64,000 nt of DNA, taken from the NCBI GenBank assembly GCA_965208125.1, contig OZ242320.1:4288001-4352000 (forward strand), in the 5' to 3' direction. A program made the translations under genes and the position numbers. Below are positions 1-64,000 of this stretch, in pieces. Source of the stretch: Candidatus Latescibacterota bacterium. GTDB taxonomy: Bacteria > Latescibacterota > UBA2968. The notes under the pieces are model-generated. The model saw only the letters and a program-made list of their open reading frames with translations. It ran no database searches and was not told the origin of the DNA. Position 1 is the first letter of the stretch. Each line of letters opens with the position of its first letter.

Positions 1-462
1 TGCGACATAAATATCATTTTTGTACCTGGTTCGCGCCCATAGTAAAGCCAGCAAAGTTCGCTCTGTTTCAGGCGTGAGTCGATTTGGCATCTGTGTACTT
101 TTAGACCCAAACCAATTGTAGAATGTAATCAGCCTTGGATTGCGCCACAGGCTGTAGAGACTCTGCCCGGGCTGTATGCCTTTCTCCTCACATTCTGCGA
201 GGTTTGCCAGTTCGATTTGAAAATCTATTGTCAATTCTTTGTTGACTTCGTTTAGATTTTGGTTGAGCCACATTTGATCAAACATCTGACGGTCTTTGCC
301 CGAAAAATCTGATTTTGCGCCTGCTTCAAAGGCTTGTTGAATGCGTTGGAGGCGCGTTTCCAATTCTTCTGCCATCAATTCGGTGATACGCTTGTCGATG
401 GGTGAATCACCAAATTCCAGAAGGGATCGAAACCAACTGTTTTTAGCATCTGCTTCGGGCAT
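1..462 (-). CDS. Hypothetical protein, 5' part (runs off window start)
   Basis: Manual translation is open from ATG at 462 (MPEADAKNSWFRSLLEFG...RLTPETERTLLALLWARTRYKND) to base 1; GGAGGTG RBS upstream. Absent from the ORF track because it has no stop in the window. Confidence 0.75.
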   Translation of the reverse strand, partial: MPEADAKNSWFRSLLEFGDSPIDKRITELMAEELETRLQRIQQAFEAGAKSDFSGKDRQMFDQMWLNQNLNEVNKELTIDFQIELANLAECEEKGIQPGQSLYSLWRNPRLITFYNWFGSKSTQMPNRLTPETERTLLALLWARTRYKNDIYVA

Positions 463-511
463 ATTATTGCTTCACCTCCAATGGAGCCACAAGAAGGTAT
501 CTCATTTGCGC

Positions 512-2746
512 TCACGCTGAGCAGTCCCCGGCGTCTGTTGTACCGGTATCAAATGCCCATCCGTCCCACATGTTGTCAGCGGTCGCTGGCACATCCTCTC
601 GAAAGTTTCGGGTATCGACCCACCACTGACGGTTTGGCGCTGGTCCATGCGACAGGTTAAAATATGGCGTCATACCATCTCGTTGATACTCACAAGGAAC
701 AACGAGACGCACGACAGGTCGATCGCGCTCAGCAGAGCGATTGACACCTCCTCCGTGAACAAGGCGAGGATGCCAGAAAACAACGTCCCCTGCTTTGCCG
801 GAAAACTCCACTGGCGCAATCTCTCTCAGCACATTGTCACGGGCTTTGCTATATGGCTCTGCGAGGTCGGGGTCAAGGGGACCGTAAACAGTAGTGTGAT
901 ACAGGTGACTCATGTAATGTGACCCCGGCCAGATTGTGAAGCCACCAGAGTGCGGAGGCACCGTATCTACAAAAACCATTGCAGATAATTGAGCCGCTGT
1001 ATGGTCTCCATGGGGGGCCAAACGACTTTCTGAATTTGGTGGTTTTGGAAATATACAATAGACCCCTCGCACCCGGTTTGAACGTTTAACCGGGTCGCCG
1101 ATAAACAATGAAACCAACTGCCGCATACGTGGGTGGTTGGCGATCTTATCGACAAAAAAAGGCTCTGTACCAATTTTACGCGAGCGCATTTTCCATGTGC
1201 CGCGCGTAAATTGCCCTGCCTTTTCGGCATCCACCTCTGTCCACTGCCCGTGTGGCGCATCAAACCACGTTTGCACATCGTCGCGTTTGACAATCTCACG
1301 CGGCACATTTTCCCACACATAATCCACGATCCGGTCAAACGTCTCCTTCTCTTTCAGAAACCCGCGTTTCACAAGAAAACCATTCTCTTTGAAAAACGCG
1401 ACTTCGGCTTCACTGAGGGTTGGGTCTCCATTCACAAATTCTGGATCGGGCAAGAGGGCGGGGTCTCCGTTCGCAAATTCTGGATTGACCAATACCTGGG
1501 GATCACGGATGACGACGTCTTCGGAAATTCTGAGCGCGTGTAAACCGCTTCCTTCAAATGGCGGCACCAAAAGATTGTAGATTTGTTGCGCTTTCTCTTT
1601 CTGATTCATGCAGGCCAATTCGGCTTTCACAGGCTCAAAATCCATATTTAAATAAAGGTAAGCAGCGAGCCTCAGACATCTAAATGCGGGCTCCCCAGAA
1701 AAGGGTTGAATCTGTGGAAGTGTCCACTCGCGATCGCCCATCCAGTAGGGATAAAGCCAATCAAAGGCGCGTCGCATGGATCGCCCATCGGTAGATTCAT
1801 AATTGGCGAGATCAATACCCCACTGTCGGCCAATCTCAGCGAGTTCTAAAAGAAGCTCCAAATTCATACTCGCGTATCCAAGTGCCTTTGTGCGTGCGAG
1901 TTCCAGAGGCTGTTGACCATCTGGCTCAATCTGATTGGCAATCCTTCTTTCTCCCACCCCTTTTAATATCATTTGCGCAAGATCTGATTGCCCTACAAAA
2001 AGCGCGAATGTCACAACCTGAACATCATAAGAACTCGAATGGTTATTGCCGTGACGCGCTTCGTCAACCCCATAAGGATGCTTCAACATCCATTCGAGAA
2101 ACGCGTGAAACCAGGCTTGCAAATCTTCCATATCTTTTTGGGACCAGTTCCTGGAGTCGCGCAAAAAACTGACCGCAGGGAGCATCTCGCGTGCAAATGC
2201 AGCCGTCTCAATCAGCCCGATACCTCGCCCTTCGCATATCCCGGGTATGGCCTGCCCAAACAAAAGGTTTGGGTTCATCCTGGTTTCGGGATTCATAAAC
2301 CATGTTCGCAACAACAATGCAGCATGCGCCGCGTAGTCTTCTCGCTGTGTAAAACCATACGCAAACCCCAGCGTTTTCACCGTTGAAATGAATTTTGCCA
2401 ACAAAGGGCGGTCCGTTTTCTCGACCTCGGGATTGACCTCGCCATCTCGTCGGATATAAGGCAAACCGTCAGGCTTATCGGGGTCTGGCCACCAGTAAGG
2501 CCCAACACTCATGTAATCGTGTTTGTCACTACTGGCAGGCAAGATCGGTTTGTTCACAATGGTCAGCGGTTCCTGCTTCAAAGCGGCATCCGCTTTCACA
2601 AGCAGGGCTTTAAGGGCTTGCCCACACGGGTTATCTTCCCGTTTGCTCAACGAGCGCGCCCGCTTGATGTAATCGGGATCTACTGTAAATATGGGTTCAG
2701 CAGGTGAAAACGCCTTGAGCAGATCAGCTTCTTTGTCCGGATACAT
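512..2746 (-). CDS. Fusion: alginate lyase (PL5/Alginate_lyase-like) + PhyH-type Fe(II)/2OG dioxygenase
   Basis: N-half has DKHDYMSVGPYWWPDP..GLPYIRRDGEVNPE, NNH, QIEPDGQQPLEL. C-half has LSEAEVAFFKENGFLV, PHGDH, GGFTIWPGSH, GDVVFWHPRLVH. RBS ACAGGAG. Confidence 0.85.
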   Translation of the reverse strand: MYPDKEADLLKAFSPAEPIFTVDPDYIKRARSLSKREDNPCGQALKALLVKADAALKQEPLTIVNKPILPASSDKHDYMSVGPYWWPDPDKPDGLPYIRRDGEVNPEVEKTDRPLLAKFISTVKTLGFAYGFTQREDYAAHAALLLRTWFMNPETRMNPNLLFGQAIPGICEGRGIGLIETAAFAREMLPAVSFLRDSRNWSQKDMEDLQAWFHAFLEWMLKHPYGVDEARHGNNHSSSYDVQVVTFALFVGQSDLAQMILKGVGERRIANQIEPDGQQPLELARTKALGYASMNLELLLELAEIGRQWGIDLANYESTDGRSMRRAFDWLYPYWMGDREWTLPQIQPFSGEPAFRCLRLAAYLYLNMDFEPVKAELACMNQKEKAQQIYNLLVPPFEGSGLHALRISEDVVIRDPQVLVNPEFANGDPALLPDPEFVNGDPTLSEAEVAFFKENGFLVKRGFLKEKETFDRIVDYVWENVPREIVKRDDVQTWFDAPHGQWTEVDAEKAGQFTRGTWKMRSRKIGTEPFFVDKIANHPRMRQLVSLFIGDPVKRSNRVRGVYCIFPKPPNSESRLAPHGDHTAAQLSAMVFVDTVPPHSGGFTIWPGSHYMSHLYHTTVYGPLDPDLAEPYSKARDNVLREIAPVEFSGKAGDVVFWHPRLVHGGGVNRSAERDRPVVRLVVPCEYQRDGMTPYFNLSHGPAPNRQWWVDTRNFREDVPATADNMWDGWAFDTGTTDAGDCSA
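1422..1499. repeat. 39-bp imperfect tandem repeat (2 copies) in the fusion linker
   Basis: gggtctccattcacaaattctggatc... at 1422 and gggtctccgttcgcaaattctggatt... at 1461; encodes NPEFANGDP / DPEFVNGDP. Confidence 0.85.
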
Positions 2747-2770
2747 GTGAATACTCCTGTTTTAAGTTGG

Positions 2771-4702
2771 TTATTGTAAATCGATTTCCAGTTGCAAATA
2801 ATCGTACATAACGCCAAAGTGAGGGTAGTTCTGTCGTTGCCCACGGTGTTGTTTCCGGGGGAGGAGGTCGAGCGTCAACACGTTCTCTCCTGTGCGCAAC
2901 AGCGACGCATCAAATGTAATAAAGTACTCGCTGAAGCGCCCGTAGATGCCACTGCGGGGAAGCGCGCTGTCGTTCTCCAAACCGGTAATTTTATCCAGAG
3001 ATTTGCCATTGAGGCCGATAGCGATTCCCCCATCGCGATTTACCGACGCCAGGGCGATTGTGAGGGTCGCACGTCCGGACACTGGCTCATCGCATTGAAA
3101 TCGGATCTTCCAGGTAGGCAGTCGCCAGTTGCCCTCTCCTGTCCGATCAGCAGGCTGTATGCGGGGTTGCCATCCGCCTTTTTCTTCCCAAATTGCCATC
3201 TGTGCATAATTCCAGTCGCTTCGCTCTTTACTCTTGCCGATCGCGAAATCGACGTCTTCGGGAAAATCCTTCTGGTAATTGAACCATAGCCCCCAGTGGC
3301 GATGGTCATCTCCGCGTCGAAATTCAGCAGCGGTTCGGTCTGGTTTTCCGACACGCCAGAGCAACTTGCCGAAAGAGCGGGGTGACCACTGCAGACTGCC
3401 GAGTTTGACTTCGCCGGTTGCGTCGATCGTGACGTCATCTTTTCTAAACTCACCAATCATGTCAGGGGCAAACGCATAAAGCGTATATCTTCCTTTTCGG
3501 ACAGCCGGTATTGCAAAGGAACCATCAGCCGCCATCCTGGCGCGGTAGATGTAGTTCTCTGCGCCTTGCTGCTGCCAGTCCAGCCCTCGATGTTCCCGGG
3601 GCCGCGCCAGAACGACCCATCCATTGCTGTGGTGTGTCAGACCCGTATCTTTGAATCTTCCCGTAACCAAAGCCCTGTCGATCGGGTACTCCGGATGTTC
3701 CAGCCAACTGTAGGGCCAGTGCTTTCGATGTTTTTCACCCTCGCGCTTTGCATCATGCCACAAATGCCGGGCATCTTCACCTTTGTTCATATAGACAAAT
3801 ACCGGCCCGAAGACCTTTTCCCATTTACCGCTGACATAATCCCCTCTGCTGCCGTAGTGGTGAGAATAAAGCAGTTTCAGGATGATCGGCCCCCGATCAG
3901 TCGCGTGGCTGGTATTGTGTTGTTTTGTCGGACCGCCGCAGAGGTATTCATTGCTCGGCGTGACCATCCACACGCCCTGCTTTCCATTGTGCAAACCGTG
4001 TACAAGAGCCTCCTCAGTTGGAGATGACCAGTTATACTTTGTATCCACTTCTCCCGATTGAAGCGCATGTGTGGCATCCATTACCATGCCCTTTGCGCTG
4101 GATATTGCCTTGCTATCCGGAATCACACCAGAGAGCTTGTCATTGACCCTGATATTCACCATCGAATCGTTTAGGCGCATCCCAAAACGAAGCTGTGTCA
4201 GTACGGCGTCGCCCGTATCCCCGGGTTTGCTGGCTACAACATAATAATAGAACCCCGAATCACCCGCTCTCAGGACATAATGGAGCTCCATCGTGAACGG
4301 GAAACCTGCGGGTTGTTTGGGGGTGAATGAGATATCGACCATTTCCGGGTTATTGACGTGGAAGTTAAACTCGGGGTTTTGGTCGCGCAAAAATTTTGCC
4401 CTCACGTTCGACTCTTTGCCCGCCATATAGTTTGTATCCGAATCATCGACATAACTGGCCAGGATGGTGAAATATCCGAACTGTTTGGGAGATAGGAGAG
4501 AGTCTCCCTGATGTTCCAGCGAGATAATCCGCCCCGTAGATTTTTGGATCGCCATCGAGACGGAACTGTTTTTAAGGATGATTCTATTGCCAGATTCAAC
4601 AAGCATCGAAGCCTCTGCGAAAACGGGCGTGCTGATCATACACTGGATGGATACAAGCAGAATGCACGCCATGAATCCGCCCAATCCAATCTTTTTGAAC
4701 AT
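2771..4702 (-). CDS. Rhamnogalacturonan lyase (PL4-like), secreted
   Basis: Signal-like N-terminus MFKKIGLGGFMACILLV...AEA; motifs SGFYYY, KYNWS, SNEYLCGGPTKQ, HYG, WEKVFGP, WRVGKPDRTAAEF, MYDYLQLE. Confidence 0.8.
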   Translation of the reverse strand: MFKKIGLGGFMACILLVSIQCMISTPVFAEASMLVESGNRIILKNSSVSMAIQKSTGRIISLEHQGDSLLSPKQFGYFTILASYVDDSDTNYMAGKESNVRAKFLRDQNPEFNFHVNNPEMVDISFTPKQPAGFPFTMELHYVLRAGDSGFYYYVVASKPGDTGDAVLTQLRFGMRLNDSMVNIRVNDKLSGVIPDSKAISSAKGMVMDATHALQSGEVDTKYNWSSPTEEALVHGLHNGKQGVWMVTPSNEYLCGGPTKQHNTSHATDRGPIILKLLYSHHYGSRGDYVSGKWEKVFGPVFVYMNKGEDARHLWHDAKREGEKHRKHWPYSWLEHPEYPIDRALVTGRFKDTGLTHHSNGWVVLARPREHRGLDWQQQGAENYIYRARMAADGSFAIPAVRKGRYTLYAFAPDMIGEFRKDDVTIDATGEVKLGSLQWSPRSFGKLLWRVGKPDRTAAEFRRGDDHRHWGLWFNYQKDFPEDVDFAIGKSKERSDWNYAQMAIWEEKGGWQPRIQPADRTGEGNWRLPTWKIRFQCDEPVSGRATLTIALASVNRDGGIAIGLNGKSLDKITGLENDSALPRSGIYGRFSEYFITFDASLLRTGENVLTLDLLPRKQHRGQRQNYPHFGVMYDYLQLEIDLQ

Positions 4703-4822
4703 TTTGTGTTTTGCTATGAGGCGTTGCACAATGAAATGTCTTGATTGAGGTCCATTTTTGTATGTACTATACGCAGTAGTTTCTACACTTACACTCAACT
4801 CGAAACAATGGGAAGAATACAT

Positions 4823-6232
4823 ATGACACAAGAACGACCACACATACTCATTCTCACGGCGGACCAGCTACGGGCGGATTCCATGGGCTGCGCCGGTCAT
4901 CCGCGGGTCAAAACGCCAGTCATCGACTCGCTTGCCAACGACGGCATGCGGTTCAGTAATTGCCACACTGTGTCGCCGGTTTGTCAGCCGTCGCGGGTGT
5001 CGTTCATCACTGGCACCTACCCTCACAACCACGGCATCTGGTACAACCGCGGCGAACTGCCTATCAATTACCCGACGCTGTTCTCCCAATTGCGAGATGC
5101 TGGCTACCACACGGCAACCGTCGGCAAGTCGCACCTCTGGAGCCACAAGAAGGTGTCTCATTTGCGCGAAGGCGAGCCGTATATGCAAGCGCTCGGTTTT
5201 GACGTCATCGACGAGCTCGGAGGACCGCGGGGGAGTCTCAATTCGGATTCGTACTTCACCGACTACCTGCGCGAGAAAGATCTGTTCGAGCTCTTCGTCA
5301 GCGACACGCGCGAACGGGTTCGCGATCCAAAGCTCGTCAAACCAGCGGCATTTGAGGAGGACGATCACATGGACGGATACGTGGGCAGACGCTCGGTCGA
5401 GTTCGTCGATTCTGCGCCCGGGGACCGTCCGACCTGTCTGTTCGTCAACTTCCCAGGACCACATGACCCGTGGGACGCGCCGGGGAAGTACGCCACTATG
5501 TATGATCCGTCCGATTCGCCGCCCGCCATCGGCGTGCCACCACGCCCCGCCACGCTCCCCGAAGAAGTCGCTCAGAAGGAGGACTTCAAGACGGAGCCGG
5601 GCTTGACCACCGAAATCGCCGCTGCGATCCGGGCAAACTACGATGGCAAGATCACATTCGTCGATCACTGGTGCGGTGAGATCCTTGCGGCGTATGAACG
5701 ACGCGGCTGGCTCGATGATCTCTGCGTCGTATTCTGGTCCGATCACGGCGAAATGTCCGGCGATCACGGCAGGGTGTTCAAACGCACCTTTCACGAATCT
5801 GCGTTGCGGGTCCCCCTGATCCTGCGCTGGCCCGGACGGATACCGTCCGGTACTGTCTGCGATGCGCTGGTGGAGACCATCGACGTCGGCCCTGCCTTGC
5901 TGGAAGCCCTGGGGCTCGACCAGTTGCAGATGTCCCTTGGGCAGTCGCTGGGGCATCTGTTCGCAGAGCCGACCGCGCACCATCGCACCGAGGTATTGTC
6001 AGAGATTTTCTACGGTGGTTCGCGCAATACGATGGTGAAAACCAACCGCTACAAGTACGTCATAGATCAGCACGGCATGGGGTACATGCTGTACGATATG
6101 CAGCAGGACCCGGATGAGCAGCAAAATCTGATCGGCGATCCCGAGCATCGGGATACGGAGAACGAATTGCGGGACACGCTGCTTCGCCGCCTCGCGGCCA
6201 GTGCATTTGTCATGGACAGCGTGAACCTGTGA
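4823..6232 (+). CDS. Sulfatase (formylglycine-dependent S1)
   Basis: RPHILILTADQLR, CQPSR (CxPxR), GKSH, PHDP, SDHG, K/H motif. Confidence 0.92.
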   Translation: MTQERPHILILTADQLRADSMGCAGHPRVKTPVIDSLANDGMRFSNCHTVSPVCQPSRVSFITGTYPHNHGIWYNRGELPINYPTLFSQLRDAGYHTATVGKSHLWSHKKVSHLREGEPYMQALGFDVIDELGGPRGSLNSDSYFTDYLREKDLFELFVSDTRERVRDPKLVKPAAFEEDDHMDGYVGRRSVEFVDSAPGDRPTCLFVNFPGPHDPWDAPGKYATMYDPSDSPPAIGVPPRPATLPEEVAQKEDFKTEPGLTTEIAAAIRANYDGKITFVDHWCGEILAAYERRGWLDDLCVVFWSDHGEMSGDHGRVFKRTFHESALRVPLILRWPGRIPSGTVCDALVETIDVGPALLEALGLDQLQMSLGQSLGHLFAEPTAHHRTEVLSEIFYGGSRNTMVKTNRYKYVIDQHGMGYMLYDMQQDPDEQQNLIGDPEHRDTENELRDTLLRRLAASAFVMDSVNL

Positions 6233-6256
6233 AAACAGCCTCCGAGACCGGCACGT

Positions 6257-7183
6257 CTAATTAGCAACGACTCTCTGATCAGAAGTCCGCGTTTCGCTTT
6301 TTTCATCCCCAAAAGCCGCATTGTCTTCGTCATAATACCTGTTGTATCGTATGTTATTCCCTCCGCTTACCCACACGGCGCGAAACAGCGTTTGCCGTTT
6401 TGGCGGCATTGTAGCAATCACTTCTTTGGGTACGCTGCGACCTCCCCACCTGCTATTTACGGCATTGTAGAGGTGAAATAAGCTCAACCGCTGGCGATTC
6501 TCGTTTGTCCACCGAGTACCGGTATGGCATAGTGCTTCTGTGAAGATCAGCGCAGAACCTGCAGGACATGTATATGTGTCCCAAATTTCGCTCTCGCGGT
6601 TGCTCAATGACTCAGGTCGTTTAAATGCTGCCTTGTGGCTACCAGAAGCCAGCATGGTGCCCCCGTCACCCGGCTTGATCTCATTCAATTCCCAAACCAC
6701 GCGTGTCAATCCTGAATGCACCTTGCCTGGAAGCATCTGATAGATGTGTGAATTTCCGATGAGATTGAAATAGCCGCTGCCCCCGTGAGGCTTGAATTGA
6801 TCGTATCCCGCCTCGCGATAGTCAGTGCGTGTGCGCTCAAATGTAAACCCATAACAGTCCTCGGTTGCCAACTGCTGACTTGCAACAATCTCATTCAAAA
6901 TCCCGACAATCACGGGATGATCCAGCAGTGCTTGAGAAGGGCCTCCTACAGGATTCCGTTCTTCTGGCGGAAGCGACTCAGGCTCCTTAACGAGCTTCAT
7001 CTGGTGTTCGTGAATCTCTGCCAACTGATCGCCTTCAACTAATCCCGGCAGGCAAATCCAGCCCTTCATATCAAACAGGTACTTGTGCTCTTCGGTCATG
7101 GGAATGACCGGGAGCCCATCGGCATTGGTTGTCGGTAACATTTTGCCCACATCAGGCTCCAGGTTTGGACGTCCTCGATTCAT
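6257..7183 (-). CDS. Phytanoyl-CoA dioxygenase (PhyH) family protein
   Basis: MTEEHKYLFDMKGW, PHGG, DGGTMLASGSHK, AGSALIFTEALCHTG; RBS AAGGAG. Confidence 0.85.
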   Translation of the reverse strand: MNRGRPNLEPDVGKMLPTTNADGLPVIPMTEEHKYLFDMKGWICLPGLVEGDQLAEIHEHQMKLVKEPESLPPEERNPVGGPSQALLDHPVIVGILNEIVASQQLATEDCYGFTFERTRTDYREAGYDQFKPHGGSGYFNLIGNSHIYQMLPGKVHSGLTRVVWELNEIKPGDGGTMLASGSHKAAFKRPESLSNRESEIWDTYTCPAGSALIFTEALCHTGTRWTNENRQRLSLFHLYNAVNSRWGGRSVPKEVIATMPPKRQTLFRAVWVSGGNNIRYNRYYDEDNAAFGDEKSETRTSDQRVVAN

Positions 7184-7211
7184 AGCTAACTCCTTTCTGT
7201 CATTGCGGGAA

Positions 7212-8039
7212 TTATTTCCCTTTTGACGTATCTAACCAGCTGAGGCACACCCGTTGTCGAGTGGCGATTTCCTTTTTGTGGGTGTAGTGCGCCGTTTCGA
7301 GCAATTCGAGTGTTTCGGGTGCCAGCCGCTCTTTGACCACCTCAGGAATGGGACGGCCGGGCTGGCGGTGGTGTGGGCGGTAGCGCAACGTTAACACCCG
7401 GCGTTGGCGATCGACGGGTTTCCAGGGCAGGACCCCGTGGGTCAGGCATTCGGGTATAATGACCACATCCCCAGCTGAGGGCGTGATATTGATGACTCCC
7501 AACGGTACTTCTCCTTCGATGCGACCCTGGGAAAATAGCTGTGGTGGCCGGTCAAACTGGCTTTTGTGCGAACCCGGAAGCACGAGGAGCCCGCCATCAC
7601 CTGGATGTACATCGTCCAGGTAGGGAAACACCACAAAGTCGTCGCAATAGATACGGCCCTGGTGTATCTCGTAACGGGCGCTCTCAAAGCCGTAGTCGTC
7701 GCGGGCGCAGTGCAGCGGACTCGCCTCGGTGTGTCCGTCGGGATCGTCGACCATGAGGGTACCGCTGGCGAGCATAGGTTTGCCGTTTGTCAACTCCAGC
7801 ACGATGGGCCAGACTGCGGGCAAAAAGACCAGCTTTTCCAGCGCCCGGTCAAAGGCGAAGCCGTGAGCAAAGCCCTTGAGATTTTCTGATTGTCCGAAAT
7901 GCGGCGGCAGGTCTTCCGGTGCGCTGTCGATGTAGCGCCTGGCAGCCTCCGAAGCCGCATCCAGTTCCTCCGGAGTCAGGACGTTCTTCAGGTGCAGAAA
8001 ACCGCATAGATCAAAAAGATAGCGTTGTTCTTCGGTCAT
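7212..8039 (-). CDS. PhyH family dioxygenase
   Basis: MTEEQRYLFDLCGFL, PLH, DGGLLVLPGSHK, AGDVVIIPECLTHG. Confidence 0.87.
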   Translation of the reverse strand: MTEEQRYLFDLCGFLHLKNVLTPEELDAASEAARRYIDSAPEDLPPHFGQSENLKGFAHGFAFDRALEKLVFLPAVWPIVLELTNGKPMLASGTLMVDDPDGHTEASPLHCARDDYGFESARYEIHQGRIYCDDFVVFPYLDDVHPGDGGLLVLPGSHKSQFDRPPQLFSQGRIEGEVPLGVINITPSAGDVVIIPECLTHGVLPWKPVDRQRRVLTLRYRPHHRQPGRPIPEVVKERLAPETLELLETAHYTHKKEIATRQRVCLSWLDTSKGK

Positions 8040-8044
8040 TATCG

Positions 8045-8118
8045 TCAGCCTTGCCTTTCGTCAAAACAGTGAATTTGGACCCTTTAGAATCAAAGAAGCT
8101 ATTTTCCGTTGTTGTCAT
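8045..8118 (-). pseudogene. 5' stub of an alpha/beta hydrolase-like gene
   Basis: ATG at 8118 reads MTTTENSFFDSKG then, after a 1-nt shift, VQIHCFDERQG*. Resembles the FFDSxGVxIHYxDxGxG start of alpha/beta hydrolases. Confidence 0.45.
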
Positions 8119-8249
8119 AGTCCCACCGCGAACACTCACGCACCATCGGCAGTGGGCGAGATGTAAAATCATCTTTGAACAGTTTCTAAACTTTGTTAAG
8201 TTTTTGTTATGATCTTGCCCAGATCCCAACCCTATTGAGGCTTAAGTCT

Positions 8250-8327
8250 ATGACACCCATGGCGCGTTTGTCGTTTTGCATACCTGCAGATCAGCGAGTA
8301 GATTTCCAGGAGGCCTTCCATGGCTGA
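8250..8327 (+). pseudogene. 5' stub of a larger gene (MTPMARLSFCIPADQRVDFQEAF)
   Basis: GAGG RBS + ATG at 8250; its codons CAG GAG GCC provide the GGAGG RBS of the next gene. From recall, similar to the ARLSFWVPPERMAEFEAAY N-terminus of some sensor/propeller proteins (unverified). Confidence 0.45.
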
Positions 8328-9366
8328 TCCCGAAATCCTGGTGCTGGGCGGTCCCGAGCGCGATCTCTATCTGGCCGCGGCCGATCTGGAGCGCCTGGAT
8401 AGCTTTGCGAATTGGACATGGCTCCCCTGTGAAGCGGGTCAGGTCCAGCCCGGTCACCAGACCGAATTGTCGCGACGACTGGCGTCCGTCCAGGCCCTGG
8501 TCGTCTATTCGGGGGCGCCCCATATCGGCCCCGAACTCATGGAACAAGCCCCCGAGCTACGCCTCATCGGCGAATTGAACGGCGATCGTTTCGCCGAGCG
8601 CATCGACGTGGAGGCGGCCTGGCAACGGGATATCCGCGTTGTTGACACCACCAATGGTTCGTCCTACCCTGTCTCTGAGTGGGCCCTGGGCCTTATTCTC
8701 GTATCGTTGCGCAACGCCGGTTATTATCTGCGCCGCTACATGGAGGGAAATTGCCGCAAAACCCGCGACAACCCCAGCTTCCTGCGCGGCGAACTCACCG
8801 GCAAGACCGTGGGACTGATCGGCTGCGGCCATGCCGGCCGTCGCCTAATAGAATTGCTGCGCCCTTTCCGGGTCGCCATTCAGGTTTACGACCCCTACCT
8901 GCCTGGAACCATGGCCGAAGCCCTGGGCTTTCTCCTGACCTCACTCGAACAGGTCCTGTCGAGCTCCGATGCGATTGTCTGTCTGGCCCCGCAGACCCCC
9001 GGGACCCAGGGCATGATCGGTCGGGCAGAACTGGATCTGATCCCCTCGGGGGCTGTACTGGTCAACGTCTCCCGCGGTCCCATCATCGATTCGGTCGCCC
9101 TGGTCGAACGCCTCAAGCGCGGCGATATTATCGCTGGCCTCGATGTTTTCGACCCCGACCCTATCCCCGACGGCCACGAAATAACCGGGCTGGACAATGT
9201 ATTCCTTACGCCCCATATCGCCGGCGTCACCCGGGCCGCCTACTGGCGCTTTTTCGAGCTGATGGTGGACGAACTGGACCGCTTTTTCCACGGCTTTGAG
9301 CCCTATTTCGAATTGACCCAGCGCACCCTGGACGACCGCAGCGGCCGTCGCCCCGCCACTCATTAA
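8320..9366 (+). CDS. D-isomer-specific 2-hydroxyacid dehydrogenase
   Basis: GELTGKTVGLIGCGHAG, YDPY, NVSRG, GLDVFDPDP, LTPHIAG. Confidence 0.92.
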   Translation: MADPEILVLGGPERDLYLAAADLERLDSFANWTWLPCEAGQVQPGHQTELSRRLASVQALVVYSGAPHIGPELMEQAPELRLIGELNGDRFAERIDVEAAWQRDIRVVDTTNGSSYPVSEWALGLILVSLRNAGYYLRRYMEGNCRKTRDNPSFLRGELTGKTVGLIGCGHAGRRLIELLRPFRVAIQVYDPYLPGTMAEALGFLLTSLEQVLSSSDAIVCLAPQTPGTQGMIGRAELDLIPSGAVLVNVSRGPIIDSVALVERLKRGDIIAGLDVFDPDPIPDGHEITGLDNVFLTPHIAGVTRAAYWRFFELMVDELDRFFHGFEPYFELTQRTLDDRSGRRPATH

Positions 9367-9427
9367 AAAGAGGTCGGTTTAGTGATTACTCCCACCCTAA
9401 AGGACAAATATTTATGATCTTCATTTT

Positions 9428-10411
9428 TTAAGTCTCTTTGGGTGAAAGCAGAAAATGGTCAAACCACGCGACCATCTGCTCGAAGTACTCAACGAGAAAG
9501 CGATGATTGCCGTCGGGTTGATAGACTTTGAAATGATCATCGTGTCCTGTTGCTGCATAGGCTTTTTTTACAACGGGTATAAGAGTATCGACGCCTTGAC
9601 GCGGCATGTCTTCGTCCCGGGTGGGCGAGATCATCATAAAGGGTCGCGGAGGCATACAGGTGGCTACGACGCGCGGATGATCAAAGTGACACAGGAAGTT
9701 AGGGATGTAGTAATAAGCACTGTGTCGTTCGTTGTCGCTATGGTGAATGACGCTGGCCAGGCTGCCAAGGCCACCACAGACAGTTACGCCTGCCGTGATC
9801 CAGGGTGCGCACGCCATTGAATACCAGGTTGCGTTGCCGCCAAGCGACATGCCTGTCAGGCCAATGCGGCTTTTGTCAACGCCATTTGTCGCGCAAAGAA
9901 TTCGAGCGGCTCTGAGGGTTTCTTCGACGAGAATGCCCATCTGGCTTCGTCCATACGGAGCCAGGAGTTTGCACTCGGTTGCCCATTCTTCAACGCTGCG
10001 GCGCCTTCCTTCTGTGCCTTTGATCGAGATGGCCAGTGTCGTGAACCCTCTTCGCGCGAGTTCACGTCCCCAGCCAATCAATGGACCATCGGGAGATTGA
10101 TGGAATTGTGGATGCGCGACCCGTTCGGCAGAACCGGATGTGCCAGAAATGCATACGATTCCCGGTCGTAATTTTCCCGTATGTCCAGGCGGTTCCAGGA
10201 GGATGGCCGGAACGGTTTCGCGCAGTGAGTTCTGGTAGCTCAGATGGGTGGCGCGAACGCCTTCGGTTTCTCGCGTTTCTGAGGTTGTGAAATCTACGTT
10301 GTCGGGGATTGTAGGCAGCCCCAGAAGATCTATGAGCTTTGCACGGATATCTGAGTCGGCAAGGTCAGATGTGGATGCTGGCTGGATATCAGGTGGTATG
10401 ATAGGTGACAT
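9428..10411 (-). CDS. Alpha/beta hydrolase (dienelactone hydrolase / esterase-like)
   Basis: RIGLTGMSLGG (GxSxG), PRPFMMI, C-terminal catalytic His (GNH). Confidence 0.85.
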   Translation of the reverse strand: MSPIIPPDIQPASTSDLADSDIRAKLIDLLGLPTIPDNVDFTTSETRETEGVRATHLSYQNSLRETVPAILLEPPGHTGKLRPGIVCISGTSGSAERVAHPQFHQSPDGPLIGWGRELARRGFTTLAISIKGTEGRRRSVEEWATECKLLAPYGRSQMGILVEETLRAARILCATNGVDKSRIGLTGMSLGGNATWYSMACAPWITAGVTVCGGLGSLASVIHHSDNERHSAYYYIPNFLCHFDHPRVVATCMPPRPFMMISPTRDEDMPRQGVDTLIPVVKKAYAATGHDDHFKVYQPDGNHRFLVEYFEQMVAWFDHFLLSPKET

Positions 10412-10431
10412 ATCGAGAAACCTTTATTATC

Positions 10432-11892
10432 TCACGGTTTTTGCACGACAAATTCCGGCCGTGGAATCATGCGTTCCGGATTTCGTTCGTAACCTCGTTT
10501 CCACAACTCCTCCACAAGCCTTCCACTTTTAGCCAGTTCTTGGCGAAGTGCCTGCTGGTCTGCCTTTGCCCTCTGATCAATCGCTTCCGGGCAGCACACC
10601 TGGTATAGCATTCGCCGAAGCCGAGCCAGTTTCTGAGACGCATCGGGACGCTCCGCAAGATCTTGCATCTCCAAAGGATCCTCTGCAAGGTCAAACAACA
10701 TCGGTCTTTCCCCAACGCACGCCACATATTTATCTGAACCCGATCGAAGAGCAAATGCGCTTCCCGGAAGGCCCGGCCCATGGAATTCACTGATCGCGAA
10801 TTCGGGAAGTGCCGCACCTGGCTCGCCCCTCAAGGACCCCAGCAAGGATGTCCCCCGCATGTGCGTTGGGGAAGGCAACTCCAGGGCTTCCGAGAATGTC
10901 TGGAAAAGATCGAGATGTGAAACGGGCGCAGGCTCGGACCCTCCTGACTCTATGCCGGGTCCAGCCACGATCATGGGTACGCGAATTGAATCCTCATACA
11001 TCGATCCCATTCCGGAATTGCGATGTGCCCCCATGCTACCACCGTGATCCGAAGCATAGGCGACCAGGGTCGAATCCCAGAGATTCTCGGTGTCTATGGC
11101 TTTGAGCACGCGCCCCACGTTGCGATCTGCCATCTCACAGATGCCGTGGTAGCCTACCAGACCACGGCGCAACTCCTCGGGTGTGCAAAGATCGCTGCAC
11201 GTGTAACGAACAAAATCCCGGTGGAAGGGGTGCAGTCGAGAAATGGGTTCCGAATAGCGCTCGTCCAGGTCTTCGGTTCGCACCAGCGGATCGTAGTAAT
11301 CCCATAGATCCTGCGGCGGATTCCATCCGGGATGGGGCTGTTTGATATTCACGATCAGGACCCAAGGGCGATCTTGCGGGCGTTCATACATCAGCCACTG
11401 TACCGCTTCTTTTGCGACCTGCGCGTCGTGCTGGTGTTCCCCACGCCCACTTGCAGGACCCGCTTCCCGCAATCGATGCAGGTGATGGTATCGGGGTTGC
11501 ACACGACCTTCTTCGAACAGCGTGTGTACGTCCAGACTCTCCCGTGCCTTGGCCAGGCGCATATCTTCCACTCCAGCATCACTGCCTGGTTTGTAATCGA
11601 GCTTGCCAATGGTCGTAAGCATGACGCCATTTTCTGCAAAGTAATGCCCCCAACCTCTGGGCACTCCCGAATAGGGGAACGCATTGTCCCAGGTGGAGAT
11701 CTCGTGAACATACCGTCCCGCCATCATCGCGCCCCGCGAAGGCGCGCACAGAGGACTTGGGCAATAGGCACTGTCGAATCTCTTTCCTCGCCTGGCGAGC
11801 GCATCGATGTGAGGCGTACGGGTAATGGAACTACCGTAACAACCGGAAAACTCAGGGTTGTGTCGATCGGTCATGATATAAACAACATTCAT
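10432..11892 (-). CDS. Sulfatase, choline-sulfatase-like
   Basis: NVVYIMTDRH, RTPHID, LCAPSR, GKL, SDHG, MYEDSIRVP; start placed at ATG 11892 after GAGGTG. Confidence 0.9.
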   Translation of the reverse strand: MNVVYIMTDRHNPEFSGCYGSSITRTPHIDALARRGKRFDSAYCPSPLCAPSRGAMMAGRYVHEISTWDNAFPYSGVPRGWGHYFAENGVMLTTIGKLDYKPGSDAGVEDMRLAKARESLDVHTLFEEGRVQPRYHHLHRLREAGPASGRGEHQHDAQVAKEAVQWLMYERPQDRPWVLIVNIKQPHPGWNPPQDLWDYYDPLVRTEDLDERYSEPISRLHPFHRDFVRYTCSDLCTPEELRRGLVGYHGICEMADRNVGRVLKAIDTENLWDSTLVAYASDHGGSMGAHRNSGMGSMYEDSIRVPMIVAGPGIESGGSEPAPVSHLDLFQTFSEALELPSPTHMRGTSLLGSLRGEPGAALPEFAISEFHGPGLPGSAFALRSGSDKYVACVGERPMLFDLAEDPLEMQDLAERPDASQKLARLRRMLYQVCCPEAIDQRAKADQQALRQELAKSGRLVEELWKRGYERNPERMIPRPEFVVQKP

Positions 11893-11929
11893 CGAAGTCA
11901 CCTCGGTGCGGGTTGTCAATGGCGGCATC

Positions 11930-12748
11930 TTAAGCCGTTGGAACATATCCCAACTGATCGTTATATGCCACAGCTTCGGGGAAGGTCTCGTGAAGGTGGT
12001 CGAGAACCATACCAATATTACACCTGCACAAAGAGCTGGGATAGGGCATCTCGCCGGTACGCCGGAAAAATGCCCCGTTCTTTTCGTGAAAATCACCCCG
12101 CCGGTCCATGAACTGCCCCCAGTGTCCCATCGTGTATCGCATCTCTGTCCTTCTCTCAGCGCTCTGAATCCAGGCTTCGGGAAACAGCATTTGAAACCGT
12201 GGTGCCGAATTCAACCAACTGCCGCATCGAACCACTTTTACTTCCGGCCGACGTACTTGCGAATCTCTGAGCAGCCTGATTAGCGATGCCGCAAACTGCA
12301 CGTGCATATCACTGAGGGGAGATTTTGGCTGGTAAACGTTGGCAATATGAAGGCTCAACGAGTCCTCGTGCTTGTAGTCATAATTCCAACATTCGTGTGA
12401 ACGATCGCCAGGTCCGGGCTGTTCATTACCCAACTTGCGAATGCGCGCTACCATAAGTGGCCAGAGGATCGCAAGTCCCTTGGTCTCCACGGATTCACTA
12501 TCATTACCATACTTGTCGAAGATTTCTCCCAACTTCCCTACAATGACGTTCCATTCGAGATCTTCGTCTCCCGCTGCCGGATGGTGGTTGCCGTCGTAGA
12601 GTGAGGTATTCCGGTACAGATTGACTCGCACGTTAACGGTATCTTCCAGGTCTCCAGGGTCTTCCCACAGCCGTTTGTTCGCGTACCAAAGGCTCAACCG
12701 GGTGAATTCCCGAACATAATGCACGCGAATCGGATCCAGATCGGACAT
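11930..12748 (-). CDS. Conserved hypothetical protein (GSWL/WGQF family, homolog of 44880-45629)
   Basis: LSLHIAN...SPLS, LLRD...PE...VRCGSWL...LFP...GHWGQF shared with the ORF at 44880. Confidence 0.75.
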   Translation of the reverse strand: MSDLDPIRVHYVREFTRLSLWYANKRLWEDPGDLEDTVNVRVNLYRNTSLYDGNHHPAAGDEDLEWNVIVGKLGEIFDKYGNDSESVETKGLAILWPLMVARIRKLGNEQPGPGDRSHECWNYDYKHEDSLSLHIANVYQPKSPLSDMHVQFAASLIRLLRDSQVRRPEVKVVRCGSWLNSAPRFQMLFPEAWIQSAERRTEMRYTMGHWGQFMDRRGDFHEKNGAFFRRTGEMPYPSSLCRCNIGMVLDHLHETFPEAVAYNDQLGYVPTA

Positions 12749-12776
12749 TGATTCTACCCCTGTTGTTCGTATTGCG

Positions 12777-14963
12777 TTAATCTTTTCCTCTGCCGGATTT
12801 TGCGCCATAATCCTGCCAGCCCCAATCCAGATGGATTCGGGGTATGGAAAACTCGTAATACCAGCGAATACTCACGGGTTCGTGTTGAGGTTCCAGGTAT
12901 GCATAAAAAAGAGCAGATCGGCCTGTCACTTCATCCAGCATCCCTGCAGGGGTGAGTTCCGACAACAGGTTCGGATCTTCTTCCACTTCCAGGTAACGCA
13001 GCAAATCATTTGTGTGGTTTTCGGCGCCGCTGGAACTCATTTGAACGGGTGTCTCGTGTTCATTCCACCCTGGCAAGTCCGATGCTGGTTGAGATTCGCC
13101 GTCTGCCGCCTTTGCCCAGATCGGTGTACTCCAGGCAAACTCTCCATCGTTCTGGCGAAGCCGTATGTAGTAGGCATTCTCTTTGAGCGGATGCTCATCC
13201 ACGTAAGTCAGATCTACGTCCAGCGTGTTCGGACGCCAGGTCTTCAAGCGTCGATCATTCCGGATGAGATCTACGTGCTGCACTGTTGAGCATGCGTGAG
13301 CTACCACGCGAATTCTGGCTGGGCCTGAAAGCTGTATCTCGCTGCCAGCGGGATTGCCCCCCAGCGAAACCATCAGAATGATTCGAGCCCCGGTCGTTGC
13401 AAAGGTTCGTCTTTCAGCGACAGCTTGCCAGATGGCCTTTCGTTCACAGCGAGTGGCCCACACACCTGCCAGAGGACCCGACCCAAATCCGGTGTCACGG
13501 ATGTTGAGCACCTTGTTGAACCGGCCCCGGAAGCAATGGGGAGCCATTGGGGCGCCCAGTGTGGGCAGATGGATATCTCCCGATCCGATAACGGCCGGTC
13601 GATAGCCGTACCTCAGTGCCTTCTGCAGGAGCCACTCGAAAGCGCCGTGACCGCTGGCCACTTCCAGCAGTGGTTCGACATTTGGCCGAAATGCGTCCCA
13701 ATTTGGCGGTCCTCCTCCAACGTGGGATTCAAGAAGAACATCCTCCCGATCTCCGTAGGTTTCCAGCAGAGTTTCCATCGACGAAAAGGTCGGCAGGTAC
13801 CCATCTTCCATCTCCCGGAATACGACGTTTCGGTCCCCTCCGGAGCGCGTGTGAACTTCCGATGCCAGGAAGGGCACATATATTCCGGGCTCATCGTGAT
13901 TGGTATATGCCTGTTGAAAGGCTTCCCACAGTTCAGGTTCGTCAGCCTGATCTGGTGGCGACATGGGGCCCGGAGCCGCAAAATCCAGCCGTCCCACTTC
14001 GCGGGCTTGCCTGTGTCGGGCATCCGGATCCAACTTGAAGCTGGGCTCGTCCATCAGCGCCATGGACGTATCGCCCCAGGCGTGGGAGTGAAAGTCTCCC
14101 CAGAGCAGCCGGAAGTCGGGAGACTTCTGGCAGAATATCGGATTGCTTCTGGCTCGAAGGTCTCCATCCCTCGCTTCGAGGCGATAAACGCCGGGGTGGT
14201 CAATCTGCACGTCCTCCAACCTCAGGACGCCGTTATGTACTGGCTCAAACACCGCTCGATCCGGCAGGCCCGACACATTGTCGGGGGCAGTTAACTGGAC
14301 GACGCCTTGATATTGTTCACACACATTTCGATGGATATCGAAAGCGACCAGATTGAGGTGAAACGATTCGCCCTGTTCGACAATGGATGGTCCCAGGATT
14401 CGCAGCATATCTGCGGATGCTTCTGAAGTAATGCGAATCCGGATCTCTCCACCCGCGATGCTGACAAATTGACCACTGCCATTGCGATCTACGGCTGCCT
14501 CCAGTCGCGCCATTGTAGTCGAGTCATAAACTTCAGCACCTGGACCACCCCCGCAGCGATCGCCGATTCGCAATCTGATCCAATCTCCCTTTTGAAGGGC
14601 CCCTTTCGACACGCGAACCCTCGCAACTTCGGGTTCGTGACCATGGTCGGAATTGACAGTCAGGTCCAGTCTGGCGTCAGAATTTGACTCCATTGTCACA
14701 TAGTCGCGTCCCAGTGGGTTATTCAACTGAGGGGCGTGGCCCATGAGGAATCCGCGGCGGAAGAAGCAGAATCCCCCACCATCCTGCACATCCGCTGCAG
14801 CAGTAAATGTGATCTCCCACGTGCCGACTTTCCCAGCAGGCAGATTGAATGTGGATCCCGATGCAACAGAACCATCTGCACCCCGAAACAGGACTTCAAA
14901 TCCGTCGGGTTCATCCCCGGGAATTGAGGCCTGGATCCACTCTATGCGAGCGTTTTTTGACAT
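12777..14963 (-). CDS. DUF3604-like / PHP-like metallo-hydrolase
   Basis: RSNPI, WGDFHSH, GDRNV, LEVASGHG, IGSGDIH, RRTFATTGARI, YYIRLRQNDGEFAWSTPIW. Confidence 0.8.
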   Translation of the reverse strand: MSKNARIEWIQASIPGDEPDGFEVLFRGADGSVASGSTFNLPAGKVGTWEITFTAAADVQDGGGFCFFRRGFLMGHAPQLNNPLGRDYVTMESNSDARLDLTVNSDHGHEPEVARVRVSKGALQKGDWIRLRIGDRCGGGPGAEVYDSTTMARLEAAVDRNGSGQFVSIAGGEIRIRITSEASADMLRILGPSIVEQGESFHLNLVAFDIHRNVCEQYQGVVQLTAPDNVSGLPDRAVFEPVHNGVLRLEDVQIDHPGVYRLEARDGDLRARSNPIFCQKSPDFRLLWGDFHSHAWGDTSMALMDEPSFKLDPDARHRQAREVGRLDFAAPGPMSPPDQADEPELWEAFQQAYTNHDEPGIYVPFLASEVHTRSGGDRNVVFREMEDGYLPTFSSMETLLETYGDREDVLLESHVGGGPPNWDAFRPNVEPLLEVASGHGAFEWLLQKALRYGYRPAVIGSGDIHLPTLGAPMAPHCFRGRFNKVLNIRDTGFGSGPLAGVWATRCERKAIWQAVAERRTFATTGARIILMVSLGGNPAGSEIQLSGPARIRVVAHACSTVQHVDLIRNDRRLKTWRPNTLDVDLTYVDEHPLKENAYYIRLRQNDGEFAWSTPIWAKAADGESQPASDLPGWNEHETPVQMSSSGAENHTNDLLRYLEVEEDPNLLSELTPAGMLDEVTGRSALFYAYLEPQHEPVSIRWYYEFSIPRIHLDWGWQDYGAKSGRGKD

Positions 14964-16243
14964 ACGGTATCATCCGTTAATTCAGAAAGTCGCGAACGGT
15001 TGTCATATACCTTCTGAAATGCCTCTGCCGTTTGTTCGACCCAGATCGGATCGGGATCTACAGGGGTAGATAGCCAGAAGCACGTGCTATGTATCCTTTC
15101 GCTGATCGGCAGGCTGCCCGGTCGATACGATTTCCTCGCGTTATCTGGAAGATATCCCCAGGGACCCCCAAGGCCCTCGAATGAGAAATCGTTGAACAGT
15201 GACTCCAGATGCATCACACCATATCCGTAAGGCGTTATCTCCGGTTTTGTCCGCACCCCTTCGGCTACCAGCGCTTCCAGAACCTTCGACACGGGTACTC
15301 CATAGGCTTCGGGATCGACCAAACCTGCATACAACAGGAGACCGCCGCGGGTAGCCTTTGGATAGACCTTCTGAGTCTCAACCCCCTCTATATTCTCGAG
15401 AAGCTCGTCCATTTGTGCAAACCACTTTCGGCGCTTTTCGTTGAGCTCTGAAAGGCGTTCGAGTCGTCCCCGAGCCATCGCGATGCCAAAAGGATTCGCC
15501 CTGTATTTGACGCCCAGGCCCATGTTGTGCAATCCCGTAAACCGATCGGTTTTCCACGATCCCCCGCAACGACCGTACTGTCCCAATGCCATCATCTGGT
15601 CATAGAGATCATCGTCATCTGTCACCACCACCCCGGCCTCCAATCCTGTAACTGGCTTGCTGCCCTGCAGACTGAAGCATCCAATGTGGCCAATGCTGCC
15701 CACTGGCTTGCCATCCCACAGAGCGCCGTGTGCGTGAGAGGCGTCTTCAATCAGCTTGATATCGGTTCCGGCGACCAGGTCCAGCAGTCCATCCATATCC
15801 GCCGGGTTCCCATAGACGTGTGTGACGACAATCGCGCATGTCCTGTCTGTGATTCGTTGCTTTACATCTTCCGGATCCGCACAGAAGGTGTTCGGATCTA
15901 CCTCGCAGAATACTGGCGTTGCGCCGCAATGGAGGATGGGTGAAATCGTGGCATGCCAGGTGACTGATGGCACGATCACTTCTTTGCCAACACGGGCGCC
16001 CGCAGCAAAAATGGCCGAGTGCAAAGCTGCGGTTCCGTTGCACGTACAGATCGCGTGCTGGGTCTTTACCAGTTTGCTGAAATCAGATTCGAAGAGCTCG
16101 AGATGTCGCCGGGCTGTCTTCGGATCGTCCAGTACCTCGTTCACGTACGACTTTTCAAGCGGCCCGATATTTTCCCACCCATCTCCTACTGGAGCCGTAA
16201 CGGCCTTTGGGCCTCCTTCAATTGCCAGAAGTGATTGTGCCAT
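14942..16243 (-). CDS. DegT/DnrJ/EryC1/StrS PLP-dependent sugar aminotransferase
   Basis: NGTAALH, IEDASHAHGA, CFSLQGSK (PLP lysine), EAG. Confidence 0.93.
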   Translation of the reverse strand: MAQSLLAIEGGPKAVTAPVGDGWENIGPLEKSYVNEVLDDPKTARRHLELFESDFSKLVKTQHAICTCNGTAALHSAIFAAGARVGKEVIVPSVTWHATISPILHCGATPVFCEVDPNTFCADPEDVKQRITDRTCAIVVTHVYGNPADMDGLLDLVAGTDIKLIEDASHAHGALWDGKPVGSIGHIGCFSLQGSKPVTGLEAGVVVTDDDDLYDQMMALGQYGRCGGSWKTDRFTGLHNMGLGVKYRANPFGIAMARGRLERLSELNEKRRKWFAQMDELLENIEGVETQKVYPKATRGGLLLYAGLVDPEAYGVPVSKVLEALVAEGVRTKPEITPYGYGVMHLESLFNDFSFEGLGGPWGYLPDNARKSYRPGSLPISERIHSTCFWLSTPVDPDPIWVEQTAEAFQKVYDNRSRLSELTDDTVCQKTLA

Positions 16244-16255
16244 GGTATTCTCCTA

Positions 16256-16387
16256 GGTTCTGTCTGAAAAGTCACTTTTAAGCCTGAAATGACCTGTAAG
16301 CGATTTTATCAGACAGCTTATTTTATAGGGTTTGGTAAATAGCCCAAATCGGCATTTAGAGGAAATTCAGACTTTTCAGACACTACC
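16256..16387. mobile_element. 132-bp MITE, copy 1
   Basis: Terminal inverted repeats GGTTCTGTCTGAAAAGTC / GACTTTTCAGACACTACC (16/18 match), flanked by TA on both sides, no ORF; identical to 63544-63675. Confidence 0.92.
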
Positions 16388-16435
16388 TAATGTAATCTTT
16401 ACCCTGGTTGAGATTTTTGAAATCAAAAAAGGTCC

Positions 16436-17815
16436 TTATCCGTCCAGTCCTCTATTCCATTTGTATAAAAGCCATTTGCTCAGCGCCTGCCCATCTCCGA
16501 TTTGCCACGCCCAATCTTCGAGTTTCCCGAACAGCATCCGCAGCACTTCTTCCAGCCCGGGTTCGCGGAACCTGTTGTTTATTTCGTCCGGATCAGAGGG
16601 ACGATGGTAGAGTTCCGGAGGTCGCTCTGAGTTGACGATCAGTTTCCATTCATTTGTTACAATACACCTTTCAAACATCGTAGGGTCGCTTTCCGGAGGA
16701 CAGTAGAGACCATCCTGACGATATGGATGGTTCTGAATATAAACAGAGTCACGCCATGGACCTTTGCCAGAAAGCAGGAGTTCTCTCGCGCTGTGACCGT
16801 GCAGGCCATCGGGAATGTCTAGCCCGCAGAGATCCAGGATGGTGGGCACCAGGTCTGCGTGACTGACGAGTTCGCTTCGGACTCCAGGTTTGATCTTTCC
16901 GATCCAGTGGAAGATCAGAGGAATTCTGCTCGCCGTGTCGTAGCAATTCCGTTTTGGCTGAGGATTCCATCGGTAGACAAAATCATGCCCGTGATCCGAT
17001 GTATATACAATCAAGGTGTTTTGCTCGAGGCCCAAAGCATTCAGGACATCCACCATCCGGCCAACGTTTTCATCAATTCTGTTAACCATTGCATAGTACG
17101 TGGGGTACTGGACCTTTCCCTGAAATCGCTCGCAGTTTTCCGGGGGAGCGGTCCACGGTGTGTGCGGAGGCCGGAAAGATACGATCAAGCAGAACGGATT
17201 CTGGTGGTGTTCGCGAATAAACTGGATTCCGCGGTCGAACTCGAAGTCAACACGGTACTCGCCTGGTTCTTCACGACCAAAATCGGGAATTGCAGACTCG
17301 TGATTGTCGGGCACGGTCCATTTCTTCATGGGCTCTCCAACCCATTGTGATTCACTCCCGTCATGACCTTGCCAGACATCAAAGTAGTCCGGAGGAGGCT
17401 GGATCGGTCTTCCTGATACAGGTCGATCGAAAGGCTCAGGCGTCGGACCCAGATGCCATTTACCGACGTAGCCGGTGGTGTAACCCATATCGTGCAGGAG
17501 CCTCGGAAAAGATGTTGTGTGGTCGGTCAAAGTCACATCGTTGTCCCAGACCTCAGTCTTGTGGGGAAATAGTCCCGTCAGGATTGAAGATCGGGCCGCG
17601 GAACAGAGAGGCTGGGTCACAAAAGCCGATTCAAAACAGGCACCTTCACTTGCCAGTCGGTCGATATGAGGAGAAATCGCATTCCGATTGCCGTAACATC
17701 CCAATGAATCAAACCTCTGTTGATCGGGAAGGATCAGGATGATGTTGGGTGGTCTCCCTTCTGTCTCACCTATATTTTTACCTCTGGTCCAATCGTCCGA
17801 TTGCCGCTGATCCAT
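16436..17815 (-). CDS. Sulfatase (CxAxR variant)
   Basis: PPNIILILPDQQR, LCSAAR, GYVGKWHL, PPH, TSDHG. Confidence 0.9.
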   Translation of the reverse strand: MDQRQSDDWTRGKNIGETEGRPPNIILILPDQQRFDSLGCYGNRNAISPHIDRLASEGACFESAFVTQPLCSAARSSILTGLFPHKTEVWDNDVTLTDHTTSFPRLLHDMGYTTGYVGKWHLGPTPEPFDRPVSGRPIQPPPDYFDVWQGHDGSESQWVGEPMKKWTVPDNHESAIPDFGREEPGEYRVDFEFDRGIQFIREHHQNPFCLIVSFRPPHTPWTAPPENCERFQGKVQYPTYYAMVNRIDENVGRMVDVLNALGLEQNTLIVYTSDHGHDFVYRWNPQPKRNCYDTASRIPLIFHWIGKIKPGVRSELVSHADLVPTILDLCGLDIPDGLHGHSARELLLSGKGPWRDSVYIQNHPYRQDGLYCPPESDPTMFERCIVTNEWKLIVNSERPPELYHRPSDPDEINNRFREPGLEEVLRMLFGKLEDWAWQIGDGQALSKWLLYKWNRGLDG

Positions 17816-17890
17816 CTCCTATCTCCTGTTTTCCAATGCCAGAATTCGACCCGAGAGCCAGTCGGTCTGTTTTATACGCAGAGACTCAAG

Positions 17891-20131
17891 TCAGAGATGC
17901 CCGCCAGACTCCAGGATACGCTCTTCCACTCTGAGAGGGGTCGGTCGGAGTCCAAAATCTCTCCATCCCCAGTCCACATGGATTTTGGGCATGTCGAATT
18001 CAAAATACCAGCGAATACTGATGGGATCTCGATCGATACCAAAATATCCGAGGAAAAGCGCGCATTTTCCGGTGACCTCCTCGATTACGTCGAAAGGGGT
18101 CAGATCGTGAAACTCCTCGATATCTTCTTCCACCTCCAGGTAACGGTACAGATCGGCTTCGTAAGACTCCGCCTGGTTGGGCCTGAGGCTCGTGAGATCA
18201 AGAGGCTCGTGCGCGTTCCACCTGGGCAGGTCATCTTGCTCAGATCCATCCGGACAGAAGGTCCAGATTGGCGTGGACCATGCATATTCACCGTCGATTT
18301 GGCGGAGACGAACGTAATAGGCTCCCTCTCGCTGCGGAATCTCGTCGGCGTAGATCAGATCTATATCGAGTGCATCGGGATGCCATGAGTGGAGACAACG
18401 GTCATTCCGAATCAAATCTACTCTCTGCACGGGAGCACAGGCGTGCGCGCAAATGGTGATCTCAGCAGGAGCCGAGATTTTGGCCTCGCTGCCCGCAGCG
18501 TGTCCGTTGACATCTACGGTCAGGATGATGCGCGCCCCAGTGGTGGCGAAGGTGCGCCGATCCCGAATCGCCTTCCAGATTTCGTTACGCTCACAGCGCG
18601 CTGCCCAAACGGCGGCGATCGGTCCATTCCCATACCCGGTGTCTCGGAAGTTCAAGCCAATATTGTGCCACCTCCCGAAGTAGTCTTTGGCGGCGATTGG
18701 AGCGCCCATCGTAGCAAGGTGGGTGTCCCCCGATCCAATAACGGCTGGGCGAAAGCCACAGCGCAGGGCCCACTGGAGCACCCATTCAAAGCAGCCATGC
18801 CCGCTGGCGACCTCAAGAAGCGGCTCGTGACTGGGAAGATAATCGTACCATTGGGGGGGACCACCCCCGATGTGGGCTTCAAGGATCACATCCTCCCGCT
18901 CTCCAAACTCGGCCATCACTTCGTCCATGGTGCAGAAGGTGGGGGGATAGGTTTCAGTCCATTCACGGTAGATCACGTTCCGATCCCCTCCAGGTCTCGG
19001 GTGAACCTCTGAAGCAAGAAAAGGAACGTAAGTCCCCGGCTCATCGTTGTTCCGATAAGCTTGCTGATAGGCACGCCACAGCTCTGGTCGGTCCTCCTGG
19101 ATTGGCGGAACGGCTGGTCCCGGCGCCCCAAAGTCCAGCCGACCGACTCTCCGCAACTGTTCGTGTCTCCGCTCAGGATGAATCTTGAAGGTGGGATCGT
19201 CCAGTAGCGACATGCTAATGTCGCCCCATCCGTGGCAATGGAGATCTCCCCAGAGGAGACGGTGGTCGTGCTGTTCCTTGCAGAGGATGGGGTTGCTTAC
19301 TGCCCTTAGACCGTGGCGTTCGTCTTCCGCGATCAGACGGATAAGGCCGGGTTCTGGTATGCGAATGTCTTCCAGAATCACGAGTCCGCTATCACTGGAG
19401 CCCAACGAGATGGATTTGGGCAACCCCTCAACCGCTGAAATCGGACCAGAGAAGGCCACTCGACCCTCAAATTGCTCGCAGATGTTGTGGCTTGCATCGA
19501 AGGCCATCAGATGCAGTGCAAAGGCCTCATCGGGCGTAACGATCGACGGGCCCAGAAGCCGAAGCAGCGTCGGCACAGGATTGGATGTGATTTGAATCCT
19601 ACAAGGGTTGCAGACCAGTTCCCGATAGACGCCATCCCCTGTCCGATCCACGGCACCGGTAATCCGCCCCAGAGTCGTTCCGTCATAAACGGCGCTCCCC
19701 GCGCCTCCATAGCTTGAATCGCCAATCTGAATAGTGAAGGAATCATCGGCTTTCATCTCACCCTCATCGACCAGCACCTGGGCGAATCCAGGACGGTGGG
19801 ACTGCTTTTCTGAATTGACGACTAGGCGTAAGGCCGCATCACATTGGGTTTTTAGAGTGACGAAATCACGTCCCTTTGGGTTGTAGTCCTGAATTCGATG
19901 CGAAAACAGAAACGAGTGCCGCTGAAAAAGAAAACCGCCGCCGGCAGTTATGGTTTCTGATGCGGTGGCAGTAATCTTCCACATCCCCAACTTGCCTGCG
20001 GGCAATTCCAGATCGTGCCCACAGCTACGTGAGCCGTCACTTCCGTGAAATTCGACCTCGAACGCATCGGGCTCGTTACCCGACACAGGTTGGACTGTGA
20101 TGCTGACGCGCTGCACTCGTGATTTTGGCAT
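17891..20131 (-). CDS. DUF3604-like / PHP-like metallo-hydrolase (paralog of 12777-14963)
   Basis: VSNPI, WGDLHCH, GGDRNV, LEVASGHG, IGSGDTH, RRTFATTGARI; collinear with the first copy over its full length. Confidence 0.8.
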   Translation of the reverse strand: MPKSRVQRVSITVQPVSGNEPDAFEVEFHGSDGSRSCGHDLELPAGKLGMWKITATASETITAGGGFLFQRHSFLFSHRIQDYNPKGRDFVTLKTQCDAALRLVVNSEKQSHRPGFAQVLVDEGEMKADDSFTIQIGDSSYGGAGSAVYDGTTLGRITGAVDRTGDGVYRELVCNPCRIQITSNPVPTLLRLLGPSIVTPDEAFALHLMAFDASHNICEQFEGRVAFSGPISAVEGLPKSISLGSSDSGLVILEDIRIPEPGLIRLIAEDERHGLRAVSNPILCKEQHDHRLLWGDLHCHGWGDISMSLLDDPTFKIHPERRHEQLRRVGRLDFGAPGPAVPPIQEDRPELWRAYQQAYRNNDEPGTYVPFLASEVHPRPGGDRNVIYREWTETYPPTFCTMDEVMAEFGEREDVILEAHIGGGPPQWYDYLPSHEPLLEVASGHGCFEWVLQWALRCGFRPAVIGSGDTHLATMGAPIAAKDYFGRWHNIGLNFRDTGYGNGPIAAVWAARCERNEIWKAIRDRRTFATTGARIILTVDVNGHAAGSEAKISAPAEITICAHACAPVQRVDLIRNDRCLHSWHPDALDIDLIYADEIPQREGAYYVRLRQIDGEYAWSTPIWTFCPDGSEQDDLPRWNAHEPLDLTSLRPNQAESYEADLYRYLEVEEDIEEFHDLTPFDVIEEVTGKCALFLGYFGIDRDPISIRWYFEFDMPKIHVDWGWRDFGLRPTPLRVEERILESGGHL

Positions 20132-20220
20132 GGGTTCTCCTCAACAGCCGTTCGACGAATCACGGCGCCAGAACACGTTTATGTTCAAGATTCGGTGGAT
20201 GGGATTCATTTGCAATGTGA

Positions 20221-21249
20221 TCAGAGACCACCGTTCCTCCATTTGTTCAGGACATCACTGGCGACCTTCATATTGAACTGGTGTCCGCCATCAAATTGGT
20301 CGACAAACAACTGATCCGAAGCGCCGGCTGCCCCATATGCCTTCCGCACTCTGACCAATGCTCTCTCCGCCCATTCGCGTGGCGCCAGTCGATCCCTCAA
20401 CCCCCATTCAATCACCATAGGGCGGGGGGCGATGAGAGAGAAGATCTCCGGCGTATCCCCATACTGGAGAAGTCCCGGGATGAGTTGTGCGCCGCACTTC
20501 TTCAAAGCCTGATAACGTTCCTGGTACATGCTCAGACAGCCCGAGGGGACAGCAATTTTGACCCGTGAATCAAAAGCAGAGATCATCATGGCCATTCGAC
20601 CTCCGAGCGAAATCCCTGCACAGCCAAGCATCTCACTGTCGATATAATCAAGGGACTGAAGCACATCGAGTGCCGCCTGTAGATCGCACAGATGTAGTGC
20701 CACAACGGTTGTGCCCATCAGCGTTGCACAAAGGTAGTTGCGCATGCAATAGTCAACCCGGGGATTTGGATAATTGGGCCGTCGTTCGCCAAACCCGCGT
20801 AGATCGGGCATCAGGGTGACGTAGCCCTGCTGTGCGAATTTCTGGCCGAAGTTGTATCCCTTCGTAACAATTTCTTCTTTCCGCTCGGGTGAAATGTCGA
20901 TCCCCGCCACACCATCTTTCCCAAACTGGCTGTGCCCGTGCAGGCAAAGGAGACCCGGAACCCGATTCTGTAACTCCTTGGGAACGAGCAAATAAGCCGG
21001 TACGAACACGTCCAGCTCCGTCTGGTAGCGAATGCGATGGCGTACGTGGTCCCCACAATCCGTTTCAGTCAGGAATTCCAGAGAAAGGTCTGACCGTTCC
21101 GGGCGAAGGCCCAACAGTTCCACTACTGTTGACCGAAATCGATCCTGCCACCTCTCCAGTTCATCGACCGTTGAGCCGTCGAATAGCATTGATGGCTCAA
21201 ACTGATCCAGCAGTTGCGAAAGGTCATCTTCGAATATGATGGGTCTCAT
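20221..21249 (-). CDS. Alpha/beta hydrolase (Abhydrolase_7 / acetylxylan esterase-like)
   Basis: LCLHGH, PDLRGFGER, GCAGISLGG, IAPRP, FDGGH. Confidence 0.87.
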   Translation of the reverse strand: MRPIIFEDDLSQLLDQFEPSMLFDGSTVDELERWQDRFRSTVVELLGLRPERSDLSLEFLTETDCGDHVRHRIRYQTELDVFVPAYLLVPKELQNRVPGLLCLHGHSQFGKDGVAGIDISPERKEEIVTKGYNFGQKFAQQGYVTLMPDLRGFGERRPNYPNPRVDYCMRNYLCATLMGTTVVALHLCDLQAALDVLQSLDYIDSEMLGCAGISLGGRMAMMISAFDSRVKIAVPSGCLSMYQERYQALKKCGAQLIPGLLQYGDTPEIFSLIAPRPMVIEWGLRDRLAPREWAERALVRVRKAYGAAGASDQLFVDQFDGGHQFNMKVASDVLNKWRNGGL

Positions 21250-21263
21250 TGTCCAGTCTCGGT

Positions 21264-21292
21264 AGTATAAAATTTAATTCAGCAAAGCACAA
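21264..21292 (-). promoter_or_regulatory. Candidate sigma70 promoter for the hydrolase
   Basis: Minus strand TTGTGC-N17-TATACT ending about 15 nt upstream of the ATG. Confidence 0.45.
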
Positions 21293-21338
21293 GCGAATCC
21301 AAATCTCTTTGGGATTCCCGGGATTCTTTGGTTGCGGG

Positions 21339-22373
21339 CTACTCAAACCAATGAGGGGATTGCGGGCGCTTCGTGCGAATCGAATCCAGTGCTGCCTCAC
21401 AGATAGAAACTATGCGCGCACCCCATCGAGCAGGGATTGGATTACTGATTTTGCCATCGAGTAGATTCAGATAATCGACCACAGAGCGTCCCCAGCCGTG
21501 TCCTCCAATCACTTCATGAGCAGATGATTCTTCAATTGGAACTGGCTCATGGCCACGGCGGAAGAGTTGGCCTTTCCACAACGTGCCTTTGGTGCCATAT
21601 ACAGCCAAAAAACCACCGCCCATTCCCTCGCCCATGCCATGTCCGGAGCAGCCGCTTGTCACAAAGACTTTGCCTGTGACGCCATTTTCAAATTGAAGGA
21701 TTACAATGTAACAGTCATCATCTGGAAATACCGGGATGCTGAGCTTATTGCTATAGGCATAGACCTCCGTAACCGGGGATTCGACGGTCCACAAAATCAG
21801 ATCAAGTGGGTGGCAGCCGCCACCCAGCAGGATATTCTGGGGATTTTGCTGATCAATGCGCCAGGGTGTGTGGTTTTTACCCTCGGGTGAATAATGGCTC
21901 CACATGTCATGGATGTAATCGCCCTGGACAAAGAAAACATCGCCAATCTCACCGGATTGGGCCATCAGTGCCATTTCGTGCCAGGGATGCAGGTAGCGCA
22001 TGGTTTGGTCGGTCATGACGTGCCGGCCACTCTCTGCCTCAGCGTTGAGGATGCGTTGGGCATCTGCTACTGTGGTGGCAAGCGGTTTTTCCACCAGGAC
22101 GTGGCAGCCCTGCTCCAATGCTGTGACAGTCTGGTCGGCGTGCAAGTGATCCGGTCCTGCCACGACTACAACATCGGGTTGCGTTTCTCGCAAGAGTCGA
22201 GCGTAATCGTGGCCAGTCGAGGCATCCGGATATTGCTCCTGCATCATGTTCAACTGTGCCGGCTGTGGATCGACGAGCCCCACAATTTTTCCACGTCCAT
22301 CAGCGGCGGCTACCTGGGCCACGTTACGGCCAGCGCTTCCACAGCCGCTAATCAAGAATTTGTAAGGTTTCAT
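21339..22373 (-). CDS. Gfo/Idh/MocA family oxidoreductase
   Basis: GCGSAG Rossmann motif, HVLVEKP, GGCHPLD. Confidence 0.92.
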   Translation of the reverse strand: MKPYKFLISGCGSAGRNVAQVAAADGRGKIVGLVDPQPAQLNMMQEQYPDASTGHDYARLLRETQPDVVVVAGPDHLHADQTVTALEQGCHVLVEKPLATTVADAQRILNAEAESGRHVMTDQTMRYLHPWHEMALMAQSGEIGDVFFVQGDYIHDMWSHYSPEGKNHTPWRIDQQNPQNILLGGGCHPLDLILWTVESPVTEVYAYSNKLSIPVFPDDDCYIVILQFENGVTGKVFVTSGCSGHGMGEGMGGGFLAVYGTKGTLWKGQLFRRGHEPVPIEESSAHEVIGGHGWGRSVVDYLNLLDGKISNPIPARWGARIVSICEAALDSIRTKRPQSPHWFE

Positions 22374-22404
22374 GGCAGACACCTCAAATACTCAATGTAC
22401 GGTT

Positions 22405-23898
22405 TCAGGTGCTGTGTCGTTCGTTGGTTGCCGTCCCCAACTCAAAGGCGTACAGGGTGGCCCGGTTCATCTCGAAGCGGACGTTGACCTTCTTGCCGGC
22501 AAGCGGCGAGAGATCCGGGATCCCTTTCCACTTCAACGACTGCCGGAATTGATCACCAGAGACCCGTTCGCATTCGTCGAACGAATAGCCGGGAAGCGGA
22601 TCGGCTGGTTCGGGTGGATGCGGAATGTTCTCATAGAGAGCGGCTCGAATCCATCCGCCCCGGTCAGCCGTATAGTTTAGTAAAAGCTCTCCGCCGCTTA
22701 TCTTCCGACTCTCCAGGGTAAATGCCCCGCGATTATCCGCTCGTATGCCCCCGAGCCGGTGCTCCGGCCACATCGCCAGCCGAAACCGACCGGCTGTATT
22801 GACGTCCCGGTAGTACACTTCGTGATGTCGAGCCGTTCTGCCGCTGTATGGCAGCGCAAAGCACCCGTCCGGCAGTACGACCAGTCCCGGTCCTCCATAT
22901 ACGCCACCTTCGTCGCCGCTTCCGTTTTCTCCGCGAGGAATGATCGGTTCCCGCGATGGCCTCGACCAGTTGACTCCATTGCTGCTGACCGCCAGTTGCA
23001 TCTCTACGCTGCAGTCAACCTGGTGGAAGACGGCGGGAAACATCAGGTGCAGGTCAGTTCCGGGATAACGGCAATAGGCGTTGGTATAGAGCGAGTCGCT
23101 CGGTCCATCCAGCGCATCCGCAGCGAGTATCGGTTTTGGTACCGGCCACTTCGAAAAGTTTTCGGTCTCTGACATCCCCACCGCTCTGCGCCCGTCGATT
23201 TTAGTCCTGAAATACCCGACGTACCGGTTCTTTTTGACATCGAAATACGCCACGGTCTGCGAGTCGCAAAACGCTTTAAAAACCGGTTCATCGAGTACCA
23301 TCCACCGTATCCCGTCCACAGACGTCATCGCGCGGTGTGTACCCACCAGCCGCACCTTCTTCCGCACCTCGTCACGGTTGTAGCCCTGTTCGCCCAGTTC
23401 CTTCCATTTCGCAAGACCTTCTTTATTAGAAATCTCATTGCCCGCTTCGTCGTACCATCGCGGGCTATGGCCGAGCTTCTTGTAGCGATCACCTCCTGCA
23501 GGGTTCTCGTCGATGAATACCGAACCTCGAAGGGCATGAGGGCCGACCAGACAGATATTGTTCTTCGTCGAGCCTTCAAACTCATATAGTCCGAGCTCCG
23601 GTTTGTTCCAGCGAAAACCGTCTTCGCTTTCGGCATAACACATGAACTGTGAAGTAGGGGGGGCACCACTGCGCGCTCCGTACCACATTCGGTACTTGCC
23701 GGCATCCTGCCTCACCGTCACGTGACTGATCTGCTGTCTCTCCCACGGCCGGTCGGCGGCCACCACGACCTCCGACTTCTCCGCAGGTGTAAGCACCAGG
23801 CGAATCCCTTCGGGTGCGTGAAACGGATATGCATTTCCCGCCTCGTCGTACCGTGAGGCGCCAGCGAATACGCGCGAATAACTCAATAATGGTTCCAT
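22405..23898 (-). CDS. Beta-propeller glycoside hydrolase-like hypothetical protein
   Basis: YRMWY, YAESEDGFRWNKPELG, SVDGIRW, DSQTV, QLAVSSNGVNW, C-terminal VRFEM..ATLYAF; RBS GGAGG. Confidence 0.7.
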   Translation of the reverse strand: MEPLLSYSRVFAGASRYDEAGNAYPFHAPEGIRLVLTPAEKSEVVVAADRPWERQQISHVTVRQDAGKYRMWYGARSGAPPTSQFMCYAESEDGFRWNKPELGLYEFEGSTKNNICLVGPHALRGSVFIDENPAGGDRYKKLGHSPRWYDEAGNEISNKEGLAKWKELGEQGYNRDEVRKKVRLVGTHRAMTSVDGIRWMVLDEPVFKAFCDSQTVAYFDVKKNRYVGYFRTKIDGRRAVGMSETENFSKWPVPKPILAADALDGPSDSLYTNAYCRYPGTDLHLMFPAVFHQVDCSVEMQLAVSSNGVNWSRPSREPIIPRGENGSGDEGGVYGGPGLVVLPDGCFALPYSGRTARHHEVYYRDVNTAGRFRLAMWPEHRLGGIRADNRGAFTLESRKISGGELLLNYTADRGGWIRAALYENIPHPPEPADPLPGYSFDECERVSGDQFRQSLKWKGIPDLSPLAGKKVNVRFEMNRATLYAFELGTATNERHST

Positions 23899-23932
23899 AT
23901 GCCCTCCAGTGCCTCTGAAACCCAAACGTTCA

Positions 23933-24718
23933 CTACCTTCTTTTTGCACTAATTTCAGCGATGGTATCACCGGTTATTTTGACGGTGTGGGTATCTACTC
24001 GCTCAACGTCCTCACGGGCAGCTCTGGCCTCGGCACTATCGGCGGACTGATATTCGGTCGCGAAAATATACGGGGATGGGATTGTATAAGGTGCGATTTT
24101 CCCGATCCGCCCCATGGCCTTGCGAGCGCCTTCTCGGAGCAGATCCCGAGCTTTAGTGGGGGAGAGGGAGAGGGCAGCCGTGCGGCTGAGCCCCTCTTTC
24201 ACGACAACGCCTTCAATGTCGGGAACGTATTGTCGAGCCTCATCTACAGCAGCTCGATCCCCGCTGATGAAAACTGTGGGCACGCCAACCTCACCGGCAT
24301 GGGCTATGTTGAAACCAATTTCACCGATCAGTTCATCATTCAACCAGCAGTTGGCAATGCTTCGGGAGCTCCAGCTGTGACACAGCACACCATCAGGTGT
24401 GTTCTCCATCGCGTGATGGCCATACAAAAACTGCGCCTCAAATGTCAATCCCATCTCCCACGCAGAGCCTCTGGGGCGACCGAACATCACCCGGGCTTCG
24501 CGGTGGATGTGTTCGATATTGATTCCGCCGCTGCCGTGTCCGTCCAGCACGATAGGGTCAGTGGCGCCTCCTTCCATAGCACCGTCTATGAGGGCGTTGA
24601 TCTCCAGAGTGGCGAGATATTTGGCCTGTTCGTTGTCGCGCCCCCCGTCGTAAGTCTGAGTTTTGAAATCTACGACGCCGGCAGTGCCTTCCAAATCGCA
24701 CAAGATAAGAATTCTCAT
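23933..24718 (-). CDS. M55 family D-aminopeptidase (DppA-like)
   Basis: ILCDLEGTAGV (DxE), DGHGSG, GHH, LCHS, IGEIG, ISGD. Confidence 0.9.
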   Translation of the reverse strand: MRILILCDLEGTAGVVDFKTQTYDGGRDNEQAKYLATLEINALIDGAMEGGATDPIVLDGHGSGGINIEHIHREARVMFGRPRGSAWEMGLTFEAQFLYGHHAMENTPDGVLCHSWSSRSIANCWLNDELIGEIGFNIAHAGEVGVPTVFISGDRAAVDEARQYVPDIEGVVVKEGLSRTAALSLSPTKARDLLREGARKAMGRIGKIAPYTIPSPYIFATEYQSADSAEARAAREDVERVDTHTVKITGDTIAEISAKRR

Positions 24719-24779
24719 GGATAGTCTCCTGATGAACATGGCGGGAGATGTTTCACGTTAAGGGGTACAATGGCGGTGT

Positions 24780-25883
24780 TCATTCACAGTACGGCACAGC
24801 CACGCGCTCCCCATTGCGCATGGCCGACTCGTGTGCGCAGACGCCCGCAGCAGTCCAATTCGCTGCTGTGAAAACGTCCACAGCCGGAGGACGATGCTCG
24901 ACGATGCTTCGAACGAACTCGTGGGCCATAGGGATCCCGGTTTGGCGTCGGATCCGGCTGGTGCGCACAATTTCCGCAATCGCATCGGGCACCAGGTCAG
25001 CCATTGGGGGCAGGTCCATCCTCTTGACGGATACCTTGCGGCCCCGCTGACCATCAGGGAGGACACCGGTTTCTGCCTTAAACACCACGGGATCCTCGCC
25101 CGCAATCTGGGGCGACTCGAAACTCAGGCGGCTGCCGTAGAGGTAGAACCGGTCGCTCAGGAAGCTTCGCGCAAACCTGTGGAAAGACGCTGTTATCTCA
25201 CAGATCGCATCCAACCCTATAAGTTCGAAGATTGCACTCTCCGTGGTATATGGGCTTCCGTACTGCCGTTCTTCTTCGGGGAGCGTTCCTGAGCCCCTGC
25301 ACTGGACACCCGCCACTGTACAGCCTGTCACGTGAAGCAGGGGCCCGAGTCCGTGATAGCAGTAGTACATTGGCGGCAGGCCGCGCCAGTAGTCGGGCCA
25401 GCCTTCCATGTTTTGATAATGAACACCACGCATTAGCTGCAGGTCCCCAAACGCTCCGTCCCGGTATAGTCGCCGGACGTACAGACAGGCAGCAGAAGCG
25501 ATTTCGGTCTCCATCAGCATGTACGTCTGCCCGGTCTCCGTCTTGGTGGCGACCACACGGTCCACGTCTTCCAGACTGAGTCCCATGGGAATGGCACAGG
25601 CGCAGTGTTTGCCCGATTTCATCACGGCGATTGACTGTTCCACATGCAGCGGAATCGGTGTTACCAGATGCACGGCATCGTATTCATTCGATGCCAGCAC
25701 TGAAGCCAGGTCGCCGTGTCTCCGCTCGATTCCGAGTTTATTGCCGACGGTGTTTAGCAGCCTTTCATCCGGTTCGCAGATACCGACGTGTGCCACGTCC
25801 GGGAGAGCCGCGTATGCGGCCGCCCAGGTTTGTCCGAAGTTTCCGAGTCCCACAACGGCGATACGGATCTTTCCTGCAGTCAT
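24780..25883 (-). CDS. Gfo/Idh/MocA family oxidoreductase
   Basis: VVGLGNFG, AVHLVTP, GKHCACAIP, YMLMET, GLPPMYY. Confidence 0.88.
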   Translation of the reverse strand: MTAGKIRIAVVGLGNFGQTWAAAYAALPDVAHVGICEPDERLLNTVGNKLGIERRHGDLASVLASNEYDAVHLVTPIPLHVEQSIAVMKSGKHCACAIPMGLSLEDVDRVVATKTETGQTYMLMETEIASAACLYVRRLYRDGAFGDLQLMRGVHYQNMEGWPDYWRGLPPMYYCYHGLGPLLHVTGCTVAGVQCRGSGTLPEEERQYGSPYTTESAIFELIGLDAICEITASFHRFARSFLSDRFYLYGSRLSFESPQIAGEDPVVFKAETGVLPDGQRGRKVSVKRMDLPPMADLVPDAIAEIVRTSRIRRQTGIPMAHEFVRSIVEHRPPAVDVFTAANWTAAGVCAHESAMRNGERVAVPYCE

Positions 25884-25936
25884 CTTTTCATCTCCAGAGG
25901 ATAGGGACATACGCCTGCATCCGATAGAGAAGACTT

Positions 25937-26000
25937 TTATCTTCTTTTTTGGCTAATTTCAGCGATGGTATCGCCGGTTATTTTGATGATATGGATATCT
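25937..26000 (-). pseudogene. Diverged 3'-end copy of the M55 peptidase gene
   Basis: DIHIIKITGDTIAEISQKRR* versus DTHTVKITGDTIAEISAKRR* (23933-23996); 10 mismatches in 64 nt, no indels. Confidence 0.9.
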
Positions 26001-26100
26001 CCTTCCACGATGTATCACATTGTCAAAATACATGATTGTGGGGTGCTCCTGCAAGCAGAGATGTGTCCGCTCCTCTTAGAGATGCTCTGTCCAATTGCGT

Positions 26101-26129
26101 TTGACTTCGGCATGGCCACTTTCTATCTT
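26101..26129 (+). promoter_or_regulatory. Candidate sigma70 promoter for the sialidase-like gene
   Basis: TTGACT-N17-TATCTT, followed by GGAGG RBS motifs and ATG at 26184. Confidence 0.55.
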
Positions 26130-26183
26130 GCCCCTGAAAGATATTTTGCTACCTGGATCAATTTTTTGGAGGAGGATCGGAGG

Positions 26184-27449
26184 ATGGCGGCTAAACCAGA
26201 TTTTCGCAAGCCAGTGCCGGAAGGTGTGGTGGAGCAGACCGGCATCGGTACTGGTTCAGGCAATGGGATGGTGGTCTTAGACGACGGCTCCCTGATGATG
26301 GTTGTGGGGAGTCGCCGCCATATCTCGACTGACGGCGGCCAGACCTGGGGCGAGTCGCGGCCGCTGAACTGCGAGGCGATGGGAAGTTCGTCCAACCTGT
26401 CGTGTATAAAGCTGCAGTCGGGCAAGCTGGCACTGGCGCACCGGGGCAAGGAGGAGGAAGGGTGGGGGACGGAGATGTTCAACTGGAATCCCTTTTATTT
26501 TTCGGTGTCTGAAGACAGCGGCCAGACCTGGGCGGGCGCGTGGCCGATGAATCTGCTGGGCGGGCCGTACCACGATGCGATGATTCAGCTGTCGAGCGGG
26601 CGGTTGCTGATGCCCAGCCGGATCTGTCACAGCAACAGACGGCACCCTGGTTTGGAATACGATCGGGTGAGCAGTTACGGGATCTGGAAGGGGCTGCGGT
26701 TGCAGGTGAGCGGACATTATCACTATCCGGAGGTAGATATCGCCGCGGTGAGTTATTCGGACGACGAGGGACAGACGTGGCAGCAGTGCCAGGGGCAGTT
26801 GATGGGCTGGTTCGACGCGGAGGGCATTCCCAACGGGCGCGGAGGAATCACAGCGGTGGATGAACCGAGTGTGGCGGAATGCGCGAATGGGCGGGTGATG
26901 TTGCTGGCGCGATCTACTGTGGGGCGGTTGGTGCAGTGCGCCAGCGAAGACGGGGGAGAGACCTGGACACCGATTTTGCCGAGCGATCTGGCGAGTTCGT
27001 ATTCGCCACCGAGGCTGCGTCAGATTCCGAGTACGGGCGACTTACTGTGTGTGTGGAATCAGGTATCACGGGATGAGATCAAACGGGGCTATCGGCGGGG
27101 ACGACTATCGGCGGCGATTTCCAGGGATAGTGGCGCGAGCTGGGAGCGGTTCGAGACAATTGAGGTGAGCGAGGGGATGGAGGACGTGGAGCGGGTGGTG
27201 CCGCAGGAGCCGATTACGCCAGTGGTCGGGTTGCCCGATGTGGGTATGCTGCCGGAGGGGTTCGCCACTTTCGACTACCCCAATGTGTGGTTTGCGGGCG
27301 ATAAGGTGTACCTGACATACCACCGGAGCTGGGTCGAAGTAGATGAGGACGCCGGGGAAGCGGTGATACTGGGGGAACGGAAAGGGAAGGCGAAGAAGCC
27401 GCGCGAGATGGTGTTGCGCATTTATCCATTGGCGGAGTTTTACCGCTGA
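26184..27449 (+). CDS. BNR/Asp-box sialidase-like protein
   Basis: Asp boxes STDGGQTW, SEDSGQTW, SDDEGQTW, SEDGGETW, SRDSGASW; EPSV; FDYP. Confidence 0.88.
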   Translation: MAAKPDFRKPVPEGVVEQTGIGTGSGNGMVVLDDGSLMMVVGSRRHISTDGGQTWGESRPLNCEAMGSSSNLSCIKLQSGKLALAHRGKEEEGWGTEMFNWNPFYFSVSEDSGQTWAGAWPMNLLGGPYHDAMIQLSSGRLLMPSRICHSNRRHPGLEYDRVSSYGIWKGLRLQVSGHYHYPEVDIAAVSYSDDEGQTWQQCQGQLMGWFDAEGIPNGRGGITAVDEPSVAECANGRVMLLARSTVGRLVQCASEDGGETWTPILPSDLASSYSPPRLRQIPSTGDLLCVWNQVSRDEIKRGYRRGRLSAAISRDSGASWERFETIEVSEGMEDVERVVPQEPITPVVGLPDVGMLPEGFATFDYPNVWFAGDKVYLTYHRSWVEVDEDAGEAVILGERKGKAKKPREMVLRIYPLAEFYR

Positions 27450-27462
27450 AATATCATTTATT

Positions 27463-28923
27463 CTATCTCGTGAAGGGCTTCCGTTTCATCGAAGAATAGA
27501 CACCTTCCAAAGTTCCGGCCTTTTTATGCCATATCAATGCCTGTTCATTGGCGTCTTTGACATACTTGAGCGCCTCGGTAATGGGCTTCCCCATAGGATC
27601 GAAATACCCGGTCTGGGACTTACCCGTAGCGTCATGCGTTCCGGCCCAGGTTTCGATATACCCACACGTCTGCCAGCCCAGCATAAAGGGCAGGTTCATG
27701 ATTCCCTTTAAATATACGGCGTACTGTTTGCCTTTATCCTCGATAGTGGGGACTTCTACCCCCTTCACGCGATCCATCTGGGGGCGCAGGAATCCATAGG
27801 CGTGGTCGCCGTTGATGATGGGCTTTCCTGTCTTTTCATAAATTCTCCGCAGTTTTTTTTCGTGAGCCGGCGTATAGAAATCGTAATCCTGGATCAGCAC
27901 CACATCTACGTAATTCTTCACAATATCCCACACCCAATCGGGTTGGGGCCTCGCATTTTGTATTTTATCGCCAAAAATCAAATGATGGGGGTCGTGTTTC
28001 CTGATGGCATCGTGGTGAGCCTTGAGATAAGCGTCAACGATTTTTGCATTCATAAGTGCCTGATCGGTAAATCCCCTTTTGGGATTTTGGGGCATACCAT
28101 ACTCGCTTATTTTGAAAAAATCCTCCCACGTATTCACATTTAATCCGTACATTTTCCCAGCCTCAGCAGCGGAAGAATACTGACCTTGTAATACTCCAAT
28201 CCAAACTCTTTTGCCTGGTGTCTTGCCGGGGCGAGACAAGATGTCCATGATCCAGGGATGGTGCTCAAAGCTTCTGATTGGCTTTCCCAAATTGTGAACT
28301 GTGTAAGCGGGTAGATCTTCGTAACTGTATCCTAACAAGTACTTTGAGTTTCTGTGCTTTGAGGTGTAAGCTTTGACAAAATGGTCGAGTTTTTGTTGCC
28401 AGGCAGGATCAAATACGTCGGGGAAGCGCTTGTCGGCTGACCACTGTTTGACCCGTTTGGGGTGAACATGGCTCATTCGCAGCTTGCCAAAATAATACAA
28501 CTTCAATTCGTTGCAGTAATCCGTGGGCATTACGTGTGGATGATGAAATGCCAGGGTATTGAAACCGTAATCTTTATGATCCTTAGCTATAATCTCCAGC
28601 CAAGTCCTGGCTCCTTCGGACTTAAAATCGACTCTTTTTCCCTTCATGATCCCGCCGCCGATTTTCTCGATCCAGTGTTCTTTGTTGTAACTGGCAAATC
28701 TGGACAGGGGACCTACGTGATTCATTCCAAGCGGAATAAAGGGTTCGCCATCACCGTTGACCATGGTCCAAATTCCTCCTACCTCTTCCAGGTGGACAAA
28801 GTCTTTGTTCCCAATGATTCTGGCTTCGCCTTCCTTGTCAATCGCCGCAAACGAGTGACCAAACCCGACTGTACAAAATAAGAAGAGCATTGTTGCTCTG
28901 AATAGAGCTTGTGAAAGTATCAT
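27463..28923 (-). CDS. Secreted agarase-like (GH50-like, clan GH-A) glycoside hydrolase
   Basis: Signal peptide; GMNH, YGFNT, FPDVFDP, LLGYSYED, AIRKHDPHHLIFGD, TGKPIINGD. Confidence 0.65.
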   Translation of the reverse strand: MILSQALFRATMLFLFCTVGFGHSFAAIDKEGEARIIGNKDFVHLEEVGGIWTMVNGDGEPFIPLGMNHVGPLSRFASYNKEHWIEKIGGGIMKGKRVDFKSEGARTWLEIIAKDHKDYGFNTLAFHHPHVMPTDYCNELKLYYFGKLRMSHVHPKRVKQWSADKRFPDVFDPAWQQKLDHFVKAYTSKHRNSKYLLGYSYEDLPAYTVHNLGKPIRSFEHHPWIMDILSRPGKTPGKRVWIGVLQGQYSSAAEAGKMYGLNVNTWEDFFKISEYGMPQNPKRGFTDQALMNAKIVDAYLKAHHDAIRKHDPHHLIFGDKIQNARPQPDWVWDIVKNYVDVVLIQDYDFYTPAHEKKLRRIYEKTGKPIINGDHAYGFLRPQMDRVKGVEVPTIEDKGKQYAVYLKGIMNLPFMLGWQTCGYIETWAGTHDATGKSQTGYFDPMGKPITEALKYVKDANEQALIWHKKAGTLEGVYSSMKRKPFTR

Positions 28924-28952
28924 AACTGTTTCCTCTTTTCTTTAAACCTGAA

Positions 28953-29990
28953 TTAGTCGAGCCTCCCCTGATAGCAGGCATCGTCCCACAGGGTCGCCTG
29001 GAAACGTGGCTCATTACCCGTTAGTACCGCAACCGCATCCTTGCACGCGTCGGTGAAACAACGTCGGTGGCAGAAATCCGTGCCCCCTGCGATGTGAGGG
29101 GTTACCAGCACGTTGGGGTGCCGACGAAACCAGGCATCGGGCGGGGGAGGTTCCGGTGCGAACACGTCAATTGCCGCAGCAATCTCCCCGGCCTCAATGC
29201 GTTCCCACAGCGCATCTTGCTCAACCACTGCCATGCGCGTGACAAGCACGAACAAAGCACCCCGTGGCAAGGCGTTGATGACTTCTCTGCTGATAATCTG
29301 CTGGGTTGTTGGCGTTGGAGGTAGGCCGACGACAAAGACTTCGCTGGACGCAGCCAGTTCCACAAGTGATAGGGTGCGCTCGACACCGTGTGCCGCAAGT
29401 GCGGCATCTGCGACATAGGGGTCGTAGGTTCTCGTGATGCACTTGAATGGGGCAATCAGTTCGGCGTATCGCCGGTTGATGCTGCCGAATCCGGCGAGTC
29501 CCACACGCCTGCCTGTCAGGTCACCATAGACAAAGCCCGGCTTATTCCACGCGTGAGATTTCCATTTGCCCTGGCGTGCGAGATAGAGCGATTCGGGGAT
29601 ATCGCGGATGAGATTGAGTGTCATGGCGAGCGCAAATTCGGCAACCGATGGGGTCATGCTGCGCGAAGTATCAATAAGCGGAATGTCGCGGTCTGCCAAC
29701 TCCTGCAGGTCAACCCAATCATTGAAGCGATTGTCAAACGTCCCGGCTAAGACCTTCATCCGCTCAGCAGATTGCCAGTCTTTAGGGGTGGTGGCAGGAC
29801 GGTGCCAGGGACCTATCACAACGCCATCCGCAACGGGAAGGCGATCAAAAAATCGCATGAACGCTTCCTCGTCCTGTTGACCAATCTGGCGGACGATTTC
29901 GACTTCGCCCTGCGTCTCAAGGAACGCACAGCCTTCCTCGGTGCACTGCCGCTGTCGATTGGAATCGGTCTCGAACACAAGAATGTGCAT
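28953..29990 (-). CDS. D-isomer-specific 2-hydroxyacid dehydrogenase
   Basis: SVAEFAL, DLTGRRVGLAGFGSI, YDPY, AIDVFAPEP, VTPHIAG; start at MHILVF after GGAGG. Confidence 0.9.
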   Translation of the reverse strand: MHILVFETDSNRQRQCTEEGCAFLETQGEVEIVRQIGQQDEEAFMRFFDRLPVADGVVIGPWHRPATTPKDWQSAERMKVLAGTFDNRFNDWVDLQELADRDIPLIDTSRSMTPSVAEFALAMTLNLIRDIPESLYLARQGKWKSHAWNKPGFVYGDLTGRRVGLAGFGSINRRYAELIAPFKCITRTYDPYVADAALAAHGVERTLSLVELAASSEVFVVGLPPTPTTQQIISREVINALPRGALFVLVTRMAVVEQDALWERIEAGEIAAAIDVFAPEPPPPDAWFRRHPNVLVTPHIAGGTDFCHRRCFTDACKDAVAVLTGNEPRFQATLWDDACYQGRLD

Positions 29991-30018
29991 GGGTGTTCCT
30001 CCAAATACTTTGCTAATA

Positions 30019-30123
30019 TCAGTTTTGAGGAAAATGAGCAACTGTTTCGCCGCTTTCATCGAGAAATTCTAATCTGGCTGTGCCTTCTGGTTCAACAGAA
30101 AGTCTTATTCGGATCTTTGAATC
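30019..30123 (-). pseudogene. 3' stub of an unrelated gene
   Basis: Reads DSKIRIRLSVEPEGTARLEFLDESGETVAHFPQN*, protein-like, with no start and an in-frame stop upstream. Confidence 0.55.
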
Positions 30124-30210
30124 TTCAGTACAGTAGTGCGCTGTACTTCAAGGAGTTCTCCCACTGTTTGATACAGACAATCTATATGCTGCCACACACG
30201 TTCTAATGTC

Positions 30211-31338
30211 TCACTCGATGTCATGGAAATTTCTCCTTTCAAATGGTTCGATTTTATTATTCTCAACAATAACTGATGAACGATCTATTGGAGCAACATC
30301 AATTTCAACAACTAATATCTTTGGATCGTTGGTGTAAAAAACATTGTTCACAACAGTGTTATCCCTCCCTGTTGGAGCAGGGATATTTTTCTGATCAAGA
30401 TAGTCCACCCTTACTGGATCGTCCGTTTTTTTATTTAAAATCTGAATATATCGAGTCAGGTTCTTATTAGATCCGATGAATTTATTATCCTTTATGATGT
30501 TGGCAAATCCCGATAGTTTGACAACTTCTTTATTGTAGGATTTTTCATAACAGTATAGAATATTATTCTGGACGGTTACAAATGAGGCCGCGTATTTGAT
30601 ATCGATATATTGCCCCAGTAATCCCGGTCCCAATATGCTTTCCTCAATTATGATATTATGGGCTCTTGCCATTTTTCCTCTTTCTTCAAGCCCTTTTGAT
30701 GAACCAATATAAAAGCCTTCTCCTTCATGAGCGTTATAATCTTTATCCAGCCATTCTCCAATATGATGAATTTTCATTCTTCTAAAGGTGTTATGGTGAC
30801 TTTCATTCCTGACAGCTACAGCAGTGTTATGTGTATGATGTATATGCACATCTTCAATAACATTATGATGTGATCCCGATCCCAATAAATATAAACCGAT
30901 ACGAAAACCATGCGTGTTCCAATACCCCTTGTCCAGAGACACTTTCTTCCCGGTTATTTCTATGCGGGAAATGTTCCAGAACGAGCCACTTAGTTTGATT
31001 GCTACCAAATCCTCTTCCTTTTTTTGACCAACTGTGGAAATTACAGCATATCGACCCTGGCCTGTGCTGTCTTTTGATGTAAGGGTGATTCTGTTTTTAT
31101 CGGATCCATTTGCATGTAGCTTAAAACTCTTATCAATTTCATACACTTTGCCGCCCTGAAGCATAATCGTATCACCTGGCTTGACGGTATCCAATGCATC
31201 GTAAACATCCTTGCTTGTAGCGCATTGATAAATATCGCTAGCGTAAAGCACATTGATATTGGCAATCAACAGGGAAAAGGAAATAATTAAAGGGGGCAAG
31301 AGCCGTTTAGGGGCTAAATTGTTAATGACGTTTTTCAT
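30211..31338 (-). CDS. Secreted right-handed beta-helix protein (pectate lyase-like)
   Basis: Signal peptide; ALDTVKPGDTIMLQGG, HNVIEDVHIHH, GEGFYIGSS, IDIK; markedly AT-rich. Confidence 0.75.
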   Translation of the reverse strand: MKNVINNLAPKRLLPPLIISFSLLIANINVLYASDIYQCATSKDVYDALDTVKPGDTIMLQGGKVYEIDKSFKLHANGSDKNRITLTSKDSTGQGRYAVISTVGQKKEEDLVAIKLSGSFWNISRIEITGKKVSLDKGYWNTHGFRIGLYLLGSGSHHNVIEDVHIHHTHNTAVAVRNESHHNTFRRMKIHHIGEWLDKDYNAHEGEGFYIGSSKGLEERGKMARAHNIIIEESILGPGLLGQYIDIKYAASFVTVQNNILYCYEKSYNKEVVKLSGFANIIKDNKFIGSNKNLTRYIQILNKKTDDPVRVDYLDQKNIPAPTGRDNTVVNNVFYTNDPKILVVEIDVAPIDRSSVIVENNKIEPFERRNFHDIE

Positions 31339-31359
31339 ACATCCCTCACCATATCGTTC

Positions 31360-32148
31360 TCAGCCGACAAAGTCATGGATTCTTTGATATACGCTCAATT
31401 TGGCCTGATCCAATTCCTGCCCATATTCCTGGAAAAACAAAGGAATCCACTCATCCCCAAGATTTCTGCGAATGGTGTAGTGAGCTGCGACAAAATCGAG
31501 ATATCGATCTCCGACGCCCGCATAGCCCAAATCAATGTAGCCACTTAAACGGCCATCGTGGATCATAACGTTGGGTAGGCAATAATCCCCATGGGTGAAC
31601 ACCAGGTCCTCTGGTGGCAGGTCGGCCCTTATGCTGTCCAGCTCATCCCGAAGAACATTCCTCGTTTCACCATCTGGTATCTGACCGTCTAATACGCCTG
31701 AGTCAATCAAGCCTGTCGCCCACGCAAAATAGCGTTCCATGCGCCAATCCAGGGGGCACGAATCGACCGCTATTGCGTGAATTTCGCGAAGACCACGAGC
31801 GAACATGCGTACGAGACTCGGAATATCACTTTTGGCATCCTGGTGGATGCCAGATACACCAGTAATTTGGGTCATGAGCAGATACTGGGCATCATCTTTT
31901 TCGAGGAAGCAGACCACGCGAGGAACGTTCAATTTTCCCTGGAGCCAGGACATTGCCGTTTTCTCGGCCAGAAGATCGGATTCTTGTGGTGCCGCATGCG
32001 TATCTCGTGCTTTGAGGAACAAACTCTGTTTGCGTGGGTGAGTGTACCGGAACACATCGGCACACGATGATGTCCGGAGATTTTCCCCATCTGACTTAAA
32101 ATCAGCTAGATGGGCTTGAACAGCAGTTGGAAGATTTTCGACTTTCAA
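31360..32148 (-). CDS. Aminoglycoside 3'-phosphotransferase family protein
   Basis: LFLK, VPRV, LVFTHGDYCLPNVMI, GYIDLG.AGVGDRYLD. Confidence 0.88.
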   Translation of the reverse strand: MKVENLPTAVQAHLADFKSDGENLRTSSCADVFRYTHPRKQSLFLKARDTHAAPQESDLLAEKTAMSWLQGKLNVPRVVCFLEKDDAQYLLMTQITGVSGIHQDAKSDIPSLVRMFARGLREIHAIAVDSCPLDWRMERYFAWATGLIDSGVLDGQIPDGETRNVLRDELDSIRADLPPEDLVFTHGDYCLPNVMIHDGRLSGYIDLGYAGVGDRYLDFVAAHYTIRRNLGDEWIPLFFQEYGQELDQAKLSVYQRIHDFVG

Positions 32149-32193
32149 TGCGCAACTCCCGACTTGATCTCAACGATTGACCACAGGACCAGT

Positions 32194-32280
32194 TCATCTA
32201 CGCTGACCTTCGAATGCTAAACCTGGCCCCAATAGTGCAGTGACAGCGAAAATTCCAGAGAAAAACACGCTCCTCTTCAT
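32194..32280 (-). pseudogene. 5' stub encoding only a signal peptide
   Basis: AAGGA RBS then MKRSVFFSGIFAVTALLGPGLAFEGQRR*. Confidence 0.5.
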
Positions 32281-32291
32281 ATAGATAGTCC

Positions 32292-32441
32292 TTAACCCTT
32301 GCCAGTTCGTGGTTCACCTCCAAAACGGAGCAGGTTGCCGTCCAAATCTACGACATGCAACTCGCACGCCCAGGGATTATCGATCAACTCTCCTCTTATA
32401 TGCGCACCCGACGATGCAAACTCGTTGTGGGATGCCTTCAA
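32292..32441 (-). pseudogene. 3' half of a VOC/glyoxalase-bleomycin resistance gene
   Basis: LKASHNEFASSGAHIRGELIDNPWACELHVVDLDGNLLRFG...* (PW..E..V.D.DGN.LRF motif); N-half absent. Confidence 0.75.
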
Positions 32442-32448
32442 TCGCTAA

Positions 32449-32919
32449 TCAGACTGAGGTCAGGTCAAGGGCAAAATGAACCTCGCCGCCAAAATGACCT
32501 TCCTGATGGTGGGTGATACGAAAACCGAACCGTTTGTAGAACGCGATAACCTCAGACCATGTAGATGTCGTTTCCAGGACAATGCGTTGAAATCCCAACG
32601 TTTTAGCCTCCTGGCAGAGCCTTTCCAGTATTTGCCTACCAATCCCTCGTCTCCTAAACTCCTGTGACACGGACATCCTGACTATCTCTGCTACCTGGTC
32701 TGACTTCGGAATCAGCGCGCCCGAGCCAATAATCCTGCCATCAAACCAGGCGACGAGAAATGTGGCATCATCGTAGTAGGCACCGATGTCGTTCAAATCT
32801 GGATTTAAGGTTGGGTCATTTTCTCCCCAGTGTTCGGCAAGTCCAGCTAAAATCAGGCTCTGGACAGCTTCTTGATCCTCGCTCTCAAATGGCTTTATCG
32901 AGATTTGCTGTGCATCCAT
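32449..32919 (-). CDS. GNAT N-acetyltransferase
   Basis: AEIVRMSVSQEFRRRGIGR (motif A), LET, FYKRFGF. Confidence 0.9.
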   Translation of the reverse strand: MDAQQISIKPFESEDQEAVQSLILAGLAEHWGENDPTLNPDLNDIGAYYDDATFLVAWFDGRIIGSGALIPKSDQVAEIVRMSVSQEFRRRGIGRQILERLCQEAKTLGFQRIVLETTSTWSEVIAFYKRFGFRITHHQEGHFGGEVHFALDLTSV

Positions 32920-32936
32920 TCTATTTTCCTTGTCTT

Positions 32937-33953
32937 TCACTCCTGCCTCTTGGACAATCGCTTATATTCAAGAAATTTCTCTTGAACCAACCCTTTTGCG
33001 AAAAGATCCTTGCTCAGATCAAAGCCTTCCTCCATCGAATCTGTTCGTCCAAAACAGTAGAATGCTGCACCGGCATTCAAACAGACCATGTCCAGAATTG
33101 GTTCAGGGGTCTGGTACTGTAAAAGAGATAGGAAGATTTCTGCATTCTCATCACTTTCACCACCTGGAATCTCACTGTAATCCCGTTTGGCTATCCCAAA
33201 ATCTGAAGGCGAAATTTGGTATTCCCTGGTCACACCTTCAGCCACTTCAAAGATATGCGTGTGCCCAGAAATGGAGATTTCATCAATCCCTGGCTCTCCG
33301 ACAACAATCAAGAAGCGTTTGCGCCCAAGATGGCGGAGCACTTCTACCAGTTGTCTGCCCATATCGACATCAATTGTTCCGAGTATCTGATATTGAGGAT
33401 TGGCAGGATTGCATAATGGAGCGCTGAGATTGAAAATCGTCCTCCTGTCAACCATTTGTCTGGCAGTCACAACTTTTTTCATTACTGGGTGGTATGTGCG
33501 GGCAAATAGAAAACACACATTTGTTCTCTTGAAAATGTCTTCCAATCGGTCGTCTTCGAAATCAAACTCGCAGTCGAGTTTCTCCAGCAAATCAAAGCTT
33601 CCATTCGGTCTCTTTGAGCCTTTATTGCCGTGTTTCACAACCGGAACGCCACCAGCAGATAAAACGAACGCGGCAGTTGTCGATACGTTGAATCGATTTA
33701 AACCACTTCCACCTGTTCCACACGAATCAATGACGTTGGAAGAGAGAGGTACAGGTCTTGCTTTGGTCAATAAAGCTCTCGAAAATCCAAGAATTTCATC
33801 GGCAGTCTCGCCCTTCTCAGAGAATGCTATGAGCAGTTCTGCGATCTGTTTGTCTGGCAGGTTATTTTCCAGGATTGCACTCAGACATTGTTCAGCTTCA
33901 TCGGCCTGGAGAGATTCACCCTCACTGAGTTTATCAACGTATTTCGAGATCAT
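32937..33953 (-). CDS. trpD: Anthranilate phosphoribosyltransferase (stand-alone)
   Basis: KGETADE, DSCGTGGSG..FNVST, VVKHGN, YHP, RTIFN, PLCNPA, DEIS, LNAGAA. Confidence 0.85.
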   Translation of the reverse strand: MISKYVDKLSEGESLQADEAEQCLSAILENNLPDKQIAELLIAFSEKGETADEILGFSRALLTKARPVPLSSNVIDSCGTGGSGLNRFNVSTTAAFVLSAGGVPVVKHGNKGSKRPNGSFDLLEKLDCEFDFEDDRLEDIFKRTNVCFLFARTYHPVMKKVVTARQMVDRRTIFNLSAPLCNPANPQYQILGTIDVDMGRQLVEVLRHLGRKRFLIVVGEPGIDEISISGHTHIFEVAEGVTREYQISPSDFGIAKRDYSEIPGGESDENAEIFLSLLQYQTPEPILDMVCLNAGAAFYCFGRTDSMEEGFDLSKDLFAKGLVQEKFLEYKRLSKRQE

Positions 33954-34021
33954 AGGTGATGCTTCCTATTTACAAAAAAGAGCAGGTGGACCTGTTAGAA
34001 GCGGTGGCGGCTCGACGCCTT

Positions 34022-34202
34022 TTACATCCGTTTTGGAGCGTGCGATTCCAGCAAAAACGCAAAGGTCACAAAGAGTGCAAGGAATGCCGGAAGGACTGCC
34101 AGCAACAATGGATAGGCCATTTCGCCTGTCATCCCGAGTGCTGCGACTCCAAGCAGCCCCCATCAAGCCGATGGCATACATCCTGTGCAGGTCAGATATC
34201 AT
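34022..34202 (-). pseudogene. Frameshifted or partial small membrane protein
   Basis: MISDLHRMYAIGLM, then another frame gives hydrophobic GLLGVAALGMTGEMAYPLLLAVLPAFLALFVTFAFLLESHAPKRM*; frames switch at a G5 run. Confidence 0.45.
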
Positions 34203-34257
34203 TATCTATGCCTTGTCAGTTAGTTATAGAAGATATATTGAGCCGCCAATCCAAATC

Positions 34258-34278
34258 TCATAACGGTCTCAGCTTACG
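34258..34278 (-). other. attC-like right half-site
   Basis: Minus strand CGTAAGCTGAGACC-GTTATGA; no matching left arm. Confidence 0.4.
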
Positions 34279-34288
34279 TATTTAATAT

Positions 34289-34326
34289 AAAAAATAAAGG
34301 AGACTACGAGTTCTTCCGTAGCCTCC
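34289..34326 (-). terminator. Rho-independent terminator
   Basis: GGAGGCTACG-loop-CGTAGTCTCC (10-bp stem, one G-U) followed by TTTATTTTTT, just after the stop at 34350. Confidence 0.85.
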
Positions 34327-34349
34327 ACTGATGATCTTGCCAATGTGTT

Positions 34350-35492
34350 TCACTTTTTTAAATAGAACTTTTGATCCATTGAAATGGGCTTTGTTTTTAA
34401 GAGGGGGACGGCAAAGCTGTGAATATCCTCTATCATAGCTACAACAAATGTCTCATCCACTCGCCTGCCCCAGTAGAATCCATGGTCTTTGCCTGGATAA
34501 ATTTTCACTTCGACCGTTTTTCTTCCTTTCCTAATCGCAGGAATAATATAATCCATATTGACGTGTTTCAAAGGATGGACATCTCCGTGAAGGACGAGCA
34601 GGGGAGTTTGGAAACGGCTTACTTTGTCTTGAACTTTGGCAATGATATCTGGTGTCCAAAACTTCGCAGGATCGTTGATTGGCTCATATCGAACCGCCTG
34701 GTTAGCTGCGGGTTTCGTCAACATCCCTGCAAAAATAATCGAAGCAGGTTCTCCAGCAACTGCCGCGCTTACAGAGGTTCGACTGATCAGATCCAGCGTC
34801 ATACTACCCCCTCCACTACCCCCCATTACGACAATACTTTCGGAATCCACCTGATCGAGCTTTCGCACAGCTTCTACAATGGCCAGAAAATCCAGAATTG
34901 GTCCTTCAGCCTGTGGATTGTTGGTATAATCCCGACGCGTAGCCTGAACAGTCACATAGCCCAGTGTTAAAAATCGGGTTTGAATGGGCCCTCCTGTCAG
35001 ATTTTCCTGTCGTCTTTCCTGGTTCTGGTATCCGAGACCACCGTGCATAAAGACAATTGCAGGAAACGGCCCATCGCCTGGTGGTACGCGATAAGATGCT
35101 TCTGCAGTTGCTCCATCGTCAGAAGGTGTGCGTAGTTCGTGAATGGGTGAAATAGCTAATGGTATTGACACCGGTTTTACGCCCTCAGCCAATGGAGAAT
35201 TTTCATTGTCACCAGCCATCAGGCGCTGTTCTTCTTCAGTATATTCCCTTTCAGGAGGTGTTGGGTTCAAGCCAAACTCCTCTCGAGAAATAAAGCCGTC
35301 TTTGTTCGAATCCCGTCTATCGAAATTCGCCGCATTACCACTAAACTCTTCCCTGGAAATTCGACCATCCTTATTTGTATCACGCCGAGCGAAGTTTCTC
35401 TCACGCCGTTGTTCCCCGCTTTCATTGGCATCCTGAGCCAGGACAGGCACAGTAAAAAGAAGCACTAACAAAACACTCCGTACAAGGGTCAT
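34350..35492 (-). CDS. Secreted alpha/beta hydrolase with two N-terminal EF-hands
   Basis: Signal peptide; DTNKDGRISREE and DSNKDGFISREE; GPFPAIVFMHGG, GGSGG nucleophile, HGD, GKDHGF. Confidence 0.85.
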   Translation of the reverse strand: MTLVRSVLLVLLFTVPVLAQDANESGEQRRERNFARRDTNKDGRISREEFSGNAANFDRRDSNKDGFISREEFGLNPTPPEREYTEEEQRLMAGDNENSPLAEGVKPVSIPLAISPIHELRTPSDDGATAEASYRVPPGDGPFPAIVFMHGGLGYQNQERRQENLTGGPIQTRFLTLGYVTVQATRRDYTNNPQAEGPILDFLAIVEAVRKLDQVDSESIVVMGGSGGGSMTLDLISRTSVSAAVAGEPASIIFAGMLTKPAANQAVRYEPINDPAKFWTPDIIAKVQDKVSRFQTPLLVLHGDVHPLKHVNMDYIIPAIRKGRKTVEVKIYPGKDHGFYWGRRVDETFVVAMIEDIHSFAVPLLKTKPISMDQKFYLKK

Positions 35493-35567
35493 TTTTTTCC
35501 TATGGCGTCCAATGTGCAATTCGAAAAATAAGAGACTTGCAGAATATATTGCGGTGGATCTTATAAG

Positions 35568-36656
35568 TCAAAGCCTATCACCATTCGACAGCCGTGCGAC
35601 CTCCCCGCGCAGTCGGGCATTCTCTGTTACGATCTTGCCAGCGCGAATGTCCGCCTCTCTGAACTTTGCCATGAAAACCGCTCCGTTTGGCGTGCGATTG
35701 TAATCATAAATGATGTAGATTGTTCCATCGCCTGCCTGCACGCCATCGGGATAGGTGACCTTCTCCCGTTCATCCAGCATGAGTCCGCCCTGCCACGTCT
35801 GGCCTTCATCGTCGGATACAAACGCCACCAGTTTCTCGCGTCTCGTTTTTTCGGCCATGGATCCATGTTTGACCAATAACAATGCGCCAGACTTCAAACG
35901 ACGCACAAAAAATCGGGTGGTAGGATGTGGTATTTTAAGACGTTCAACGGGCGTCCAGGTCTTTCCAAGATCGTGAGAAACTGTCTGACCGATGCCACGG
36001 ACTCGTACCAGCATCCAGAGTGAGCCATCCTTTCGCTCAACAATCATCGGTTCATCAGGCCCCCGCAATTCCGCGTTGACAATATTGGCAGTACCCCGAA
36101 GCTCGAAGGTCTTACCCTGATCGCGCGAGGCATAGACCTTGATGCTGTTGTCAGTCTTCCATACAGACGAGGTAAAGAGCCAATCGCCATTCGATAGTAC
36201 CGTTGGTTTGTTCAGCATGATGCCATTACCTAATCGACGCGGTTTCGACCATGTTGGATTCTCAGCATCTGGATTGCTGGTGACAATAGTCCATATGCCG
36301 TAACGGCCATCCTGTTGACCAAAACTCTGTCCCCAGAAAACCCACATCCGATCTTGTGGGTCGGTCCAGATGGAAGCGGACATAGCCCGAACGTCCCTAC
36401 AGGGCAGTATCATGACTTTTGGATCTGACCAGGTGTGTCCATCGTCATCACTACGAATCAAGATCTGGTAGTTTCGCGGGCTTTCGACATCCCGCCCGTA
36501 AACTACCCACAACCGCCCCTTTGCGGTGCGTTCGATGCCTGGCACGCCCTGTCGTGTGGTCGGCGGCACATGCTGTTTCCACGGATTGACAATGACCGTC
36601 GCCGGTTCGAGTGCAATATCGGCATCACGCTGTTTCTCTAGTTCTGCATCTGTCAT
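35568..36656 (-). CDS. BNR/Asp-box sialidase-like protein
   Basis: QGVPGIE, SDDDGHTW, SRDQGKTF, SHDLGKTW, SDDEGQTW, VTYPDG, IIYDYNR. Confidence 0.88.
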   Translation of the reverse strand: MTDAELEKQRDADIALEPATVIVNPWKQHVPPTTRQGVPGIERTAKGRLWVVYGRDVESPRNYQILIRSDDDGHTWSDPKVMILPCRDVRAMSASIWTDPQDRMWVFWGQSFGQQDGRYGIWTIVTSNPDAENPTWSKPRRLGNGIMLNKPTVLSNGDWLFTSSVWKTDNSIKVYASRDQGKTFELRGTANIVNAELRGPDEPMIVERKDGSLWMLVRVRGIGQTVSHDLGKTWTPVERLKIPHPTTRFFVRRLKSGALLLVKHGSMAEKTRREKLVAFVSDDEGQTWQGGLMLDEREKVTYPDGVQAGDGTIYIIYDYNRTPNGAVFMAKFREADIRAGKIVTENARLRGEVARLSNGDRL

Positions 36657-37072
36657 GTTGTTTTTCTCAATCTGGGCACCTGAGATACAAACTCACGATA
36701 AAGTCCTTCAATGTCCTCGACGCCTACCCAAACCATCCATTCTCTTGCATGATCTGAAAGGATGACTACATCCATCTTCTCCGCCAGCGATGTAACGAGT
36801 GCGATTGCGCGATTGTCGGATCGAAGAAGGTTCCGCCTTATCGTTTCTCTCAGCCCCTCTACGGTGATTGGCCAGCAATTCTCGGAGATTATCTCGCTGA
36901 GATACTCGTCCTCCGTTATACGCCCCACGAACAAAGTTGCGAGCATATTCCCACCAAAGCATGGCAAGATTTCATCTTGTGGCATTCCCTGTATTGGCTG
37001 AAGTTCTACTTCTATTCCGTACAGGCCAGAAACAAGTACCTCAGAGAGATCGGAAATGATGAGCCTTATCAT
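36653..37072 (-). pseudogene. Truncated HAD phosphatase fused to an internal VOC fragment
   Basis: HAD motif I (IISDLSEVL) and II (ILSDHAREW), motifs III/IV missing; continues as VWVGVEDIEGLYREF, a glyoxalase/bleomycin-like segment. Confidence 0.7.
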
Positions 37073-37340
37073 GGTCTGTGATTCTTTCGGCAAATAAGCC
37101 TTGTGGTTTCAAAGCCGAATGGCAGGTAATGTCTTCGACATGCCCGAATTGGGATGGTTGGGCGTCTTTCAATTAATACGGCATCCTATCCGTTTCCATC
37201 AAGATTGCCCTTGAAGCCAATCTTGAACTGCTAGACCAGCGCCGAATGACCAGGGTCGTAATTCCTTTAGATCAGGTCTCTGCTATGGTTAATGCCACCA
37301 TGGTATGATGTTTTTCTTATTGAAGATAAGCTGCACTTGC

Positions 37341-37366
37341 GCCTAACGGCTGCTATTGCCGACGCA
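37341..37366 (-). other. attC-like right half-site
   Basis: Minus strand ...CGTCGGCAATAGCAGCC-GTTAGGC (exact GTTRRRY), about 30 nt after a stop; left arm absent. Confidence 0.45.
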
Positions 37367-37378
37367 GGTGTGACCATT

Positions 37379-37975
37379 TTACCACTCATCCAGATTGCGA
37401 TCAAAAAAACTCATAATAGCCCTGGAATCCGGCCTATCCATATAAGCCATGTCTGAAAAATAACATCTACTATCGAGATCGCACATTATCGAATTTAGAG
37501 GCGCACCAGGAATAGTTTTTTGGCTCTGATTTGAAGTAAATAGCACTTCCATTTGCCAACTATGAAGAAGGGGTGCAGCCTCACTGTGAACCAGAGCAAT
37601 ACAATTGTTCCAGGTGCCAAAAGTTGAGTCACCAACAGAACGTATTTTTTTTACATAATGGTCAATAATCTGCTGATCTGTGACCGCTTGCTCATGGGAA
37701 AAAATTCGCCGAACAAAAACGTTAGGTTGCTCCTTATTTGACAATCCATTGATCTCCAGCCCAGAATCGATCGCAAAAGACGGGAGGCCCGATGCTTGAT
37801 AATAAGCTATTGCCTTTTTGATCGCATTCTTTTCAGGGGTATCACCGTCTTCAGTTACATCTAATTTTAGTCCCAATTGGATAGGGTCTATAATTTCCAT
37901 TGAAAACGGCGATAAAATATGTCTAACATGACGAATTTTTTCTTTATTGGTCGTTCCAAATAGAATCTTCTTCAT
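37379..37975 (-). CDS. HAM1/ITPase-like non-canonical purine NTP pyrophosphatase
   Basis: FGTTNKEK, EDGDTPEKNAIKKA, DSGLEI..L..EQP; AT-rich; lacks the canonical C-terminal SHR. Confidence 0.75.
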   Translation of the reverse strand: MKKILFGTTNKEKIRHVRHILSPFSMEIIDPIQLGLKLDVTEDGDTPEKNAIKKAIAYYQASGLPSFAIDSGLEINGLSNKEQPNVFVRRIFSHEQAVTDQQIIDHYVKKIRSVGDSTFGTWNNCIALVHSEAAPLLHSWQMEVLFTSNQSQKTIPGAPLNSIMCDLDSRCYFSDMAYMDRPDSRAIMSFFDRNLDEW

Positions 37976-38106
37976 TGAAAATTAAACCTCTGTTCTGTAT
38001 AGAGTTAAAACAGTATTTTTTTCTGAATGGATTCAAGATTTTCCTGTCCATAGGATCTCCACGCGATCAGAGGTGCGCTGTTTCTTCAGCGAGTTTTATC
38101 TCGATA

Positions 38107-38520
38107 TTATGATTGCTCTTCATCTGCATCATGAAAATCAAAAAAGGTCAATATGTCATCCCGATCCGAAAATCCACGCGCCGCTTTCATTTTTTTAAGC
38201 TCAGGAGTAGAATCGTCGCGCCAGCCACGCTTTTCCATGAATTGATTCCAAATTTGAATTTCTTCATTATTGGGACGCCTGCCATTCTCAAAACACCATT
38301 CCAGTATCTCTTCATCAGTTCCACCAAGAAGCACCCTTCGAACTAACGCGTCGTAGTCTATTTGAAGAAAGCGAAGGCATCGACTATCAAGTCCAAACCC
38401 ACGATTGTAGTCGTCCGGAAGCTTGCCTTGAGCGTGAAGTCGAATTTTGTCCAGCATTCGTCCGAAGAATACGATCTCTTCTACTTTTTCGTAAGAACTC
38501 CTCAAGTTGGGAATCTGCAT
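38107..38520 (-). CDS. DUF5069 family protein
   Basis: LRS.YEKV..IVFFGRMLDKIRL...GKLP.DY..G.GLD..CLRFL.IDY, TFFDFHDADE. Confidence 0.8.
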   Translation of the reverse strand: MQIPNLRSSYEKVEEIVFFGRMLDKIRLHAQGKLPDDYNRGFGLDSRCLRFLQIDYDALVRRVLLGGTDEEILEWCFENGRRPNNEEIQIWNQFMEKRGWRDDSTPELKKMKAARGFSDRDDILTFFDFHDADEEQS

Positions 38521-38559
38521 ATAGTATTTCTCCTGAGATCAGGCGAGCCAAGAGTATAA

Positions 38560-38973
38560 TCAAAGCCTTTGCTGTTGCTTAAGTTGGGGGACAATGTACT
38601 TTCGCAAGATAGGGTTCAGTGGATATTTTCCTGATTCGAGATCCTCCATAGATGCCCAGACGATCTCAAGCACTTCGTCTCGGTCTGGAATAGGTTCTCC
38701 CTCAAAATCTGTTACGTAAGCTCGAATTCTAACTATGTACCGCTCATCGGTTCTTGGAGGGGAGGTTATGCGCGCGTATTCGCCGAAGAATTCAGGATCT
38801 GTGGGGGTTATGTTGAGTTCTTCCATCAGTTCTCTACGTAAGGCATCCAAATCCGACTCACCGTTCTCGACTTTTCCGCCAGGCAAGAGGTAGTCGTCAA
38901 TGCCATCACACTTGACGAGTAAGAGTCCCTCTTGCGTGATCAGAATCCCTGAGATACGATCGATAGTCTTCAT
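38560..38973 (-). CDS. NUDIX hydrolase
   Basis: PGGKVENGESDLDALRRELMEELN (Nudix box). Confidence 0.9.
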   Translation of the reverse strand: MKTIDRISGILITQEGLLLVKCDGIDDYLLPGGKVENGESDLDALRRELMEELNITPTDPEFFGEYARITSPPRTDERYIVRIRAYVTDFEGEPIPDRDEVLEIVWASMEDLESGKYPLNPILRKYIVPQLKQQQRL

Positions 38974-39012
38974 TCTTTTCCTCACAAAAGCCAGTTTACC
39001 ACTCATCCAGAT

Positions 39013-39756
39013 TCAGTCAGTCTTCTTGAGAATAGACCGGGTGAGATCTGAAAGACATACTCGCTGCTTACCCTGCTTGTCAAAATTGTCTGGGGCTAAC
39101 CATGTGACGAAGGCTTTCTCGAGTTGAGGCCACTCTGAATCAATCGCTGCGTACCATGCGGTGTCGCGATTTCGCCCGTTATAGACCTTTGCTTGGCGAA
39201 AAATTCCTTCAAACGACAATCCCAGGCGTTGAGCGGCCGCACGCGATGATTTGTTCAGGCTGTCGCATTTCCACGAATAGCGTCGATAGCCCAATTCGAA
39301 TGCCTTCTTCATCATCAGGTACATGGATTCGGTGGCAGTTCGCGTCCTCTGCAACTGTGGGGAATAGTGGATATGCCCCACCTCAATAGCACCGCTTGAA
39401 GGTTCGATGTTGACATAGCTCGCAACACCACAGGCTGACTCTGCACCCTTGTCCACGATTGCAAAGAATAGAGGGTCTTCCGACAGACACGTCTTGGTCA
39501 TCCAGTCCCGGTAGCTATCTTTGTCGGAGAATGGACCGTATGCCAAGTATGTCCAACTCCTACCATCCTTATCAAAGGCGTTAGCCTGATACAGGTTATC
39601 AAGATGGCTATCGACTTGAAGTGGTTCCAGCCGACAGAAGCGGCCTTCCATGCATTCTCGCGGTGGATTGGGGGGTGGTGTCCAATCCGGTAGTGCGAAG
39701 CTGATTGGCTGTCCAAGACTATTGGTAATTTCGTTCATAAAGTTAGAAATTTGCAT
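39013..39756 (-). CDS. GNAT acetyltransferase, RimJ/RimL-like
   Basis: NSLGQPI, WTYL.YGPF, IEVGHI.YSP.LQRT, GYRRYSWKCDSLN, RNRDTAWYA. Confidence 0.9.
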   Translation of the reverse strand: MQISNFMNEITNSLGQPISFALPDWTPPPNPPRECMEGRFCRLEPLQVDSHLDNLYQANAFDKDGRSWTYLAYGPFSDKDSYRDWMTKTCLSEDPLFFAIVDKGAESACGVASYVNIEPSSGAIEVGHIHYSPQLQRTRTATESMYLMMKKAFELGYRRYSWKCDSLNKSSRAAAQRLGLSFEGIFRQAKVYNGRNRDTAWYAAIDSEWPQLEKAFVTWLAPDNFDKQGKQRVCLSDLTRSILKKTD

Positions 39757-39848
39757 ATGGTATTTCTCCTGTCTCAGGCCCGAAGTGCATCCGTATTCGG
39801 TAAATAGAAAAGCCTTCAAACATAATTCTATAGACAAGTAGGCAGCGT

Positions 39849-40871
39849 ATGCAAACATCTGAACAGACGAAGACCAACCTGAGGCATTACGATTCCCTTA
39901 CCCGAATAGGCCAGGCTCGGCGTCTGCGCGAACTCGCGAAGTCCGCACTGCGTCAATTCGACATTCACGTCCATCGCCTCGAACTCATCAAACACCTGGT
40001 CAACACGACATTTAGACTCCGATCAGATGAAGGAGAATTTCTGGTTCGCGTACACCGGGAAAAAAACCACACCGTTCGCCTGGTCGAATCAGAACTGGCG
40101 TGGCTCCTGGCGCTGTCCAAAGAAGCCGATGTTACAGTCCAGACACCCTATACCGACCCAGACGGCAGAATCGTTGTTTTGGCGGAAGCCGCCAGTGTGC
40201 CCAAAGCTTACCCTGTCACCGTGCTTTCATGGATCAAAGGACGTATCGTGCCTCAGGTGCGTCGGACAGCCAGGCATTACGAAAGCCTCGGACGCCTTGT
40301 TGCCACACTACACAAACACGCGATGCAGTGGGATCCACCTGACGATTTCGAACGCCCTGTCTATGATGCCATTCATCAACTGGGAGAGCTCTCAGTCCGA
40401 CCCTTGCCTGAGTTAGGGCCTCGATACCTACCCGCGCACGTCTTGAGAGATATGGAAGCCGTCTATGAACGGCGTCGAGAAGCTGAAAAGGTGTTGGGCA
40501 CTGGTTGCGATCATTTTGGCCTGATTCACTTCGATCTCAGCTTCAGCAACATCCTGTTCTATGGCGGGGAAGCACTACCGATCGATTTCGATGCGTGTGG
40601 CTTCGGTTTTTATGCCTACGATCTCGGTGTTGCTCTGACAGGTCCATTTGCGTACGAGAACTTTATGGCCCGATGTGAGGCTGTCTTCCGAGGCTATCGC
40701 CAGGTCCTGCCTCTCAGGCGCGAATGGATCGAGTACCTCCCGACCTTCATGGCATCTCGCACTGCTTCCTATATCTTACATGTCGCAGCGGATCCGAAGG
40801 CTGTAGAGTCACAGTGGCGCTCCCTCCTGCGTCCCCTTCTTAAGGCCACTCTTGACCAGTTTCCCTCCTGA
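39849..40871 (+). CDS. Phosphotransferase (APH / homoserine kinase type II-like)
   Basis: NTTFR, LVRVHR, SELAWL, GLIHFDL...NIL, IDFDACG...YAYDL. Confidence 0.87.
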   Translation: MQTSEQTKTNLRHYDSLTRIGQARRLRELAKSALRQFDIHVHRLELIKHLVNTTFRLRSDEGEFLVRVHREKNHTVRLVESELAWLLALSKEADVTVQTPYTDPDGRIVVLAEAASVPKAYPVTVLSWIKGRIVPQVRRTARHYESLGRLVATLHKHAMQWDPPDDFERPVYDAIHQLGELSVRPLPELGPRYLPAHVLRDMEAVYERRREAEKVLGTGCDHFGLIHFDLSFSNILFYGGEALPIDFDACGFGFYAYDLGVALTGPFAYENFMARCEAVFRGYRQVLPLRREWIEYLPTFMASRTASYILHVAADPKAVESQWRSLLRPLLKATLDQFPS

Positions 40872-40927
40872 TGTCCTTACATCATTAAGTATCTCCGTTC
40901 TTTGGAGAGCGTGGATTCATCTCTACC

Positions 40928-43015
40928 TTAAAATCGACCAAAATCTGGGAAACTGGCTTCAAAAAGATACGCGAGCTTTGTAAACACAGCGCGCCCACCT
41001 GGCAGTCTGTCAACAAATACAAAGTAGAAGTGGCTTTCTGGGGTGAACTCGTAGTCGAAGATTGCGTTGAAATTGTAGCTGATCTCATCTTGCAACCGTT
41101 CATCTACGCGTTCAAAAAAAATGCGCCAACCGATCTTTTGGGTCAATTGATAGTTACTGCGGAGCCGGAAAATTAGCGTATTTCGATGTGTACGCCAAAA
41201 GAAATTATCCAGGTCGAGATCAGCGGTCAGCTTGCCAAAGAGGTTGACACCCGCAGAGAAGCTGGTAAATCGGTTGAATTCATCTCGACGGGTGCCGAAG
41301 CGATTTGAAACCTCCAGGTGCCACCACGGTGCCTGGTAATCAATCACTGAGCCGATAAACCTGGTATCGAAAAGTTGACCGACTTCGCGAAGGGCGCCAA
41401 ACCCACCATAGGTAAAGAAATCAAATCGGCCAATATCAATATCAAAACGGAACTCACTCCGTCGTTCCCGTAGCAATTTTTGTGCATTGGTTTGATAAAA
41501 ATGGCGCATATCAGCACCCAATGACTGCACGAGATTCGCCTCTGGAAACTCGTGTCTGTACCTCACGCGAGCACGGCCCCGACGGAATGCCTCATCTTCA
41601 AGCCCCATCTCATTTGGACGAAAACCGTCCTGAATTTCTTCAAGCGAGATTTCGGTCAGCCAACCTTCATGAAGCCATTCCATCTCAGTGTGATACGCCC
41701 AATGCGTTTCGCCATCGATGAAATCGACAGCATACTGCGACGTTACAGTCCAGTCTCGATGAAGTCCAAATCGACCATTGAGCGATAGGAGTGCCACATC
41801 TCGATCTGCCTGATGTTTATGGATTCCCATTGCGCCGATGACAGTGCGCTCGCCGATGTCGTAATTAACCCGCCCGGCCAAAAGATTTGCCTGCTTTTTT
41901 TTATCCGCATCATACCGATCGATCATTTTGCCGTAAGTGTTGATGACCGCGAAATTAGAACCGCCAATTTTACCTGCTGCTTTTACACCAAAATCGATTT
42001 CTTGAACGCGGCGGGTATAGAATAAATTGAGCGGCAGCCTGAACAGTTCAGCACCTTCCCGGAAGAATGGACGGCGTTCTGGGAGAGACAACTCCCGGTC
42101 ACTTGATATGTTAATTTGCGTCGGGTCACTTTCCAATTGTGAAAAATCGGGATTGAAAGTCACATTCGAGGTGAGGTGCGTCGAAATCGGGAGAATCAGG
42201 TCTAAACCACCATCGTGGTCATTGGAACGATTTTCTATTGCGCGATAGGTCCCGTAGGGGAGAATACCGATCTTCTGCTCTGTTTTGATCTTTCCGAAAT
42301 TCAATCCGGTCAAATCGCCAAACTCCGATACGCGCCCGAAAAAATCGGTGCGTGCCCACGAATAGGATTGACCATTTATCGGATGTGTCCGCCAAAAGTT
42401 GATTCCCCAGGTCGTATTGTGCCGATTAAAACGGAGCACGCGAAACGGAATCGCAAATTCTGCGGTCCAGTGATTTCGGTGTTTTTTTATTTTCGATTTC
42501 CATTTTGCATCCCAACTCAGGTCGAAAACACTCTCATTACTGACCCGCTCGTCCATCTGTGTGCCGAGTGTATTGATTCCAAAAACGTAGCAGTTGCGAC
42601 GGTCGCGATAGGTATCAAGCATCACTTCTATACAGTCATTCTGCCAGATGGCGGAATCCCGGCGAATTTTCGTTTCACGCAAACTCTTCATGTCCGGCTC
42701 ATCGCAATGTACGCCGATATAGAGCATATGCTCATCGTACAAAATCCTGACTTCCGTGTTCAATTGCGCCGGATGGATGCTTCCCTCCTTTGCGCGAAAG
42801 AAATTGGTTGCAATTTGGGCGCGTTGCCAGACACCGTCTGTAAGCTCGCCATCAATAATGGGGGGATTATCCGTCCATGTGGCACTGATAGTACGCGTCG
42901 AGCTTTGCGTTTCAGCGAAAAGCGGTAGTGTCAGCAGCACAATTGGCACCCAAATTATCGCGCCTGACCACCGCACCTGTTTGGCTTTCTCCACCTTTTT
43001 TGCCTCCTGGGGCAT
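40928..43015 (-). CDS. CBM9-like + DUF5916 outer-membrane protein
   Basis: PPIIDGELTDGVW, LYIGV, NDCIEVMLD, WTAEFAIPF, WGINF, NPDFSQLESD, PERRPFFREG, FYTRR. Confidence 0.8.
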   Translation of the reverse strand: MPQEAKKVEKAKQVRWSGAIIWVPIVLLTLPLFAETQSSTRTISATWTDNPPIIDGELTDGVWQRAQIATNFFRAKEGSIHPAQLNTEVRILYDEHMLYIGVHCDEPDMKSLRETKIRRDSAIWQNDCIEVMLDTYRDRRNCYVFGINTLGTQMDERVSNESVFDLSWDAKWKSKIKKHRNHWTAEFAIPFRVLRFNRHNTTWGINFWRTHPINGQSYSWARTDFFGRVSEFGDLTGLNFGKIKTEQKIGILPYGTYRAIENRSNDHDGGLDLILPISTHLTSNVTFNPDFSQLESDPTQINISSDRELSLPERRPFFREGAELFRLPLNLFYTRRVQEIDFGVKAAGKIGGSNFAVINTYGKMIDRYDADKKKQANLLAGRVNYDIGERTVIGAMGIHKHQADRDVALLSLNGRFGLHRDWTVTSQYAVDFIDGETHWAYHTEMEWLHEGWLTEISLEEIQDGFRPNEMGLEDEAFRRGRARVRYRHEFPEANLVQSLGADMRHFYQTNAQKLLRERRSEFRFDIDIGRFDFFTYGGFGALREVGQLFDTRFIGSVIDYQAPWWHLEVSNRFGTRRDEFNRFTSFSAGVNLFGKLTADLDLDNFFWRTHRNTLIFRLRSNYQLTQKIGWRIFFERVDERLQDEISYNFNAIFDYEFTPESHFYFVFVDRLPGGRAVFTKLAYLFEASFPDFGRF

Positions 43016-43201
43016 TACAAGTCATTAGGGTGAGGAAGATAAGGGTCATGTGGTTTAGACAAATGAAATAGGGTTTAGGTTTTCCGACCGGGCTATTGAA
43101 GAAAAGTTAGCAATTGAGGATATTGCTTTTTGTACGCGATTTAGCGGGGTGGGAGTTGTTTTTGTCATCAGTGAAAAAATAGAGGGACAGCCATCACACC
43201 C

Positions 43202-43280
43202 TTCTATTTTTTGTCTTTCACTTCTGCTTGCTGGACAGTCGCTTATATTTAAGAAATTTCTCTTGAACCAACCCTTTTGC
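43202..43280 (-). pseudogene. trpD: Diverged 3'-end copy of trpD plus downstream spacer
   Basis: AKGLVQEKFLKYKRLSSKQK* versus AKGLVQEKFLEYKRLSKRQE* (about 32919-32999); 6 mismatches over about 70 nt, similarity continues about 17 nt past the stop. Confidence 0.92.
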
Positions 43281-43334
43281 AATGAACGTGAATTTCTTGT
43301 TGTGTGTTCCCCCCACTTCACCAACAGAACGCGG

Positions 43335-43781
43335 CTAAGGTCTCGGCCAGGCCAAGTCAACTGCGAATGCCCCCAGCGGAGTGAGGGGCAAGGACCGGGC
43401 TTGATTCTTGGTACACCACGCGCAGCGATCAGTCGAGCCGTCTTGTTCGAATCTGAGATTGAGCGAACCAACAGTCACATTATAGATGATGCCGACATGG
43501 TGTACCGAGTTGTCTGGACGCTCCACACTTTTGGTGTACGTATGTGAATATACCTCGGCGACTCTAAGGGACTCAACATCCACGATGCCCGTCTCCTCTT
43601 CCAACTCGCGAAGCACCGTAGCATCCGGATGCTCCCCCCACTCAATACCACCACCTGGAATCGTCCATTTTCCTTCGTCCGGTCCGCTCGCCATGCGAAC
43701 CAGGAGAAGTCGATTTGACGGATCACGGCAGAACCCATAGGCACCCAGGTACACGCGCGGAGTATCGGAGGCTGAAGACAT
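43335..43781 (-). CDS. NUDIX hydrolase
   Basis: WTIPGGGIEWGEHPDATVLRELEEETG. Confidence 0.92.
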   Translation of the reverse strand: MSSASDTPRVYLGAYGFCRDPSNRLLLVRMASGPDEGKWTIPGGGIEWGEHPDATVLRELEEETGIVDVESLRVAEVYSHTYTKSVERPDNSVHHVGIIYNVTVGSLNLRFEQDGSTDRCAWCTKNQARSLPLTPLGAFAVDLAWPRP

Positions 43782-43834
43782 TCTGTTTCCCTTTCTTGAT
43801 CAGTTTAGCCACTTTCAGCTCGTTTTTCCAGGTC

Positions 43835-43857
43835 GCCTAACTACGAGATTAACGAAC
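43835..43857 (-). other. attC-like right half-site
   Basis: Minus strand TTCGTTAATCTCGTA-GTTAGGC (exact GTTRRRY) upstream of the NUDIX RBS; no left arm. Confidence 0.5.
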
Positions 43858-43873
43858 AGTTTCAGCAAGTCGT

Positions 43874-44866
43874 TTACGTCGCTAAGATATTGTCGATTGT
43901 CTGGAGTTCGTCTTCGGTGAAATTCAGGTTGTCGAGGACACCGATGCTGTCCTTGATTTGTTCGGGTCGGCTGGCTCCGCAAAGCGCGGTCGTGACCGCC
44001 TCTTGACGGAGGACCCAGGCGATGGCCATCTGGGCAAGGGTCTGGCCTCGGGCGCAGGCGTGGTTGTTGAGCTTGCTTATTTTGTCGAGGAATTTTTTGT
44101 TGAGGCGATTTTTGAGCGGGTGACCCGGGCGAGCGGCGCGGGAGTCTGCGGGGATGCCGTCCAGGTATTTGTCGGTGAGCATGCCGCTGTTGAGGATGGA
44201 GAAGGCGATGCAGCCGATGCCTTCCTCCTGCAGGACGTCGAAGAGGCCATTGTTTTCGGGTTGTCGGGTAAGCAGATTGTATTTGGGCTGATGGATCAGG
44301 CAGGGCGTACCCAGGTCGCGCAGGATTTGCGCTGCCTCTTTGGTTCTGTCGGGCGGATAATTGGAGATGCCAACATAGAGGGCGCGACCCGAACGGACGG
44401 TGAAATCGAGGGCACCCATGGTTTCTGCAAGCGGCGTGTCGGGATCGGGGCGATGGTGGTAGAAGATATCGACATAATCTACCCCCAGGCGTTTGAGGCT
44501 TTGATCAAGGCTGGCAACGAGGTATTTCCGCGAGCCAAAATTGCCATAGGGTCCGGGCCACATATCAAATCCGGCCTTGGTGGAGATGATCAGTTCGTCC
44601 CGGTAGGGCGTCAGGTCGAGCTGGAGGATGCGGCCGAAGGTCTCTTCGGCAGAGCCATAGGGCGGTCCATAGTTGTTGGCCAAATCCAGATGCGTGATGC
44701 CGTGGTCAAAGGCGGTACGCACGATAGCACGCCCGGTTTCAAACACATCGACGCCGCCAAAATTATGCCACAGGCCGAGAGAGAGTAGGGGGAGTTGAAT
44801 ACCGCTGTTGCCGCACCGCCTATATGTCATGCTGTCGTAACGCGATTGGGACGGGAAGTCGGACAT
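43874..44866 (-). CDS. gpr: Aldo/keto reductase, L-glyceraldehyde 3-phosphate reductase type (YghZ/Gpr/MgrA)
   Basis: RYDSMTYRRCGNSGIQLP.LSLGLWHNFG, DLANNYGPPYGSAE, STKAG.DMWPGPYG, DIFYHHRPD. Confidence 0.92.
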   Translation of the reverse strand: MSDFPSQSRYDSMTYRRCGNSGIQLPLLSLGLWHNFGGVDVFETGRAIVRTAFDHGITHLDLANNYGPPYGSAEETFGRILQLDLTPYRDELIISTKAGFDMWPGPYGNFGSRKYLVASLDQSLKRLGVDYVDIFYHHRPDPDTPLAETMGALDFTVRSGRALYVGISNYPPDRTKEAAQILRDLGTPCLIHQPKYNLLTRQPENNGLFDVLQEEGIGCIAFSILNSGMLTDKYLDGIPADSRAARPGHPLKNRLNKKFLDKISKLNNHACARGQTLAQMAIAWVLRQEAVTTALCGASRPEQIKDSIGVLDNLNFTEDELQTIDNILAT

Positions 44867-44879
44867 GAAGGCTCCTTTG

Positions 44880-45629
44880 TTATATATCGAGTATCTTGAA
44901 ATGTCTGTAGAAGTGCTGAATGTCGCATTCAGGCTGCAGAACCTCGTAGGTAAAGCAACGTTCGCATTCTTCAGATGAGTCGGCTATGGCGATTGCGGCT
45001 TGGAACCGGGTAATCGCCTCAATATCCGGGCGGAACCCGCCGCGCAGAAATTGACCCCACAGTGCCCAGAACGCAAGCTCATATCCAACAGGCTTGGCCG
45101 AAGCGAGGTACTCCGGTGGAAACAGACGGCGATAGGCATCGATGTTGTAGAGCCACGAGCCTCCGCGCACAGTCTCTGCCTCCGGATGCTTCTCCCTTAC
45201 GTCTCGAAGAAGACCGGTTAGCTCACGACGTCTGACACCGACACGTTCAAGGCTCAGAGCGCCCTTCCCAGAAGTGTCGGCGTTACGAAAGTGAAGACGG
45301 ACTTTGGGTTCATTCCGGAAAGGGTAGCTGTACCAGAAGCACCCAAAGCCGTCCAGGACATTGATTGGCGGTTCATCTTTCTCGCGGTCGAGATAGTGGT
45401 CATAGGCCCAGCGATCCGGCTCCCTCGTATTTCGTAGTCCACTCAGAAAGCTCTGCCAGGCCTCACTTTCTTGCGCGGTCTCCTTCGTGACTCGAATGTT
45501 CAAAAGTGTCCGGAGCATTGTGCAGTCGATCAGGGTGTCTTCCAGGGGGCTGTGAGACAATTCGGACATACGTCTGGCAAAGGCCAGCTGGACCGAGATG
45601 AATTCATATGGTAGGTCGAGTTTGGGCAT
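44880..45629 (-). CDS. Conserved hypothetical protein (GSWL/WGQF family, homolog of 11930-12748)
   Basis: VRLHFRN...GALS, LLRD...PE...VRGGSWLYN...RRLFP...ALWGQF. Confidence 0.75.
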   Translation of the reverse strand: MPKLDLPYEFISVQLAFARRMSELSHSPLEDTLIDCTMLRTLLNIRVTKETAQESEAWQSFLSGLRNTREPDRWAYDHYLDREKDEPPINVLDGFGCFWYSYPFRNEPKVRLHFRNADTSGKGALSLERVGVRRRELTGLLRDVREKHPEAETVRGGSWLYNIDAYRRLFPPEYLASAKPVGYELAFWALWGQFLRGGFRPDIEAITRFQAAIAIADSSEECERCFTYEVLQPECDIQHFYRHFKILDI

Positions 45630-45659
45630 TTACTATGTACCTGAAATTACCGGCATGGC

Positions 45660-45747
45660 ACTTAACGTTCTCGGCACCCACGAACCTGGCATAGCCAGGT
45701 TGAGCGAAAGCCCGAATGGTTTGAGGCTGTGGGTGCGAGTGTTAGCG
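45660..45747 (-). other. Complete attC-like recombination site
   Basis: Minus strand CGCTAAC-ACTCG-CACCCAC...GTGGGTG-CCGAGAAC-GTTAAGT; paired arms, internal hairpin AACCTGGC/GCCAGGTT; lies between the stop at 45794 and the start at 45629. Confidence 0.7.
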
Positions 45748-45793
45748 GAAATCGCCTTTGATCCACAGTCTGTTCAACACTTGGGACCTGCCC

Positions 45794-46684
45794 TCACCGC
45801 ACCTGCCCCATAGGCCATTCCGAGGTCGGCCTACCTTGCCACGTTGATCGCCTGAAGAATCGCCCGCCTGGGGGGCGGCTAAACCAGCTACTAATTGCGA
45901 TTCCCCAAAAGTGCTCAAAGGATCTGTCTTTTAGATTCGCGTCACAGTATGCGTAGTGCGACAGGACCTCGTCGAGGAATGGCTCTCCGTATATCCAGAA
46001 CCCATAGAAATCCTTAGCGGGATCTGTGATTTCGACGTCTCCCCAGTCTATGATCCCAGTAAGTCTTCCGGTCAAGGGGTCATGATAGATATGTTTGTAC
46101 CAGAGGTCGTTGTGAGCCAGCACAGACTCGTATGAATGATCGATGCTTTCACTTCTTTCGATCCATGCTTCGAAAACATTGCGGACCTCACATTGAAGCT
46201 CGTCAGCCCGTTCAACGAATAACGCCTTCCACATCCTGCGACGCCTAACCGATGTGTCGCCCTCTTCTACGCCGAGGCTCCGTGCCTTCGCGACCGGGTA
46301 GCTGTGGAGTTCGCTGATGAAAACACCCAGCCTCTGAGCGGCCTCACTGCGGTTCGCCTTGGAAAGTCTCCAAAACCGCCACGGCGAGAGTCGAGTCCCC
46401 GAAATTGTGTGGTATCCCGCAAAATCTGACGCCTTCGGCACGAATGCATAGTCGGGAATGGGTATTGCCTTCAGGTTGCTTCTAAGGGCATCCAGGACGA
46501 TCCGCTCCCTCGTCAGATTTGTATCCACATCGTTCTCGAACCGGAAAGCGATGCCATTGTCCAACAGAATCATTACATGATCGGGATCGGCAATGGTCTG
46601 AACTCTTCGGTAATTTGCCCACATGAGATCTGGAAAGGCGTTTCTGATTCTCTCCAGGTAGTAGCTGGAAGCCAATGGGGGCAT
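45794..46684 (-). CDS. Aminoglycoside phosphotransferase-like kinase
   Basis: IPIP, LAHNDLWYKHI, TGIIDWGDVEITDPAKDF. Confidence 0.82.
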   Translation of the reverse strand: MPPLASSYYLERIRNAFPDLMWANYRRVQTIADPDHVMILLDNGIAFRFENDVDTNLTRERIVLDALRSNLKAIPIPDYAFVPKASDFAGYHTISGTRLSPWRFWRLSKANRSEAAQRLGVFISELHSYPVAKARSLGVEEGDTSVRRRRMWKALFVERADELQCEVRNVFEAWIERSESIDHSYESVLAHNDLWYKHIYHDPLTGRLTGIIDWGDVEITDPAKDFYGFWIYGEPFLDEVLSHYAYCDANLKDRSFEHFWGIAISSWFSRPPGGRFFRRSTWQGRPTSEWPMGQVR

Positions 46685-46702
46685 AGGGACCTGCGAAAAA
46701 AT

Positions 46703-46735
46703 AACATAGAGGGGAAACCTACACCCCTCTATGTT
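46703..46735. terminator. Strong hairpin, probable bidirectional terminator
   Basis: AACATAGAGGGG-9nt-CCCCTCTATGTT perfect 12-bp stem with T-rich tails on both strands. Confidence 0.8.
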
Positions 46736-46790
46736 TCTGTTTTAATTTCTGGACGTCACTGTTCTCAGACGTTGTCCTTCAAGGAACGAG

Positions 46791-47100
46791 TTACCCATCT
46801 CTATCCAGGTGCGGTCGCACCTCTCGCTCCAGGCGGTCCGATAGCTCGTCCTCCGCTACATCCAGGGCATAGTCCATCTTGAATGCCCATCCAGAATTTG
46901 GGTGACATGTTGAAGTAGCGAGCGAGTCTCAGGGCTGTATCAGCAGTAATGCCTCGTTTTCCCAACACAATCTCGTTTATACGTCGGGGCGCCACCCCGA
47001 TGGAAAGCGCGAGGTGGTTTTGACTCAGATTCATCGGCTTGAGGAACTCTTCCAGCAACACTTCCCCGGGATGAATAGAAGCCAATTTCTGAGCACACAC
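46791..47100 (-). pseudogene. higA: HigA-family antitoxin, frameshifted, no toxin gene
   Basis: [50 protein letters not shown]; the native tail [20 protein letters not shown] is in another frame after GIQ (~46878). Confidence 0.85.
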
Positions 47101-47126
47101 AGGTCTGTCTCCTTAGAATCGTTTGC

Positions 47127-47576
47127 TCACTCCTCATCGAGTAAGGCCAGATGAAAGCCATGCCAGTCGTCGAGATCGTTGAGGTCGGTCCCGAGCCACT
47201 CTTTGTCAGACTGAGGCAACCCAAGAATCTCAAGCATTTCGCTTCGACCAGGCTCTGGCTTGGGGAACGAGAGGATGCGTTCGTTGAATTGGTCAATCGC
47301 CTCCTGCGTCAGGCTTTCCGGTTTCGCATTTTCCTTCACCCAGGTCTCGAACGTCAGATAGCCCGGCTGCGACGCGCTTACGAACGCGACAGCGGCGGTC
47401 GAATCAATTCCCAGAGCTTCGAGCAGCAGACCATCGAACCCGCCTTCGCCCGCTCTGTATTCATCTGCCAACTTGCCCTTTGCCGACAGACGCATTTTCA
47501 GCCATAGCCTCGGAAGGTGAACTAATCCCAACGGGCCCTTCGTCCGGGTGCTGATGAGTGGAATATATGTCTTCAT
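47127..47576 (-). CDS. DUF5069 family protein
   Basis: PLIS...GPLGLVHLPRLWLK...GKL..EY...GFD...L.ALGID, LNDLDDW. Confidence 0.75.
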   Translation of the reverse strand: MKTYIPLISTRTKGPLGLVHLPRLWLKMRLSAKGKLADEYRAGEGGFDGLLLEALGIDSTAAVAFVSASQPGYLTFETWVKENAKPESLTQEAIDQFNERILSFPKPEPGRSEMLEILGLPQSDKEWLGTDLNDLDDWHGFHLALLDEE

Positions 47577-47630
47577 CTCGATAATCTCCTCATTAGTGAT
47601 CATTGTGGCCGACAGCCTTTTTGCACAAAA

Positions 47631-48944
47631 TCAGGCATCAAAATAACTGAGTCGATCGCCTTCAGCTTCCCAGAGTTCTTCAAACATTTTTCGGATGTCG
47701 GGTAAAGATACGACGGATGCAGTAAGTGGGTCCAATGCACAAGCATGGAATGCCGCCTCTTTATCTTTTTCCATTGCAGCTTTGACGGAGAGTTCTTGTA
47801 CGGCGATGTTGGTCATGTTTAATGCGGCGCACTGAGGAGGAAGTTTACCAACGTAACAGGGATGAATGCCTTCTCTATCGACCATGCAGGGTACTTCAAC
47901 ACAGCATTCGTCGGGAAGATTGGTGATAGATCCGTTGTTCATGACGTTGCCGTTGAAGACAAATGGGACACCTGTGATTTTTGCTTCTATGATTGAAGAA
48001 GCGTATTCGTGGGATGCTTGCAGTTTTGGGACTTCGGCTTCGGTATCGTCGTCTGTGATGCCTGTGTCTTTCATCCAGGAACGTTTGCGGCTTTCGGGCA
48101 ATTCCATATAGACGGGATCGCGTTCTGGCAGGTTGTAGATGTCCCGCAATTCCTGAGTGCGCTGGAAGTAGGGGAGGTATTCTGAATTGTGTCGGGTGCT
48201 TTCGGTGACAAAATAGCCAAATTGCTTCATCATCTCGACCCGCACCAGGTCGTCTTTGAAGCTGGGATGGGTGTCAACGGCTTTGAAGATGCGAGGGTAC
48301 AGGTCTTCGCCGTCTTTGTTGAATTTTAGAATCCAGGCCTGGTGGTTAATCCCTGCAACGAGGTAACTCACATCTTCGTAGGGAACGTCAATGCCATTTG
48401 CCAGTTTTTTTGTTGTGCCCTGTACGCTGTGGCAGAGGCCGACGTTTTGGATGGATGAACCGATAGAATGCATCCAGGTGAGCATGGCCATGGGGTTGGT
48501 ATAATTTAACATGAGTGCATCGGGGCAGTGTTTTTCCATGCTTTTGCAAAATGATAGGTGCTCGTGTGCGGTGCGAAGATAACGGAACACACCTCCTACG
48601 CCTACTGTGTCGGCGACAGTTTGGTTAATGCCGTACTTTTTGGGGATGTTGATTTCAGATGCGTAAGGTTCGCCCCAGTAGGCTGCGCCTCCAATGGATA
48701 CGGCAGTGACGACAAAATCTGCGCCGGGCAATAATTCTTCGCGATCCGTGCTGGCGATGCATTTGCCAGGGAGTCCATGGCCATCAATGGCGCGGTTCAC
48801 GTAATCGTGCACCTGAGTCAATCGCTCTTCGTTGATATCACAGAGTGCGATTGTGGAATCGTTTAATAATTCACGAGATAAAATATCGATGGACAATCGG
48901 CTTCCGAATCCACTGCCAGCACCAATGATTACAATTTTTGCCAT
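47631..48944 (-). CDS. melA: GH4 NAD+-dependent alpha-galactosidase
   Basis: KIVIIGAGS, DTVGVGG.FR.LRT, NYTNPM, GLCHSVQ, AGINH, TES..H.SEY.PYF. Confidence 0.9.
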   Translation of the reverse strand: MAKIVIIGAGSGFGSRLSIDILSRELLNDSTIALCDINEERLTQVHDYVNRAIDGHGLPGKCIASTDREELLPGADFVVTAVSIGGAAYWGEPYASEINIPKKYGINQTVADTVGVGGVFRYLRTAHEHLSFCKSMEKHCPDALMLNYTNPMAMLTWMHSIGSSIQNVGLCHSVQGTTKKLANGIDVPYEDVSYLVAGINHQAWILKFNKDGEDLYPRIFKAVDTHPSFKDDLVRVEMMKQFGYFVTESTRHNSEYLPYFQRTQELRDIYNLPERDPVYMELPESRKRSWMKDTGITDDDTEAEVPKLQASHEYASSIIEAKITGVPFVFNGNVMNNGSITNLPDECCVEVPCMVDREGIHPCYVGKLPPQCAALNMTNIAVQELSVKAAMEKDKEAAFHACALDPLTASVVSLPDIRKMFEELWEAEGDRLSYFDA

Positions 48945-48989
48945 TAAAACCTCCAGTATTAAAAAGTAATGAACTCAGCGAGTGAGGAA

Positions 48990-49850
48990 TCAGAAAAACA
49001 CCGGCGCCCGGAACACATCCTCGAATTCACCGCGGTCCTTCGCCCGCTGATACTCCCACTCGTAGGGCGATTCCCTAAGCCTGCTGGGCCCGTTCCTTAC
49101 ATCGTGCCCGATGTCGCTTTGCCTGGGGTAATGGCTGTAGATCATGAGCCTCCGCGGACGACCGGAAACATTCGGCCTGGAGTTGTGGACCAGCACCGAA
49201 TGGAAGAGCATGACGGAGCCGGGCGGCGCCAACAGGTCGATTCCCCCATCGAAATCGATCAAATCCGGTAGCACTTCCCACCCCCTTTTGTTGGGCGGTC
49301 GGTGATGTTCCAGGTGCTGTTTGTGACTCCCCGGCCAGACGTGAAGCGGTCCGGACGATTCGTCGTATGGATCCATGGTCACGGCCGAAGAGATGATCTC
49401 TTGCGGGTAATCCTGCGCCAGATAATACGCCCAATCGTTGTGAACCGGAAACCGGTCTTCGCGATCGACCAATGGGATGCCCTCTATCGCTTCGGGCAGC
49501 GGTTCTTTGTAGTTCAGCTTCTCCTCCATGAGAATCGGCTCGTCACCCATGAGTTGACGCATGGGTCCGATGAGTCGTTCGTCGGCAGACACTCCGGCCA
49601 GGAACAGCGACAGGTCGTTAATGGGCTGGATCTTGCGCACCATCGGCCCGGTAGATGTCTGTAGAATATCGAGTCGCCCGCTTTTTCGCCCGTTGGCCAG
49701 GGAAGAGTTGATGATGAGCTCGAGTATCCGGTCCGCTTCATGTTGCATGCGAGCGACTTCCTCGGCGTTGAATGCCTGTGGGAGCACCAGGTAACCGTTC
49801 TCGCGAAAGTGCTCCAGGTCTTCGCCTGTGAGTTCTGTTTTTACCGCCAT
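48990..49850 (-). CDS. PhyH family dioxygenase
   Basis: FRENGYLV, EKLNYK, HNDWAYY (HxD), GPLHVWPGSH, GSVMLFHSVLVHNS.PN.S..PRR. Confidence 0.9.
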   Translation of the reverse strand: MAVKTELTGEDLEHFRENGYLVLPQAFNAEEVARMQHEADRILELIINSSLANGRKSGRLDILQTSTGPMVRKIQPINDLSLFLAGVSADERLIGPMRQLMGDEPILMEEKLNYKEPLPEAIEGIPLVDREDRFPVHNDWAYYLAQDYPQEIISSAVTMDPYDESSGPLHVWPGSHKQHLEHHRPPNKRGWEVLPDLIDFDGGIDLLAPPGSVMLFHSVLVHNSRPNVSGRPRRLMIYSHYPRQSDIGHDVRNGPSRLRESPYEWEYQRAKDRGEFEDVFRAPVFF

Positions 49851-49852
49851 TC

Positions 49853-49921
49853 CTTCCTCCTATTGAGGTGCTTGATGATGGCCATTTCAAGTTCCGGGGT
49901 GAATGATTTCTCAGGCTTCAT
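49853..49921 (-). pseudogene. 5' stub of another gene
   Basis: GAAGGAG RBS then MKPEKSFTPELEMAIIKHLNRRK, running into the AGGAGG RBS of the PhyH gene. Confidence 0.5.
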
Positions 49922-49946
49922 TCTCGCTCTCCTTCCAAAGCATCTT

Positions 49947-51371
49947 TTATCTCCGCAAACATGACGGATCTACTTCCACAGAATTTGCTGTGTGTTTGTC
50001 CAGTTGATCAGACAATTGGTGGACAACATCTGCATATTTTGGATCTCGTGCTATATTTGTGAATTCTTCTGGATCAGCGTACACATCTGCGAGGAAGATG
50101 TCTTCATCTTCAGGTTTCGGTTTTTCGCCATTGAGCAACACATTTTTATCAAGGCGATACTGGCTCGTGCGTATGCAGCTTCGCCGTGGCCAACCGCGAT
50201 CACCATACCAGTCGCCACGGCCACCGTTGGGGGCCATTTTGCTGAATGGCTGGCCATATCCGATTGTAGAGTAGATACAGTCGGGGGGTGGATCAGTGAA
50301 AAGATCGCGGCCTTTGAATTGCGAAGGTGTCTCGATGTTGGCAAAAGAAAAGAGTATTCGTGCAATGTCCAGACTGTCGCAGATGTCATCCCGCACTTGC
50401 TCTGCAGGTATGGTGCCTGGCCAGGAGATTAGAAGTGGCACGCGATGCACTGTGGGTGTGTAAGTCAGTTTTTCGAAGGCGCCTGTCTCGCCAAGTGGAT
50501 TGCCGTGGTCCGCACCAAATACGATGAGGGTTTGTTCCTGGCGACCAGTTTCCTCAAGAAAATCTAAGACCCGTCCGACTTGAGCGTCAATCCAGGCGAC
50601 CTGTGCGTAGTAGTGAAGGCGTCCTGCACGGAGTTTTTCGGGATCCATTCTGGCCACACCAAAAACTTCGGCAACGCGTTTTTCAAATGCAGAGAGAGTG
50701 TCAGGCAGCGGATCGGGCAGGCCGGGATCTTGATCGTCGAGAAGCTTTACATATTGTGCTGGCGGTAATACCGGTGTGTGTGGCTGAAGAAGGGAAATGC
50801 GCACGAGATAAGGGGAGGTTGCTGTTTGGAGCCAGTGTAAGGCATTTTCAACGACTGAGTCGGGAGGATAGGGTTCACCGTTTGGGAAAATACCGCCGTT
50901 CATGCCGCCGTAGGGCGAGCGGATCATCTGTACAGCGTCTTCGCCAAGATGTTCCCAGATTTTCATTTCGCCACCCGTTCCGTCGTGGTATTGGAAAATT
51001 TCATGCTCTGGATTAGCACCTGGACGTATTTCGGGGGCAACATGGATCTTTCCAAAATTGGCAGTTGAATAGCCGTTCTGTGAAAATACGTTAGGGAAAG
51101 TTTGCTGGATGCGGGGCAACCGGAAATTTGGCCAGGCACCTTCGTTGTTGTACACGCCTGTGTCTTCGGGATATAGACCAGTTAGCGTGCAATATCTGGA
51201 GGCAACACAAACAGGCGCATTGCAAAAGTTATTTGTGAATCGCACACCGCTGCTCGCCAAACGGTCGAGATTTGGCGTGCGCAACTGCAATCTGGGATGC
51301 CCATAGCAGTCCAGCGCATCGGTGCGCAGTTCGTCACAGTAAATCCAGATAATATCAGGTTCTTCAGGCAT
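49947..51371 (-). CDS. Sulfatase (CxAxR variant)
   Basis: PDIIWIYCDELR, RTPNLD, VCVASR, FGKIH, QPHTP, ADHG. Confidence 0.9.
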   Translation of the reverse strand: MPEEPDIIWIYCDELRTDALDCYGHPRLQLRTPNLDRLASSGVRFTNNFCNAPVCVASRYCTLTGLYPEDTGVYNNEGAWPNFRLPRIQQTFPNVFSQNGYSTANFGKIHVAPEIRPGANPEHEIFQYHDGTGGEMKIWEHLGEDAVQMIRSPYGGMNGGIFPNGEPYPPDSVVENALHWLQTATSPYLVRISLLQPHTPVLPPAQYVKLLDDQDPGLPDPLPDTLSAFEKRVAEVFGVARMDPEKLRAGRLHYYAQVAWIDAQVGRVLDFLEETGRQEQTLIVFGADHGNPLGETGAFEKLTYTPTVHRVPLLISWPGTIPAEQVRDDICDSLDIARILFSFANIETPSQFKGRDLFTDPPPDCIYSTIGYGQPFSKMAPNGGRGDWYGDRGWPRRSCIRTSQYRLDKNVLLNGEKPKPEDEDIFLADVYADPEEFTNIARDPKYADVVHQLSDQLDKHTANSVEVDPSCLRR

Positions 51372-51424
51372 AAAAAGTGTGGCCTTTGTTTTTTAGATGT
51401 CTTTTTCGGGGACAACTGCGCCGT

Positions 51425-51445
51425 GTAGCACGAACCTTTAGTTCG
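51425..51445 (+). repeat. GTAG-type REP-like palindrome (single copy)
   Basis: GTAG-CA-CGAAC-CTTTA-GTTCG, intergenic. Confidence 0.45.
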
Positions 51446-51494
51446 GAAAATATGTGGGATGCTTGATGGATTGGCAATCTCTTTATGTTATCGC

Positions 51495-53090
51495 CTATGC
51501 AATGTCTTCTGGGGCAATGAATACGCCTACGATGTGGCTTTTGTTAGGTTCGTCGCCATAATTGGTGTAATCGACCAGGATGATGCGGCCATCGGGTAAG
51601 GTGAGCCAGGATGAGTATCCGTGATCAGGACGGGGTTCTTGATCAGGATGGTTGGCATGGATTTGAACGAAGCGGTCGCGCTGATATTGATCGGGGTATT
51701 CACCGGAGGAGGCAGACCAGTTCCACGACCAGTCATCGAAGGTTCGATTTTGCGATGAAAAGTTGACGGATGTCCAGGTGCTACTGCCTGTGTCACTCCA
51801 TTGGCCAAACATGGTGCGCATATCGGGGCGGGATGAGGTATGGTCTGAGATGTGTGTTTCTCCGCGGAAGACGTTTCGGTAAATTATATCTTCACCATCA
51901 ACCTGTATGCGCAAGAGGCCGCCCTTGTGGCGATAAGCGACTTTTCGTGGTTGTGAAAAGTCGATTTTTTTATGCAAATCGGTGCGTTCGAGCCTACCGA
52001 GAGAAATGAAGTCGGAGCCGATGTAGAGGATATCGCCAATGCTGCCACAAGACATAAAGGCAATGGGTTCTCCCGGTGGGCCTTCGACTTGTACTTCAGC
52101 TTCGAAGTCGACGGTACTGAAGCGATCCTGTGGCGGGAGGAGGCTATAACGGCATTCGTGCTCGGGTTTGTGATGGATGGTGAGACCATTTTCATTGCGT
52201 GTTGCACTGTATTTTCTGCGGGGCCCACCGATGGCATATGTCCCCGCTTCTTTTTTGAGGTCGCCAATCCAGGCATAACAGCCAAGACCGCCGTTGACGT
52301 GGCGACCTGTGACCATGCAGCGGCCATCTTCGAGTTGTCTGACATACGGACGATGGAGGGCAAAAGGACATATCTGAGGGGCACTCCAGGTGCGCCCATT
52401 GTCCTGAGAGAAAGCTACAAAATTGGGCACACCTCCAGAGCGGTTTTCGCGCATGACACAGGCGATTTCTTTGCCGCCGTCGAGGATGACAATTGCGCCT
52501 TCGCAAAATCGGTTATAACCATCGTGGGCAACAGTGACCTCATTGCCCCAGGTTTTGCCACCGTCAGATGAAAAGGTTACGATTTCAGCAAATTCTTGAG
52601 CTTCGCGAAACATGATATGGCTACCGACGGCAAGACGTCCGTCGGGCAGTTCCATGATGCGATCGGGTTCAAAGCCTCTGATGTTGGGTTTGTAAGGCCC
52701 GTCCCAGGATTTGCCCTCATCTGTGCTCCACCAGAGCCAGTTGCCGGAGGGCTGGTCTTCGTGAAAATGGCTGAAGTCGTCGTGGTCGCAGATGACAACA
52801 ATGCGATCATCACTTAAGAGGCTGATGCGCGGTGTTACGAGACGCTCATCGCCTTTGCTGCGATCAGCAGTTGCGAATTCGCTCAGTTTGTCCCAGGTTT
52901 GACCATCGTTTTCGCTGTAGAGGATGGTGAGGATTTGGGTGGTTTCACCCCAGTGGGCTTCGGTATCGGAATAAACGAGCAGAAGGCGACCGGATTTGAG
53001 GCGAATGATGTCGGGATTTTTGGTAAAGCGGCCAGGACTGCGCCAGGCGTCAAAGACTTTGTCGTTGATAGAGCGTGGATGGATATACAT
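51495..53090 (-). CDS. BNR/Asp-box exo-sialidase-like protein with inserted beta-sandwich
   Basis: SENDGQTW, STDEGKSW, SSDGGKTW, SQDNGRTW, CEG, HRP, DHGYSSW. Confidence 0.85.
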   Translation of the reverse strand: MYIHPRSINDKVFDAWRSPGRFTKNPDIIRLKSGRLLLVYSDTEAHWGETTQILTILYSENDGQTWDKLSEFATADRSKGDERLVTPRISLLSDDRIVVICDHDDFSHFHEDQPSGNWLWWSTDEGKSWDGPYKPNIRGFEPDRIMELPDGRLAVGSHIMFREAQEFAEIVTFSSDGGKTWGNEVTVAHDGYNRFCEGAIVILDGGKEIACVMRENRSGGVPNFVAFSQDNGRTWSAPQICPFALHRPYVRQLEDGRCMVTGRHVNGGLGCYAWIGDLKKEAGTYAIGGPRRKYSATRNENGLTIHHKPEHECRYSLLPPQDRFSTVDFEAEVQVEGPPGEPIAFMSCGSIGDILYIGSDFISLGRLERTDLHKKIDFSQPRKVAYRHKGGLLRIQVDGEDIIYRNVFRGETHISDHTSSRPDMRTMFGQWSDTGSSTWTSVNFSSQNRTFDDWSWNWSASSGEYPDQYQRDRFVQIHANHPDQEPRPDHGYSSWLTLPDGRIILVDYTNYGDEPNKSHIVGVFIAPEDIA

Positions 53091-53101
53091 CGAATTCCTT
53101 T

Positions 53102-53164
53102 CTAAAATCTGCCGATACGTGTTGATCTTGGATCGTGAATAATGTTTGGTTGATCAGTAGACAT
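53102..53164 (-). pseudogene. 5' stub of a sulfatase gene
   Basis: AGGAG RBS then MSTDQPNII (typical sulfatase start), followed by unrelated residues and a stop. Confidence 0.65.
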
Positions 53165-53180
53165 AGAAAACTCCTATTCT

Positions 53181-54980
53181 CTATTGTTGTTGAAAATAGG
53201 AATCGTAAAGGATTTGGCAGGCTTCACCTCGGGTTAAATGTGTGAGTGTATTGGTGTCGAGTTTTTCGCCACACAACTGGACAAAACCATCGATCCAACG
53301 ATGCGCTGTGTGCTGGTCGAGTTTATCCTGCGGTCTGGCATCGTATGTATCGAAGAATCCCTTTGTACCTGCCCATTGTATAGCGGCGTTGTGTACATAG
53401 TCGTCGTTAAGGTCAATATCATTGAGAAATGTGAGCATGGAATTTTGTTCGGCCAGGGTTTGTTGAAGCTGATCAATATCAATGTCGGCCGGTGTCTGTT
53501 TGTTTTTGATGGCCTGGACGGCCGCATAACCAGCAGACTCGGCAATTTGCATCCAGGTGGGCTCCAGACGAATCGCGCTTTGGCCGAGGTGGCTGGAAGA
53601 AAGGCAGACTGGGACGAGGAAATTGTCTAATTCATTGGCGAGCAGGCTTCGATAAGGGATCTGACCAGGGACGGTTTGCTTGTGGAGCATGACTTTGCCT
53701 TCATCGCGGCTGTCTTTGACGCGTTCGGGATGGCAGGCGTGAACGTCCGTGTACCATTCACAAATAGCAATAGTATCTGAGTGAATGGGTGCTCTGTCTA
53801 TGCCTTCGGCCAGGCGAACATCGTGCTCTGTGAGCATATAACGCCCTTCGAGACGACGGGCTTCGCGCACATAGATCTCCCAGGGCATGTGATTGTTGTC
53901 GGGAAATTCGTCTTTGGCCAGCCCCCACTGAGCAAAGGCTTCGCGCATGTTTTCGGGCGCATCGGGATCGTTTTGAAAGAAATACAAAATGCCAATAACG
54001 ATGTTCCAGAAGTCTTTCAAGATGCGCTGACGGGTTGGCCAGTCGCCGTGGACATAGTCGGTCGCACCTTCAATAAGTTGTGGTCGGTTCCAGTCGCTTT
54101 TGTTGTTGGGAAATTGTCCGCCATCTTGCCCGCGATCAGGTCTGTTGACTTCGAGGGATTGGAGTAGGGTTTTGATGCGTGTGGGATCGTAGTCTTCTGG
54201 TGGCTCTGGTTTGACCTGATTGTTGGGATCGCTGCTGAGGGCTGTGCGGAAGTTCATGGCTTGCACAACACCATCGCCTTCGCCCGTGCTATCGGGCATG
54301 ATGGTTTCCATCGCACCACCAAATTGCCTCAGGTTTAGCGATGCAACAATGTCGGCCATGTGTTGTTCTGACTCGGGAAGCTCCTTTGCAAATCGCATAA
54401 AGATGCGACCAGCGTGAGGTTCGTTAAATTCGTCTTTGGATTCACGTCCGACTCTGAAAGCGACATTGGCTAAGGGTAGAAGATCGCCTTCGTAAGAAGT
54501 ATCGACAAAGATATCTCCGGTAGCTCGGAAGCTTGCATCGCGATTCATTTCTGTGAATGTGATAGCTGTAATTAAGCGATCAGCTTGTTCGATATCGGTA
54601 GGGTAATGGCTTTTGATCAGGGTAATGTTTGATTCTGCCTGTATCATTTCTTCCGACAATTGTTCGAAGACACGCGCTTCGTATTTGCCATTGGAGTGGC
54701 CCGTTTCACCGGGCAGGCAGGCTGCGTATTGCGGTGAATCTTTTCCATAGGTATTGCGGTAATGATCGAAGATCGCCTGACGCATCTCATTGTAGATGGG
54801 CGATCGCCAGCCTTCGTAAAGTGTATCCCAGAGTCCCATCCCATTGGCTGGCAGTCCACCGATGTGGGGTGTATGATTGACGAGCAAGACGGTCAATCCT
54901 TCACGCGCAGCTCGAATTGCACAGGCAAGACCTGCGGGATTGCCGCCGTAGATGACGAGGTTGTAGTGAGTACCTTCCAT
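53181..54980 (-). CDS. FAD-dependent oxidoreductase (FAD_oxidored family)
   Basis: VIYGGNPAGLACAIRAAREG, DTSYEGDL, VGRE..EFNEPHAG, YVREARR, QIPYRSL, IRLEPTWM. Confidence 0.9.
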   Translation of the reverse strand: MEGTHYNLVIYGGNPAGLACAIRAAREGLTVLLVNHTPHIGGLPANGMGLWDTLYEGWRSPIYNEMRQAIFDHYRNTYGKDSPQYAACLPGETGHSNGKYEARVFEQLSEEMIQAESNITLIKSHYPTDIEQADRLITAITFTEMNRDASFRATGDIFVDTSYEGDLLPLANVAFRVGRESKDEFNEPHAGRIFMRFAKELPESEQHMADIVASLNLRQFGGAMETIMPDSTGEGDGVVQAMNFRTALSSDPNNQVKPEPPEDYDPTRIKTLLQSLEVNRPDRGQDGGQFPNNKSDWNRPQLIEGATDYVHGDWPTRQRILKDFWNIVIGILYFFQNDPDAPENMREAFAQWGLAKDEFPDNNHMPWEIYVREARRLEGRYMLTEHDVRLAEGIDRAPIHSDTIAICEWYTDVHACHPERVKDSRDEGKVMLHKQTVPGQIPYRSLLANELDNFLVPVCLSSSHLGQSAIRLEPTWMQIAESAGYAAVQAIKNKQTPADIDIDQLQQTLAEQNSMLTFLNDIDLNDDYVHNAAIQWAGTKGFFDTYDARPQDKLDQHTAHRWIDGFVQLCGEKLDTNTLTHLTRGEACQILYDSYFQQQ

Positions 54981-55035
54981 ACCGTTTCTGTTATGCGTGG
55001 AGTGGAAATTTCGCAGGATGTTCAACCTTTAACAT

Positions 55036-55059
55036 TCCGACTGCAAGCCATGGTTATGC
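55036..55059 (-). other. attC-like left half-site
   Basis: Minus strand GCATAAC-CATGG-CTTGCAGTCGGA about 23 nt after the stop at 55083; canonical R''-5bp-L'' layout, right arm missing. Confidence 0.55.
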
Positions 55060-55082
55060 TACTGTAATTTTAAAGAGTTCCA

Positions 55083-56066
55083 TCACGGCTTCCAGGCGAA
55101 TCGACCATATCGAGGCGTTTTTGGAGGCACGATCGGTAACTCCTCCCACCCGGACCTGGTTTCAACCATGATTTTCAGGCCACCCTTTTTAGGATCTGGA
55201 AAAGCCCGAGTCACAAATCCATCGGGAGACCATGTGGGATCATCACCACGCCCTGCTTTTCGCTTATTATTCCCATCACTATCGACAACCCATACATTCC
55301 AGGTTTCACCGATCAGCCTGTCTCTTTCGCGATCTTGTCTCCCTGTGAATTTGCTCATATGGATCATCTCCACACCTTCCCAATGGGCGATCCACTTGCC
55401 ATCCGGTGACCATGCAGGGACTTTTTGTTCGATGGGAAGCTTGAGGGTCCCGTCATGTTCAGCAGACGTTGGTGAAATTGGTTTGGCATCACTGCCATCG
55501 AGATTGCTCAACCAAACCCTATAGTTGCCGCTTCGATTTGAAACAAAGGCCACCTTTGTTCCTTTCGGCGAGATAACGGCCATCGAATTGCTGAACTTAA
55601 TTTGCTGAGGATCGCTGAACAATCGCCTTGATTCTCTGGTCTCCGTGTTCATGATGTGCAACTGGCTGTTTTCAGCGGGGTGTTTTCCTGGTTTGAATAT
55701 CATCCATACGATGTGTTTAGAATCAGGAAACCAGGAAGGTATCAAATTTCTCCCCGATTCTGTGAGTACTTTCTGGTTTCTGCCATCAAAGTTGGAGATC
55801 CAAAGAGCCATTCCTTTTCCACTCTGTTGCACAAATACAATTTTACTGCCGTCAGGAGACACGGCAGGCATCATACATTCATGATTGGAATTTGTAATTT
55901 TGCGCCTGGATGAACCGTCCTCCTTGATGTGATAGAGTTGTAGTATGTTATTTTCATCAGGGCAACTGACAATAATCTCACGCATTTGAGACTCTCCAGC
56001 AAACAAACCATCTGACGCGCAAGCAATCGTAAAAATAGCCAGAATCAATATTAAGAATGATTTCAT
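55083..56066 (-). CDS. TolB-like (PD40) beta-propeller protein, exported
   Basis: Signal/lipobox-like MKSFLILILAIFTIAC; repeats PAVSPDG, PSWFPD, SPKG..VAFVSNRSG, PAWSPDG, PTWSPDG. Confidence 0.85.
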   Translation of the reverse strand: MKSFLILILAIFTIACASDGLFAGESQMREIIVSCPDENNILQLYHIKEDGSSRRKITNSNHECMMPAVSPDGSKIVFVQQSGKGMALWISNFDGRNQKVLTESGRNLIPSWFPDSKHIVWMIFKPGKHPAENSQLHIMNTETRESRRLFSDPQQIKFSNSMAVISPKGTKVAFVSNRSGNYRVWLSNLDGSDAKPISPTSAEHDGTLKLPIEQKVPAWSPDGKWIAHWEGVEMIHMSKFTGRQDRERDRLIGETWNVWVVDSDGNNKRKAGRGDDPTWSPDGFVTRAFPDPKKGGLKIMVETRSGWEELPIVPPKTPRYGRFAWKP

Positions 56067-56085
56067 CTTCGGTCTCGTGAGACCT

Positions 56086-56490
56086 TCACAAGCTCGTGGT
56101 TTTCAGTCGCTCAATTATCTTCCTATCCGCCTCGAATGCCATATCTGTTGGCGGCTCCTCAAGAGAGAATAGCTGGACTTCAGCGGCATCGTCCCCTGCG
56201 ACCAGATTACCGCCCTTTTCTTTAATGAGAAACCATACTCCTACCACACTCCGCTCAGGTGAGTGATGTGTTGAGAGCACATCTACAATATCACCGACTT
56301 CTACATCCAGACCAGTCTCTTCCTTAATCTCGCGCCTCACGGCAGTTCGGACATCCTCACCAACCTCAACATTCCCGCAAGGGATACACCACTTCCCTTT
56401 GTGTGTCCCGTATTTGCGGCGAACCATTACAATTTGGTTGCCTCTGAGAATCACCCCGGCAACGCCTGCTTTTACGTAATGTGATGGCAT
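56086..56490 (-). CDS. NUDIX hydrolase
   Basis: WCIPCGNVEVGEDVRTAVRREIKEETGL, AGDDA, MAF. Confidence 0.92.
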   Translation of the reverse strand: MPSHYVKAGVAGVILRGNQIVMVRRKYGTHKGKWCIPCGNVEVGEDVRTAVRREIKEETGLDVEVGDIVDVLSTHHSPERSVVGVWFLIKEKGGNLVAGDDAAEVQLFSLEEPPTDMAFEADRKIIERLKTTSL

Positions 56491-56602
56491 CGTTAAACGG
56501 TCCGTCGTATTGTGAAAACCTCAAGAGAAAGTCTAATGTCCATGTGGCCCACCATTTCAAGGAAGAGGGGGTCGGGTTGCTCAGAAAAATTTGAGGTGTG
56601 GC

Positions 56603-57010
56603 TCAGTCGCACGCTTGTTGCTCAAAGTTCCTCACGATCATTCCACGAGCTTTCTCGAATCCAAGTCTCTCGTAGAATCTCTGGACCTTCTGGTCACAGA
56701 TCAGGTCAATCATGTAGAGATCTTTGAGCTTTCGAACCATGCGTCTGACCAGTTCAGATCCGATGCCTTTCCCTTGCCATTCTGGCAGCACCTCAAGATG
56801 TGGGATATAGGCGCACGAAACACCGTCCGATATGGCGCTGATGAAGCCAATCACCTTCCCCTCAGAAGAGACTGCAAGAACCACGTAGTCGCTTCCCTTT
56901 AAGATTCTTAGATGCGCCTCGGGGGAGGGAGGGTTAGGCCATCCGACAAAGAACCCCTTTAGATTGTCTGATCCAATTCCGTCGGTAGTGTCCTGATATG
57001 TAATCTGCAT
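56603..57010 (-). CDS. GNAT N-acetyltransferase
   Basis: GFFVGWPNPPSP, ISDG, LEVLPEWQGKGIG, FYERLG. Confidence 0.9.
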   Translation of the reverse strand: MQITYQDTTDGIGSDNLKGFFVGWPNPPSPEAHLRILKGSDYVVLAVSSEGKVIGFISAISDGVSCAYIPHLEVLPEWQGKGIGSELVRRMVRKLKDLYMIDLICDQKVQRFYERLGFEKARGMIVRNFEQQACD

Positions 57011-57057
57011 TGTTAGCAGCACCTCGATGGGGCCAACTCGCCAACGCGATCGCACCA

Positions 57058-58185
57058 TCACACCATCGTCTCCAAATACACCTTCAACGCTGCAGCCAGA
57101 TCGCGTCCAAATACACGCGCCAGTTCTGGACTCGTATCCAGATCGCCCACATTGGCATAGGGAAACTCAATTGCCGTTGCCAATTGAACACCCGGCAATT
57201 CACCCGCCCATCGACCAAAGCTCTTGCCAGCTGCATAATTCTCTGCCGTATTCCACTCCACGCCAAAGGGCAAATTATCCGCTGCAAAAAAGGGCAAGCC
57301 TCCCGTTCGTTCCGCTTCCAAAATATGCGAAAACCGCATCTGTTCCTGCCAGGGGACTTCTGACTCTGACCCCACCAGATAAATCGTCTCATTGCGATTC
57401 ATACGAATCCACGGACAGTGCAGATCAATCGCTACCTTCAGTTTGCCAGCGCTCCAATCCGGCACCCTTTCTCGAATCACAGCCGTTTCAATATGCACAC
57501 TCTCCCCGACATAATCCCGGTTGTGATCCCTCGGCTTCCGATTCTTCCCCTGATCGCCATCCTCCACACCGTCTTTATCCACAAACGGAATCACCAGACA
57601 TTCAACTCGTCTCTGAAACCAACGCCCCAAATCACCCTTACCAAGTATCGCCGCCATCATGCCTTCCAGCACATACGATTGCATCATCTCACAGCAGTGG
57701 TGTCGCGCCGCAATCAACACGCGCAGATCCGCCCCACCGTCCAGTCGCCCCACATACAACATCTCAACATCACGTCCTTTGCGCGTCTCGCACAACGTCT
57801 CAGCCACCAGATAATCAGAATCCACATACGACGCCAAAAACCGGTCCAGATCGGCCTGCACATACGGCATCCCAAAACTGAACCGCACATCATCCGCGTC
57901 ATTCGCAAACGCATACACAAACGACTGTCCATCCACCGCATCATTACCCAACCAGCGCCACGTCACCCCACAGTCTTCACTCATCCCAGGACCACGCGTG
58001 CCAATCACATTGCTGCCGGTAAAGTGAAACCGCACGGTTCGGCCTGCTGCGCCACGCACCCGAAAATACCAGTAGAACCAGTCGCGATCCGTATCGCGCA
58101 GATCCTGCCGAACCAACACATCATCACCGTCAATTCGTTCAGCGATGATATTCCCACCCGGAAAATCACAATCTATCATAATCAT
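57058..58185 (-). CDS. M14 zinc carboxypeptidase family protein
   Basis: DFPGGN, WFYW.F, RHHCCE (HxxE), GKNR.PRDHNR, IDLH, IEFPYA. Confidence 0.85.
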   Translation of the reverse strand: MIMIDCDFPGGNIIAERIDGDDVLVRQDLRDTDRDWFYWYFRVRGAAGRTVRFHFTGSNVIGTRGPGMSEDCGVTWRWLGNDAVDGQSFVYAFANDADDVRFSFGMPYVQADLDRFLASYVDSDYLVAETLCETRKGRDVEMLYVGRLDGGADLRVLIAARHHCCEMMQSYVLEGMMAAILGKGDLGRWFQRRVECLVIPFVDKDGVEDGDQGKNRKPRDHNRDYVGESVHIETAVIRERVPDWSAGKLKVAIDLHCPWIRMNRNETIYLVGSESEVPWQEQMRFSHILEAERTGGLPFFAADNLPFGVEWNTAENYAAGKSFGRWAGELPGVQLATAIEFPYANVGDLDTSPELARVFGRDLAAALKVYLETMV

Positions 58186-58217
58186 TGAACACGCTTCTTT
58201 ATGATGTCGATTTGCAT
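58182..58217 (-). pseudogene. 5' stub / mini-ORF coupled to the M14 gene
   Basis: GGAGGA RBS then MQIDIIKKRVQ*, whose TGA overlaps the M14 ATG (ATGA). Confidence 0.4.
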
Positions 58218-58248
58218 TTACTCCTCCACTATCCATTGGAGCGGTAAT

Positions 58249-58764
58249 CTAGATAGACAATGGGCGACGGAGCCGGATTTGGCGTCCGTTGTCTCGAACA
58301 CCGCCATCACGTTTCCACCCCATCGCCTCGTAGAAAGCGATCCCGCGTTCATAACCCTTAACAGTCCAAACTATCGCTTCATTATAACCGTCGGCAACGA
58401 GATGACGAAACGCGAGCGAGGCCAACGCCTTGCCGATGCCGATGCGCCAATACGAGGGGTCAATGGCGATGGTATCGAGTTCCCCTAATGTGGCGTCAAC
58501 GGGATCGCGGCTGGGACCGATGCCGACAAAACCGACAACCTTACCCGTATGCTCTGCGACCCACCACCGGTGCGGGGCAGACTTGGCAAGATCGCCGCGC
58601 CAACGCTCAACGAGTTCTGATGTGACGATGCGATTGGACTGCTCGATGAGTTCGCCGAATCCTGCATTCCACGAATCGATATATATGCGTGTGACGACTT
58701 CGGCGTCCACCGCAGCGGCCGATCGGATCGTTGGCCAAGGTTTTTGTGGATGTGCGTATTCCAA
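58249..58764 (-). CDS. GNAT N-acetyltransferase
   Basis: IRSA...D, VVGFVGIGPSRD, ELDTIAIDPSYWRIGIG, AFYEAMGW. Confidence 0.9.
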   Translation of the reverse strand: MEYAHPQKPWPTIRSAAAVDAEVVTRIYIDSWNAGFGELIEQSNRIVTSELVERWRGDLAKSAPHRWWVAEHTGKVVGFVGIGPSRDPVDATLGELDTIAIDPSYWRIGIGKALASLAFRHLVADGYNEAIVWTVKGYERGIAFYEAMGWKRDGGVRDNGRQIRLRRPLSI

Positions 58765-58782
58765 CTCGCCTATTCCTATGTC

Positions 58783-58844
58783 ACATAACGTTTCAGTACT
58801 CCCGAACCACGAAGCGGTTGGGGGACGGCGAGCATCGGGTTGGC
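58783..58844 (-). other. Complete attC-like recombination site
   Basis: Minus strand AGCCAAC-CCG-ATGCTCGCCG...CGGGAGTAC-TGAAAC-GTTATGT; 13 nt after the stop at 58858 and just before the GNAT RBS. Confidence 0.65.
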
Positions 58845-58857
58845 TGATTCTCGCCTT

Positions 58858-59835
58858 TCAATCTATGCCTTCGATTGCAGCCTCGCCCATACGAATCGCC
58901 GCATCCGGGAGAGCGAGTATTCGGTCTTCCAATCCCCAGGTTCTCCGATTAGGCGACTTCGGCCCCCATTTCCGGTGGAGCTGGCAGAGGCGCTTGGCAT
59001 AGTAGGCCGCGAAGATGAAGGGGAGTGCGGTACGTTCATCATCTGAGGGAGGCCGGACTGAAAAGTACCCCTCCACGAACCGCTGCATTTCCTCATCTGT
59101 AAGCTGTCGCCCCACGGTCCCCATCAGCCATTGCATCCGGACCATCACTACATCCTCAAGCGCCGGAGCGAAGTGAGCCGAATTGAAGTCGGTGAATCGG
59201 ACCTCACCTGACGGGGAAGCAATCGTGTTCCAACTTCGCACATCTCTACGACAGAAGAGCCAACGAACGTCCATCTTGTTCGGCGTGTTATTCAACTGTG
59301 CTCGAAGCCGAGTGACCGCATCTGCCGCGGCCGACGAGAATGTCGTCCTCTCGCAATACTCGAGAGCATCAGAGATGTACCCTTGTGCATCTTTGACTTC
59401 TGAAAGGTAGGCTGGAAAGTCTTCGCTCGCATCGTGAACCCGTGCGAGAGCCTCCCCCACGTTGCGGAGAGTATCGACGCGGTCTACGACCTCTCCTTCC
59501 AAGAAGCTCTCCACCGAAATCACCAGGTCTCGAACGGACTTGTAGAGGCTACCATCCGTGGTTGGACGGATGTCAGGACACGGCGCGCCGCGATCGGCAA
59601 GGTGTCGCACAAACTCCACAATGGTTTTGGGATGGGTCGAGCCGTCCCATCCCGGATTCACGCGGAACACAACGCGTCCGTCCCGCAGACTATCACAAAA
59701 GAAGACGCACCGCGAATTCGCCCTGCGGACGCTGGTTACTTCCAGATCCCAGAATCGCTTGCAGAGATCCATAATTTCTGGCTGATCAGGCAGCGGGCCC
59801 GTTTCGTCTCTATATCTGGGATAGCGTGGTTCCAT
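58858..59835 (-). CDS. APH/choline kinase-like phosphotransferase with atypical catalytic loop
   Basis: VFRV, GAPCP, GEALARVH, CRRDVRSWN where HxDxxxxN is expected, FTDF; start uncertain (59835 or 59925). Confidence 0.7.
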   Translation of the reverse strand: MEPRYPRYRDETGPLPDQPEIMDLCKRFWDLEVTSVRRANSRCVFFCDSLRDGRVVFRVNPGWDGSTHPKTIVEFVRHLADRGAPCPDIRPTTDGSLYKSVRDLVISVESFLEGEVVDRVDTLRNVGEALARVHDASEDFPAYLSEVKDAQGYISDALEYCERTTFSSAAADAVTRLRAQLNNTPNKMDVRWLFCRRDVRSWNTIASPSGEVRFTDFNSAHFAPALEDVVMVRMQWLMGTVGRQLTDEEMQRFVEGYFSVRPPSDDERTALPFIFAAYYAKRLCQLHRKWGPKSPNRRTWGLEDRILALPDAAIRMGEAAIEGID

Positions 59836-59875
59836 TGGTTTTCTCGGCCCAGGACTGGCCGTAGCGGCGCGAGGA

Positions 59876-60472
59876 TTATAGGTGGTGCATAGCCCCAACA
59901 GCATCGAGTCGATATTGGTTGCCATCGTATGCAATCGTCGTAACGGAGCATTCACGCATTACTTCACCACTGTATGGGTCATTGCAGAATTCCGGACTGA
60001 TGCGACTCAGTTCTTCAGACGAAAAAACATTGAGAAGGAAGTCTGCTAAGACACCACCATGGGTCACCCCAATCACAGTATCTTTGGATGACTGAAGATA
60101 GCAATCAGAAACAAATGCCTCAATACGTCTGCCAGCCTCAATGCTTGAATCGCCGACACTGGATTGGTAATCTCGTTCTGTGTTACAACGCTCCCACTGA
60201 GTTATGAATTCATCGAAAGATTGGCCTTCGATGTCCCCCCAATTCATTCGTTCACGTAGCCGTGAATCTTCAGTAACTTCAAGATTCAAAATGGTGGCGA
60301 TGATCTCTGCTGTCTCTCTTGTTCGTGCCAGGGGACTGCTGAAGATTCGCGCGATGCCATTTGATGCTAACTTCCGGGCGAGTAGTCCTACCTCTTCTCG
60401 TCCCTTTGATGTCAATGAAGGATCGCCGATCTTGCGGTCTCTCTTACCATGGCGAATAAAGTGAAAACGCAT
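59876..60472 (-). CDS. Histidine phosphatase (phosphoglycerate mutase family)
   Basis: FIRHG, LTSKG, SSPLARTRETA, LRE, VTHGG. Confidence 0.92.
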   Translation of the reverse strand: MRFHFIRHGKRDRKIGDPSLTSKGREEVGLLARKLASNGIARIFSSPLARTRETAEIIATILNLEVTEDSRLRERMNWGDIEGQSFDEFITQWERCNTERDYQSSVGDSSIEAGRRIEAFVSDCYLQSSKDTVIGVTHGGVLADFLLNVFSSEELSRISPEFCNDPYSGEVMRECSVTTIAYDGNQYRLDAVGAMHHL

Positions 60473-60576
60473 TAAATCTACCTGTCTTCCGACCTGTTTT
60501 TTAGGGCGGTTTGGGTGGCACCTACATCAAATTACAATCGGGGCGGGAATAGAGCAGGCGACATCAGCATATTTTT

Positions 60577-63062
60577 TTATTCATTCCGCAAGGCATCTAC
60601 AGGATTTGATCGAGCTGCCTTCATTGTCTGGAAACTCACTGTGATCATGGCAATAAGGAAAGCCAAGATACCACTTAACATAAAAAACTCAAATCCAAGA
60701 TCTACCCGATACGCATAATTCTGAAGCCACTGCCACAGGGCATAGTAGCCAATCGGCCAGGCCAAGAGATTTGCAAGTGCGACCAACTTTGCAAAATCAC
60801 TGGATAGCAACATAACAATATTGGATACAGACGCTCCCAATACCTTGCGAATGCCGATTTCTTTTGTACGGTATTGCGCACTCAATGTGGCCAACCCAAG
60901 TAACCCCAAGCAGGCAATCAAAATACCAAGGGTTGAAAAGAAACCAAAAATATAGCTCAGTTTTCTTTCATTTTTATAGATTCGATCCAAATTCTCATCA
61001 AGAAAAGAAAATGTGAATGGACGATTGGGTATATACCTTTCCCAGACTTTTTGTACAAATGCCAGTGTTTGAGATAAATCTTCAGATTTGACCTCTAGGT
61101 ATAGTAGCCTTGCCTCATGAAATTCTGCAACCAATACGAGTCGTCCGATTTTTTCGTCAAGAGGTTTGTAATGAAAATCTTTGACAACACCGACGACTGT
61201 GCCGGAGCGTAGTCCATCTGGGTAGAACGTGCCTCCAACCTTCCAAGCAAATCGTTTCCCTATTGGATTTGTCCAACCCAATTGCTCGACCGCTGTTTCA
61301 TTCAAGATAAACCGCTCGTCTAATTTTTCCCTCAGTCTTTGCGGGTTTGTTGTTTCGGCATATGATCGCGTGAAATTCCGGCCTGATACGCATTTAATGC
61401 CATAGAAATCTAGAAAATCCTCATCCACGATTATCACATCCATACTGTACGTGGATTTTCCTTCGGGATGGAATGTCTCTACTGTTGCTCCTTCTCCAAC
61501 AGGGCCACGGGTGGTTGTTGCTCTGAGAATATTGGGATGCGTCGTGAATGCCTGCTTGATGGCGTTGTATTGGCTCTTGAAAAGCGTGGGATTGATCATC
61601 TGGTTGCTATTCGCTGCCTCAAAAATTGGAACTTCAATAATCTGCTCGCGGTCGAATCCCAGATTCTTATTTCGAAGAAATTTCTGTTGACTGTAAACAC
61701 CCCAAGTGACAACCATCAATAAAATGGCAAGAGCAAATTGTCCTACAACCAAACTCTTGCGAAGCCGAGTAGAGACGTTTGTAGCGGATTTACCTCTCAA
61801 CATTGAAACAGGGCGAAATGTCGATAAGACAAATGCCGGATAACTCCCTGCCAGAATACCGACGATGAATATAAGACCGAAAAGGCTGAGCAATAACTGG
61901 GTTGTGTTGACATTGAGTGTAATAGCGCGATCAAAAAACGAATTGAAAGTTGGCAATGCCAATTCTACCAACACCAAAGCCAAGATAAGCGCCATACAAG
62001 CAAAAAATATAGATTCGCCCAAAAATTGTGTGATGAGCTGCAATCGGTTTGCACCGACAACCTTACGAAGCCCGACCTCTCGCCTCCGCCCAATTGCACG
62101 AGCAGTTGTTAGGTTTATAAAATTCACACAGGCAATTACTAAAATAAAAATAGCAAGCAAAGAAAACAAATACACATTTTGAATGTCACCATGAGGTTTA
62201 CTGGTCTCTGGAGTACCACGATTCTCAATTTTGATGCCATAATCATGATTGGAGTATAGATGGATGCGGTTTAGGGGCTGCAAATGATATTGAATGTTAT
62301 TTGCAGCTGCTTCGCCCAGGTATTTCGGAATCAGATCTGAAAGTTTGCCTTCAAGTTGATTCGCATCATAACCTTCTTTAAGCAAAATATAGCTTTCTAC
62401 AGGACGCACCCCTCTCGGTTTCCAAGCCATCCATTTTTCTTGCCATCGCCCATTTTTAGTCGCCGATAAAATATCGAACCGAATGGCCGTCTGCTCAGGC
62501 ATATTTTTTAAGACGCCTGTAACGTGATGCGCATAATCTTTGTCGTCTTCCTCGATCAGAATGGTTTTGCCAATCGGATTTTCAGTGCCAAACAGTTTGT
62601 GTGCAAGTCTTTGAGTGATTAAAACGGAACCTGGTTCTGAGAGAACCGTTTCGGGATCGCCTTGAATCAGTGGAAAGTCAAAAACCTGTAGAACATTCTC
62701 GTCTGTAAGGCAAAAGGCTTGTTTGTATATTCTCTTATTGTCAGCAATTATTGTTCTTTGCCAGCGATGGATACGCAAAGCCTCAGAAATTTCAGGATAT
62801 ACATCCTGATTCAAGACTTCTACGAGACCTCCTAATGTGCGCTCACTAAAAGCTGCTTGGTCAACTGTTTTAGTCTCTCGAATCACCCTGTAAATTTGAT
62901 CTCGATTCCTTTGGTTCTGATCAAAACCTAATTCATAGTCGATATAGAGGCCTATCAGGATACAACAAGCCAAACCAATGGCTAACCGATAATGTTTAGA
63001 GCTGAGTAGAAACGATGGTTTATCAGGTTTCTCAGCATTATTTTGAGATAATTTTTCAGCAT
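60577..63062 (-). pseudogene. MacB/FtsX-type duplicated ABC permease with a frameshift near codon 27
   Basis: ATG 63062 gives MLKNYLKIMLRNL..HRFYSALNIIG then TAG; one added base at ~62985 restores LAIGLACCILI. Motifs IACVNFINL, REVGLRKVVGA, RTKEIGIRKVLGAS, NPVDALRNE. Confidence 0.85.
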
Positions 63063-63109
63063 GTGTCTGCCCTCAAAGAAGTGATTTCGGTTATTGGCAA
63101 TTTCAGTTC

Positions 63110-63496
63110 TCATGAAATCAACATAATGGATGCACTCTGGGGATTATTGAGGTAGAGTATGAAAAGGAGGTTGGAGTGGAAGGCTGTTCTGTCTTTGAAG
63201 CCTTCTGGAAAACTGCATTGTTCTGTTCGCAATGCTGTAAGCCTCTTAAAGCTTTTGCAAAGGATAGCCAGATACTCAGGATTAACGTCCACAGCCAGAA
63301 TGTCGTTTAACTCCGAAGCCCGAGTGCTCTCCAAACCATTACCTATACCCGCGCCCAAATATAGGAGCGATTTCGGCTCAAATCGTATCAGGCAATCTGT
63401 AAGATGTTTCCGAATCATCTCGCCTTGCCGCACCGATTTATGTTCCATGTGAATCTTGTAGTCAGCAGCGGGAACTGTCAGCCATGGATTGATCAT
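63110..63496 (-). pseudogene. Class I SAM methyltransferase, apparently C-terminally truncated
   Basis: NPW..VP..DY..HM, LYLGAGIGNG (motif I), AVDVNPEYL; similarity seems to end near KDRTAF. Confidence 0.65.
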
Positions 63497-63543
63497 AGTT
63501 AGGTTCAAATTTGTTACTGCCGAAGATGTGAGCCCATTCACTA

Positions 63544-63675
63544 GGTTCTGTCTGAAAAGTCACTTTTAAGCCTGAAATGACCTGTAAGCGATTTTATCAG
63601 ACAGCTTATTTTATAGGGTTTGGTAAATAGCCCAAATCGGCATTTAGAGGAAATTCAGACTTTTCAGACACTACC
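63544..63675. mobile_element. 132-bp MITE, copy 2
   Basis: Base-for-base identical to 16256-16387, same orientation, same cTA...TAa context. Confidence 0.92.
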
Positions 63676-63688
63676 TAAGAAGCATAAG

Positions 63689-63716
63689 CGACGCCGCGTG
63701 AATCGCTGTGTTAAAT
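63689..63716 (-). other. attC-like left half-site next to the MITE
   Basis: Minus strand ATTTAAC-ACAGC-GATTCACGCGG about 30 nt after the GNAT stop. Confidence 0.45.
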
Positions 63717-63746
63717 GTAGTGATCTCTCGGCTTGTTTCAGGCACT

Positions 63747-64000
63747 CTATTTAAGTGCAAATTCTAATAAGGGAATAGGGCGCCCCGGAATGGCCCCGGA
63801 AGGTGCTTCTCCAATTCGAACGGAACCTCTTGATAAATAAAATGATTCTGCATATGGGTCTGAGGGGATAGACAATTTGTGAAAACCTAACTGTCTCGCT
63901 TGATCAATCGCATGATCCCAAAGTCTCTTTCCATATCCTTGGCCTATTTTGCTTGGCTCAATAAATAAATCAGACAGTTCGAGTTCATTCTCTCTGATTT
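63747..64000 (-). CDS. GNAT N-acetyltransferase, 3' part (starts beyond window)
   Basis: Manual translation: LSDLFIEPSKIGQGYGKRLW...SDPYAESFY..RG..RIGE.PSG.IPGR.IP.L...*. Confidence 0.88.
   Translation of the reverse strand, partial: IRENELELSDLFIEPSKIGQGYGKRLWDHAIDQARQLGFHKLSIPSDPYAESFYLSRGSVRIGEAPSGAIPGRPIPLLEFALK

Follow-up and report, generated by a model that had tools for sequence, protein, structure and literature searches.

The window analysed here (the whole stretch of 64,000 nt) is a segment of a co-oriented mosaic gene array, which extends over at least 141 kb (genome positions 4228001 to 4369095, or -60000 to 81095 relative to the window). Of the 56 ORFs obtained in the window by greedy calling, 50 are on the minus strand, as are 103 of the 115 in the array as a whole. 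When plus-strand genes were required to have Pfam support, only four remained in the window, and the bias of about 52 in 56 described in the initial annotation was reproduced. The bias ranked 96 among 4602 sliding 56-gene windows genome-wide, and is therefore strong but not unique. Pfam annotation agreed with the earlier statement that neighbouring genes are functionally unrelated, and the reported absence of regulators and complete transporters was nearly right, with one HTH_3 gene, one FtsX/MacB permease and one MFS remnant present (Table 1). The tight packing is real but not special (median co-directional gap of 53.5 nt in the array versus 22 nt in the rest of the genome), and the change of composition from gene to gene is modest (standard deviation of gene GC 0.052 versus 0.042 genome-wide; rank 274 of 4603). 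The array is rich in GNAT, NUDIX and phosphotransferase genes, and it also contains many large CAZymes and sulfatases.

Table 1. Features located in the window. G000 is the present genome; positions in brackets are those of the initial annotation.
Feature	Position	Strand	Basis and remarks
Segment of co-oriented mosaic gene array	1..64000	-	ORF strands and homologous modules in relatives
Sulfatase	4745-6232	+	Pfam
2-Hacid_dh	8320-9366	+	Pfam
138-nt MITE-like insertion	16253..16390	.	Identical copy at 63541-63678; absent from G008 at this joint
3' stub of M55 D-aminopeptidase gene	25938..26003 (25937-26000)	-	85% identical to 23934-23999
BNR_2	25965-27449	+	Pfam
APH	31360-32148		attC in relatives, none in G000
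5' stub	32209..32281 (32194-32280)	-	95.6% identity with G008, start region of a 263-aa frame (stop to stop)
MFS transporter remnant, about 1 kb internal deletion	33987..34203 (34022-34159)	-	5' piece 34160-34203, 3' piece 33987-34157
Module starting at 36677	36677		attC in relatives, none in G000
Ham1 3' end carrying first codons of NUDIX gene (38560-39006)	37374..37396	-	23-nt repeat, 96% identical to 38991-39013
APH	39849-40871	+	Pfam
CBM9 gene	40928-43015		attC in relatives, none in G000
3' stub of TrpD-like gene	43199..43280 (43202-43280)	-	89% identical to 32916-32999
Partial copy of attI-like element	43838..43863	-	One of three genome copies; full copy outside the window
Full-length attC-like site, 88 nt	45660..45747	-	nhmmer E 4e-9; CM R1 E 1.8e-10
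Module starting at 45668	45668		attC in relatives, none in G000
APH gene module	45779..46698	-	Second copy 98.8% identical at L007 1121-2040
HTH_3 gene	46801-47100		Pfam; attC in relatives, none in G000
attC-like 3' half site (remnant)	58783..58831	-	nhmmer E 3.7e-6, profile positions 34-83 only
His_Phos	59876-60472		attC in relatives, none in G000
His_Phos module	59889..60492	-	Last 131 nt repeated at L007 8693-8823, 100% identity
FtsX/MacB permease	60577-62973		Pfam
Second copy of 138-nt MITE-like element	63541..63678	.	Identity to 16253..16390

For a close comparison we used five genomes of the same genus (G002, G004, G006, G008 and G009). The array locus itself is present in all five, and 91% of the window is covered by modules homologous to at least one of them. 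The gene-sized modules are shuffled between these genomes without any inversion (0 of 744 HSPs between arrays), and the repeats within the array were all direct (35 direct, 0 inverted). As a control, two random 20-kb loci and the flank were collinear in the same five relatives. Synteny in the array is thus not conserved: order and content vary while orientation is kept, which is the behaviour that characterizes cassette arrays, and the proposal of an orientation-preserving collection of gene-sized units was borne out. The array also provides a natural case of bacterial gene-order change without inversion.

Some of the joints between modules retain pieces of former neighbours. Of 11 spacers that had been interpreted as such stubs, four are pieces of genes which are intact elsewhere, one (53102-53164) is partly supported and six are unsupported. 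Four relatives have frames of 271-274 aa whose 3' end matches the M55 stub, and an intact M55 gene is present in the window (23933-24739). The TrpD-like gene is also intact in the window (32937-33953), and G008 has an intact copy at the position of the stub. Both pieces of the MFS remnant match one 412-aa stop-to-stop frame in G008 (MFS_1, E 2e-53), and the transporter is intact (412-422 aa) in G008, G002 and G004. The 263-aa frame of G008 that matches the remaining stub (32209..32281) has no Pfam family; the translation of this stub resembles a signal peptide, as judged by eye only. Two of the unsupported spacers, 8045-8118 and 8250-8327, consist of conserved intergenic DNA between divergent genes. 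The only match to 49853-49921 comes from the same context in G009, an intact ORF of 392 aa encompasses 58182-58217, 30019-30123 extends into the 5' end of an intact gene (28953-30059), and 32292-32441 has neither a homologue nor a Pfam match. The density of stubs did not stand out by local repeat density, the one genome-wide proxy computed. Taken as a whole, the initial observation was partly confirmed and is largely real, and the proposal that deletions trimmed the locus and left stubs of former neighbours was supported.

Direct duplications, the only kind observed, accompany these stubs. An intact copy and a stub were found together for the TrpD-like, M55 and His_Phos genes, the last at 100% identity. 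The 131-nt repeat of His_Phos lies 12.8 kb away on the upstream side (in gene sense), in front of a methyltransferase gene, and the His_Phos and methyltransferase genes are adjacent in G008 and G006. Likewise, a Ham1 3' stub precedes NUDIX in G008 and G006, and the 23-nt repeat in the window marks a former Ham1-NUDIX adjacency. One duplication of about 13 kb and two deletions suffice to derive the order in G000 from that in G008. At 89 distinct indel joints the overlap ranged from -12 to +24 nt, with no common motif.

We searched for attC-like sites using a custom profile (16 sites) and a custom CM, not the covariance model of IntegronFinder. The 16 aligned sites (56-108 nt) have invariant TAACA and CGTT, and 82% of the cells in the alignment were paired, versus 26-40% when the partners were slid. 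In the inner (L) helix all six pairs have changes on both sides, with a covariation score reached by none of 500 shuffles, and the constrained folds had energies of -0.33 to -0.48 kcal/mol per nt. The family thus has the features by which attC sites are recognized, namely R'' (RYYYAAC) and R' (GTTRRRY) ends in imperfect palindromes of 55-140 nt that lie downstream of ORFs, all on one strand. An nhmmer search of the 5.75 Mb genome (E<1e-5) gave six matches, all within the array and all on the minus strand, which is the gene strand, and the profile matches in six arrays were also on the gene strand (27 of 27). When 150 of about 1500 first-look candidates were scored per genome, the CM detected 1-9 sites in 13 of the 21 genus genomes, with more than nine in none of the 21; in genomes with a mapped array, these sites were in or near the array locus.

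The window contains one full and one half attC-like site among about 55 joints. These two sites are real, although the bare motif GTTRRRY was not enriched (95 seen, 105.3 +/- 11.4 expected); the profile search also bore out the claim that most joints have no att site. The full site lies between an APH gene (45794-46684) and the three-gene module starting at 45668, with a constrained fold of -36 kcal/mol in which TAAC and GTTA are paired. The half site, between a GNAT gene (58249-58764) and an APH gene (58858-59955), was also found in G008 and G009. The 45668 module has its start at the R' box (..ACGTTAAGT), with two unlike attC sequences and three different genes found upstream of it; in G008 and G004 it starts at the R' box behind an attC different from that of the window. 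The boundary at this joint, the one in the window where the position could be tested, is thus at G/TT of the R' box, as in cassettes. Loss of attC relative to the relatives was observed directly, as they keep an attC beside six window modules that have none in G000. In positions 1-30 kb of the window no attC-like site was found by the profile, and none beside its modules in the five relatives; the genes of this part (1-2.2 kb) are large for cassettes. Over the array of G000, attC sites or remnants spread across at least 34 kb, and weaker relics occur on the same strand 148 and 201 kb before the window begins, that is, about 230 and 280 kb from the array head.

The initial annotation had held that the mechanism was invisible and that no named system applied. 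However, an integron-type head comprising a recombinase, attC-bearing cassettes and an attI-like site is located about 16 kb past the end of the window. The gene for an IntI-like tyrosine recombinase (genome 4368012-4368842, gene strand) lies beside the conserved flank 16 kb beyond the window end; it is the best TIGR02249 match of the genome and the only candidate in G000. IntegronFinder recognizes integron integrases by PF00589 and intI_Cterm, and NCBIfam sets a cut-off of 265 bits for TIGR02249. The product matches PF00589 (E 4e-43), and its TIGR02249 scores (196.9 bits in G000 and 214.2 bits in the full-length L042 homologue) are below the cut-off. The IntI-specific insertion near patch III is absent, with IntI residues 173-239 (67 residues) of 2a3v having 25 counterparts in the recombinase. 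The closest solved relative is this Vibrio integron integrase, 2a3v (E 1e-41, using the full-length 95%-identical homologue). The copy in G000 has an in-frame internal deletion of about 127 residues. Among 41 genomes searched (40 relatives and G000), one from another genus (G031) passed the cut-off. In other phyla, homologues of the recombinase stand at the head of attC-like arrays whose strand they share. Note that the recombinase may be a later arrival, because it was found in only two of the 21 genus genomes.

A candidate attI-like element of 90 nt lies directly 3' of the recombinase gene in G000, and its 26-nt core is about 106 nt 3' of the gene in L042. The core has three genome copies at no more than three mismatches, all in the array on the gene strand; a fourth match, on the plus strand with seven mismatches, is far from the array. 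For the partial copy in the window, a breakpoint at 43861/43862 was seen in G002, G006, G009 and an RNA-library contig. In G002 a cassette directly follows the GTTAG with which the element ends; in L042 the same cassette follows a GTTAG-ending sequence resembling an attC 3' end, and in G000 it follows a 15-nt attC remnant. The element does not fold stably, which agrees with a double-stranded site.

These results make it probable that the window represents the distal section, eroded of its attC sites, of a very large integron-type array on the chromosome, which now changes mainly by duplication and microhomology deletion. The organism itself probably belongs to Latescibacterota. The genes would have arrived singly or few at a time as promoterless cassettes, inserted by a tyrosine recombinase at an attI site beside the conserved flank, and all would point in one direction because of this mode of insertion. 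The recombinase would later have been lost or crippled in most lineages, leaving the attC hairpins of 60-110 nt unmaintained, and short deletions may have removed most of them. Present change would then proceed mainly by segmental (tandem) duplication with loss of one copy, by microhomology-mediated deletions and by exchange with related genomes. None of these processes inverts genes, and together they would account for an order that is shuffled and never inverted, for joints trimmed as far as the ribosome-binding site and for the stubs. The head recombinase may have made the array, and the genes without attC, above all those in 1-30 kb of the window, were presumably cassettes once. Since no genus genome has more than nine sites, either the loss of attC is old and general or the genes never were cassettes. 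In its present form the array is an unusual integron variant, with a recombinase that lacks the IntI-specific insertion and with most joints without attC, and the most suitable class for the locus is that of decayed chromosomal integrons or CALIN-like arrays, not that of an undescribed system.

Alternatively, the array would be a flexible genomic island without an integron origin, in which selection keeps the genes co-oriented because promoterless genes depend on read-through from upstream promoters, and a small integron or CALIN at the flank-proximal end seeded a few cassettes at secondary sites. Tandem duplication and random loss, together with homology-facilitated illegitimate recombination with DNA of related genomes, would have changed the order. 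We consider such an origin unlikely, as it does not explain how more than 100 unrelated genes came to be 90% co-oriented in the first place and does not sit well with attC sites or remnants over at least 34 kb, with the distant relics, or with the attC kept beside six window modules in relatives. It is nevertheless consistent with the lack of an attC trace at most joints (all of those in 1-30 kb), with the 0-24 nt microhomology or short filler without a shared motif at the joints, with the exclusively direct repeats, and with the small number of attC-like sites among the candidates scored per genus genome. The array modules, moreover, are slightly more alike between species than the flank is (94.2-96.0% versus 92.3-94.0% identity).

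The initial annotation itself favoured an undescribed, attC-independent collector inserting units of a ribosome-binding site and an ORF in one orientation. The 5' edges of the modules do lie 3-40 nt upstream of start codons, and for some genes agree within a few nt across 3-6 contexts (33-39 nt for the gene starting at 2746, in six contexts). However, 31 module edges share no sequence or structure beyond a purine-rich ribosome-binding site, and the 3' edges differ by as much as about 70 nt. Nor is any candidate enzyme conserved at the locus, given that the recombinase occurs sporadically and the genes of the flank are of ordinary kinds. The integron, a known system, is itself found at the array head; a collector of this kind is very improbable. 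That the mosaic is a chimera of assembly can practically be discounted. Although the metagenome-assembled genome is one contig with an estimated contamination of 5%, the five other genomes have the same flank and long stretches collinear with the array (in G008, of 8.4 kb and 6.8 kb), and several joints, such as those in 47626-51433, 53166-56006 and 57263-58779, are bridged by contigs from public runs that are independent of this assembly.

If the decayed-integron reading is true, about 2.5-5% of the chromosome is former integron cargo, and integrons contribute to genome content far beyond what attC counts suggest; standard tools would report the array as a small CALIN at most, because they seek attC sites and a canonical integrase. 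Deletion of attC would also be a concrete route from cassette to permanent gene, with sulfatases and polysaccharide lyases among the genes concerned in this array. The insertion presumed necessary for the binding of folded attC is missing from the recombinase family, which nevertheless heads attC arrays in several phyla and makes it testable which part of IntI is truly needed for single-strand attC recombination. A bolder proposal, which we find possible though doubtful, is that the array is a gene bank, with a length of at least 141 kb and perhaps about 280 kb, which was founded and run by a second kind of integron integrase; this IntI-like enzyme, without the I2/IntI-specific insertion and co-oriented with its cassettes, would head attC arrays in three or more phyla. 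The removal of attC would be a one-way ratchet from mobile cassettes toward fixed co-transcribed chromosomal genes, whose order would then change by duplication and loss, and integrons could have built large parts of a chromosome that are invisible to integron-finding software.

Among known systems, the array resembles sedentary chromosomal integrons such as the Vibrio superintegron in being a long, co-oriented, mostly promoterless accessory array with a tyrosine recombinase and an attI-like site at its head, in the similarity of attC sites within one array, in order and content that differ between relatives, and in the abundance of GNAT, NUDIX and phosphotransferase genes. Unlike them, it has six attC-like matches for more than 100 genes, versus about one site per cassette in classical arrays, a recombinase without the IntI-specific insertion on the same strand as the cassettes, many large CAZymes and sulfatases, and gene stubs at the joints. 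An integron counts as sedentary in Cury et al. (2016, PMC4889954) if it has over 19 attC sites or occurs in every genome of its species; here we found six profile matches in G000 and 0-9 CM sites per genus genome. The same source defines a CALIN by at least two attC sites within 4 kb without intI nearby, and gives loss of intI as one proposed origin (PMC4889954). The array is CALIN-like in having attC-like sites without a canonical intI nearby, three of them within 3 kb of each other at L007 12220-15206, where they adjoin the IntI-like gene, while the two sites in the window are 13 kb apart; unlike a CALIN, it has a non-canonical IntI-like recombinase gene, and its bulk is without any attC. 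Decaying integrons with an inactivated integrase were reportedly described in Xanthomonas by Gillings et al. in 2005. The present array shares with them an inactivated integrase and a fixed, lineage-specific array, and differs in its size (at least 141 kb), phylum, near-complete loss of attC and still shuffling order. The available part of a 2025 preprint mentions inactivation of the integron platform and not loss of attC. As in tandem duplication and random loss in animal mitochondrial genomes, gene order changes while orientation is preserved and remnants of lost copies remain as spacers; unlike there, the setting is a bacterial chromosome, the scale is far larger and genes are also gained. 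A limited literature search found no paper applying this model to bacterial arrays. Flexible (additive) genomic islands are hypervariable accessory regions in which closely related genomes differ by gene-sized indels and whose boundary is a conserved core gene. The array is likewise hypervariable beside a conserved flank, and unlike such islands it combines 90% co-orientation and the absence of inversions with attC- and attI-type sites.

Most of the window (91%) was found in genomes of the same genus as gene-sized modules of 0.1-8 kb, with length-weighted mean identities of 94.2-96.0% (85-99% for single modules). The order of the modules differs between genomes, and their relative orientation is always kept: none of the 744 HSPs of at least 150 nt from all ordered pairs of six arrays was inverted, and the repeats within arrays comprised 35 direct and no inverted pairs. 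At two control loci picked at random and in the far flank, by contrast, the relatives keep a collinear order (87-96% identity). The mosaic begins sharply at the conserved flank, which carries a UVR-domain gene and Ldh_2 (window coordinate 81095), and reaches at least to window coordinate -60000, so that it covers 141 kb or more. Independent contigs from public sequencing runs contained the same modules with the same edges in other orders. These comparisons thus bear out neither of two grounds for refutation named in the initial annotation, conserved synteny in relatives and a chimeric assembly. Numerous runs bearing a sponge, coral or marine metagenome label contained 12-39% of the sampled window words, a figure in which the uncovered parts of the window carry no meaning. 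Two contigs of 4.9 and 8.8 kb from RNA libraries (runs X15 and X16; window 40001-60000) covered several modules, all on one strand and arranged unlike those of G000, the genome containing the window; they are compatible with long transcripts, without being proof of transcription or of single transcripts.

The window spans positions 4288001-4352000 of one 5,747,750-bp contig with a G+C content of 51.2%. A greedy ORF call assigned 50 of its 56 genes to the minus strand, which bears out the initial annotation (about 52 of about 56 genes on one strand), as Pfam supports just four plus-strand genes (see the table) and the remaining two calls on that strand overlap either an M55 gene of the minus strand or a gene remnant. 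According to Pfam, the first 30 kb encode polysaccharide lyases, four sulfatases, DUF3604 proteins, esterases and oxidoreductases, and the region of 30-60 kb encodes five APH, five GNAT and three NUDIX proteins together with other small enzymes. The tight packing seen in the initial annotation is not unusual, since the intergenic gaps are no shorter than in the rest of the genome, and the reported change of composition from gene to gene is present as a modest GC heterogeneity. Scans for promoters (20 versus 21.3 in shuffled sequences) and terminators (21 versus 19.2) gave no excess. An ORF of 392 amino acids (57058-58236) has no Pfam family, and the GC skew around it is very strongly negative (-0.256 over 56001-58000).

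A strict scan of the window for attC sites, using both consensus boxes and the fold, returned 10 candidates per strand, mostly intragenic. In the attC-like sites of the array, the bases before TAAC are non-consensus. These sites were indicated by k-mers enriched in the array spacers, which pointed to hairpins with TAAC and GTTA ends, and 16 of them form one aligned family. RNAalifold predicted no pairs on their MAFFT alignment. A structure written by hand from single folds and then tested was 82% paired over the 16 sites, with compensatory changes in six of six inner pairs; slid controls flatter this structure, because it was drawn from the same sequences. A sequence profile gave six significant matches in the whole G000 genome, none of them outside the array or off the gene strand, and all 27 profile matches in the six arrays were on that strand. 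With a covariance model, one to nine sites were detected in 13 of 21 genomes of the genus. Two degenerate full-length matches farther upstream also sit between co-oriented genes, a hint that the cassette-derived region may reach approximately 280 kb.

The top integron-integrase match (TIGR02249) of the G000 genome lies on the gene strand 16 kb past the window and borders the conserved flank. The solved structure nearest to this recombinase is that of a Vibrio integron integrase; the protein has no IntI-specific insertion, scores under the curated cut-off and, in G000, has lost about 127 internal residues, in frame, between two YVY repeats. Its distribution is sporadic: copies occur in G005 (93% identical) and G013 (83%), and the other arrays have no intact copy, with a short fragment retained in G006. 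Just 3' of the recombinase gene lies an attI-like element of 90 nt, present in three copies in the genome, every one in the array; as a folded site it showed no stable fold (z -0.3 to +1.4). On the flank side of the G006 and G008 arrays (loci L028 and L020), the place of the recombinase gene of G000 is taken by one or two small ORFs, with the attI-like element after them. At 4611-4720 of L007, the locus of G000 on the array head side, a 3' stub of one of these small ORFs is joined directly to a 30-nt remnant of the recombinase gene. In a search of 41 genomes (40 relatives and G000), only G031, from another genus of the same family, had a canonical integron-integrase match over the cut-off (G031:C423:2584-3518; 274 bits, in two overlapping frames). 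Homologues of the recombinase (45-92% identical) were found at five loci (L042, L044, L048, L053 and L070), each followed by attC-like hairpins on the same strand; these homologues likewise have no IntI-specific insertion, as their tblastn alignments are collinear. At least nine attC-like sites of about 113 nt follow the homologue in L044, a Gemmatimonadales record, and one to four follow it in each of the Bacteroidota records.

Several modules connect these sites with the genes of the array. The module from 45668 starts at the R' box in contexts that differ in the attC before it (two unlike sequences) and in the upstream gene (three different ones). Six window modules that are attC-less in G000 have an adjoining attC in the relatives, and beyond the window an attC that G004 has in full is reduced in G000 to its first 15 nt. 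A cassette that comes after the attI-like element in G002 is preceded in G000 by an attC remnant and in L042 by a GTTAG-ending sequence resembling the 3' end of an attC. No attC traces were found in the first 30 kb of the window or beside the modules of that region in the five relatives with mapped arrays.

The 5' edges of the modules lie 3-40 nt before the start codons, at the ribosome-binding site, and for some genes this edge is constant within a few bases across several contexts. The 3' edges lie at, or even within, the last codons, so that the same gene has different short tails in different contexts. No motif other than the ribosome-binding site was shared by 31 module edges. The 89 distinct indel joints had overlaps of -12 to +24 nt, and a few were insertion sequences with 9-nt duplications. 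A perfect MITE-like repeat of 138 nt with terminal inverted repeats occurs at 16253-16390 and 63541-63678, and also in G008, elsewhere in that genome; its end sequence matches that of a DDE_Tnp_1 insertion sequence (L007, about 13186-14220), which abuts the R' end of an attC.

Eleven gene remnants had been listed at the joints in the initial annotation; four match genes that are intact elsewhere, one is partly supported and six found no support. Further stubs exist beyond that list, for example at 34160-34203 and 37374-37396. A VOC-like identity of the peptide from 32298-32444 was rejected, the peptide having neither a Pfam match at E<=0.1 nor a paralogue. With local repeats as a proxy for stub density, the region is not exceptional (7 per 50 kb here versus up to 361 in other bins), although this proxy mainly reflects repeated genes and tests stub density poorly. 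Two unrelated genes, encoding DUF5069 and GNAT proteins, are 84% identical over their ribosome-binding sites and first codons (MQI..N; 38499-38535 and 39735-39771), a resemblance that suggests the in-frame fusion of a 5' stub to another gene. Upstream ORFs of 23 and 20 codons with their own ribosome-binding sites (49853-49921 and 53105-53164) directly precede the genes for PhyH and BNR; they gave no sign of being stubs and may encode leader peptides or be frames open by chance.

Coordinates of stubs, plus-strand genes and attC-like sites in and around the window
Feature	Position	Strand	Remark
Listed stub, confirmed	25937-26000		matches gene intact elsewhere
Listed stub, confirmed	32194-32280		matches gene intact elsewhere
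Listed stub, confirmed	34022-34159		matches gene intact elsewhere
Listed stub, confirmed	43202-43280		matches gene intact elsewhere
Listed stub, partial support	53102-53164
Sulfatase gene	4745-6232	+	Pfam-supported
2-Hacid_dh gene	8320-9366	+	Pfam-supported
BNR_2 gene	25965-27449	+	Pfam-supported
APH gene	39849-40871	+	Pfam-supported
attC-like, three full sites	within 4 kb downstream of recombinase	gene strand	sequence profile
attC-like, full site	window 45660-45747	gene strand	sequence profile
attC-like, half site	window 58783-58831	gene strand	sequence profile
attC-like, half site	just beyond window end	gene strand	sequence profile
Degenerate attC, full-length match	genome 4139650-4139724	minus	E 0.004; 148 kb upstream of window start
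Degenerate attC, full-length match	genome 4086963-4087039	minus	E 0.011; 201 kb upstream of window start

A leading-strand gene bias was rejected as the cause of the co-orientation, because a genome-wide strand bias is absent and the array opposes the GC skew of its local replichore; the strand bias of the window ranks 96 among 4602 windows genome-wide. Cumulative GC skew places the origin of the G000 genome near 1.95 Mb and the terminus near 4.95 Mb, and between 4.07 and 4.40 Mb (window -220000 to 110000) the skew is flat or negative and 70-95% of the genes are on the minus strand, except at 4.175-4.225 Mb, so that the array genes would meet replication head-on. The window contains no tRNA or tmRNA genes and no Rfam families at the gathering score, and is therefore not a tRNA-linked island. 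Tandem insertion of whole mobile elements at the attI-like site was also rejected, as the blocks between the copies of this element are not common to the relatives as units.

The simplest account is an integron that subsequently decayed. Insertion by the integron would have fixed the common orientation of the genes; the integrase would then have been lost or have decayed, leaving the attC sites no longer needed; and deletions would have taken these sites, trimmed the joints to the ribosome-binding site and left the stubs. The present-day shuffling would be mostly duplication followed by loss. For example, the His_Phos gene and the 100% identical 131-nt stub before the methyltransferase gene fit a derivation from the G008 order by a single duplication of about 13 kb plus two deletions, and the TrpD-like stubs of G000 and G008 mark one former site. 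The origin of the first 30 kb of the window as cassettes and the role of the recombinase as the builder of the array are putative. The initial annotation was partly confirmed as an observation, in its strand bias and some of its stubs but not in six other stubs, and its interpretation as an integron-like collection grown by oriented insertion and trimmed by deletion was supported in part.

No literature on such a locus, including integrons in Latescibacterota, was found, and in the accessible part of a 2021 review (PMC8618304), which names 14 phyla with integrons, Latescibacterota is not among them. By the definitions in the accessible part of PMC4889954, the array would be scored as CALIN at most; the tree of non-IntI recombinases beside attC in the supplement to that paper may bear on an earlier sighting of the present recombinase family. 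The group of recombinase homologues may represent an integrase type that standard integron finders would miss. The array works like a sedentary chromosomal integron, but differs from one in being nearly attC-free, in its size, in carrying stubs, and in the type and orientation of its integrase, same-strand integrases being found in an 'inverted' group of integrons.
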